32,000 nt of DNA, taken from contig LVZN01000017.1 of the NCBI GenBank assembly GCA_001695645.1, positions 7,950 through 39,949 on the forward strand. Direction: 5' to 3'. The stretch is from Erysipelotrichaceae bacterium MTC7 (GTDB lineage: Bacteria > Bacillota_I > Bacilli_A > Erysipelotrichales > Erysipelotrichaceae). The position numbers were made by a program, and so were the translations under genes. Below the pieces are notes generated by a model. The model saw only the letters and a program-made list of their open reading frames with translations. It was not told the DNA's origin and made no database searches. How positions within the stretch are numbered: the stretch's first letter is position 1; each line of letters opens with the position of its first letter. Shown here one piece after another: positions 1-32,000 of this stretch.

Positions 1-93
1 ATTACGAGAAAGCCCTGCTCTCTCACGGGCTTCTCTGATTGCCAGTCCTAAAGGTCTGAAATCAAAAGTTTGTGTTTCTTTTGCTTTTCTCAT
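1..93 (-). CDS. XRE-type HTH regulator, Tn916 Orf9-like; only the first 31 codons are in the window
   Basis: A reverse-strand ATG at 93 follows an AGGTGA SD. It translates to MRKAKETQTFDFRPLGLAIREARERAGLSRN, which resembles my recollection of the Tn916 Orf9 N-terminus ([28 protein letters not shown]). It is divergent from the sigma/xis/int block. Confidence 0.6.
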   Translation of the reverse strand, partial: MRKAKETQTFDFRPLGLAIREARERAGLSRN

Positions 94-152
94 TTTAAAT
101 CACCTAGCATGAGTTTATACTTCATGCTGTATATTTAGAATGTGTTAAAATT

Positions 153-188
153 GAGCGAATCATTCAATTAGAAAACGAAAAAGAATAG
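153..188 (+). pseudogene. 3' stub of the delta (ParA) gene: last 11 codons plus stop
   Basis: Translates to ERIIQLENEKE* immediately upstream of the omega operator array, as in the Inc18 delta-omega arrangement. These residues are exactly what the delta copy at 2732-3610 lacks. Confidence 0.6.
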
Positions 189-237
189 AATCACAAATCA
201 CAAGTGATTAATCACAAATCACTTGTGATTTGTGATT
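189..237. promoter_or_regulatory. Omega-repressor operator array, P-omega type: 7 contiguous heptads
   Basis: AATCACA AATCACA AGTGATT AATCACA AATCACT TGTGATT TGTGATT. This is seven (A/T)ATCAC(A/T) heptads in direct and inverted orientation, directly upstream of omega. Confidence 0.85.
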
Positions 238-279
238 GTTGATGATAAAATAAGAGTAAGAAGAAATAGAAAGAAGTGA

Positions 280-495
280 GTGGTTGTGGGAAATTTAGGC
301 GCACAAAAAGCAAAACGAAATGATACACCAATCAGTGCAAAAAAAGATATTATGGGGGATAAGACGGTTCGTGTTCGTGCTGACTTGCACCATATTATAA
401 AAATCGAAACAGCAAAGAATGGCGGAAACGTAAAAGAAGTTATGGATAAAGCCTTAGAAGAATATATTCGGAAATATTTACCTGACAAACTTTAA
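280..495 (+). CDS. omega: Omega transcriptional repressor (ribbon-helix-helix) of the Inc18 omega-epsilon-zeta operon
   Basis: 71 aa with a GTG start. The sequence MVVGNLGAQKAKRNDTPISAKKDIMGDKTVRVRADLHHIIKIETAKNGGNVKEVMD... matches my recollection of pSM19035-type omega. It is followed by epsilon. Confidence 0.9.
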   Translation: MVVGNLGAQKAKRNDTPISAKKDIMGDKTVRVRADLHHIIKIETAKNGGNVKEVMDKALEEYIRKYLPDKL

Positions 496-511
496 AAGGA
501 GTGAAAATGAA

Positions 512-784
512 ATGGCAGTTACTTATGAAAAAACATTTGAAATAGAGATCATTAACGAATTATCGGCAAGCGTTTATAATCGAGTATTAAACTATGTTTT
601 GAATCATGAATTAAATAAAAATGACTCTCAATTATTGGAAGTCAATTTATTAAACCAATTAAAGCTTGCAAAACGTGTAAATCTTTTTGATTATTCTTTA
701 GAAGAATTACAAGCCGTTCATGAGTATTGGCGGTCAATGAATCGCTATTCAAAACAAGTTTTGAATAAAGAGAAAGTGGCTTAA
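512..784 (+). CDS. epsilon: Epsilon antitoxin of the epsilon/zeta toxin-antitoxin system
   Basis: 90 aa, [36 protein letters not shown]... SD GGAG is upstream. The stop overlaps the zeta start (TAATATG). Confidence 0.9.
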
Positions 785-785
785 T

Positions 786-944
786 ATGGCAAATATAGTC
801 AATTTTACTGACAAACAATTTGAAAATCGCTTAAATGATAATTTAGAAGAATTGGTTCAAGGAAAAAAAGCGGTTGAATCGCCAACCGCTTTTTTACTTG
901 GTGGGCAACCAGGGTCAGGGAAAACGAGTTTGCGAAGAAGATGA
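786..944 (+). pseudogene. zeta: Zeta toxin, truncated after about 50 codons
   Basis: Translates to [52 protein letters not shown]. It retains the Walker A motif (GGQPGSGKT), then homology ends and a stop occurs at 942-944. I recall full-length zeta as about 287 aa. Confidence 0.85.
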
Positions 945-995
945 TTGAGCAGGCAGGAACAAAGTGATAAATTCAAATTGTGAGGGAAAATATAG

Positions 996-1415
996 ATGAA
1001 TCAAGGAAGAATTATTGTGATTACAGGCTCACCGGGGACAGGAAAAACAACAACTGCGTCAATTGTCGCAAAGGAATCAGATATGGATAAATCAGTGCAT
1101 ATGCACACCGATGACTTTTTTCATTACTTAAGCAAAGGCGCAATACCACCACATTTGCCAGAATCCAACAAGCAAAATCTGGTTGTCATTGAAGCCTTTT
1201 TAGAGGCTGCAAAGCGATATGCTCGTGGCGGATATGATGTAATTGTAGATGGGATTGTCGGGCCATGGTTTTTGGAGCCATGGAAAGCTCTTGCCCAAGA
1301 AGATTACGAGGTACACTATATTGTATTAAGAGCGAGTATGGAAATAAGACTTAGAAGCAAACTTAAGAGTGTGTTGATAGTGCAGTATCTTAAAATTTTG
1401 TATAATAGGAATTGA
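996..1415 (+). CDS. P-loop NTPase/kinase-like protein; the 3' end appears replaced by the erm(B) upstream region
   Basis: Walker A GSPGTGKTT near the N-terminus. The last ~25 codons (EIRLRSKLKSVLIVQYLKILYNRN) are a translation of the erm(B) promoter region, suggesting a fusion or truncation near 1340. Confidence 0.55.
   Translation: MNQGRIIVITGSPGTGKTTTASIVAKESDMDKSVHMHTDDFFHYLSKGAIPPHLPESNKQNLVVIEAFLEAAKRYARGGYDVIVDGIVGPWFLEPWKALAQEDYEVHYIVLRASMEIRLRSKLKSVLIVQYLKILYNRN
1374..1407 (+). promoter_or_regulatory. Putative erm(B) promoter
   Basis: TTGATA at 1374-1379 and TGTATAATA (extended -10) at 1399-1407. The 21-nt spacer to TTGATA is long, so the extended -10 is the stronger signal. Confidence 0.45.
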
Positions 1416-1461
1416 AGTTAAATTAGATGCTAAAAATTTGTAATTAAGAAGGAGTGATTAC

Positions 1462-2199
1462 ATGAACAAAAATATAAAATATTCTCAAAACTTTTTAACG
1501 AGTGAAAAAGTACTCAACCAAATAATAAAACAATTGAATTTAAAAGAAACCGATACCGTTTACGAAATTGGAACAGGTAAAGGGCATTTAACGACGAAAC
1601 TGGCTAAAATAAGTAAACAGGTAACGTCTATTGAATTAGACAGTCATCTATTCAACTTATCGTCAGAAAAATTAAAACTGAATACTCGTGTCACTTTAAT
1701 TCACCAAGATATTCTACAGTTTCAATTCCCTAACAAACAGAGGTATAAAATTGTTGGGAGTATTCCTTACCATTTAAGCACACAAATTATTAAAAAAGTG
1801 GTTTTTGAAAGCCATGCGTCTGACATCTATCTGATTGTTGAAGAAGGATTCTACAAGCGTACCTTGGATATTCACCGAACACTAGGGTTGCTCTTGCACA
1901 CTCAAGTCTCGATTCAGCAATTGCTTAAGCTGCCAGCGGAATGCTTTCATCCTAAACCAAAAGTAAACAGTGTCTTAATAAAACTTACCCGCCATACCAC
2001 AGATGTTCCAGATAAATATTGGAAGCTATATACGTACTTTGTTTCAAAATGGGTCAATCGAGAATATCGTCAACTGTTTACTAAAAATCAGTTTCATCAA
2101 GCAATGAAACACGCCAAAGTAAACAATTTAAGTACCGTTACTTATGAGCAAGTATTGTCTATTTTTAATAGTTATCTATTATTTAACGGGAGGAAATAA
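1462..2199 (+). CDS. erm(B): Erm(B) 23S rRNA (adenine-N6)-dimethyltransferase (MLSB resistance)
   Basis: 245 aa, [47 protein letters not shown]... with the SAM-binding motif [18 protein letters not shown] lies 8 nt upstream. Confidence 0.97.
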
Positions 2200-2203
2200 T
2201 TCT

Positions 2204-2335
2204 ATGAGTCGCTTTTGTAAATTTGGAAAGTTACACGTTACTAAAGGGAATGTAGATAAATTATTAGGTATACTACTGACAGCTTCCAAGGAGCTAAAGA
2301 GGTCCCTAGCGCCTACGGGGAATTTGTATCGATAA
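2204..2335 (+). CDS. Small hypothetical ORF immediately downstream of erm(B)
   Basis: 43 codons (MSRFCKFGKLHVTKGNVDKLLGILLTASKELKRSLAPTGNLYR) with GGGAGG SD upstream. I recall a small conserved ORF downstream of erm(B). Function unknown. Confidence 0.4.
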   Translation: MSRFCKFGKLHVTKGNVDKLLGILLTASKELKRSLAPTGNLYR

Positions 2336-2374
2336 GGGGTACAAATTCCCACTAAGCGCTCGGGACCCCTTGTA

Positions 2375-2629
2375 GGAAAATGTCCTAAGTGTGGCAACAA
2401 TATTGTATTAAAAAAATCGTTTTATGGTTGTTCAAATTATCCTGAATGTACCTTCACTTTAGCTGAACATTTTAGAAAGAAAAAACTCACCAAAACAAAT
2501 GTAAAAGAATTACTAGAGGGAAAAGAAACCCTGGTAAAAGGAATCAAAACGAAAGATAGAAAGTCCTACAATGCCGTTGTAAAAATCGGAGAAAAGGGAT
2601 ATATTGATTTTATCTCTTTTTCAAAATAA
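2375..2629 (+). pseudogene. C-terminal fragment of an Inc18 type IA topoisomerase (zinc-ribbon end); no start codon
   Basis: An open frame after an in-frame TAG translates to GKCPKCGNNIVLKKSFYGCSNYPECTFTLAEHFRKKKLTKTNVKELLEGKETLVKGIKTKDRKSYNAVVKIGEKGYIDFISFSK*. It has CxxC...CxxxxC zinc-finger spacing and sits just upstream of P-delta, as in Inc18 plasmids. Confidence 0.75.
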
Positions 2630-2633
2630 GCAT

Positions 2634-2657
2634 AAAAGCCCTTTAAAGAGGGCTTTT
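2634..2657 (+). terminator. Rho-independent terminator after the topoisomerase stub
   Basis: AAAAGCCCT-TTAAAG-AGGGCTTTT: a 9-bp stem with a 6-nt loop and a T-rich tail. Confidence 0.6.
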
Positions 2658-2664
2658 ATATATT

Positions 2665-2727
2665 AATCACAAATCACTTATCACAAATCACAAGTGATTA
2701 ATCACAAATCACTTGTGATTTGTGATT
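2665..2727. promoter_or_regulatory. Omega-repressor operator array, P-delta type: 9 contiguous heptads
   Basis: AATCACA AATCACT TATCACA AATCACA AGTGATT AATCACA AATCACT TGTGATT TGTGATT, directly upstream of delta. The last 48 bp are identical to 190-237. Confidence 0.85.
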
Positions 2728-2731
2728 CCTA

Positions 2732-3610
2732 ATGATACAATATTACTATACAAAAAAAGAATGGGGCGTAGTTATGGAGAAGGAAGAACTCAAAATACTT
2801 GAAGAATTAAGACGTATTTTAAACAGTAAAAATGAAGCGATTGTTATCTTAAACAATTATTTTAAAGGTGGTGTTGGAAAGTCAAAATTATCGACTATGT
2901 TTGCTTACTTGACAGACAAATTTAATTTAAAAGTTTTAATGATCGATAAGGACTTACAAGCAACATTGACAAAAGACTTAGCAAAAACATTTAAGGTAGA
3001 ATTGCCACGTGTTAATTTTTATGAAGGACTGAAAAATGGAAACTTGGCTTCTTCTATTGTTCATTTGACTGATAATTTAGACTTGATCCCTGGCACGTTT
3101 GATTTGATGTTACTGCCAAAATTAACTCGCTCATGGACTTTTGAAAATGAAAGTAGATTGCTTGCTACTCTTTTAGCACCTTTAAAAAGTGACTATGATC
3201 TCATTATTATTGATACTGTACCAACGCCAAGCGTTTATACAAATAATGCAATCGTGGCAAGTGATTACGTCATGATCCCTTTACAAGCAGAAGAAGAAAG
3301 TACAAACAACATTCAAAACTATATTTCCTATTTGATTGATTTACAAGAACAGTTTAACCCTGGACTAGATATGATCGGTTTTGTTCCTTATTTAGTTGAT
3401 ACGGACAGCACAACGATAAAATCAAACCTGGAAGAACTGTACAAGCAACATAAAGAAGATAACTTGGTTTTCCAAAATATTATCAAGCGAAGTAATAAAG
3501 TAAGTACCTGGTCTAAAAACGGCATTACAGAACACAAAGGCTATGACAAAAAAGTTTTATCTATGTATGAGAACGTATTTTTTGAAATGCTTGCATATAG
3601 TATGCAGTAA
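2732..3610 (+). CDS. delta: Delta (ParA-family partition ATPase, ORF298-like); native C-terminal 11 aa replaced
   Basis: Deviant Walker A KGGVGKS. The sequence is MIQYYYTKKEWGVVMEKEELKILEEL..., with an alternative start at M15 (2774). It matches delta through ...VFFEML (codon 287, nt 3592), then reads AYSMQ* from unrelated DNA. Confidence 0.85.
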   Translation: MIQYYYTKKEWGVVMEKEELKILEELRRILNSKNEAIVILNNYFKGGVGKSKLSTMFAYLTDKFNLKVLMIDKDLQATLTKDLAKTFKVELPRVNFYEGLKNGNLASSIVHLTDNLDLIPGTFDLMLLPKLTRSWTFENESRLLATLLAPLKSDYDLIIIDTVPTPSVYTNNAIVASDYVMIPLQAEEESTNNIQNYISYLIDLQEQFNPGLDMIGFVPYLVDTDSTTIKSNLEELYKQHKEDNLVFQNIIKRSNKVSTWSKNGITEHKGYDKKVLSMYENVFFEMLAYSMQ

Positions 3611-3693
3611 TAATTCAAAAGCTGTTATCGTGTGCGGTAAATAAAAAAAACCGTTCCTAGATAATACACTTTTGTGCGTCTTGAAAAATAACG

Positions 3694-3729
3694 GGACGGT
3701 TTTGGATATAACCAGAACTGTCCTTTTTT
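3694..3729 (+). terminator. Possible rho-independent terminator
   Basis: GGACGGTT-14 nt-AACTGTCC (8 bp including one G-T pair) followed by TTTTTT. Confidence 0.35.
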
Positions 3730-3820
3730 CTTAGGAGTAAATAAGGCATAGTGGTGTTAGTATATAACTATGGACACGGAAAGTTGAACATCCTATAATA
3801 TAAAAAAGGAGTGTTCTAAA

Positions 3821-4099
3821 ATGGCAAAAAATCAAAAATCCTATACCCCAGAATTCAAGCAGCAAATTGTTGACCTGCATAATAAAGCTGGCAAAGGTAT
3901 AACAGAATTATCTAACGAATATGGCGTTCCAAAAGGCACAATCTCTACCTGGGTAAAGCTTCTTTCACCAGTACAGGTCTCAGAAACAGAAACTATTTCT
4001 ATGAAAGAGTACAAGGCTCTTCAAAAGAAAATGAAGGAACTAGAGACAGAGAATGAAATATTAAAAAAAGCTACCGCCATATTCGCCAAAAATCAATAG
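3821..4099 (+). CDS. IS3-family transposase OrfA (HTH)
   Basis: 92 aa, MAKNQKSYTPEFKQQIVDLHNKAGKGITELSNEYGVPKGTISTWVK... followed by a leucine-zipper-like tail. SD AAGGAG is upstream. Confidence 0.85.
   Translation: MAKNQKSYTPEFKQQIVDLHNKAGKGITELSNEYGVPKGTISTWVKLLSPVQVSETETISMKEYKALQKKMKELETENEILKKATAIFAKNQ
4063..4070 (+). promoter_or_regulatory. Programmed -1 ribosomal frameshift site (A AAA AAA G) joining OrfA to OrfB
   Basis: The A7G run lies in the orfA frame (tta aaa aaa gct). The -1 frame is open from here into orfB (...KKSYRHIRQKSIAAYVSFIQANL...). orfB is in frame -1 relative to orfA. Confidence 0.6.
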
Positions 4100-4107
4100 C
4101 TGCGTAC

Positions 4108-4968
4108 GTGTCCTTTATTCAAGCTAATCTTGATAAATATACTGTTAAACAAATGTGCAAGGTTCTTAAGTTTCCTCGCAGTACTTATTATGCTGTAATT
4201 AATCATGTTACATCTCAAAGAGAAATTGAATACAACAAATTTAGCGAAGAAGTTCAATTTTACTATGATCAATCTAAGGGACGTTATGGTGCTATTAAGA
4301 TACAGCGTGATCTTGAAGAAGCTGGTATCCCCTGTTCAGTCAAAAGAGTTCAAAGACATATGGCTAGGCTTGGTATTCGTAGTGTTGTAGTACGCAAATA
4401 TAAGTATCAAAATAATCAAGGTAAGGTTCCTGACGATAAGGAAAATATACTGAATCGCGATTTTAGTACTACAACCATAAATCAAAAATGGGTTACTGAC
4501 ATAACGTATATACATGTTCTTAACGAGGGCTGGACTTATCTAGCATCAGTTATGGACTTATATGATAGAAAAATCATTGGTTATTCATATGGTAAAAATA
4601 TGACCACCGAATTAGCTATGAAAGCAGTTGAAAATGCATGTATTAATGTAAAAGACACTACAGGTATTATCCTTCACAGCGATTTAGGCAGCCAATATAC
4701 AAGCGCAGTATTTGAGAATATGCTTACAGAAAAACATATGAAGCATTCCTTCAGTAGAAAGGGAAATCCTTACGATAATGCCTGTATAGAATCCTACCAT
4801 TCTGTATTGAAGAAGGAAGAAGTATACCGAAACACATATCATACACTTGAGGAGGCTAAATCAGCTCTCTTTGAATATATAGAGTCTTGGTATAACCGCA
4901 GAAGGAGGCACAGTGCACTGGATTATAAAACTCCACAGCAGGTTGAAGATGAGGCTCTTGTAGCTTAG
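4108..4968 (+). CDS. IS3-family transposase OrfB (DDE catalytic domain), probably made as an OrfAB fusion
   Basis: DDE triad context: WVTDITYI, HSDLGSQYTS, NACIESYHSVLKKE. Confidence 0.85.
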   Translation: MSFIQANLDKYTVKQMCKVLKFPRSTYYAVINHVTSQREIEYNKFSEEVQFYYDQSKGRYGAIKIQRDLEEAGIPCSVKRVQRHMARLGIRSVVVRKYKYQNNQGKVPDDKENILNRDFSTTTINQKWVTDITYIHVLNEGWTYLASVMDLYDRKIIGYSYGKNMTTELAMKAVENACINVKDTTGIILHSDLGSQYTSAVFENMLTEKHMKHSFSRKGNPYDNACIESYHSVLKKEEVYRNTYHTLEEAKSALFEYIESWYNRRRRHSALDYKTPQQVEDEALVA

Positions 4969-5355
4969 TAATCTTTCTCTCCGTATTAATGTCATGCAGA
5001 GAGAAAAAGTTCAACTTTTTGTGTCCAAAGTATTGACATAGGTCCATAGCTCTGGTTAAAGGGGGCTATACCATGATTGCATACGGAAGAACGTTCTGCC
5101 GTTCTCAACTGAATAAATATTTCAGTCCACTATTACAATCATTACACCCTTTACAAGAATTAAAAATTCATATCAATAGAATTTATAAAACAGTCTGTTT
5201 GTGTAATTACACATTATCGGGCTGTTTTTGTTTTGTTAAAAATTTTTTTCAACTTTTTTCGGTTTCAACTTAGCAAATCACACCTGTCGTTCCCTATATG
5301 GTGCGGAAAGAGGGATAACCACTTTTCATATCGTAACGGAAAGGGGGTGAGATTG

Positions 5356-5772
5356 ATGAAACCATCTGACTTCCAGAAAACAGTTCAATGCCGTTTTGAA
5401 AGTTGTTTGAAGAAAGTTGTCCGACATGTTGTTAAGGACTATCAGAAGAAATTAAAGCGACGACAAAAGGGAGAAACGCTTTTTTGTGAACTTCCAGAAA
5501 TCGTTGTAGAAAATCTGGCTGTCTGGGACGACTATGATACGGACTATACGATTTTCAATGTATGTGGTAGTGATATTCGTATTTGTGATGATGAACTGGC
5601 AGAAGCCTTGAAACATTTGTCTGAGCGTAATCGAGAAAATTTGTTGATGTATTATTTCTTGGAAATGAGCGATACCGAGATTGCAAAAAGACAAAATATT
5701 TCAAGAAGTGGTGTTTTTCAAAACCGACACAATTCACTAGAGCTTATGAAAAAAATACTAAAGGAGAAATGA
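5356..5772 (+). CDS. Sigma-70-family (region 4) protein, Tn916 Orf7-like
   Basis: ATG at 5356 follows an AAAGGGGGTGAG SD. The tail LLMYYFLEMSDTEIAKRQNISRSGVFQNRHNSLELMKK is a sigma region-4 HTH. The longer track ORF from 5233 lacks an SD. Confidence 0.7.
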   Translation: MKPSDFQKTVQCRFESCLKKVVRHVVKDYQKKLKRRQKGETLFCELPEIVVENLAVWDDYDTDYTIFNVCGSDIRICDDELAEALKHLSERNRENLLMYYFLEMSDTEIAKRQNISRSGVFQNRHNSLELMKKILKEK

Positions 5773-5778
5773 TAGCAA

Positions 5779-6027
5779 ATGAAACACACAATGAAGAAGC
5801 CGTCCTACTACTTGCTTTCGCAGGCAATGGACGGGGACGAAAAAGCGATTGAAAAGATACTGGCATTTTATGACCCTTACATATCAAAGTGCTGTCTACG
5901 ACCACTCTATGATGAATACGGCAATGTCTATATTGTTGTAGATATGGAATTAAAGGGACTTATCAGAGAAGCACTTATTAAAATGATTTTAGGGTTTGAT
6001 ATTGCCTTAGAAATCGAAGAAGAATAA
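5779..6027 (+). CDS. Small helix-turn-helix protein, Tn916 Orf8-like
   Basis: 82 aa directly after the sigma gene, with SD AAGGAG in the sigma 3' end. The segment YDEYGNVYIVVDMELK resembles Orf8-type proteins as I recall them. Confidence 0.55.
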   Translation: MKHTMKKPSYYLLSQAMDGDEKAIEKILAFYDPYISKCCLRPLYDEYGNVYIVVDMELKGLIREALIKMILGFDIALEIEEE

Positions 6028-6478
6028 CAAGCAGTAACCGCAGAGCATGATTTGTTCAATCCCCTCTTTCCTGCTCTGCCCCTGCTTTTATATGAAAGCA
6101 ACACGCTTTCGCCACAGCTCTTTGACAACTGAATAAAGCAGACAGATACGTTTGTGAGATAGCGAGCCACGGGAACTGTACGCCACGACCTTTTCAAAAG
6201 AAAGCGAGCGACCCACGCAGTGATCCGAGAGCGACTGTTGGAAAAGTCGTTTTGCCATGACCTATCCTCACAGAATAATGATACGTCCGCATGGTGCGGT
6301 TCTGCCCACAAGAATGGGAATAGTTGAGATACTAACGGAGCTTTCCAAAGCCGTCTGCCTGCTTATAATTGATAGTTTCAGCAACAAAATCTATCTACTC
6401 TTTTTATTTAGGTGTGTTATAATGACCTTATTAGACGAGTGTATTTTGTTGCTGTCACAAATGAAAGGGGTCTTAATA

Positions 6479-6679
6479 GTGATAAGTGATACACAAAATG
6501 CACAATCTCCTACAAAGGAAAAAAAGACTTATACAGTAGAGGAAATTGCTGAACAACTGGACATTAGCAAAAAGGTAGCTTATTCATTAGTAAAAAGCGG
6601 TCAATTCAGTTATGTTCGTGCTGGTAAAGCCATACGGGTATCAAAGGTTTCTTTCGATAAATGGTTAAATGAAATTTAA
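6479..6679 (+). CDS. xis: Excisionase (Xis, MerR-like HTH)
   Basis: GTG at 6479 lies 8 nt after an AAAGGGG SD; an alternative ATG is at 6461. The segment YTVEEIAEQLDISKKVAYSLVKSGQFSYVRAGKAIRVSKVSFDKWL is a typical excisionase HTH. It sits immediately upstream of int. Confidence 0.7.
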   Translation: MISDTQNAQSPTKEKKTYTVEEIAEQLDISKKVAYSLVKSGQFSYVRAGKAIRVSKVSFDKWLNEI

Positions 6680-6697
6680 CTATAAGGAGAGAAAATT

Positions 6698-8143
6698 ATG
6701 GCTTCAATCAAACAAAGAAAATCAAGTTTTTCAGTTATTTATTGGTACTTAGATAGTGCAGGAGAAAGAAAACAAAAATGGGACACGCTGGAAACAAGAA
6801 AAGAAGCAAAACAGCGAAAAGCCTTTATAGAATACTATCAAGAGAAATTTGGATATGTGATAGTTCCATTAGAGGAACAATTTGCACATCAGATTGAAAA
6901 TTCTAAAAAGGAGTTAGATGTTGTAGACAAAGATATTACATTGCGTGATTTCCTAGAAATTTTTGTTAATTTATATGGCACATCTAAATGGTCGCCGAGT
7001 ACATTTAGTAGTAAGGTAGGCAGTATTGAAAATTATATCAATCCGATTATTGGAGATTGGAAACTGAATGAAATAACTACAAAAAGTCTATCAAAATACT
7101 ACAATGATTTATTGAGCGTTCCAGAAGTACCACGGGCAAACAGAAAAGCAACTGGTCGTTGTGTTCAACCAGCGAACATCAAAAAAATACATGATATTAT
7201 CCGCTGTGCCTTAAATCAAGCTATCCGCTGGGAGTATATTGATACAAACAAAAGAAACCCTGCGTCTTTGGCTACGTTACCAAAAATTCCAAAGACTAGG
7301 CGAAAAGTGTGGAGTGTTCAAACATTTCGAGAAGCGGTAAAAGCCACGGAAGATGATTTGCTTTCAATTTGTATGCACTTAGCTTTTTCCTGCTCTATGC
7401 GAATTGGAGAAATTACAGGACTTACATGGGAAGATGTTATTATTGATGAAGAGTCCATTGCTACAAATAATGCAAAGGTAATCATCAATAAAGAACTTTC
7501 AAGAGTAAATGCAGAAGCTATGCAGAAATTAAAGGAAAAGGATATTTTAAAGATTTTCCCAACGCAAAAACCGCATTGTACCACAAGGCTTGTCTTGAAA
7601 ACGCCAAAAACAGAAACAAGTAATCGTGTTGTCTGGTTACCTAAAACAGTTGCGGAACTATTGGTGCAATATAAAAAAGACCAGCAGGAATTAAAGGAAT
7701 TTTTAGGAAGTGCCTACAATGATTACAACCTTGTTATTGCGTTGGATAATGGCAATCCCGTGGAAAGCCGTATTGTTAGAGATAGGTTTCAAAAGCTCTG
7801 TGAAGAAAACGATTATGAAGTTGTGGTATTTCACAGCCTACGCCATTTAAGTACGGGTTATAAACTCAAAATGACAAACGGAGATGTTAAGTCCGTACAA
7901 GGCGATACTGGTCACGCAGAAGCAGAAATGGTTACAGATGTATATTCAGAAATCATTGACGAGGACAGACGTTTCAATGCACAAAAAATGGATAAAGAAT
8001 TTTATTCTACGCTTAATGATGATACAGACAATCCAAAGCAAGATACCGACTTAACCGATAGTGATATGGCGTTATTGGAACTGATTAAATCTTTATCGCC
8101 AGAAATGAAAGAGCAATTTTTAAAGCAGGCACTTCAAAGATAG
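6698..8143 (+). CDS. int: Tyrosine recombinase/integrase (481 aa) with an acidic C-terminal extension
   Basis: Catalytic-domain motifs: MRIGEITGLTWEDV (Arg), HSLRHLSTGY (H-x-x-R), GHAEAEMVTDVYSEI (His...Tyr). SD AAGGAGAG is upstream. Confidence 0.9.
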   Translation: MASIKQRKSSFSVIYWYLDSAGERKQKWDTLETRKEAKQRKAFIEYYQEKFGYVIVPLEEQFAHQIENSKKELDVVDKDITLRDFLEIFVNLYGTSKWSPSTFSSKVGSIENYINPIIGDWKLNEITTKSLSKYYNDLLSVPEVPRANRKATGRCVQPANIKKIHDIIRCALNQAIRWEYIDTNKRNPASLATLPKIPKTRRKVWSVQTFREAVKATEDDLLSICMHLAFSCSMRIGEITGLTWEDVIIDEESIATNNAKVIINKELSRVNAEAMQKLKEKDILKIFPTQKPHCTTRLVLKTPKTETSNRVVWLPKTVAELLVQYKKDQQELKEFLGSAYNDYNLVIALDNGNPVESRIVRDRFQKLCEENDYEVVVFHSLRHLSTGYKLKMTNGDVKSVQGDTGHAEAEMVTDVYSEIIDEDRRFNAQKMDKEFYSTLNDDTDNPKQDTDLTDSDMALLELIKSLSPEMKEQFLKQALQR

Positions 8144-8149
8144 AATTTC

Positions 8150-8213
8150 AAAAGTGTTAGCAAATTCCAAAAAAACCAGCGATTTTTCTTCAAAAATAAA
8201 AAAGTGTTAGCAA
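8150..8213 (+). repeat. Two direct copies of AAAAGTGTTAGCAA spaced exactly 50 bp apart; candidate integrase arm-type sites
   Basis: Identical 14-mers at 8150-8163 and 8200-8213, between the int stop and the presumed element end. Confidence 0.35.
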
Positions 8214-8300
8214 GCCTATTTCCTTAAAAGTCTTAAAAAAATATCGAATAAAAAATGACAGATTGAAAACAATTCGTATTCAGCGTAAATAGAAAGCCAT

Positions 8301-8344
8301 AAATAAAGAAACGCTGAAAACCTTGTAAAATAAGGCTTTCAGCG
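8301..8344 (-). terminator. Rho-independent terminator downstream of tRNA-Arg
   Basis: On the minus strand: CGCTGAAAGCC-loop-GGTTTTCAGCG (11 bp, one G-T pair) followed by TTTCTTTATTT. Confidence 0.6.
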
Positions 8345-8351
8345 GAGTTTG

Positions 8352-8428
8352 TGGCGTCCCAGACAGGAGTCGAACCTGCGACGTTTCGCTTAGGAGGCGA
8401 ACCCTCTATCCTGCTGAGGTACTGGGAC
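8352..8428 (-). tRNA. tRNA-Arg (anticodon CCU)
   Basis: A hand-folded cloverleaf from GTCCCAGTACCTCAGCAGGATAGAGGGTTCGCCTCCTAAGCGAAACGTCGCAGGTTCGACTCCTGTCTGGGACGCCA. It has a 7-bp acceptor stem, anticodon loop CTCCTAA, T-loop TTCGACT and an encoded CCA. Confidence 0.85.
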
Positions 8429-8482
8429 ATTCTTAAAAATCTATTCAATTTTATCTAGTTATCATATCAAAAGGCGTTTGTT

Positions 8483-8531
8483 CCACCTAGCCCTTAGGAG
8501 GGGCGGGTTATATCCATTTAACTACGGAGGC
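8483..8531 (-). pseudogene. tRNA-like 5' fragment (acceptor 5' strand, D-arm and a CCU anticodon arm) lacking the T-arm 3' strand and acceptor 3' strand
   Basis: The minus strand reads GCCTCCG TA GTTAAATGGATATAAC C CGCCC CTCCTAA GGGCT AGGT GGAAC..., with no complementary CGGAGGC downstream. Confidence 0.4.
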
Positions 8532-8578
8532 GTGACCTCTATTATCATACTACAAATGGATACAATTTTCATGGTAAT

Positions 8579-9649
8579 TTACTTTGTTGGGTCAACTAGC
8601 ATAAAGTCACGCACTTTATGGACCGCTTGTTCATACGCTTCTGTAAAGTAACGAAGCGTCATGATAACAGGAGGAAATGAATTGAAGTCCTCAACTTGAA
8701 GCGTATGTTCAGTATATGCTTGTACAAATGGTTCTAGTTTTTCCAGTTGTGCTAAAGTTGTTGGTGCAACTGGCTTTGCCATATTGTCTTCAATGTTTAC
8801 ATCACAAGAGGCAAACCGTTTTTGCCATTTGTAAGGAATGGTCATGATGATATCTCCACCAATAAATTCAGACCAGTGCAATTGATGACGATAGTATGCC
8901 GTTAGTATTCTTGTTTGATATCCTCGTTCTTTGAAGATGTGATAAATCTTTTTACAAATTGCAACACCTGCATAATTAAATGCATCTGGTTGAATTACAA
9001 TATTTTCCTTATCTGCATATGCACGCAACCAGTCTTCTTGCATTCCTAGCAGAACCGCGCAAACAGGGTTTAGCGACGCGTTTGACTTTCCTTCAGCTGT
9101 TCTTCGCTTCATACCACTTTCGATAGCTGTAGCCGCTGCAATGGCTTGATCGACGCTAAAACATAATGTTGCCATAACACTGATGCCTTCATACGTAGCT
9201 TCTTCCATCGCTTTTATACCTTCACTTGTTGAAGGTATTTTCACTTGCATATTTACATTACATGCATGTACATCACGCGCCATCTGCAGCATACGTTCTG
9301 CATGATTGTAATCATAGATACTTGTTTGAATGGAAAACCGCCCTTTGGTTGGGTGTCCTTCTTTCCACATTGGCAAGAACATCTTGCTGCGTTCTTTTCC
9401 CATTTCCAGTGTCCACTGCCAAATAAGCTCATATTCATTCATCGTTGGGTATTTCTTTTGTAGTTCTTGAATGATCGGTTTGTGCAATTCTACTGGCTCA
9501 TCACACATCATACGACTCACCCAAGTTAGACTTGTTGTCACTCCGGTGTTGTGATTTTCAATTGCGTATGCATGGTGATCTATATGGAAAGAATCCATCC
9601 AAATTTCCGTTTGTGGAAACTTTTCTTGTGTTTCGATTATTTTATTCAT
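8579..9649 (-). CDS. Transaldolase-family protein
   Basis: 356 aa. The motif NMQVKIPSTSEGIKAMEE fits the transaldolase Schiff-base lysine motif (V-K-I-P-x-T-x-E-G). SD GAGGGA is upstream. Confidence 0.65.
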   Translation of the reverse strand: MNKIIETQEKFPQTEIWMDSFHIDHHAYAIENHNTGVTTSLTWVSRMMCDEPVELHKPIIQELQKKYPTMNEYELIWQWTLEMGKERSKMFLPMWKEGHPTKGRFSIQTSIYDYNHAERMLQMARDVHACNVNMQVKIPSTSEGIKAMEEATYEGISVMATLCFSVDQAIAAATAIESGMKRRTAEGKSNASLNPVCAVLLGMQEDWLRAYADKENIVIQPDAFNYAGVAICKKIYHIFKERGYQTRILTAYYRHQLHWSEFIGGDIIMTIPYKWQKRFASCDVNIEDNMAKPVAPTTLAQLEKLEPFVQAYTEHTLQVEDFNSFPPVIMTLRYFTEAYEQAVHKVRDFMLVDPTK

Positions 9650-9674
9650 AGTATGTCCCTCGCTTTACATACCC

Positions 9675-9703
9675 ATCATAGTCGCTGTTACTTTGTCTTG
9701 CAA
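9675..9703 (-). promoter_or_regulatory. Putative sigmaA promoter of the transaldolase-family gene
   Basis: Minus strand TTGCAA-17 nt-TATGAT, about 25 nt upstream of the start. Confidence 0.4.
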
Positions 9704-9712
9704 ATACGAATC

Positions 9713-9752
9713 AAACAAAAACAAAAAAACAAGGGAATTCCTTTGAATCCCC
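9713..9752 (-). terminator. Rho-independent terminator ending the glycosidase operon
   Basis: Minus strand GGGGATTC-AAAG-GAATTCCC followed by TTGTTTTTTTGTTTTTG. Confidence 0.55.
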
Positions 9753-9895
9753 ATGTTTTTATATGTTTTCTCCAAAATTTTATTTTTTCGTAATATGGAT
9801 TTTTAAAAACAAATTCCATCTATCACAATCAGTCATCTGTGATTCAACACGCTTTGTTTTTGTGTAGGTATCTTTATAGATACCCTTACACCGTT

Positions 9896-12800
9896 TTATG
9901 CTTTATCTTTTTCATCTTTTCTACGCTTGATTAAAATGATAATGAATCCACTTCCAAGCAGTCCAAACATAAAGTAAATCACACCAGACAATTGTCCGTT
10001 TTGCATAATTGCGCCAAACGCTGCTTTTTGTCCCGTATTACTTCCTTTTACTTTACCCTTATCTTTGCCTGCACTAGCACTTTGACTGTCTGTTTGACTT
10101 TCGTTTTTACCTTCAGTCACCATAGAAATATCTTTTCCATTTGTGTCATCGTCATCTATATCAATGGAAGGTAGAACTTGACTTCCTTGTTTATCTTCCT
10201 CTTTTTCTACTTTTGTTTCATTAGACTTTCCAGGTTGCTCAGGAATCGTTGGCTCTGATGGTTCAGGTTTCACTTCTGGTTTTTCAGGCGTTTCTGGTTC
10301 TGTTGGTTTTTCGTCTTTGATTTCCAACGTTGCCAATGCTTCATCCAGTTTTTCTGATAACGCTTGTAGTTGTGCTGCTTCTACATCAGCTGACTGTTCT
10401 GGTGTTGCCAAGAATGCTTCCGCATCACTAACCACAGACATCAGTCTTGCCACGCTTGCTTCCGTATATGCCCCAAAGTTTGTTGCTTTGATTCCTTCTA
10501 CTTTTGCACTTAAGTATGAACGATCTACTTTTAAGCGTAGTTGCGCGATTGCTTTTGCAAGTTTATTTACTTGTGTACTGATTTGCTCTGCTGTTGCATC
10601 TTCATCTTCATACACTTCTTTTGCTTCTGCTAATGCTTCTAATAATGCACCGTAGCTTTCTTTTGTATATCGGTCTGCATTTGCATCTTTTGCCTCTGCT
10701 AGTGAAATCATGTATGCAAGTGCATCCTTACTTGGTTTTAATACCAATTGTACAAGTGTACTTTCCAACTGTTCATACGCTTCTTCAACCTCGTATGTAA
10801 GTGCTCCACCTTCAATACTCAATACTGCTTTTGCATTTTCTAGTGCAGCCATAAAGTTTTCTTTTGCTTCATTGTTCATGTAGTCATCTAAATTCACTGC
10901 AAGACATTCATCATAAAGTGCTTGTAACTTTGTCGTATCTGCTTTGATGTAATCAAGTAGTTCAAGTGCTTCTGTCAATCTAATAATTGAAAGACTCATT
11001 GCTTCACTTGTTGCATTTGCATCTTCATACAAGTCAATTGCTTCTTCTAGTGCAGCATAGTATTCTGCTTTTGCACCATCAATTAGCTTATCTACATTTC
11101 CGTTATCTACTTCAACTTGTGCGAGGTCGATGAAGATTTTCAGAATTTGTTTTTCCATAGATTCTGGTACCACTTGTTCCAATCCTTTATAAGCTTCATC
11201 TAATGAAGCGTATGCTTGATCAATTGCTTCTTGCGTTGGTGCATCACCACTTACGACTGCTTTTGCTGTCTCCAATGCTTCTTGAAGTGCAGTCCAGCTT
11301 TCTGGTGTATATGCTTCTTCGTCTAATGTTTCAACTGTCTCAATTAACGTGTTAAGTTCACTCATATCTACAGCAGGTTCTGCTACATCATAAACAACAG
11401 TAATCATCGTATCGGCACTTCGATCTTCCGCTACAAGGTAAGCTCTTTGCACGTGTTCGTATATTGGGAGTATCGTAGTTGCAGCATTGTTGCTTGTAAT
11501 ATCTAGTTCAGGGTAATTTGAATCCTCTAAACGAACAACATATGTCTTTGTTTGTTCATCATACGATTCAAAACCATTAAAAGATTCTATAGGCGTACCA
11601 TTTAAGGTAACTTCCTCGATATTGATTGAACCGTTTGCTTCAGGAACATTAACTGATTCATATACCTCAATTTCGGTTAATCCGATACATTTACCAACTG
11701 TTGGTGATTTCAGCCAAACCCTTAAACTTTGTGTTTCTATGGCATGAATAAAGCCATATGGTGTATCACCTGCAAGATAAGACACTTGGGTAATATGCGA
11801 TGATTCAATTTCTTTCCATGTATTATCTTTTGTATCTAAATATTCAAAACGAACATTATCGTCTCCAGGCACGACACTAAACGCATTGTCTGTAAAGTGC
11901 CATAGTTTTACATTTTGCATTTTATGTGGCTCTGACCAATCTAATTGCACATAAGTATCAACAGTAGGGTTTTCATTCCGAAGTCCCCAGTTTGTCCACC
12001 TTGCACTTTCTCTAACACTTTCTGTTTTTACACCATCATTTAGTTCTAGTAATGAGTCATTGATAGCTGTTGTACTTGGATCACTGACAACTCCATTTCG
12101 TAATGTCCCATTTTTAAATACAGGAGCACCTACAAAGTTCTTACTTGCAATATTTTTAGCATCCGCTAATTTATCAAGTACTCTAAGGCTCAAATTTGCT
12201 GTGTACACTTCATTTAAGACACTCAGAGAACCAACGATGTTTTTCATTCCCTTTGTTGCATAATCATCACTGCTGAGTTCCCAAGAAACTGGAAAATACT
12301 CACTAAATGTCCCATCAGCGTAAAATCCACGTAATGTCTGTGGTAGTTTTGGCATAACTTCCGCCGTTGTCATTGTTGCATAGTTTTCGAAAGCTACAAT
12401 ATCACCAATAACATGTATTTTCATTGTTACAGGAATGCTTTTTCCATCAATTGTACCTTCTACATCAAATACTTGAATTTCACTAACATCTTCTTCACTA
12501 ACTGCATTCCATGTAATAGATAAGTCAACCTTGCTTCCATCGCTGTTAGTACCTGTTACCGAACTTGGTAAGGCTGGTATCGTTCCTTGTGCCACGTAAA
12601 CATCTTTTGACATCGTGTAGTAGCTTAAGTATGCATCATCACTTGATGTATCTTTACCTGTTTGCACCGTTACACTTGTACTTTCTAGTCCATCGCTAGT
12701 GGCTTTTAGTGTGAATGATCCTTCCTCTTTTGTAGATTGCACAATAACCAGTGCTTTTCCACTAAACGCTTTGCGAGATGAACCCTTGTACGATTCAATG

Positions 12801-15292
12801 CTTGCTGCATTTCCATTATCGACACCAACAATTTTCCCATTTCCCTCTATGGAGAAATCAATCTTGTTATTTGCACCTGCTACAAAGTTACCATCAGCAT
12901 CTTGTACATCAACCGTGATATATGCAAGACTAGAACCGTTTGCGATAATTTCACTTTTGTCAGCGTTAGCAACTAATTTAGCTGTCGAAACAGTTGTTGT
13001 TGCTGATTGGTTTCCAACAGTTTCCTCAATTACATTTCCTTCTTTATCTAGTGCAACTGCACGAAGTGCTCCTGCTGCCCAAGTTACTTCAAATGATGGA
13101 TAGAATTTATTTCCAAACTTTTGATACTTGTATCCTGTTGTAGTTGTATATTCCGTCGCTGTTTGTGTTCCTACTTTTTCATCATTTAAGTACAATTCGA
13201 CCGTATGTGCATTTGAGTACACATCAACTTGTACTTTTCCATTCCCATTTTTGACAATCTCATCATTGTTCCAATTGGACATGATGTGTAATGTATCATT
13301 CTTTTCATCCCACAAGCTCTTATATAAATAATATGTATCTTTAGGGAATCCCGCAGTATCAACAATCCCAAAATACGAAGAATTCGGTGTTGGACCTTGA
13401 CCGCTTACACTTCCTTGACCTACTCCATTCCAAGGTGTTGGTTCACCTAAATAATCAAAACCAGTCCAAACAAATTGACCTGCATTAAAGTCGTTTTCAA
13501 TAACATAACTCCAAGCATTACTTGCAGAGTGACCCCAACCTACTTTTGCTTGATCGTTATCATATTCACTTAATTGAAGATTTGTTCCATCGGTGCCATA
13601 TGTACTATAAATACCACGACTATGAATCGCACTTGTTGTTTCAGCACCGTATAATTTCCATTCGGGATTTTGTGAATGCTTATTTTTGAATGCAGTTGCA
13701 GTAGCGTAGTTAAAACCAACAACTCCGCCTGCTTCATGAATGATTTGATCAATTTTTCCAACGTTCCCATCTCCGCGTCGGTTATCACCAATCGTTACTG
13801 GACGGGTTGCATCAGTTTCTTGAATCCAGCGGATAATATCACGCGATAATTCAACATAATGCGATGTATTACCAGATACTCCTTCATCAATTTCATTACC
13901 AATTGACCACATAATAATGGATGGATTATTAATACCACTTCTTACCATTGCTTTAGCATCAAACTCTCCCCATTTCATCCCCGTACTTCCATGGAGAATT
14001 TCATTATCTTCCTCAATAAGCGTATTAAAATACTTCGTGTAATCATTCGTATTTCCATTCTTATATTCAGTCCAACCATCAAAAGCTTCATTGATTACGA
14101 GCATTCCCTCTTCATCACAAATTTCAAGTAATGCTGTTGCAGCTGGGTTGTGTGTTACTCTAATTGCATTTGCACCCATTTCTTTTAGGATTTTAACTTG
14201 TCGTGCGATTGCATCACGGTTTGCGACAGCTCCTAACGATCCTTGATCATGGTGCATAGATACACCTTTAAGTTTCATTTTCTCACCATTTAGTGAGAAT
14301 CCAGTGTTTGCATCAAAGTTATAATGTCGGAATCCGTAAACCGTATCGTATGTATCTATTGTTTTATCAGCTTTGCTAACTTCAACACGAACTGTATATA
14401 AATAAGGATTCTCTATTGACCATGTTGTTACATTTTCAACATCCATAGTAGTATTGAATTCAGTTGTGCCATTTACTTCGATGCTTTTGTTTTGTTTTCC
14501 TGATGTGGAAACAATTTTCCCCTTTGCATCAACAAGGCTAGTTTTCACATCAACTGTTTGTCTATCTTCACTATCATTATCTACAGTTGTAACTACGTTT
14601 AATTCACCATTTCCATTTACAATGATATTTTCTGCATCTGCCGTTACAACAACTCCAGTGTTTGCCACATGCACTTCATCTGCAACCGTTAGTTTTACAT
14701 CGCGATAGATTCCACTACCTGAATACCATCGACTACTCGGTAGCTTATTATCTGTTTTTACCGCGATAACATTTTCTGTTTTCCCATCAATTACAAGATG
14801 GTCCTTTAAATTGTATGCAAATGCTGTATATCCATATGGATGTGTACCTATTTTCTTGCCATTTACATATATTTCTGAATTCATATATGCACCATCAAAT
14901 TCAATAGTAAGTTGTTTGTCTGCATATTTTTCTGGCACAATGAATTCTTTGCGATACCAACCAACACCACCAAGTAAAAACCCACTTTCAGCCTCACCAG
15001 CGACAGTAAACTCTGTATCTATACTATAGTCGTGTGGTAAAGTGATTGACTCCCACTCTTGTGTGTCGATTCCTTGTTTTTCCGCATCCTGTTTATTTCC
15101 ACGATAAAACTTCCAATTTTCATTAAAATTTGTTGTTCGCTCCGATTCCCCGATAATATCTACGTAAATATCCTCGGGTTTTGTGAAACTGACCTGTTCA
15201 TTATTTTTTTTCATAACGTTTGTATTCATTGGTAGACTTGTAAAACTAAGCAATGATACTAACGCTACAATACCAAGTTTTTTAATATTCAT
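9896..15292 (-). CDS. Giant secreted GH2 beta-galactosidase-type glycosidase with Ig-like and discoidin-type modules, a FIVAR-like helical stalk, a Pro/Glu linker and a C-terminal TM anchor
   Basis: Start MNIKKLGIVALVSLLSF (signal peptide) follows an AAAGGGGA SD; the track ORF begins 20 codons earlier. GH2 motifs: NWKFYRGN, WESITLPHDYS, NAIRVTHNP, IIMWSIGNE. The tail is ...QLSGVIYFMFGLLGSGFIIILIKRRKDEKDKA. Confidence 0.85.
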   Translation of the reverse strand: MNIKKLGIVALVSLLSFTSLPMNTNVMKKNNEQVSFTKPEDIYVDIIGESERTTNFNENWKFYRGNKQDAEKQGIDTQEWESITLPHDYSIDTEFTVAGEAESGFLLGGVGWYRKEFIVPEKYADKQLTIEFDGAYMNSEIYVNGKKIGTHPYGYTAFAYNLKDHLVIDGKTENVIAVKTDNKLPSSRWYSGSGIYRDVKLTVADEVHVANTGVVVTADAENIIVNGNGELNVVTTVDNDSEDRQTVDVKTSLVDAKGKIVSTSGKQNKSIEVNGTTEFNTTMDVENVTTWSIENPYLYTVRVEVSKADKTIDTYDTVYGFRHYNFDANTGFSLNGEKMKLKGVSMHHDQGSLGAVANRDAIARQVKILKEMGANAIRVTHNPAATALLEICDEEGMLVINEAFDGWTEYKNGNTNDYTKYFNTLIEEDNEILHGSTGMKWGEFDAKAMVRSGINNPSIIMWSIGNEIDEGVSGNTSHYVELSRDIIRWIQETDATRPVTIGDNRRGDGNVGKIDQIIHEAGGVVGFNYATATAFKNKHSQNPEWKLYGAETTSAIHSRGIYSTYGTDGTNLQLSEYDNDQAKVGWGHSASNAWSYVIENDFNAGQFVWTGFDYLGEPTPWNGVGQGSVSGQGPTPNSSYFGIVDTAGFPKDTYYLYKSLWDEKNDTLHIMSNWNNDEIVKNGNGKVQVDVYSNAHTVELYLNDEKVGTQTATEYTTTTGYKYQKFGNKFYPSFEVTWAAGALRAVALDKEGNVIEETVGNQSATTTVSTAKLVANADKSEIIANGSSLAYITVDVQDADGNFVAGANNKIDFSIEGNGKIVGVDNGNAASIESYKGSSRKAFSGKALVIVQSTKEEGSFTLKATSDGLESTSVTVQTGKDTSSDDAYLSYYTMSKDVYVAQGTIPALPSSVTGTNSDGSKVDLSITWNAVSEEDVSEIQVFDVEGTIDGKSIPVTMKIHVIGDIVAFENYATMTTAEVMPKLPQTLRGFYADGTFSEYFPVSWELSSDDYATKGMKNIVGSLSVLNEVYTANLSLRVLDKLADAKNIASKNFVGAPVFKNGTLRNGVVSDPSTTAINDSLLELNDGVKTESVRESARWTNWGLRNENPTVDTYVQLDWSEPHKMQNVKLWHFTDNAFSVVPGDDNVRFEYLDTKDNTWKEIESSHITQVSYLAGDTPYGFIHAIETQSLRVWLKSPTVGKCIGLTEIEVYESVNVPEANGSINIEEVTLNGTPIESFNGFESYDEQTKTYVVRLEDSNYPELDITSNNAATTILPIYEHVQRAYLVAEDRSADTMITVVYDVAEPAVDMSELNTLIETVETLDEEAYTPESWTALQEALETAKAVVSGDAPTQEAIDQAYASLDEAYKGLEQVVPESMEKQILKIFIDLAQVEVDNGNVDKLIDGAKAEYYAALEEAIDLYEDANATSEAMSLSIIRLTEALELLDYIKADTTKLQALYDECLAVNLDDYMNNEAKENFMAALENAKAVLSIEGGALTYEVEEAYEQLESTLVQLVLKPSKDALAYMISLAEAKDANADRYTKESYGALLEALAEAKEVYEDEDATAEQISTQVNKLAKAIAQLRLKVDRSYLSAKVEGIKATNFGAYTEASVARLMSVVSDAEAFLATPEQSADVEAAQLQALSEKLDEALATLEIKDEKPTEPETPEKPEVKPEPSEPTIPEQPGKSNETKVEKEEDKQGSQVLPSIDIDDDDTNGKDISMVTEGKNESQTDSQSASAGKDKGKVKGSNTGQKAAFGAIMQNGQLSGVIYFMFGLLGSGFIIILIKRRKDEKDKA
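10227..11371 (-). repeat. Copy A of the 1,145-bp near-identical direct repeat (stalk and linker coding region of GH2)
   Basis: Aligns to 21256-22400 with a constant offset of 11,029 at both ends, so no indels. By hand count there are about 28 mismatches. Confidence 0.9.
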
Positions 15293-15369
15293 AGATTCCC
15301 CTTTTATTAAATAAGTACTCTTGCTCTTTTCTATACCTTTAAGCAAGAGCACTTCACAATTGTATTATT

Positions 15370-18300
15370 TTAAATTCTTTCCTTTTTCTTTTTAAAGAGT
15401 AAAATCATTACACCTAAAAGTGAACTGATGCATATCAATCCTAAAGTTCCAGATTGTGTTTCATCACCACTATTCACATTCTTTGATGGTTTTGTTGAAG
15501 AGCCATCCTTTGTATCAACAGAAGGATTTGATATTACATAATCTGGATGATTTGGCTTTGTATGACTAGCATCTCCATTTGCTTTCTTTTCCAAGCCATA
15601 TACAGCTTCATCTAGTATTTTTGATAATTCCAGCATCATGTTTGCTTCTTGTTGTGCATCACCCTCTGGTGTTATTAAAAACGCTTCAACCTTTTCTATG
15701 GCTTCCATTAGTTTTGTAACGGAAGCTTCTGTATACATATCGTAAGAGATAGATTTAATTGCTTTTACCTTCTCTTCCAAGTAACTTCTATCAACTTTTA
15801 GTCGAAGGCTCGAAATTGCCATTGATAAATCCGATACCTGTTTTTCAACTTCTGCTTTTGTTGCTTCAGGATTATCGTAGACTACTTGTGATTTACTTAA
15901 TGCTTCAACTAGTGCAGCATATGAAGTTTCAGTATAACGTTCGTGCATTGAAGATTTACTATTTGCAACATTAATCAAGTATGCAAGCAAGCTCTTATCT
16001 GGTTTGCTAACCAATCCTGCGTATGTAGTATTTAAGTTTTCTAGTGCTTCATCGATTTCTGGTTGCAATGCTCCGCCTTCTAACGTTAGTATTCCATAAG
16101 CATATTCTAGTGCTTCAATAAATAGCTCTTTAGTAGCACCATTATGATATTTATCTAAATCAAGTGCATTACATGTGTCATATAATTGTTGAAGTAAAGT
16201 AAGATCACCTTTAACTAAGCTTAGGTATGTAAATGCTTCTGATAACCTTATAACACTTGCATTTACTTCTTCTTCTGTTGCATCCACTTTTTCATAAATC
16301 GTTTTTGCTTCTGCTAATGCTTCTAACACTTCTGTTTTTGCTGGACCAATTAATTCATCCACATATCCAAGTGTTACATTTTCATCCATCATATCAATGA
16401 ATAATTTCAATGCTGTTTTTTGAACATCCGTGCTTTCTGTTTCATCCTTTTCGAAAGTCACATTTACAATCGTATGCATTGTTGGGATGAATGTGTATGG
16501 GTTATCTGTAACTACAGTTGCTTCATCTCTTGTACGTTCACTAATAGACCAAGATTTAAAGACATAACCATTACTTGGTAATGCATTGATCGTAACTGAA
16601 CCATCTTCATTTCTAGTTACCTCAACTGATCCATGTGAAGTATCTTCAATTTTAATTTCTACCGAATATGGCACGAATTTAGTACTAAGATTAACATCAT
16701 TTTCAAATGGCTTAGCAACATCTACTTTAGTATCTCCTTCATAGTATCCATCAAATTCATATCCTGGCTTTTGAGGTCGTGGTAAGTCTAGCCCTTCACC
16801 TACAGGAACAAGATATTCCGTACCATCAATGTCAACAACATATGCTTCTCTTGTAAAACGAGCCTCCAAATTTGTATTCGCATTTACGGTAAATGTTAGT
16901 GTTGAATCTGTTGAAATCACTGTATCACTAAAATCAATCCACCCTATAAATACATATCCCTTTGCTGGTGTTGCCGTTAACGTTACTTCTGTACCAGCAT
17001 CATATTGCCCTGTACCGTCTACCGTGCCTTCACCAGTATAATCAACATATACATTCATCTGTGATTTAGGTATGGAAGCTACATCAAACTCAGACACAGC
17101 GACCCAACCATCATTTGATGACTTTGCAACAAACTTTATGTAACGAACGTCCTGTTCATCAAAGTAAAACGTCTTTTGCGAACGATCTGCTGCAAATAAA
17201 GCATCTTCAGCTACTTGAATCCATTCTTCATCATTTGAAGCCTTCACAAATAAATCTGCTTTAGTAACAAGACCACTATTTGTGTCTGTACGCGGTGTAA
17301 ATGAGAAACTATTAATTGTATAAGTTTCATTCATATCGATTTCAGCATAAAAAGTGTTGTTTCCTGTCAGTTTATCAGTTGCACCTTTCCAGTTAGAATG
17401 CCATATCGAAGATGCGTTATTATCAAACGCATAACTTAAACGACCTTCAACATCGTTATAAATTGTTTCCGTATTTGTTTGCCCAGCCCATGCACTCTTA
17501 TTGTATGTATCTACAGAATGTGTCTTGGACACTTTGACATTATCAATCGTCGCTTGCACTGCATTTGTCTTTGAGCCAATTCGTTGAATTGGAATGTTAA
17601 AACTAGCATTTGTTAGGTTTTCCTTCTTAAGAATATCGTTATGGAAATATTTACCAACAGCATTTCCAATAAATTTACCATTGACATGCAATTCTGTTTT
17701 TTGTTGCTTTGATACAATTCTAATATTTACATTTTTCCCCACAGGCAACGTATAGTCAAATTCATAGTCGTATAGCTCTCTTGTAAATCCAAGTTTACCT
17801 GATTCCATAATTCGAATATCCTGTGTACCATAAGCAGCATCACTTTCAAAAATGACTTGACCAGGTTTTCCTACCTTATTCATTGTAATATCAAAAGAAA
17901 GTTCATTACCCTTACCTACTTTTGTTATTGGCGTTTCAACATATGATTTTTTCTGATCCAAAACTAACGCATCCTCATCAAGTTTCGCTTTGTTTTCTAA
18001 TATGTCTCGATTGTTTCCACTAGTATCTGACAAATCACCGAAAGTATATGTCGCAAGTTCATCCGTCTTAGATTCCAATTGAAAATATGGATTCGTTCTT
18101 GGCCCAATTCCGACATTACTTGCAATTGTTGTGAGATTATCAATCGTTCCTTTTTCTTTTCCAGTTGCTGCCCATGTTTTTTCAGCATATACAGGTAAGG
18201 CATCAAAGAAACGATAGAAATAATCTGACTCATCTAAGCCGGAAGCATGTTTATCAATATTGTCACTCCATATAGCAAAAACTGCCCCTAAAGCTTGATC

Positions 18301-18639
18301 ATCTCCTGAAGGTATGTATTTCCATCCACTGCTTCTTGTTGCAACCAGGTTTGCTTCAAAATTATTAAATACACTATTTATGTTTAACAAATCTCCGTAT
18401 GCACCTCTTCCCATGCCTCCATTTGGAACCATGTAGTTATAACTATCAATGGTATTGATTAGTTTATAACCCATATCGTACATTTCTATGCCATCAGCCC
18501 ATCCTGAAGACCATAAATTCATTTCTACATTCTCAATTGCTTCATCTATGATTTGTGTTTTACCATCGTTAATCCATGTCAAACCACCCCACATACGCAC
18601 CGTGTTTGTTTCTTTAATATAGGGAACAATTTGATTCAC
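15370..18639 (-). CDS. C-terminal portion of an interrupted GH20 beta-N-acetylhexosaminidase gene (catalytic-domain remainder, lectin/discoidin-type modules, FIVAR-like stalk, TM anchor)
   Basis: Same reading frame as 18700-20892. The frame is open from 18699 and reads TIVHIGADEFLSDYTAYRKF before the GTG used by the track. There is no signal peptide of its own. The tail is ...ETQSGTLGLICISSLLGVMILLFKKKKERI. Confidence 0.75.
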   Translation of the reverse strand: MNQIVPYIKETNTVRMWGGLTWINDGKTQIIDEAIENVEMNLWSSGWADGIEMYDMGYKLINTIDSYNYMVPNGGMGRGAYGDLLNINSVFNNFEANLVATRSSGWKYIPSGDDQALGAVFAIWSDNIDKHASGLDESDYFYRFFDALPVYAEKTWAATGKEKGTIDNLTTIASNVGIGPRTNPYFQLESKTDELATYTFGDLSDTSGNNRDILENKAKLDEDALVLDQKKSYVETPITKVGKGNELSFDITMNKVGKPGQVIFESDAAYGTQDIRIMESGKLGFTRELYDYEFDYTLPVGKNVNIRIVSKQQKTELHVNGKFIGNAVGKYFHNDILKKENLTNASFNIPIQRIGSKTNAVQATIDNVKVSKTHSVDTYNKSAWAGQTNTETIYNDVEGRLSYAFDNNASSIWHSNWKGATDKLTGNNTFYAEIDMNETYTINSFSFTPRTDTNSGLVTKADLFVKASNDEEWIQVAEDALFAADRSQKTFYFDEQDVRYIKFVAKSSNDGWVAVSEFDVASIPKSQMNVYVDYTGEGTVDGTGQYDAGTEVTLTATPAKGYVFIGWIDFSDTVISTDSTLTFTVNANTNLEARFTREAYVVDIDGTEYLVPVGEGLDLPRPQKPGYEFDGYYEGDTKVDVAKPFENDVNLSTKFVPYSVEIKIEDTSHGSVEVTRNEDGSVTINALPSNGYVFKSWSISERTRDEATVVTDNPYTFIPTMHTIVNVTFEKDETESTDVQKTALKLFIDMMDENVTLGYVDELIGPAKTEVLEALAEAKTIYEKVDATEEEVNASVIRLSEAFTYLSLVKGDLTLLQQLYDTCNALDLDKYHNGATKELFIEALEYAYGILTLEGGALQPEIDEALENLNTTYAGLVSKPDKSLLAYLINVANSKSSMHERYTETSYAALVEALSKSQVVYDNPEATKAEVEKQVSDLSMAISSLRLKVDRSYLEEKVKAIKSISYDMYTEASVTKLMEAIEKVEAFLITPEGDAQQEANMMLELSKILDEAVYGLEKKANGDASHTKPNHPDYVISNPSVDTKDGSSTKPSKNVNSGDETQSGTLGLICISSLLGVMILLFKKKKERI

Positions 18640-18699
18640 AAACTTACGATATGCAGTATAATCTGAGAGAAACTCATCTGCTCCGATATGGACGATCGT

Positions 18700-20892
18700 T
18701 TAAGAATCAAAAACAGGATCCGCACCCTTTGTATATTCATCAAAAATTTCTTTTATTTTATCAATTGCACTTTGTTTTGAAACGTCAATGTGATCAATCA
18801 ATGGTCGGTTTCCATTTAAACTACTAACTTTATTTTTCACCATAATTTCAGGCCATATTTTCGTAAATGAATTAGCATGTGCAGGAACATCAATTTCAGG
18901 GACAATTCTCATTCCCATCGAACGTTCCGAATTTATGTACGTTTTGAATTCTTCTTTTGTAAAATAGTAATCTTCGGCTGTAGGTGATTCTCCCTCATCA
19001 TTCGTTAAACTTGTTTCCAAGCGGAATGCATCATATGCTTTAAACGCTTCATTTTCTTGATCACCTTTTCCATATTTTTCAAGGAAAATATAATTATCAG
19101 AAAGGTGAAGTTGTAAATCATTCATTTTGTAATAACGCATTGTTCTTGAAACTTCTTTTATTAATTCCATAGAAATAGGTTTTCTAGCTACATCAAACAA
19201 GAAACCTCTTACCTTAAATCTTGGATAGTCACGCATAGATCCAATGTTATATGATAATCTATTTTGCTTATTCATTTGCAAAATGGTCTGCATTGCATAC
19301 ATATTACCCGTAGTTGATTCACTTCTTGCAATTACACGATCAGCAAGAATATCCATTGTATAACCTTCATCACCAAGTAAGTTGTCTGGTGCATCTACTA
19401 TGAAATTAAACGCATTTGCTTGTTCGCTATCATTTTTTTCTTTGGTAAGTGTAATCCCAGTTTGAGATTCATAATCTAAGATGAACTCATCAACAATAGT
19501 TCCCAATGAATCATTTGTATATACGACTTTATCTATTGTTTGGATGTCCAAAGTATCTGTTGTATTACTTGTCCATTCTTGAATTTCCGGTATAACAACT
19601 GGTTTCTCGTTTGCACCTTCATCTGCTTGATGTCTTCCTTTAACTACATATGGAATATCGCTTGTTATTTTAGATTCATTAGTAACTAAATCCGTTACTT
19701 CAAATGAAACTTGTACCGTTTTATCAACAAGTGGATGAACAACCTTACCATTTGATGCAATTATTTGTTCTAGATCTGCTCCGTTTAGTTTGATATCAAA
19801 ACCTTCGGGTACAACAGGCAATTGAAAAGTCTCATCACTTATTGGCACTTCGCCTGCTTGTAACGTTGCGATCACGGTATCTAAAGTATACCTTTCCCCT
19901 TGCTCATTTGAGTATGCTTCAAATTCACGTATGCTTATGTTGTTATAGCTTGGCGCAACACCAACAAAATCACAAAGAGTTATGTTTTTTGCGATAATTG
20001 GTGTTTCTAATTTTACTTTCACATCTGTAGTCCAACTGTTTTCCGTAACTGATGTATTATTGTAATTTTGAAGTGCATAGACCTCTTCTCCAGCTAAATT
20101 CGTATACTTGACACTAAACGACTGAATATTTGAGTTGTTTGGTGAGACATCTCTATTTAGAAAATAAATGTGTAATTCTTGTATTTTCGTATATTCATCA
20201 AAATCAGCTTTGAGCCATTGGTTTGTCAAACTTGTGTAATCACTTGCCCATCTTGTATCTTTGTTTCCATCATTTGCTTTTTGTGCATTCAATCGATCAA
20301 GATTCTCTTCAATAGTTGAAGCTGAAATTACTGCTTCGCGAACATGATTCACATCGACTTCTTCATTAACTTTTACTACTTCATCTGCATAAACCTCAAA
20401 CTCTTTGACTCCGACATTTACCCAGTTAATAGTGCCTCCCGTTGCATCTAGAATCGTCAGTTTTAATTCTGTTACTTCTATTGACTCCGTTAAGACAATC
20501 TTTTCTTCTTGTTTGGCTTTTTCATATTTTTCAAATATTGTAACAAATGTTCCATTAATTTTTCCTTCAATTTTGTATCCGGTTATATTTTGATTCTCAT
20601 CAGATCTTTCAAACAAAAGACTCATTTGTTTTACCGTTTTCGCTTCATCAAAGGAAAGATTTATCCATTCATCTTTTGCCCTATTCTGTGCAGTTCCCCA
20701 ATGTGTGTTAACGTCTCCATCAATAGCTTTGCTTGCATTCGTTGCATCTACTTCATAGCTGCTCGCACTTATTGTTGCATCCAATGCAAGATTTGGATTC
20801 TCAGGCGATCTCAACAAATTTAAATTAGGAAATGCAAGCATATTTACTACAATCACTACAATTAGTAATACGTGTACAATTCTTTTTTTCAT
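18700..20892 (-). CDS. N-terminal portion of the interrupted GH20 gene (signal peptide, two discoidin/CBM32-like modules, GH20 N-domain and first half of the catalytic barrel), ending at an in-frame TAA
   Basis: Begins MKKRIVHVLLIVVIVVNMLAF after a GGGGGA SD. GH20 motifs: RGFLFDVARKPIS, LQLHLSDN, VPEIDVPAHANS. The stop TAA (18700-18702) lies 4 codons before HIGADE. Confidence 0.8.
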   Translation of the reverse strand: MKKRIVHVLLIVVIVVNMLAFPNLNLLRSPENPNLALDATISASSYEVDATNASKAIDGDVNTHWGTAQNRAKDEWINLSFDEAKTVKQMSLLFERSDENQNITGYKIEGKINGTFVTIFEKYEKAKQEEKIVLTESIEVTELKLTILDATGGTINWVNVGVKEFEVYADEVVKVNEEVDVNHVREAVISASTIEENLDRLNAQKANDGNKDTRWASDYTSLTNQWLKADFDEYTKIQELHIYFLNRDVSPNNSNIQSFSVKYTNLAGEEVYALQNYNNTSVTENSWTTDVKVKLETPIIAKNITLCDFVGVAPSYNNISIREFEAYSNEQGERYTLDTVIATLQAGEVPISDETFQLPVVPEGFDIKLNGADLEQIIASNGKVVHPLVDKTVQVSFEVTDLVTNESKITSDIPYVVKGRHQADEGANEKPVVIPEIQEWTSNTTDTLDIQTIDKVVYTNDSLGTIVDEFILDYESQTGITLTKEKNDSEQANAFNFIVDAPDNLLGDEGYTMDILADRVIARSESTTGNMYAMQTILQMNKQNRLSYNIGSMRDYPRFKVRGFLFDVARKPISMELIKEVSRTMRYYKMNDLQLHLSDNYIFLEKYGKGDQENEAFKAYDAFRLETSLTNDEGESPTAEDYYFTKEEFKTYINSERSMGMRIVPEIDVPAHANSFTKIWPEIMVKNKVSSLNGNRPLIDHIDVSKQSAIDKIKEIFDEYTKGADPVFDS

Positions 20893-20954
20893 ATATCCCC
20901 CTTGTTGTCATTATTATGAATGAAGCAAACAGTCTTCCTGTTTGCTTCAAAATA

Positions 20955-23900
20955 CTAGTTCTCTTCTTTTTCTTTCTTCTTTAGTAAAATAAGTAAAATG
21001 AAACTCATTCCCACACCTGCTACGAAGTATACGTAACTTGGTAAGCCAGATGTAATTGTTGATTGTCCAACAATTGGTTTATCTTCTAGTTGCTCTTGTG
21101 CTTTGTCCGTTTCAGGAGCAATAGACTCGTTACCAATCACTTGGTCGTCATCGTTATCCCCAGGTGTTACTTGTGCAATTTGATTTGAATTATCTACAGT
21201 AACATCATTATTTGGTAATTGGTAATTTGGCCTTTCGTTTCCTCCACTATCGCCATTTCCTGGTTGCTCAGGAGTCGTTGGCTCTGATGGTTCAGGTTTC
21301 ACTTCTGGTTTTTCAGGCGTTTCTGGTTCTGTTGGTTTTTCATCTTTGATTTCCAACGTTGCCAATGCTTCATCCAGTTTTTCTGATAACGCTTGTAGTT
21401 GTACTGCTTCTACATCTGCTGGCTGTTCTGGTGTTGCCAAGAATGCTTCTGCATCACTAACCACAGACATCAGTCTTGCCACACTTGCTTCTGTATATGC
21501 TCCAAAGTCGGTTGCTTTGATCCCTTCTACTTTTGCACTTAAGTATGAACGATCTACTTTTAAGCGTAGTTGAGCGATTACTTTTGCAAGTTTATTTACT
21601 TGTGTACTGATTTGCTCTGCTGTTGCATCTTCATCTTCATACACTTCTTTTGCTTCTGCTAATGCTTCTAATAATGCACCGTAGCTTTCTTTTGTATATC
21701 GGTCTGCATTTGCATCTTTTGCCTCTGCTAGTGAAATCATGTATGCAAGTGCATCCTTACTTGGTTTTAATACCAATTGTACAAGTGTACTTTCTAACTG
21801 TTCATACGCTTCTTCAACCTCGTATGTAAGTGCTCCACCTTCAATACTCAATACTGCTTTTGCATTTTCTAGTGCAGCCATAAAGTTTTCTTTTGCTTCA
21901 TTGTTCATGTAGTCATCTAAATTCACTGCAAGACATTCATCATAAAGTGCTTGTAACTTTGTCATATCTGCTTTGATGTAATCAAGTAGCTCAAGTGCTT
22001 CTGTCAATCTAATAATTGAAAGACTCATTGCTTCACTTGTTGCATTTGCATCTTCATACAAGTCAATTGCTTCTTCTAGTGCAGCATAGTATTCTGCTTT
22101 TGCACCATCAATTAGCTTATCTACATTTCCGTTATCTACTTCAACTTGTGCGAGGTCGATGAAGATTTTTAGAATTTGTTTTTCCATAGATTCTGGTGCC
22201 ACTTGTTCCAATCCTTTATAAGCTTCATCTAATGAAGCGTATGCTTGATCAATTGCTTCTTGCGTTGGTGTATCACCACTTACGACTGCTTTTGCTGTCT
22301 CCAATGCTTCTTGAAGTGCAGTCCAACTTTCTGGTGTATATGCAGCTTCATCTAGTGCTTCAACTGTCTCAATTAACGTGTTAAGTTCACTCATATCTAC
22401 TGTCTCGTCGAGTAACTCAAGAGCATCAAACGTATTTTGAATTGCAGTAACTGCCTGTTCAATTTCTTCTTTTGTTCCATCCACTAGCAAGGCTTCAGCT
22501 GCTTCAACCGACTCTTTGTATGCAGTAAATGATTCTGTTGTATACAATGTTCCATCAATTGCATTGTATGTAGTAATTAATTCAACTAATGCCTCAACAT
22601 TAACAAGTGCTCCATAAGTGCTAAGCATTTGTTCTTTAAGTTCTTTTATTTCTAACGGATGTACACGGTTTTCTTGATCTGTATCAATCAACGCAAATAG
22701 TTCTTCCATTTTTTCTTGAAGTGCTGCGTATGACTTTGATGTATAACACTCACTATCTTTTAACTCAAGTGTTTCTATAGCAAGCATTGCTTGTTCTCTT
22801 TGGAAAATTGAGTATTCTAGTTTATCAATTGCACTTTGCACAGCTTCTTCAAGTTGAGTGGCTGTTGCTTGATCCAAGTTGCTCATGTCGTCTAATGCAT
22901 GTTCAAGAGCGTTTATAGCGATAGTGTACGTATTGAACGTAGTTACTGTATAAACTTGATCTTCATTACTTAATTTTTGATCCAACAATTCTTCAAGTTC
23001 GTTGCTATCTTCTAGTTTTGTTTTCGCATTTGAACGAGCTGTTTTTAGTGCACCAAGAGCCATATCTACCATTTCTTGTGAGCGGTGTTCTTTATGGTCG
23101 ATAATTTTTTGAGCGACGTTTGCTACTGAAGCATATGTATCTTTGCTACTTTGCGTCCACGTATCATCAACCCCTTTTGCAAGTTCCGCTTCAAGCGTTG
23201 TTGTATCCGCGCTACTTAGTGTTTTCCGCCCGATTGTAATTTCAGATATTTCTGGAATAATGTCTGACCAAGACACTTTGATTTCCTTAACCATACTTGT
23301 TTGTGCAAATAAGAACTCATTAATCGTTTGGTTGAGCTTTCCAACATTTACTTTTGTTCCATCAGCATAAGTAACTTCAACGGTTGCGCCCGAAATCGTA
23401 CCAAGTTGAACCAGTCGAATACTTTTCGCTCCTAAAGGATCGCTGATGCGATATGTAAAAGAACTATTTGTTGCAGATGACTTGTAAGTTGTTGTGAAGT
23501 CTTTATCTAACATGTTTGAAGGTTCGTGATTTCTTTGTTCAACATGTTCGCTAATAATATCTTTATTCGATTCCGTAGAAATATATGTTCCATTATTTAT
23601 TACAATTTCACCAAAGGCTACCCATCGGTGTGAATACGTTTTTAATGGGCGAACACGTAGGTATCGTCCACTTGCGTTCAAGTTTGTGCCTTCTGCATAC
23701 ATATTCCCAGGATTTTGTGAATCATGCGTTAACCATGCTGCATCTTTTGCTGTAGTAGCATCCCATACATTCTCAAAATTTTGTGCTTCATTAATTGTCA
23801 TAATCGGTGTATACACACCATCTGGTTGATTACTAATTTCAAATACTGCACTTCTTAAGTAATTAAGCTGTGTCTCATTCACATAGTAGCGGATTGAACT

Positions 23901-26900
23901 AAAGTCAATGGTTTGCCCTAAGTCAAATAAGATGTGTTTTGATGCATCTTGAGCACCAGTTACCATTCCATGTGTAGTCAAATCTCCGTCGAATACAGCA
24001 TCTACTTTTCTTGCTACACGTATGTCTTCATCATTTGCTTTTCCAAATGTACTTGTTACAGAACGTTCTCCAACAAATGTATAAGAGACTGCAAACCCTT
24101 CCGTTGAAAATTGCTGACTTTCATTTCCTGTATTGATAACGCGAATAAACTTTGCATCAACAGCTTCACTATTATACGTTTCCCAAGTATAGCCATTCAT
24201 TGATGTTTGAATTTCTAAACCACTTGATAATGATGTTGTAGTAATCGATGAAACCTCTTTGATGTTATCGAGCAGTACACCTATAAAGTCCCCATTCGCC
24301 AAAGTTACATTGCTTGTTGTTAAAGAGACAATTCCCTCTTCACTTAAATCTGCATATACATTGGCATTCGTATTTGTTAAGACATGCAACGTATCACCTT
24401 TTGTAGGCATCTCTTCAACTGTGAATGAGGTGAATTTCCCCCAACACTCGGCAACTTCTAAGTTTCTAATACGAATATATCTAGCTTGTAGACCATTTAA
24501 TTCAATATCTAAGGTATCTTTTCCACTACTTTTCCCAGTATACGCTTCATACCCTTCAACAGCATTCCACGTTTCATTGTCTAATGAGGTTTCGATTGCA
24601 TACGTTTTAAGTTTATCTCCGTTGTCATATCCGACAACGATATGTGCGTTCTTTAGTTTTGCAACTTTACCTAGATCATAACCAATAAAATCATCTACCA
24701 AGAAATCATCATTTGTTGTGTTTTCTGAACCATCAGGATCATACCACACAAAACTATCATCATTACCATTGTACAAGTTAGATTCGCTTCCTTGATATAC
24801 TTTCCAGCGATCTGTACGAATAATCGAATATGAAATTGGCGTTGCATCTTCCGCCTTAACATCAACTCTAAATTCTCCAATTCGCCACCAGATAGGTGCT
24901 AACACCTCATTACGAATCCGTACAGCAGTCGTCTCTATGTGCATGTCATCAAAAGCGAACACTTGCTCTCTTGCATTGGTAATATCGTCCAATGTTTTCC
25001 ATGTTTCACCATCTAAATACTCTAGCACTCCATCAGCAATAACATCACCTGCTACACTACCACCTTGCGCAAACGTTACCTTATCGAGAACTTGGGGTAT
25101 ATCAAATGTGTACATCAAGTAACTATCTGCTGGTACTTGGTCTTTATTTGGTTCTGTTAATTTCGCTAACCAAACTTCTTCGCCAGTCGCCGTTGGAATT
25201 ACACTGTCATTTAACTTATCAAAACTAACATTGTTTGCGCGGTCTAAATTTGTTGAGTAAGTCCCACTAACTTCTTCTATTGGCGTACTTTCTTTATTAA
25301 TTGTAATTTCGTGAACATTAAGATATGCATCTAATTTGTTATTCGCTGTTGCAATCAAGCGTATTCCTAATGCCTTAAAATCACTTGGTAATTCATCAGT
25401 TAGCAACTCCGCTTCTAAATATGAACCTTGTACCCCCAAGAATAGCTTACTTGAAATTGTTTCCCACGTTTCACCATCAAGAGTATATTCAAGTTTTGCA
25501 CTCTCCATATGATTTTTACCATTACCTAGTAAAAAGCGAATGTAATTTACATCAACAGTGCGATTAAACATAACCCCTACATAATCACCTTCGTATATCC
25601 AAACTGGATTTCTAAAACTCAATTGTGAGTTGTCATCACCGTCGAATACATTACTTGTTGAACCAACAGGATTATCTTTACGATTCGTAATAAATGTCTT
25701 GATAATTGCATCAGGATTTAAGATTGACTCTGCTTTCAAAGATGTGTATTCTGCTAACGTATTAATAAAAGGTACGATATGTTGCACACCAACCTCTGCT
25801 TTTTCATAGTGGTCCACATACCAGAAAGCATGTTCTTTAGATTGATCAAAACTCTCTTTTGCTTTTGTCTGGTAAGCCAGTAATCCACTTGAGTCACGAT
25901 TCAAATCTGCTTTAATTGCATTCAAATAGTTGATTGCAGCATCATTGGTTTCTTTCCAGCATTCTAACCAGTATTTCATTTGTTCTAGCAAACGTTCATC
26001 CCCACCTTGTGCAGTAAACACGTCAGTAGCTTTTTGTAAGGTCTCAAACTCTGCTTTTATTTGGTCTACATCAGCTTCAGTTACCAAGTTTTGTTTTAGT
26101 TTTTCTTTGAATTCATTTAATTTAGCTTTTAGTTCAACAGATTCTTGAAGAACTGTAACTCTACTATCCATATTTTGGTTGATCATGTGTTTCGATAATT
26201 CCCTAAAAGCAATCGATGCTTCGTTTTCGATAGCACTATTGTGATCAACATACTTGAATGAATTTGTCCATGTTTCATCTGCTTCTGCTTTATCTTCCCA
26301 AATGTTCCATGAATAACATGCATTACCAAAGATGGCTACTTTACTTGGTTCTGATTGTTGCATTGGATTCAACACAATCCCTTCAATTTTATTAGCGTCT
26401 ACACCTGGGTGCAAAAATGTATCATATCCACCCATGATTAAGTGTTTTTTAGAATTATCTGTACATGGCCAATTCACCCACATATAAGGCCCACGTCCAA
26501 CATTATTTGTGAATGTAGTTGTAAAACTGTCTGAGACTTCACCCCAAACACGTCCACCAGTCATAACAATTTGTACATTTTCTGGGAAATCAGCGTAGTA
26601 CTCATATCCATTTGTCATGTATTCCTGTGTACAAAATGGTAATGTTGTCTTTAAATCAGGATACGTTTCTTGCATCTCTTTTAGCCAATCGCTCATATCT
26701 TCAAGCGTACGAATGTAGTTCGCATTACCTACATGCCCTGCATCATCTGCTAAAATTGAAATTTGTCGAACACCTGCTTCAATTACTTGTGTGAATTTTG
26801 CCTTCATAACTGCTAAATCCGCTTGGTAATTCTCTTCGGAGTTGTATCGAATCGCGTTACTCATATATGGATGTAATGCAAAAACGAAACGACACTTCGA

Positions 26901-27656
26901 GTTATTTCCTGCTTCTGCAAGAGGTTTAATCTTTGTTTCAATTTCTTCTTCCGTGTAAAGTTCTCTCCATTTTGCATTATGCTTTGGGTCATCCTTTGGA
27001 GCATAAAAGTAAGAGTTTAATTTATAGTAACCTCCCCACTTCATGAGTTCAACACGGTCTTCTACTGACCATGGATTCCCATAGTACCCTTCAATAAACC
27101 CACGACTTACCACAGCGGCATAATCTTCAATAACAAAGTCTTGTACAGTATAACTGTCAATTTGCTTTATAATGTGATAAAAACTTGTCAGTCCATAGAA
27201 ACATGCATCTGTATCTTTTCCTAAAATCGAAATAACATTTTGATTGCTTGATAAGACATAGCTATCCGTTTCATCTAATGTATCACGATCATAAGGAACT
27301 TGGTCATTTACATATGACTCAACATACTCTCCGCTACCTTTCGTTCCTAGCAATATATTAGTTGTACCCTCCACAACTTTGTCTCCATAGCTTAGTGTAA
27401 TACCTTTTAAATCAAGTATTTCCTTAAGACGATTCTGTGTTGCTTCATCAATTGTTGAATCTAACACAACATTTGCATCTTTTCTAAGTATGTAACTTGT
27501 CTCATCGTAATTGATTGTATGTGGTTTTGGATAGATCTCATATGTCGTTGTTTCAACAGCACGTTGTTTTAACATTTCCATGTTTTGTGGTGGTGTTGTA
27601 ATACTCAACATAAGCCCAAATACCGCACATAGTATCATCGCTTTTTTCTTAAACAT
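20955..27656 (-). CDS. Giant secreted GH84 beta-N-acetylglucosaminidase (NagH/NagJ-like) with multiple discoidin/CBM32-like modules, a long FIVAR-like stalk, a Pro/Glu linker and a C-terminal TM anchor
   Basis: Start MFKKKAMILCAVFGLMLS follows a GAGGAGGA SD; the track ORF extension of 36 codons covers the RAT/terminator leader. GH84 motifs: SRGFIEGYYGNPWSVEDR, YFYAPKDDPKHNAKWRELY, ISILADDAGH (the DD catalytic pair). Confidence 0.85.
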   Translation of the reverse strand: MFKKKAMILCAVFGLMLSITTPPQNMEMLKQRAVETTTYEIYPKPHTINYDETSYILRKDANVVLDSTIDEATQNRLKEILDLKGITLSYGDKVVEGTTNILLGTKGSGEYVESYVNDQVPYDRDTLDETDSYVLSSNQNVISILGKDTDACFYGLTSFYHIIKQIDSYTVQDFVIEDYAAVVSRGFIEGYYGNPWSVEDRVELMKWGGYYKLNSYFYAPKDDPKHNAKWRELYTEEEIETKIKPLAEAGNNSKCRFVFALHPYMSNAIRYNSEENYQADLAVMKAKFTQVIEAGVRQISILADDAGHVGNANYIRTLEDMSDWLKEMQETYPDLKTTLPFCTQEYMTNGYEYYADFPENVQIVMTGGRVWGEVSDSFTTTFTNNVGRGPYMWVNWPCTDNSKKHLIMGGYDTFLHPGVDANKIEGIVLNPMQQSEPSKVAIFGNACYSWNIWEDKAEADETWTNSFKYVDHNSAIENEASIAFRELSKHMINQNMDSRVTVLQESVELKAKLNEFKEKLKQNLVTEADVDQIKAEFETLQKATDVFTAQGGDERLLEQMKYWLECWKETNDAAINYLNAIKADLNRDSSGLLAYQTKAKESFDQSKEHAFWYVDHYEKAEVGVQHIVPFINTLAEYTSLKAESILNPDAIIKTFITNRKDNPVGSTSNVFDGDDNSQLSFRNPVWIYEGDYVGVMFNRTVDVNYIRFLLGNGKNHMESAKLEYTLDGETWETISSKLFLGVQGSYLEAELLTDELPSDFKALGIRLIATANNKLDAYLNVHEITINKESTPIEEVSGTYSTNLDRANNVSFDKLNDSVIPTATGEEVWLAKLTEPNKDQVPADSYLMYTFDIPQVLDKVTFAQGGSVAGDVIADGVLEYLDGETWKTLDDITNAREQVFAFDDMHIETTAVRIRNEVLAPIWWRIGEFRVDVKAEDATPISYSIIRTDRWKVYQGSESNLYNGNDDSFVWYDPDGSENTTNDDFLVDDFIGYDLGKVAKLKNAHIVVGYDNGDKLKTYAIETSLDNETWNAVEGYEAYTGKSSGKDTLDIELNGLQARYIRIRNLEVAECWGKFTSFTVEEMPTKGDTLHVLTNTNANVYADLSEEGIVSLTTSNVTLANGDFIGVLLDNIKEVSSITTTSLSSGLEIQTSMNGYTWETYNSEAVDAKFIRVINTGNESQQFSTEGFAVSYTFVGERSVTSTFGKANDEDIRVARKVDAVFDGDLTTHGMVTGAQDASKHILFDLGQTIDFSSIRYYVNETQLNYLRSAVFEISNQPDGVYTPIMTINEAQNFENVWDATTAKDAAWLTHDSQNPGNMYAEGTNLNASGRYLRVRPLKTYSHRWVAFGEIVINNGTYISTESNKDIISEHVEQRNHEPSNMLDKDFTTTYKSSATNSSFTYRISDPLGAKSIRLVQLGTISGATVEVTYADGTKVNVGKLNQTINEFLFAQTSMVKEIKVSWSDIIPEISEITIGRKTLSSADTTTLEAELAKGVDDTWTQSSKDTYASVANVAQKIIDHKEHRSQEMVDMALGALKTARSNAKTKLEDSNELEELLDQKLSNEDQVYTVTTFNTYTIAINALEHALDDMSNLDQATATQLEEAVQSAIDKLEYSIFQREQAMLAIETLELKDSECYTSKSYAALQEKMEELFALIDTDQENRVHPLEIKELKEQMLSTYGALVNVEALVELITTYNAIDGTLYTTESFTAYKESVEAAEALLVDGTKEEIEQAVTAIQNTFDALELLDETVDMSELNTLIETVEALDEAAYTPESWTALQEALETAKAVVSGDTPTQEAIDQAYASLDEAYKGLEQVAPESMEKQILKIFIDLAQVEVDNGNVDKLIDGAKAEYYAALEEAIDLYEDANATSEAMSLSIIRLTEALELLDYIKADMTKLQALYDECLAVNLDDYMNNEAKENFMAALENAKAVLSIEGGALTYEVEEAYEQLESTLVQLVLKPSKDALAYMISLAEAKDANADRYTKESYGALLEALAEAKEVYEDEDATAEQISTQVNKLAKVIAQLRLKVDRSYLSAKVEGIKATDFGAYTEASVARLMSVVSDAEAFLATPEQPADVEAVQLQALSEKLDEALATLEIKDEKPTEPETPEKPEVKPEPSEPTTPEQPGNGDSGGNERPNYQLPNNDVTVDNSNQIAQVTPGDNDDDQVIGNESIAPETDKAQEQLEDKPIVGQSTITSGLPSYVYFVAGVGMSFILLILLKKKEKEEN
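21256..22400 (-). repeat. Copy B of the 1,145-bp near-identical direct repeat (stalk and linker coding region of GH84)
   Basis: See copy A. The encoded ~381 aa differ at about 11 positions. Confidence 0.9.
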
Positions 27657-27693
27657 ACATATTTCCTCCTCTGTTTCTTGAACGTAGTTGAAA

Positions 27694-27744
27694 ACAAAAA
27701 AAGACTGACAAAAACACATAGTTACATGTGATTTCGTCAGTCTT
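27694..27744 (-). terminator. Leader terminator of the glycosidase operon, overlapping the RAT
   Basis: Minus strand AAGACTGAC...GTCAGTCTT (9-bp outer stem with an inner CACAT/ATGTG stem) followed by TTTTTTTG. The 5' arm is part of the RAT-like element. Confidence 0.7.
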
Positions 27745-27774
27745 GCCTTTTCGTTACAATCCAACCTTATCGAT
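27730..27774 (-). promoter_or_regulatory. RAT-like (ribonucleic antiterminator) element, short variant
   Basis: Minus strand ATCGATAAGGTTGGATTGTAACGAAAAGGCAAGACTGACGAAATC. Compare the SacY/LicT RAT consensus as I recall it, GG(A/T)TTGT(T/G)ACTG-N5-6-CAGGCAA(G/A)ACCTAAA. Confidence 0.65.
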
Positions 27775-27789
27775 TCAATTTACAATTTC

Positions 27790-27817
27790 ATAGTACCATA
27801 TCAAAGTGTCATGTCAA
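27790..27817 (-). promoter_or_regulatory. Putative sigmaA promoter of the glycosidase operon
   Basis: Minus strand TTGACA-16 nt-TACTAT, about 16 nt upstream of the conserved leader block. Confidence 0.5.
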
Positions 27818-27840
27818 TAAAAAATGAGAATTTTTACAGT

Positions 27841-29295
27841 TTAATAATTTTGCTCTTCATCTTTTTTGCTCAAAAAATGCTTTAATTCAGTTTCAACAAA
27901 ATCTAATATTGATTCCACTTGTGGTCCATACACAATTTGTATTTCACTACCAAAAAGCATATATTCTACTGCACCAGTAGTTTTGATTAATTCAAAGTTG
28001 AATAAGTTAGGATCTCTCAAATGAAAACGAATACGTGTAATACAACATTCAACAAATTGAATATTATCCACTCCGCCGACTCCCCGAATCAGAGTATTTC
28101 CAATACGTTCAATTTCTTCTTTTGTCAACAGGTCTCCAGAGGCAAGTATTCCACTAGTACTTTCTCTTCCCATCGTTGGTAAGTTCATTTTACGTATAAC
28201 ATAAACAAATAATATGTAATATATCGCACCGACAAAGATACCAAATACAATTAGCATAATCGGATCCTTTGAGAACGGCATGTTGTAACTTAAGACATAA
28301 TCAATGAATCCCGCACTAAAACTAAACCCAGCAATCCATTGAAACGAGGCAACAATGAATACACAAATTCCAGTCAATATTGCATGAAGAACATACAACT
28401 GCGGAGCAATAAACATAAAAGAGAACTCTAACGGCTCCGTTACCCCAGTAAAAAAGGAAGCAAATGCTGCAGAAAGTAAGAATGATTTTACACGATTCTT
28501 ATTTTGTGGATATGCCGTATGCAACATCGCAAGTGCCGCTGCCGGCAAACCAAACATCATAACAGGGAAAAAACCAGCTTGGTACATGCCAGTAATACCA
28601 TATGTACCCTTGCTTGCCCAGAAATTACCAATATCATTTATACCAATCACATCAAACCAAAAAACTGAATTCAACGGATGATGCATACCAACCGGAACTA
28701 ACAATCGATTGCAAAGAGCATAAATTCCTGCACCAAGTGGTCCCAAGGAACTAACCATTTCGCCAAACCCGATAAGTGTGTTATACAGGAAAGGCCATAT
28801 CCACAGTAAGATAAATGAGGTAAACATGGATATTACCAACAACCCAAACAACAAAACTATTGTTCGATTTAATCTACTTAACTTTGTCGTATAAAGAAAG
28901 TTGTAGGTAGTTGCTGCTAAAATTCCCGCAAGTATACCGATAAACTGATTGTCAATATTACGAAAAGAATCTTGCGCATCAAGTATAGGTGCTGCATAGT
29001 CACTTATATACATTGGATTTAAGATGTTTGTTATTATCAAAAAAAACATCAATCCATAAAGTGCAGTAAATCCTTGCTTACCCGTACTCATTCCCCAAGC
29101 AACTCCAATCGAAAATGCCATCGGCATATAGTTTAAAATCGTTGTTCCCGATGTTTGCAAAATAATTGCTAAGAAATGAACCCACTCAACTTCAATTCCT
29201 TCTATTGCATAACCTACTCCAGTCAATATAGCTGCAATTGGAAATATTGCAATCGGTAATAAGAGAGATTTCCCGATTCTTTGAAAGTAACTCAT
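27841..29295 (-). CDS. PTS EIICB permease, glucose/N-acetylglucosamine family (no EIIA domain)
   Basis: EIIC motifs: NRLLVPVGMHHPLN, MFGLPAAALAM, FFTGVTEPLEFSFMFIAP. The EIIB motif ECCITRIRFHLRD carries the phospho-cysteine. The start overlaps the antiterminator stop (ATGA). Confidence 0.85.
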   Translation of the reverse strand: MSYFQRIGKSLLLPIAIFPIAAILTGVGYAIEGIEVEWVHFLAIILQTSGTTILNYMPMAFSIGVAWGMSTGKQGFTALYGLMFFLIITNILNPMYISDYAAPILDAQDSFRNIDNQFIGILAGILAATTYNFLYTTKLSRLNRTIVLLFGLLVISMFTSFILLWIWPFLYNTLIGFGEMVSSLGPLGAGIYALCNRLLVPVGMHHPLNSVFWFDVIGINDIGNFWASKGTYGITGMYQAGFFPVMMFGLPAAALAMLHTAYPQNKNRVKSFLLSAAFASFFTGVTEPLEFSFMFIAPQLYVLHAILTGICVFIVASFQWIAGFSFSAGFIDYVLSYNMPFSKDPIMLIVFGIFVGAIYYILFVYVIRKMNLPTMGRESTSGILASGDLLTKEEIERIGNTLIRGVGGVDNIQFVECCITRIRFHLRDPNLFNFELIKTTGAVEYMLFGSEIQIVYGPQVESILDFVETELKHFLSKKDEEQNY

Positions 29296-30119
29296 TCGCT
29301 TATAATCTTGCTAATATGTATCATGAGATAAACTTTTTCATCTTTTTTTAATACATAGCGATAGTTCATTTTTACAATTTCTGTAATATTCTCCATACAT
29401 CTCTCCATTCGATTATTACCATCAAGCAAATAGGTATACATAGCATCTAAATCTAGTGGGTTTTTATTCTCGTTTGTAAAAATATGTTGTGCTAAGAACT
29501 TCAAATGTGTTTGTAAGCGTGATGTATTCAACGATTCATTATCAAAAGACACGTCAAACACATTTTCAATAATAGTTTGAATATCTTTTACGAAATGTAA
29601 AATTCGTTTAGCATTTCTTGATTGGTTACCAACTGTTGCATTTACAATGTGCATCGCAATGTAACTCGCTTCGTGAATTGAAAACTTTATTTTTGTATTT
29701 GCTTCTATAAGTTTCAGTGCCCATAAGCCAATCTTGTATTCGTCCTTATACAATGACTTTATCTCATTATGCATTAAGTTTGCAATCTCTACATTTCTTT
29801 TTTTTCTACTAGCAGCATACCAAAGGTGATCGGTAAGCGAAATTAGTATTTGGTTGCTTAATTCAATTTTCAGATCCTTTTTCGCTTTGCTTGCGATTGC
29901 TTCAGCAATTTGAAAATAGAGAATTGGTGTTCTACTTAACAACTCATGAAATTGCGTCTTCTGCCGATCTTCTAAGCTATATTGTTTCGCAATCAATGTT
30001 TGATTTACTTCATCATTCGCCTTCATTTTAAAGCCGATACCGTTCCCAGTAAGGATAAATTCTTTATTCCCATCGGTCGCAGCGACAACATTATTGTTAT
30101 ACACACGCACTATTTTCAT
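29292..30119 (-). CDS. BglG/LicT/SacY/GlcT-family PRD transcriptional antiterminator
   Basis: 275 aa. The N-terminal CAT RNA-binding domain is MKIVRVYNNNVVAATDGNKEFILTGNGIGFKMKANDEV, followed by a helical body of the length expected for PRD1 and PRD2. SD AGGAGGG is upstream. Confidence 0.9.
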   Translation of the reverse strand: MKIVRVYNNNVVAATDGNKEFILTGNGIGFKMKANDEVNQTLIAKQYSLEDRQKTQFHELLSRTPILYFQIAEAIASKAKKDLKIELSNQILISLTDHLWYAASRKKRNVEIANLMHNEIKSLYKDEYKIGLWALKLIEANTKIKFSIHEASYIAMHIVNATVGNQSRNAKRILHFVKDIQTIIENVFDVSFDNESLNTSRLQTHLKFLAQHIFTNENKNPLDLDAMYTYLLDGNNRMERCMENITEIVKMNYRYVLKKDEKVYLMIHISKIISE

Positions 30120-30131
30120 GTTCCCTCCTAA

Positions 30132-31403
30132 CTACAGTATCAATAAATCCTTTTGATCCAATAAAGCGTTCTCAATTAAAATATGCAATTCATCTGCTTC
30201 AGGTGTATCTATTGCAACTGTTTTATTAATTTTCTTAATTGCAAGTTTATCAGAATGAAATGTATCTGGTATATTAATATACATTTCTTCCACAACATTT
30301 ACAAAAATTTCATCATTATTTTTTTCAATTGATTCCACATTTTCATATCCACCTATCATCTCCATGACCATTTCAATTTCAGTTTTAGAGAATTTCGGTT
30401 TTGTTTCCTCTTCTAAGAAGTTTACCACTTTTTTTGAAAACAGCAAATATGTAAAAACGATTGTGTAGACGATGAAGCAAGTAAAAATAACGACTTCAAG
30501 TTCTACCTGATAATAAAAATGTAAGCTAAAAAAACTTGCATATATAAAAACATGGGCGAAAAAATATTTGGGATTCATTGCAAATAAAATAAACCCAAAT
30601 AGTAAGGTTGTGCCAGTAATAATTGATGATAAAATAAACAAGGTAAACAACACAAGATAAGACTTTTTATTCTGCTCATTGAAAGATAAAAATATTATCA
30701 ACAAAACTAATGGCATAACAACTCGAAAAATCTGCAACTCAAAACTATTCATGATACTCGTATTGTGAAGAACAGGTAAAAAAGAAATGCCAACCAATGA
30801 GCCTAGCAATTGTATGACTTTATAAAAAAAATAGCCAAGTCCATGTAGTGCATCTTTAAGTAAAGTAATTCGGATAATTCCCTTATAAAAAACTGGCCAA
30901 ATAATTACAATCAAAATCGAGATAGGTATCATAAAGAACCCTGTTAGGATTGGCACAAGACGTTTGCCTGAAAAGAAAGCAAATCCTGATGGTAAAGTAA
31001 TCCCTGAAAATCGATTGTTAATCTTGGCTGCAAATAGTCCACATAAAATACCAATAAATGGTGTATTAATATTATTTAAAGAAGTAAATTCAGAACCCAA
31101 GACTCCATCTAAAGCCACGTTCAACAATTCAATAGAAGCTATATTTGTCAATACAATAAATGCTATAATTCCACTAAGCACAGCAGTTGCATCTTTTTTA
31201 TTTGAAAAAAAATAAGCAAAACATGCTGCCAACAATAAAGGGTAATAGTTTAAATATGCGGGTAATAGGCTTGAAAAAAATGTACCAAAACTTGTGTGAA
31301 ACAGTTGATTGATCACATCGCCAAACCAATGTAGTATAATGAGAACAGGTATTAATAATGATGAAAACACTAAACTGCTCGTATATCTTTTAAAGATATT
31401 CAT
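30132..31403 (-). CDS. Degenerate PTS EIICB-like membrane protein (EIIC core motifs and EIIB cysteine lost)
   Basis: The N-terminal half aligns to glucose-family EIIC (NTPFIGILCGLFAAKINNRFSGITLPSGFAFFSGKRLVPI). GITEPxEF is replaced by ITGTTLLFGF, and the HH and GLPAAA motifs are absent. The C-terminal EIIB-like fold MIGGYENVESIEKNNDEIFVNV has no Cys where CITRxR is expected. Confidence 0.7.
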   Translation of the reverse strand: MNIFKRYTSSLVFSSLLIPVLIILHWFGDVINQLFHTSFGTFFSSLLPAYLNYYPLLLAACFAYFFSNKKDATAVLSGIIAFIVLTNIASIELLNVALDGVLGSEFTSLNNINTPFIGILCGLFAAKINNRFSGITLPSGFAFFSGKRLVPILTGFFMIPISILIVIIWPVFYKGIIRITLLKDALHGLGYFFYKVIQLLGSLVGISFLPVLHNTSIMNSFELQIFRVVMPLVLLIIFLSFNEQNKKSYLVLFTLFILSSIITGTTLLFGFILFAMNPKYFFAHVFIYASFFSLHFYYQVELEVVIFTCFIVYTIVFTYLLFSKKVVNFLEEETKPKFSKTEIEMVMEMIGGYENVESIEKNNDEIFVNVVEEMYINIPDTFHSDKLAIKKINKTVAIDTPEADELHILIENALLDQKDLLIL

Positions 31404-31480
31404 TTATGAATTCCCCCATTTCTTTACAACTACAGTATAACAAGTACACATGAAAAAGAAAGAACTCGTTTCGAATATAT

Positions 31481-31509
31481 TTGACTTTTCATGGTTTTAT
31501 ATTTATCAT
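31481..31509 (+). promoter_or_regulatory. Putative sigmaA promoter driving the plus-strand RAT leader
   Basis: TTGACT-17 nt-TATCAT, 15 nt upstream of the conserved leader block. Confidence 0.5.
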
Positions 31510-31523
31510 TTATCTATAAGTTC

Positions 31524-31573
31524 ATCGATAAGGTTGGATTGTAACTACGAAAGTAAGCAAGACTAACGAAATC
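31524..31573 (+). promoter_or_regulatory. RAT-like element, full-length variant, on the plus strand
   Basis: ATCGATAAGGTTGGATTGTAACTACGAAAGTAAGCAAGACTAACGAAATC. It shares a 22-nt block and a 17-nt block (1 mismatch) with the leader at 27730-27774, and it has the apical TAC-GAAA-GTA hairpin that the other copy lacks. Confidence 0.65.
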
Positions 31574-31606
31574 TCTCTCAAAGGGTTTTCTTGTCTTGTT
31601 TTTTTA
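31558..31606 (+). terminator. Terminator-like hairpin overlapping the plus-strand RAT
   Basis: CAAGAC (inside the RAT) pairs with GTCTTG, with inner GAAA/TTTC pairing, followed by TTTTTTT. It is weaker than the leader terminator at 27694-27744. Confidence 0.45.
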
Positions 31607-31718
31607 TTGGCTTTTGTAGTACTTGTTTCCATAATGTATTTACTGTGTTACATAATGACAGGCAAAACAACATTGTAAATATACGATTCTCCAAACAAAC
31701 AAGTACGACAAAAGCCAA
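31607..31718. repeat. 22-bp inverted repeat (1 mismatch) enclosing 68 nt in gene-less DNA
   Basis: TTGGCTTTTGTAGTACTTGTTT (31607-31628) pairs with AAACAAGTACGACAAAAGCCAA (31697-31718). A second hairpin, GCCAACAAT...ATCGTTGGC (31714-31761), competes for the GCCAA segment. Confidence 0.5.
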
Positions 31719-31771
31719 CAATCATTAACAGGTACGAATCTCAAATAACGTAATCGTTGGCTTACCTGCAA

Positions 31772-31814
31772 AAAGTGCACTCAGTTGTTTGAATCCAACA
31801 TTCGAGTGCACTTT
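31772..31814. terminator. Bidirectional rho-independent terminator
   Basis: AAAGTGCACTC-21 nt-GAGTGCACTTT (11-bp stem), flanked by an A-run on the left and T-rich sequence on the right. It lies 22 nt beyond the stop of the convergent gene at 31836. Confidence 0.6.
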
Positions 31815-31835
31815 ATTTCGTTACTATTTTGTCTT

Positions 31836-32000
31836 TTATTTATTTTGGATATAAGCATCCATAGCTGCTGCTGCTTCTTTTCCAGCTCCCATGGCTAGAA
31901 TAACTGTCGCTGCTCCAGTGACCGCATCTCCTCCTGCAAACACACCTTCGCGTGTTGTTGCTCCTGTTTTTGGATCTGCAATTAGACATCCCCATTTGTT
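31836..32000 (-). CDS. C-terminal 54 codons of an FAD/NAD(P)-dependent oxidoreductase (glutamate synthase small-subunit / GltD-like family); the gene continues past the window end
   Basis: Reverse translation gives NKWGCLIADPKTGATTREGVFAGGDAVTGAATVILAMGAGKEAAAAMDAYIQNK*. The GVFAGGD...AxGxGKxAA segment is the typical C-terminal FAD-binding signature of this family. Confidence 0.55.
   Translation of the reverse strand, partial: NKWGCLIADPKTGATTREGVFAGGDAVTGAATVILAMGAGKEAAAAMDAYIQNK

Follow-up and report, generated by a model that had tools for sequence, protein, structure and literature searches.

An antiterminator signalled by a sugar transporter appears to control three large surface host-glycan exo-glycosidases in an Erysipelotrichaceae bacterium

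The closest described system is in Enterococcus faecalis, where NagY, a BglG/SacY-family protein co-operonic with the GlcNAc PTS transporter NagE, binds a terminator-overlapping RAT upstream of hylA (PMC9981650, PMC12502629). HylA, a host-glycan lyase anchored to the wall, carries F5/8-type-C and FIVAR domains, and the NagY regulon extends to secreted glycosyl hydrolases, ef0114 and ef2863 (PMC9981650, PMC12502629). In Bacillus subtilis, an extracellular beta-glucanase, LicS, is gated by LicT and a secreted levansucrase, SacB, by SacY (PMC12591593). Surface-tethered sets of GH84, GH20 and GH2 enzymes occur in Bifidobacterium bifidum (PMC10245121) and in Allobaculum mucolyticum, also a member of the Erysipelotrichaceae, whose glycosidases are induced by glycans (PMC8409761). 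By definition, Gram-positive polysaccharide-utilisation loci (gpPULs) combine one or more glycan-degrading enzymes with a transporter for carbohydrates and a regulator of transcription, and PTS-linked gpPULs are on record (PMC5320581).

The window analysed here is a stretch of 32,000 nucleotides from a pig-manure Erysipelotrichaceae bacterium. ORF calling recovered the reading frames where an earlier, sequence-only reading of this DNA had placed them. On the minus strand the order is EIIC protein, antiterminator, EIICB, promoter, RAT/terminator, GH84, GH20, GH2 and terminator (Table 1), the anatomy which that reading had described, with three corrections. Pfam and NCBIfam HMM searches supported CAT_RBD/PRD, PTS_EIIC/EIIB, GH84, F5_F8_type_C, FIVAR, GH20 and GH2. 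Judged from sequence, the wiring of three large surface host-glycan exo-glycosidases behind an antiterminator signalled by a sugar transporter looks real. It is a fresh example of a scheme already demonstrated in Enterococcus and Bacillus, and no new kind of system. The earlier reading had stated that such switches normally gate permeases and cytoplasmic enzymes, knew of no characterised example of this wiring, and proposed a Gram-positive, PTS-sensed counterpart of a PUL. LicS and SacB contradict the first of these, NagY/NagE-hylA has essentially the same wiring, and the gpPUL concept already exists, PTS-linked loci included.

Table 1. Features of the locus, with positions in the window
Feature	Position	Strand	Evidence
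Pseudo-EIICB: EIIC-type membrane protein, 423 aa	30132-31403	-	PF02378, 52 bits
LicT/BglG-family PRD antiterminator, 275 aa	29292-30119	-	CAT_RBD 62.9 bits, PRD x2 (Pfam)
EIICB permease, glucose/GlcNAc PTS family	27841-29295	-	PTS_EIIC 168 bits, PTS_EIIB
Promoter TTGACA-16-TACTAT, upstream TG	27790-27817	-	Promoter scan, 10/12 matches
RAT (UUGGAUUGUAAC-GAAAA-GGCAAGACUGAC), minimal apical stem	27736-27764	-	Covariance model R2
Intrinsic terminator, 5' arm AAGACUGACGAAA overlapping RAT 3' side	27691-27744	-	Folding -23.4 kcal/mol, z=-6.5
GH84 beta-N-acetylglucosaminidase, 2,233 aa, CBM32/F5_F8_type_C, FIVAR	20955-27656	-	NAGidase 290 bits
12-bp hairpin between GH84 and GH20, no U-tract	20921-20949	-	Sequence
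GH20 beta-N-acetylhexosaminidase frame, 1,840 codons, TAA-interrupted at 18700-18702	15370-20892	-	Pfam Glyco_hydro_20
Weak candidate internal promoter TTTAAA-18-TAAAAT before GH2	15396-15367	-	Promoter scan
Hairpin between GH20 and GH2, poor U-tract	15314-15353	-	Sequence
GH2 beta-galactosidase, 1,798 aa, Big_4, FIVAR	9896-15292	-	GH2 N, immunoglobulin-like, TIM, C5 domains
Operon-end intrinsic terminator (GGGGATTC-AAAG-GAATTCCC, then T-rich run)	9713-9752	-	Sequence
Second, divergent unit: promoter, RAT and overlapping terminator	31481-31606	+	
Promoter TTGACT-17-TATCAT	31481-31509	+	Promoter scan
Second RAT	31534-31567	+	R2 34.3 bits, E=1.4e-7
Second terminator, overlapping second RAT	31557-31606	+	Folding -14.4 kcal/mol, z=-3.5
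Structured non-coding RNA 3' of second RAT	31607-31814	+	Folding z=-5.9

Shared with NagY-NagE are the pairing of a BglG/SacY-family antiterminator gene with that of a GlcNAc-family PTS permease, the overlap of RAT and rho-independent terminator in the target 5' leaders, and a target set made up of glycosyl hydrolases and a surface enzyme that degrades host glycans and bears F5/8-type-C and FIVAR domains. GlcNAc induces the E. faecalis system and may be the inducer here. The genes here run EIIC(pseudo-EIIB)-antiterminator-EIICB, and no RAT precedes the antiterminator's own operon in the window, whereas NagY is autoregulated; NagE is an EIICBA, whereas this EIICB lacks an EIIA domain; and the RAT 3' consensus is GCRUGGA for NagY and GCAAGAC here. 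The targets are GH84/GH20/GH2 exo-glycosidases in cis, in one 18-kb unit, rather than a PL8 lyase in trans, and both the anchoring, which is not LPXTG, and the lineage, Erysipelotrichia, are unlike those of the E. faecalis system.

With B. subtilis LicT-licS (bglS)/bglPH and SacY-sacB the locus shares protein architecture, the four regulatory histidines (LicT is the best NCBIfam match), a nearly identical RAT core (GGAUUGUUAC...GGCAAAAC), the terminator overlap, and gated genes that include exported polysaccharide-acting enzymes (beta-glucanase and levansucrase in B. subtilis; PMC12591593). LicT and SacY, however, serve plant beta-glucan and sucrose rather than host glycans, have PTS partners of the beta-glucoside or sucrose family, and gate small, soluble enzymes, whereas the proteins here are multi-domain, tethered to the membrane and some 2,000 aa long. 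The B. bifidum and A. mucolyticum sets have the same families and the modular build common to mucin/N-glycan foragers (signal peptide, CBM32/F5_F8_type_C, FIVAR); unlike in those sets, the three genes here are contiguous behind a RAT/terminator. The locus falls within the published gpPUL definition (PMC5320581), although most gpPULs combine ABC transporters with DNA-binding regulators and this one has an RNA-binding antiterminator and a putative transporter of the monosaccharide product.

The first protein of the PTS module had been called EIICB-like. Its EIIC part stands, but a functional EIIB part does not: Pfam search returned no EIIB match, and the C-terminal EIIB-like segment keeps GGxxN[IV] while lacking the phosphorylatable active-site cysteine of CITR[LIV]R (C-terminus MIGGYENVESIEKNNDEIFVNV, where the true EIICB has GVGGVDNIQFVECCITRIRF). 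The same cysteine is missing from the orthologues in loci L001-L003, and the gene is conserved as the module's first in L001-L006 and L030-L032. The antiterminator is 100% identical to A4S06_10365 (Erysipelotrichaceae bacterium MTC7) and is of the BglG/LicT type, as had been proposed. CAT, PRD1 and PRD2 are present, the protein aligns to the LicT PRD structures 1tlv/1h99, and all four regulatory histidine motifs are kept (SLTDH, IAMHI, LQTHL, LMIHI); it scores 245 bits on the NCBIfam LicT model (cutoff 300) and 163 bits on GlcT. Its gene overlaps that of EIICB by the predicted ATGA. EIICB carries the active-site motif CITRIR, and its top NCBIfam model is N-acetylglucosamine IIBC (TIGR01998, 468 bits, cutoff 553), with the glucose IIBC model at 301 bits. 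GlcNAc is a plausible sugar for this transporter, given its best score on the NagE-type model and the presence of the same RAT class ahead of nagB.

The claimed promoter was found directly 3' of the EIICB stop codon, with no terminator between the two in the window sequence. The leader terminator has a stem of 13+6 bp, with AAGACUGAC... as its 5' arm, followed by U7 (tail U7GU4). From the U-tract to the GH84 start codon is 34 nt, RBS included, and the promoter scan found no promoter between the terminator and the GH84 ATG. The proposed overlap of RAT and terminator was confirmed (nucleotides 27744-27736 belong to both), and the folding energy of the complete leader is -38.5 kcal/mol (z=-5.2). 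We identified the RAT with a covariance model, R2, built from RATs of other genomes only, window sequences excluded. The GH84 RAT scores 27.5 bits (E=1.3e-5) against a best background match of E=0.52 (64 kb, both strands), above chance; apart from it and the second, divergent RAT, the next best match in the window is about E=0.5.

Comparative evidence supports the antitermination reading of this leader. The RAT class has 94.5% paired cells and four pairs with double-sided changes, and pairing collapses when partners are slid. Members precede nagB (L022), EIIA-Glc (L001) and, in Clostridium and Erysipelothrix loci (L008-L011), NagE-like EIICB genes; in four Breznakia-type loci the RAT unit lies immediately 5' of a PP-loop/nagB operon that has its own promoter. 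A promoter, RAT and overlapping terminator also precede an independent orthologue of GH84 from a different organism (L024, L026; 62-68% identity), with no PTS gene nearby.

GH84 and GH2 match their families at the proposed spans and lengths in Pfam/NCBIfam, and both have a signal peptide-like N-terminus and a C-terminal TM helix with basic tail. GH84 retains the catalytic ILADDA motif; its best PDB chain is 6pv4_A (688 bits), and NagJ matches at 174 bits. GH2 matches the beta-galactosidases 5dmy (833 bits), 6qub/7nit and 4cu6; 7nit and 4cu6 we take to be the B. bifidum and S. pneumoniae BgaA enzymes. BgaA and StrH of S. pneumoniae are further examples of surface-tethered glycosidases. In the literature open to search, no PTS/antiterminator control is reported for the B. 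bifidum, A. mucolyticum or S. pneumoniae enzymes. The enzymes had been described as cell-anchored; LPXTG is absent and Pfam gave no Gram_pos_anchor match in any of the three, but their C-termini, a hydrophobic helix with a KKKK/RRK tail, could hold them at the surface. The operon-end terminator is where it had been placed. Hairpins without clean U-tracts do lie between the genes, and the scanner called neither promoter nor terminator in the GH84-GH20 gap, but they are not the sole internal signals given the weak promoter-like site before GH2. Hairpins and site could uncouple the three genes, which counts against our preferred explanation.

That explanation, a canonical BglG/SacY/LicT-type transcription antitermination switch gating GH84-GH20-GH2, we consider fairly probable. 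The attenuator could instead be real and driven by another antiterminator or another sugar (glucose, an amino-sugar disaccharide), which seems to us rather unlikely. The adjacent antiterminator is only a candidate cognate protein because the same species has a paralogous module with a 71%-identical antiterminator, its own RAT of the same class and an EIIA gene. The RAT core is near the general LicT/SacY consensus and also occurs beside antiterminators 33-41% identical (L008, L009, L013). EIICB matches glucose IIBC models too, and its score under the curated NagE cutoff counts against the preferred switch, as does the lack of an EIIA domain in EIICB and of an EIIA gene anywhere in the window. 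On the other side, GGAUUGUAAC...GGCAAGAC and 21 nt of 5' flank are common to the GH84 RAT and the RAT adjoining this module, whereas the paralogue's RAT differs (AGAUUGUUAC...GAGCAAAAC). GlcT-type RATs (GGCAUGAG, in L009) are unlike the GH84 RAT, and the link of the class to nagB points to amino sugars.

It is improbable that the hairpin and U-tract form a constitutive terminator of the PTS operon and the RAT is a non-functional relic, with glycosidase expression depending on leak-through or an unrecognised start. The terminator does lie ~100 nt past the EIICB stop codon with no other intervening. The apical stem of the GH84 RAT is degenerate, a single C-G pair, and the element alone folds at -2.0 kcal/mol, no better than shuffles, and scores below other class members (27.5 vs 33-41 bits). 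Glycosidases are downstream in 0 of the 9 other EIIC-antiterminator-EIICB modules examined, and RATs of this class are absent from four other GH84 contexts (L025, L027, L028, L029). The single-pair stem, the folding, the score and both absences count against the switch. Weak RAT hairpins are, however, the norm in this mechanism; the terminator is preceded, after the EIICB stop, by a strong promoter and followed by nothing promoter-like; the RAT, significant with an independent model, is identical in three conspecific contigs that differ at ~0.5% of sites; and the same design precedes GH84 in L024/L026. Decay of the operon in this lineage, leaving a switch without present biological output, is very improbable. 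GH20 had been given as a single ORF of ~1,839 codons; family and span hold, but an in-frame TAA (...PVFDS*TIVHIGADEF) divides it into pieces of 730 and 1,089 aa immediately ahead of the HIGADE catalytic motif, cutting the catalytic domain at profile position 156/348, and this too weighs against our explanation. GH84 and GH2 have in common a 97.6%-identical repeat of 1,145 bp, which suggests recent recombination. Both of these genes are nevertheless intact, catalytic motifs are kept, and a conspecific contig (L019, 99.4% identical) has an intact GH20 of 1,840 aa over exactly the same span; the lone nonsense codon could be peculiar to this strain or an error of assembly.

Under the antitermination switch, transcripts would begin at the leader promoter or continue from the EIIC-antiterminator-EIICB genes upstream of it and, judging from sequence and folding, would by default halt at the terminator ahead of GH84. 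By analogy with the established LicT/SacY mechanism, EIICB transporting its sugar, most probably N-acetylglucosamine or a closely related amino sugar, would leave PRD1 unphosphorylated, and when no preferred sugar is present HPr would phosphorylate PRD2, giving a dimer whose CAT domain clamps the RAT. Binding would sequester AAGACUGAC, so that the terminator cannot form and RNA polymerase reads into GH84-GH20-GH2. The three enzymes would be exported, tethered through the C-terminal membrane helix and, from family membership, strip LacNAc-type host glycans of beta-Gal and beta-GlcNAc/HexNAc. Released GlcNAc would enter via EIICB and sustain induction, a feed-forward loop that would require a leaky basal level.

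The most novel item here is not the glycosidase switch. Outside the span of the sequence-only reading is a second, divergent RAT/terminator (Table 1), which the same antiterminator probably opens to yield a conserved, structured non-coding RNA. This unit and the GH84 leader both carry TCGATAAGGTTGGATTGTAAC and GCAAGACTRACGAAATC. The GH84 RAT seems to have been copied from the divergent one, minus the apical stem, suggesting that the glycosidase operon may have been recruited into a pre-existing amino-sugar RAT regulon. The non-coding region holds no conserved ORF and has no Rfam match. It comprises a long-range helix (31609-31716), an inner hairpin whose loop carries AAUGACAGGC, and a bidirectional terminator (31772-31814), and the same parts recur in L002, L003, L031 and L032 with different stem sequences, including a compensatory UAG/CUA to UGG/CCA change.

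The regulatory genes of the locus encode an RNA-binding antiterminator and two PTS proteins. All open reading frames described in the sequence-only reading were found, and Pfam and NCBIfam profiles support the CAT, PRD, EIIC, GH84, GH20, and GH2 assignments. The antiterminator (29292-30119) begins with a CAT RNA-binding domain (PF03123, residues 1-54, 62.9 bits versus a cutoff of 25) that matches the LicT and SacY CAT structures 1l1c and 1auu. Two PRD stretches are present, and the best NCBIfam model for the protein is LicT (245 bits, cutoff 300). All four phosphorylatable histidines of the PRDs are kept in an alignment to LicT (1tlv/1h99), within the motifs SLTDH, IAMHI, LQTHL, and LMIHI. In the LicT/SacY family, EIIB acts on PRD1 to exert negative control and HPr acts on PRD2 to exert positive control. 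Given that all four LicT histidines are present, both inputs could apply here.

The gene at 27841-29295, which is translationally coupled to the antiterminator gene, encodes PTS_EIIC and EIIB domains with the motif CITRIR, i.e., an active EIIB cysteine. Judged from sequence, this EIICB is the predicted cognate PTS EII of the antiterminator. Its best model is the GlcNAc-specific IIBC (TIGR01998, 468 bits, below the 553-bit cutoff), and the glucose model scores 301 bits. The window has no EIIA gene; one for EIIA-Glc is found in a paralogous module of the same species. The first protein of the locus (30132-31403) had been described as EIICB-like; the profile search finds PTS_EIIC only, and its C-terminal EIIB-like segment lacks the cysteine of CITR[LIV]R while retaining GGxxN[IV]. 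This cysteine-less segment is conserved across genera (orthologues in nine of the loci compared from other genomes or metagenomes, L001-L006 and L030-L032). Lacking the active-site cysteine, the pseudo-EIICB cannot be a normal PTS phosphocarrier; possible roles are those of a sensor, an anchor, or a facilitator.

Breznakia, Longicatena, Faecalicoccus, and other Erysipelotrichaceae also carry the conserved EIIC(pseudo-EIIB)-antiterminator-EIICB module. Breznakia species are the closest sequenced relatives of the module (antiterminator identity of 68-69%), and a second copy in the same species has an antiterminator 71% identical to that of the window. None of the conserved or paralogous modules compared has glycosidases downstream.

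The promoter, the RNA target (RAT), the terminator overlapping it, the two U-poor intergenic hairpins, and the final terminator all lie where they had been placed from sequence alone. An Rfam scan of the whole window (E<=10) gave no match at either RAT site, and RAT-like elements were therefore gathered from related loci and aligned. In the 14-sequence alignment the class forms a LicT-type interrupted hairpin that is 94.5% paired, with double-sided changes in four of the eight pairs; pairing falls to 11-66% once partners are slid by one to three columns. A first covariance model (R1) was set aside as circular, given that it contained the window's own RATs. The model used instead, R2, was built from 12 non-window RATs; with filters off, it gives exactly two significant matches in the window, one in the divergent leader at 31534-31567 (+) (34.3 bits, E=1.4e-7) and one in the GH84 leader at 27764-27736 (-) (27.5 bits, E=1.3e-5); the next best match in the window has E=0.52.

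The GH84-leader RAT is an interrupted hairpin of the family type, ~29 nt long, with an unusually short apical stem. Alone it folds at -2.0 kcal/mol, no better than shuffled sequences, whereas the terminator at 27744-27691, which shares nucleotides 27744-27736 with the RAT, folds at -23.4 kcal/mol (z=-6.5) and is followed by a U-tract. A weak RAT set against a strong overlapping terminator is the expected default-off design. A simple terminator scanner missed this terminator (loop >8 nt), and folding was used in its place. The GH84 ATG follows the U-tract by just 34 nt, which include the ribosome binding site, and no promoter-like site was found in this interval. Candidate cre (CcpA) sites in both leaders were matches with two mismatches only and were not counted as evidence. 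The GH84 leader and the divergent leader agree at 21/21 nt leading up to and into the RAT and at 16/17 nt after it, the main difference being loss of the apical stem. This likeness suggests that the glycosidase operon acquired a copy of an older, pre-existing RAT.

Elsewhere, RATs of this class precede genes of amino sugar and glucose-type PTS functions: nagB (L022), an EIIA-Glc gene (L001), and NagE-like EIICB genes in Clostridium and Erysipelothrix loci (L008-L011). A metagenome pattern scan with an extended RAT signature returned only two loci, one of which was the nagB locus L022. In Breznakia-type loci the RAT follows a divergent EIIA gene and is soon followed by a PP-loop/nagB operon that has its own promoter. 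In B. blatticola, as in the paralogous module of the species to which the window belongs, the RAT/terminator starts 8 nt past the stop codon of the divergent EIIA-Glc gene (RATs at L030 1453-1486 (-) and L001 8094-8127 (-)), and only a convergent MFS gene lies downstream. The class also occurs before a secreted GH84. In a different organism of higher G+C content (L024 and L026, probably one organism, as their leaders are identical), a GH84 orthologue (62-68% identity) has its own TTTACA-17-TATAAT promoter, a 38.5-bit RAT whose apical stem is capped by a GCAA tetraloop, and a terminator that overlaps the RAT, and no PTS genes are nearby. The other four of six GH84 homologue contexts inspected (L025, L027, L028, and L029) have no RAT, so RAT control of secreted GH84 appears recurrent and not general. 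One of these, L025 (1-12695), from another metagenomic organism, encodes a giant cluster of GH2 (1,843 aa), GH29 fucosidase (2,075 aa), and GH84 (1,564 aa), with no RAT before its GH84; the start of the cluster lies beyond the DNA analysed.

The second RAT of the window belongs to a divergent transcription unit that contains no conserved open reading frame (see the table). Within 31600-31830 no small open reading frame is conserved between species, and a search beyond the RAT for remnants of the Breznakia coding genes found only the unit's own noncoding sequence. The ~210-nt RNA folds such that a long-range helix encloses a hairpin with the loop AAUGACAGGC. The promoter-RAT-terminator-RNA unit recurs in four Breznakia-type loci (L002, L003, L031, and L032), which share with the window the helix core GUACUUGUUUC/GAAACAAGUAC. 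In all five the motif AAWGACAGGC lies in the hairpin loop. Between species the stem sequences vary, and the long-range helix shows a compensatory UAG/CUA to UGG/CCA change. In the Breznakia-type loci a terminator-like hairpin, clear in L003 and L032, and a fresh promoter for the next operon come after the unit, and at least four Breznakia-type genomes have the unit next to the orthologous PTS/antiterminator module. An Rfam search of the region (E<=10) returned no family, only micro-RNA noise on the long hairpin, and a search for trans targets of the loop in the sequences compared here found only its own complement. The RNA is a candidate antiterminator-gated noncoding RNA and possibly a small regulatory RNA. 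We regard as tentative, and on balance doubtful, the broader reading that the antiterminator regulon extends past the enzymes, with the second RAT gating a structured RNA and the pseudo-EIICB perhaps serving as a dedicated sensor or anchor of the antiterminator. If the RNA were a trans-acting small RNA, it would be a PTS-antiterminator-controlled riboregulator linking amino sugar sensing to other genes.

Features of the divergent RAT unit in the window and of its counterparts in Breznakia-type loci
Feature	Location	Coordinates	Strand	Remark
Divergent promoter, TTGACT-17-TATCAT	window	31481-31509	+	outside the span of the sequence-only reading
Second RAT	window	31534-31567	+	best-scoring RAT in the window
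Terminator overlapping second RAT	window	31557-31606	+	
~210 nt without conserved open reading frame	window, downstream of second RAT terminator		+	
Bidirectional terminator	window	31772-31814		faces the end of a convergent gene
RAT/noncoding RNA unit	L002	~7620-7000	-	
RAT/noncoding RNA unit	L003	~8000-7530	-	
RAT/noncoding RNA unit	L031	~8040-7590	-	
RAT/noncoding RNA unit	L032	~5250-4840	-	

The GH84, GH20, and GH2 genes lie directly behind the leader RAT, and their products have signal peptide-like N-termini and F5_F8_type_C/FIVAR domains. In the profile search, 20955-27656 encodes a GH84 with F5_F8_type_C and FIVAR domains; its N-terminal region matches PDB 6pv4 (688 bits) and NagJ O-GlcNAcases (174 bits), and the catalytic motif ILADDA is kept. 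The GH2 (9896-15292) matches the large beta-galactosidase structures 5dmy, 6qub/7nit, and 4cu6. GH20 domains are likewise present, but the gene had been read as a single open reading frame, and an in-frame TAA at 18700-18702 cuts the frame just before the catalytic motif HIGADE. In a conspecific metagenome contig (L019, 99.4% identical), the gene call is uninterrupted (1,840 aa) and exactly equivalent to 20892->15370. This indicates that the stop is not characteristic of the species but, in MTC7, either a strain-specific nonsense allele or a sequence error. An exact-protein look-up of the transaldolase, intended to reach the stop in other strains, found no match.

The enzymes had also been described as cell-anchored. 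Sortase-anchored LPXTG proteins have the pentapeptide before the hydrophobic segment and basic tail, whereas all three enzymes here lack it, and PF00746 (Gram_pos_anchor) has no match in any of them. The C-termini encoded by 20955-27656, 15370-18639, and 9896-15292 (-) consist of Ser-Gly, a hydrophobic helix, and a K/R-rich tail. An NCBIfam search of the C-termini for sorting signals gave only sub-threshold partial matches to LPXTG_anchor (TIGR01167) and Loki-CTERM, and those to TIGR01167 extend over no more than the helix and tail (profile positions 6-32 and 12-33). Such ends could be plain membrane tail-anchors, or they could represent a sorting signal not yet described. A 1,145-bp direct repeat (10227-11371 and 21256-22400, 97.6% identical) joins the C-terminal parts of GH2 and GH84. 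Set against strain divergence of ~0.5% elsewhere, this identity suggests that the two genes have recently undergone gene conversion or exchanged modules.

Overall, the sequence-only reading, a PTS/PRD switch gating an ~18-kb operon of three giant glycosidases, was largely correct, and the proposed switch mechanism is well supported by comparison. The inducer is most likely GlcNAc or a close amino sugar, given the best family match of the EIICB and the association of the RAT class with nagB. The enzyme families predict removal of terminal beta-Gal (GH2) and of beta-GlcNAc/HexNAc (GH84 and GH20), and GlcNAc set free by these enzymes would feed back positively through the permease.

The premise that such antiterminators normally gate permeases and cytoplasmic enzymes is contradicted by LicT, which controls the extracellular beta-glucanase LicS, and by SacY, which controls the secreted levansucrase SacB (PMC12591593). 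Nor is the wiring unprecedented, as had been supposed. NagY of E. faecalis, a BglG/SacY family protein, is co-transcribed with the GlcNAc PTS NagE; it binds with nanomolar affinity a RAT overlapping a terminator upstream of hylA and is required for hylA induction by GlcNAc (PMC9981650). HylA itself is a PL8 lyase that is anchored to the wall and contains F5/8-type-C and FIVAR domains (PMC9981650), and according to RNA-seq plus RIP-seq the NagY regulon also includes, among others, the glycosyl hydrolases ef0114 and ef2863 (PMC12502629). As in the NagY-NagE system, the regulon predicted here takes in surface or secreted enzymes that degrade host glycans, in this case GH84, GH20, and GH2. The locus differs in its lineage, its pseudo-EIICB partner, its lack of an EIIA domain, its non-LPXTG anchoring, and its three exo-glycosidases linked in cis. 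The RAT/terminator junction consensus is GCRUGGA for NagY (PMC9981650) and GCAAGACUGAC here, with the RAT subtype GCAAGAC. Furthermore, NagY is autoregulated, whereas here no minus-strand RAT match lies upstream of 31403, only the plus-strand one pointing away. The proposed Gram-positive counterpart of a polysaccharide utilization locus stands insofar as the locus falls within the published gpPUL definition, but the concept already exists and takes in PTS-linked loci (PMC5320581). Our literature search found no paper tying an antiterminator to GH84/GH20 in Erysipelotrichaceae.

The locus leaves the known antitermination mechanism itself unchanged; it would carry NagY-type logic beyond Enterococcus into another class of Bacillota and apply it to exo-glycosidases in cis. 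Erysipelotrichaceae include potent degraders of mucin and host glycans. For Allobaculum mucolyticum, the cues and components that induce secreted glycosidases are stated as unknown (PMC8409761), which gives the locus practical value. It offers a concrete, testable candidate for induction, namely, a GlcNAc-type PTS and a LicT-like antiterminator acting on a 29-nt RAT, and the RAT covariance model could serve to chart regulons of this kind in gut metagenomes.

The antiterminator is A4S06_10365 of MTC7 (100% identical), a multi-resistant bacterium isolated from a swine manure pit (PMC5034128). The window has a G+C content of 35.7% and is matched at 99.4-99.5% identity by three metagenome contigs (L019-L021). 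The left third of the window contains a mobile element (996-8143) beside tRNA-Arg(CCU) (8352-8428, -). It encodes Erm(B) (565.7 bits, cutoff 525), which fits the reported multi-resistance of MTC7, along with a PrgP/ParA-like ATPase, an IS3 transposase, a sigma-70 region-4 protein, an HTH_17 excisionase-like protein, and a tyrosine integrase. Within the element, an Rfam match to pemK RNA at 6275-6338 (+) scores 34.8 bits, exactly the gathering score (E=0.007), and overlaps the start of the HTH_17 open reading frame.

Follow-up and report, generated by a model that had tools for sequence, protein, structure and literature searches.

An orphan ribonucleic antiterminator precedes a candidate structured non-coding RNA gene in Breznakia-related Erysipelotrichaceae

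Switches composed of a ribonucleic antiterminator (RAT) and its antiterminator protein are a textbook device whose assumed role is to activate sugar-utilisation genes located downstream. RAT-terminator attenuators of the BglG/SacY/LicT family include those of Bacillus subtilis sacB, sacPA, bglPH and licS and of Escherichia coli bgl, while the NagY-NagE/hylA system of Enterococcus faecalis is an amino-sugar example (PMC9981650, PMC12502629; reviewed in PMC12591593). In E. faecalis, no small non-coding RNA was recovered with NagY by RIP-seq (PMC12502629), and a RAT-gated small RNA is absent from the 2025 review of RNA-binding antiterminators. Small RNAs have been described in related settings. 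RsaK and RsaOU of Staphylococcus aureus are short RNAs that arise by premature termination in the RAT leaders of glcA and ptsG (PMC2790875, PMC2965222). EutX of E. faecalis and Rli55 of Listeria monocytogenes are small RNAs under the control of a riboswitch, and they sequester EutV, an antiterminator of the ANTAR family (reviewed in PMC5821096; PMC8934654). GlmY and GlmZ are enterobacterial small RNAs of amino-sugar homeostasis (PMC2377431, PMC3045617).

The stretch of 32,000 nucleotides analysed here (the window) encodes a LicT/BglG-family antiterminator on its minus strand (29292-30119), with a CAT_RBD RNA-binding domain and two PRDs. This protein matches the structures of LicT, BglG, GlcT and SacY, and its best NCBIfam model is LicT, at a score below the equivalog cut-off. 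On the same strand lies the gene for a NagE-like PTS EIICB (27841-29295), which is related to N-acetylglucosamine-specific transporters (468 bits with TIGR01998, which has a cut-off of 553). On sequence-level evidence, the first is presumed to be the RAT-binding protein and the second its sensor and transporter partner. A degenerate EIIC-like membrane protein (30132-31403, minus strand), confined to this clade, completes the cluster.

Searching the whole window with a RAT covariance model identified exactly two RATs. Neither of them precedes the PTS/antiterminator genes, as a sequence-only reading of this DNA had maintained, so that the antiterminator operon, unlike nagY, bglG and sacX-sacY, has no RAT of its own. 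One RAT (61.2 bits) belongs to the leader of a GH84 glycosidase operon (27690-27817, minus strand), which folds at -29.1 kcal/mol and contains, besides this RAT with its truncated apex, a promoter, a terminator and a Shine-Dalgarno sequence. The other, which scored 73.2 bits, is an orphan located divergently from the EIIC-like gene. The two leaders have ATCGATAAGGTTGGATTGTAAC and GCAAGACT(A/G)ACGAAATC in common, in agreement with the paralogy proposed for them, and the apical CTAC-GAAA-GTA stem is found only in the orphan copy.

The orphan RAT is preceded on the plus strand by a near-consensus sigma-70-type promoter (TTGACT-17-TATCAT, 31481-31509), which had been recognised in the sequence-only reading and matches the consensus at 10 of 12 positions, with transcription predicted to start near 31516. 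No conserved catabolite-responsive (cre) site was found at this promoter. The RAT itself (31527-31575, plus strand) is of the BglG/SacY/LicT type: it comprises an imperfect hairpin of ~30 nt with the conserved core GGAUUGUNACU...(G)GCAA(A/G)AC(U/C) and a full apical stem, CUAC-GAAA-GUA. Folded alone, it forms the expected imperfect hairpin of -9.3 kcal/mol. The terminator-like hairpin that had been noted to overlap it is an intrinsic terminator (T1, 31555-31606, plus strand; z -4.3) with a T7 run at its 3' side, and at -14.8 kcal/mol it is more stable than the RAT. Because the 5' arm of T1 is the 3' half of the RAT (31555-31575 is common to both), the two folds are mutually exclusive. In an alignment of nine RATs, 94% pairing was observed over 16 pairs, four of which had double changes, and these compensatory changes fall in the apical stem. 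The full apical stem is present in the RAT of every relative and the truncated apex is that of the GH84 copy, so in this respect the orphan copy is indeed the better-consensus RAT. Since the 310-nt transcript region as a whole folds with a z-score of -5.8 and its elements recur in other genomes, we consider the orphan unit to be more than a chance arrangement.

Beyond T1 lie ~200 gene-less, strongly structured bases, which end at a bidirectional intrinsic terminator (T2, 31772-31814; -18.2 kcal/mol, z -4.6), again as first read. T2 is predicted to end the RNA on the plus strand and, on the minus strand, a convergent gene whose stop codon lies at 31836. An inverted repeat in this interval, initially described as 22 bp enclosing 68 nt, exists with that spacing, but its arms are slightly longer, at 25 nt (92% complementary). 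The repeat segment folds at -33.7 kcal/mol (z -5.6). Its 5' arm (31604-31628, plus strand), which includes a core, GTAGTACTTGTTT, common to the Breznakia lineages, pairs with its 3' arm (31697-31721, plus strand; AAACAAGTACGACAAAAGCCAACAA) in a closing helix that we call P1. Enclosed by P1 is a hairpin, P3 (31635-31683, plus strand), with a 19-nt loop (31650-31668) containing the motif GACAGGC (31657-31663). A second, competing hairpin had been reported to reuse GCCAA. It can be formed (31712-31763, plus strand, with 31712-22 pairing to 31753-63) and reuses GCCAAC of the P1 3' arm, but it is weak (-9.8 kcal/mol, z -2.4) and none was seen in the relatives by inspection, so its significance is doubtful. 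An 'anti-RAT' pairing between the 5' half of the RAT and the T2 loop (31530-48 with 31784-802) was considered and rejected, as its duplex energies were no better than those of shuffled sequences in any lineage.

Between T1 and T2, no ORF is preceded by a Shine-Dalgarno sequence; all ORFs there are short, and the longest that starts with ATG has 14 codons, as had been reported. Likewise, no conserved ORF or Shine-Dalgarno sequence was detected on either strand of the RNA body. A small peptide starting at the ATG inside AATGACAGG was rejected as a candidate: the corresponding ORFs of 6-17 codons are unrelated past 'MTG' and lack a Shine-Dalgarno sequence. One lineage (L017) has AAG in place of this ATG. 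With its own promoter, its own predicted intrinsic terminator and no apparent coding capacity, the unit resembles a small-RNA gene. Control of read-through into a downstream protein gene is expected of a RAT attenuator and is predicted for the GH84 RAT, but not for the orphan RAT, as no such gene lies before T2 and the one beyond it is convergent. No Rfam 15 family matched this RNA at or near its gathering score, and the sole gathering-level match in the window was a tRNA. An E-value-based Rfam search of the window and the B. pachnodae L005 regions yielded only generic hairpins far below threshold, for example plant miRNA precursors with at most 24 bits versus cut-offs of 79-180. No riboswitch reached its curated threshold; preQ1-II in L005, the sole riboswitch model at E-values up to 10, scored 21 bits versus a gathering score of 47.

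The same unit of promoter, RAT-terminator, RNA body and terminator was found in related gut bacteria, in four Breznakia-type lineages, namely Breznakia sp. PF5-3 (L001), B. pachnodae (L005, L006 and L018) and two metagenomic lineages (L007/L008 and L017). Scanning a genome collection with a RAT pattern returned only Breznakia sp. PF5-3, but this pattern was too strict, as it missed B. pachnodae, whose RAT reads TAGCG. A scan of metagenomes gave three matches, which we discarded as chance occurrences inside the coding sequence of an unrelated organism. L001, L005, L007 and L017 have TTGACA/TAAAAT promoters that are equivalent to that of the window and show an unchanged spacing to the RAT, and those of L005 and L007 have a TG upstream of the -10 element. 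The cluster of EIIC-like, antiterminator and EIICB genes adjoins the unit in all related loci. The antiterminators of the carriers are 65-69% identical to that of the window, and the EIIC-like proteins of the window and Breznakia are only 35% identical. Collinear conserved islands persist within intergenic DNA that is otherwise unalignable. In a comparison at the strain level (L019-L021), 0/432 mismatches were observed, where 1-3 would be expected at a background of 0.2-0.7%, a difference too small to speak for or against conservation. Carriers of the RNA fall on either side of the clade's deepest split in the antiterminator tree, which makes the RNA ancestral in the clade.

Two lineages depart from this arrangement. 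In all relatives, a PTS EIIA gene is located between the cluster and the RAT; its absence from the window indicates that this locus has been rearranged. The RNA body of the window is also much reduced, with 68 nt inside P1 versus 166-310 nt elsewhere. Two features of the Breznakia versions, the P2 hairpin with its CCGCAA loop and the GAAAACG element, are missing from it, and the reduction could represent decay. A sister lineage (L004/L016, comprising an MTC7-like genome and L016) retains a conserved RAT-terminator, which directly follows the stop codon of EIIA, but no body: a second terminator is all that comes next. The body is therefore dispensable there.

To compare the helices, the P1 arms were anchored by hand on their invariant core, because MAFFT alignment of the whole RNAs misaligned the shortened window copy. 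Across five independent lineages, all from one narrow Erysipelotrichaceae clade, the 25-27 bp of P1 were 92% paired (27 pairs scored), and compensatory changes that altered both sides were found in seven pairs. None of 500 shuffles (0/500) reached the observed value, and sliding the arms by 1-3 columns lowered the pairing to 36-53%. Read on the strand of the RAT, P1 contains nine G-U pairs versus one C-A, an asymmetry that points to an RNA of this strand rather than a DNA palindrome. The P3 stem has a different sequence in each of the five lineages, and its loop carries (A/U)GACAGGC in 5/5. Sequence and structure are thus conserved with covariation in the five lineages, as in a small-RNA gene.

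We interpret positions 31481-31814 as a free-standing structured non-coding RNA gene for which the neighbouring LicT/BglG-type antiterminator controls whether the full-length RNA is made, and we assign this reading a probability of roughly 0.6. An antiterminator-controlled non-coding RNA was one of three options raised by the sequence-only reading, and it is the one that the comparison of loci favours: a syntenic unit of promoter, RAT-terminator, covarying P1 and P3, invariant loop and 3' terminator recurs in five lineages. The anatomy of the unit, its conservation and covariation and the lack of a coding gene are established by the sequence and its comparison with relatives. For its expression, its gating by this antiterminator, the identity of the inducer and any activity in trans, we infer the following scheme. 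The strong promoter would fire constitutively, and when inducer is lacking the nascent RNA would fold T1, yielding a RAT-containing stub of ~90 nt. Import of an amino sugar, probably N-acetylglucosamine, by the NagE-like EIICB would activate the antiterminator, which would clamp the RAT hairpin. T1 would then be blocked and RNA polymerase would continue to T2. The resulting full-length RNA, predicted at ~300 nt in the window and 350-550 nt in Breznakia, would have a body closed by P1 that presents the P3 loop with its invariant motif.

Another explanation, also raised by the sequence-only reading, is that the orphan RAT itself titrates active antiterminator and thereby sets the induction threshold of the glycosidase operon, with the downstream RNA as a passenger or stabilising tail. 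A near-consensus promoter would suit such a decoy, as would the full apical stem and the higher score of the orphan RAT (73 versus 61 bits for the GH84 RAT), although the model was trained mostly on orphan-type RATs and is biased accordingly. The bodiless RAT-terminator of the sister lineage can be read in the same way, and so can the fact that the covariance model identified a single RAT in the 19.5 kb of Breznakia L001 examined. A decoy has no need of a body, however, yet P1 and P3 have been kept by compensatory changes, and the 7-nt loop motif is invariant across lineages whose antiterminators have diverged to 65-69% identity. Moreover, the terminated stub would hide the 3' half of the RAT in T1 and make a poor decoy, and no second RAT was detected in the body of the window or its relatives with the covariance model. 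We consider titration by the RAT unlikely.

Alternatively, the RNA could be a long cis-acting leader, from which a rearrangement removed the operon in the window and left the leader stranded. In all Breznakia loci, the next genes on the same strand are ATP_bind_3, nagB and a HAD hydrolase, which would fit an amino-sugar regulon, and the shortened window copy would agree with a stranded leader. So would the 3' terminators of L001 and L017, which are weak or unclear. In L005, L007 and L001, the body is followed by a hairpin and then a fresh promoter before the next gene. The hairpin is succeeded by a clear T-run in L005 and L007, but that of L001 is weak. No convincing 3' terminator was found in L017, and in some lineages transcription could therefore continue into the next operon. 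The good intrinsic terminators of L005 and L007 and the separate TGnTATAAT promoter behind them nevertheless argue against a leader. A strong bidirectional terminator that faces a convergent gene closes the window copy, which yet retains P1, P3 and the motif, and its P1 pairing is upheld by double substitutions specific to the window. Considering also that the RNA travels with the antiterminator cluster and not with nagB when the neighbourhood changes, we regard a cis-acting leader as quite improbable.

The remaining two explanations fare far worse. That the unit is the neutrally decaying relic leader of a deleted protein-coding gene, as had also been suggested, would accord with the lack of a downstream ORF and with the rearrangement that removed EIIA, but it is contradicted by the relatives, in which EIIA lies upstream and not downstream of the RAT and no protein gene occurs between the RAT and the next terminator (the interval, 31607-31770 in the window, in which synteny had been proposed to reveal one), and by a gene-less stretch that is conserved and covaries in five lineages, with the helices of the window kept by compensatory changes; we deem it very improbable. 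A DNA-level element, with the 25-bp inverted repeat as the termini of a miniature mobile element or as paired operators for a DNA-binding regulator, is equally hard to credit: the repeats are long and nearly perfect, and a partial copy, AACAAGTAC, occurs at 31439-31447 in the divergent promoter region, but each locus has a single copy at a syntenic position, the compensatory changes differ between the strands in the way expected of an RNA (nine G-U versus one C-A), covariation extends to the interior P3 hairpin, and neither BLAST against plasmid and phage collections nor a scan of viral contigs with the RAT pattern gave a match.

If the gated non-coding RNA reading is correct, the body would be the effector, acting in trans through pairing of the P3 loop with mRNAs or through protein binding, and it would extend the antiterminator regulon post-transcriptionally. 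P1 would clamp and stabilise it, serve as a site of RNase III processing, or both. Tentatively, and with less confidence than in the gene itself, we propose that the RNA is the effector arm of the PTS sugar-sensing circuit and the first class of non-coding RNA made on demand via a PRD-antiterminator/RAT gate. The GACAGGC loop may regulate other genes in trans (e.g., amino-sugar synthesis or catabolism, or competing sugar systems) or bind or titrate a protein, and P1 may be an RNase III or stability module. No conserved targets complementary to the P3 loop were found in ~200 kb of loci.

A structured non-coding RNA as the output of a RAT switch appears not to have been described previously for this very common class. 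Such an output would link a PTS-sensed sugar, through a protein-RNA gate, to RNA-based regulation, and would parallel the riboswitch-gated EutX and Rli55 with a gate operated by a protein. For annotation, this cautions against writing off the 'orphan' RATs of genome scans as relics. The RNA family is defined and testable, and B. pachnodae is a named carrier species with a deposited genome. Its practical impact is limited for now, as the family has been seen only in a narrow Breznakia-related group of Erysipelotrichaceae.

Among described systems, GlmY and GlmZ are functional analogues only, as small RNAs tied to amino-sugar metabolism. They have no sequence or structural similarity to the RNA described here and are controlled by sigma-54/QseF and RapZ rather than RAT antitermination, and a link of our RNA to glmS or nag genes is speculation by analogy. 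EutX and Rli55 are closer, as a conditional 5' terminator decides between a short and a long non-coding RNA that is part of an antiterminator circuit and adjoins the regulated catabolic genes. Their gate is a B12 riboswitch and their antiterminator an ANTAR protein, whereas here a protein-bound RAT and a CAT-PRD antiterminator would take these roles. Because the covariance model detected no second antiterminator site in the body, sequestration of the antiterminator is not supported. As for RsaK and RsaOU, a promoter-proximal RAT-terminator is predicted to give a small stable transcript, here the ~90-nt stub, when the antiterminator is inactive. These two RNAs are attenuation by-products that precede protein-coding PTS genes, whereas the orphan RAT has no coding sequence behind it, and it is the part past the terminator that is conserved and covaries. 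With the BglG/SacY/LicT attenuators, the locus shares an imperfect RAT hairpin of ~30 nt, which has the GGAUUGUNAC...GCAAGACU core and overlaps an intrinsic terminator, as well as a CAT-PRD-PRD antiterminator and a PTS EII partner encoded nearby, and like E. faecalis NagY, which controls hylA and glycosyl hydrolases, it has a secreted glycosidase operon under the second RAT of the window. It differs from these attenuators in that the orphan RAT is predicted to control not an mRNA, but a structured RNA that is conserved and has a 3' terminator of its own.

The orphan ribonucleic antiterminator (RAT) leader proposed from the sequence alone was found with every element described. A TTGACT-17-TATCAT promoter at 31481-31509 (plus strand) is followed about 15 nt later by a leader paralogous to the minus-strand leader (27690-27817) of the GH84 glycosidase gene, and both contain ATCGATAAGGTTGGATTGTAAC and GCAAGACT(A/G)ACGAAATC. 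The orphan copy is the closer to the consensus, as had been claimed, since its apical stem CUAC-GAAA-GUA is complete where the apex of the GH84 copy is truncated. Folded alone, the RAT forms the expected imperfect hairpin (-9.3 kcal/mol). The reported overlap with a terminator also held, as a more stable hairpin, T1 (-14.8 kcal/mol, z -4.3), reuses the 3' half of the RAT and is followed by a T7 run. Past the RAT there are indeed only short ORFs, all without a Shine-Dalgarno sequence, and folding places a strong bidirectional terminator, T2, at 31772-31814 (both strands). The inverted repeat does enclose 68 nt, but its arms measure 25 nt (31604-31628/31697-31721, 92% complementary) rather than 22 bp; the second hairpin exists and reuses GCCAAC, but is weak. 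Predicted folding of the entire transcript is far above that of shuffled sequences (z -5.8). A covariance model of the RAT detected exactly two copies in the window, and none precedes the PTS/antiterminator genes, in agreement with the sequence-only reading.

These genes form a three-gene cluster on the minus strand, consisting of a degenerate EIIC-like protein of 423 aa (30132-31403), an antiterminator of the LicT/BglG family with CAT-PRD-PRD architecture (29292-30119) and a NagE-like EIICB (27841-29295). Behind it on the same strand, a RAT controls an operon encoding large secreted glycosidases of families GH84, GH20 and GH2, and because of this combination the system resembles a regulon for amino-sugar/glycan foraging. 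Over roughly 1.1 kb, the GH2 and GH84 genes have DNA that is 96-98% identical in their 3' parts (minus strand; 10227-11371 versus 21256-about 22400), which encode FIVAR/anchor-type C-terminal modules; this suggests that gene conversion or an exchange of modules has recently taken place between these two secreted enzymes. The EIIC-like protein represents a degenerate EIIC of the NagE type whose C-terminal stretch is not recognised as EIIB by Pfam, and it had a single relative among 5.8 billion proteins, at 35% identity, in the Erysipelotrichaceae genus Breznakia. In the related loci fetched, EIIC-like genes of similar size always stand ahead of the antiterminator. In Bacillus subtilis, SacX is the sensor counterpart for SacY, and by analogy the EIIC-like protein could be a non-transporting sensor.

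The antiterminator had many relatives in protein searches, and loci were fetched for those from 71% down to 54% identity. The three-gene cluster recurs in four other lineages, namely Breznakia sp. PF5-3, the B. pachnodae group and two metagenomic lineages (L007/8 and L017). On the divergent strand, all four share the same order: a PTS EIIA gene, a TTGACA/TAAAAT promoter (with a TG upstream of the -10 box in L005, of the B. pachnodae group, and L007), a RAT, an overlapping terminator, 350-450 nt of gene-less DNA, a hairpin and a fresh promoter for an operon of a PP-loop ATPase, nagB and a HAD hydrolase. The T-run after the 3' hairpin is clear in L005 and L007 and weak in L001 (PF5-3).

Intergenic DNA of genomes so distant is expected to be unalignable. 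Still, the window and the Breznakia-type sequences keep three collinear islands, (A/T)TTG(G/T)CTnTTGTAGTACTTGTTTC, AATGACAGGCA and AAACAAGTAC, which correspond to both arms of the long closing helix, P1, and, inside it, to the loop of a hairpin, P3. Across six distinct sequences from five lineages, with the arm alignment anchored by hand, P1 comprises 27 pairs that are 92% paired, seven of them with changes on both sides. None of 500 shuffles matched any observed measure, and sliding the partner by 1-3 columns lowered pairing to 36-53%. Wobbles read on the RAT strand comprise nine G-U versus one C-A, which fits an RNA of that strand and not a DNA palindrome. P3 folds independently in every lineage with a different stem sequence each time (GUGUU/AACAU, GCUCAU/AUGAGC, UUAUUGUU/AGCAAUAG, GGUUGU/ACAAUU and UUAU/AUAA), while its loop of 13-19 nt always ends in (A/U)GACAGGC (31657-31663 in the window). 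No body is shorter than that of the window, where P1 encloses 68 nt versus 166-310 nt elsewhere; missing from it are the P2 hairpin (CCGCAA loop) and the GAAAACG element, both present in the Breznakia versions. AACAAGTAC, which forms the core of the P1 3' arm, recurs once at 31439-31447, in the short divergent stretch that separates the RNA promoter from the EIIC-like gene, and Breznakia has a similar AAGTACAAG between its -10 box and its RAT; these extra copies by promoters may be due to chance.

A small peptide starting at the ATG in AATGACAGG was considered and rejected: the ORFs span 6-17 codons, have nothing in common beyond MTG and carry no Shine-Dalgarno sequence, and L017 has AAGACAGG where other lineages carry the ATG motif. 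Peptide likeness between lineages is confined to conserved P1 nucleotides and appears in several frames on both strands. No Rfam family reached its curated threshold; what scored below was noise from generic long hairpins.

In a neighbour-joining tree of the antiterminators, the window groups with the MTC7/L016 lineage, and the two together are sister to the Breznakia clade. Because the RNA body is found on both sides of this split, it is ancestral. L004 (MTC7-like; 1340-1500, minus) and L016 (unclassified Breznakia; 1-245, minus) carry a conserved RAT-terminator a few bases past the EIIA stop codon. It lacks a separate promoter, and all that follows, 20-60 nt on, is a second terminator. In these genomes, the body has been lost and an orphan RAT kept at the mRNA 3' end with nothing to switch on. 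In the more distant L013 and L014, whose antiterminators are 55-57% identical, RATs of this type (8409-8457, minus, and 4055-4102, minus, respectively) serve as ordinary leaders of large glycosidase-type genes, for a 1720-aa GH20 protein in L013 and a 1315-aa protein in L014, and no body is present.

Other strains of the same species (L019-L021) have an identical RNA region, but with a background divergence of 0.2-0.7% this identity carries no information on conservation. In these strains, about 5% of positions differ in the convergent gene (31836-32000, minus, running off the window), versus 0-0.7% left of the bidirectional terminator, a difference that suggests a recombination boundary at T2. 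At the opposite end, an integrative element (1-8430) adjoins a tRNA gene (8355-8428, minus). It encodes a small AAA-type kinase (996-1415), an Erm-type rRNA adenine dimethylase (1462-2199; RrnaAD, E-value 1.9e-82) that likely confers macrolide resistance, an IS3-type transposase (4108-4968), a tyrosine integrase (6698-8143), a ParA-like ATPase, a sigma-70 region-4 protein and an excisionase-like HTH protein. An ATCACAA-rich 82-nt repeat occurs twice, at 190-271 and 2680-2761, ahead of two of its gene blocks.

The sequence-only reading had offered a non-coding RNA, a decoy RAT or a relic leader, and the first best fits the conserved body. We conclude that the feature is real and, with moderate confidence, that it is a RAT-gated, free-standing and conserved structured RNA; the confidence is only moderate because the comparison spans five lineages of one narrow clade, P1 was hand-anchored and the function of the body is deduced from its conservation. 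The idea of a pure decoy, with the RAT itself as the functional part, is still alive. It would suit the strength of the promoter and the lineage that has kept only the RAT, but it leaves the conserved body unexplained, and the covariance model finds no second RAT within that body. It is also possible that the unit is a 5' leader left stranded from the operon with nagB, as the weak 3' terminators of L001 and L017 would allow; yet L005 and L007 show clean termination and a new start at a separate promoter, and the window copy faces a convergent gene while its helices are kept by compensatory substitutions of their own. A relic of a deleted gene is poorly supported, since the synteny check that the sequence-only reading had itself named as the test of this idea found no protein-coding gene between the RAT and the next terminator in any relative fetched, the EIIA gene missing from the window sits upstream of the RAT and not downstream, and the body is conserved with double changes in P1. 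Equally poorly supported is a mobile or operator element acting as DNA, given the G-U versus C-A asymmetry, the single copy per locus at a syntenic place and the lack of matches among viral contigs or in collections of plasmids and phages.

For the RAT-gated RNA, we propose steps that follow the established model of BglG/SacY/LicT antitermination (PMC12591593). Transcription would begin constitutively and end at T1 with a stub some 90 nt long. Once its sugar occupies the PTS transporter, the antiterminator would become active and stabilise the RAT, and polymerase would run on to T2, producing an RNA of about 300 nt. The body would be the effector, through base pairing or protein binding at the P3 loop, given that P1, P3 and the 7-nt loop sequence have been maintained by selection; no conserved site complementary to this loop was found in the related loci fetched. 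P1 would act as a clamp and is a likely RNase III substrate; in Enterococcus faecalis, RNase III cooperates with NagY at the nagY leader (PMC12502629).

The NagY-NagE/hylA system of E. faecalis is comparable to the apparent amino-sugar regulon in the window (PMC9981650, PMC12502629), and no small RNA co-purified with NagY there (PMC12502629). RsaK and RsaOU of Staphylococcus aureus come from PTS genes as RAT leaders ended by termination (PMC2790875, PMC2965222), and their counterpart here is the stub only. Nearest in logic are EutX/Rli55, small RNAs that belong to an antiterminator circuit and have a conditional terminator as their gate (PMC5821096), although neither their riboswitch gate nor the ANTAR sites of their body were found in the RNA unit. 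The literature searched held no earlier description of a RAT-gated small RNA, and a 2025 review of RNA-binding antiterminators mentions none. Compared with the BglG/SacY-type RAT-terminator family, the gate agrees in all sequence-testable features but one, that it controls no coding gene. The gate thus belongs to a known family, and what appears new is its output, a conserved structured RNA.
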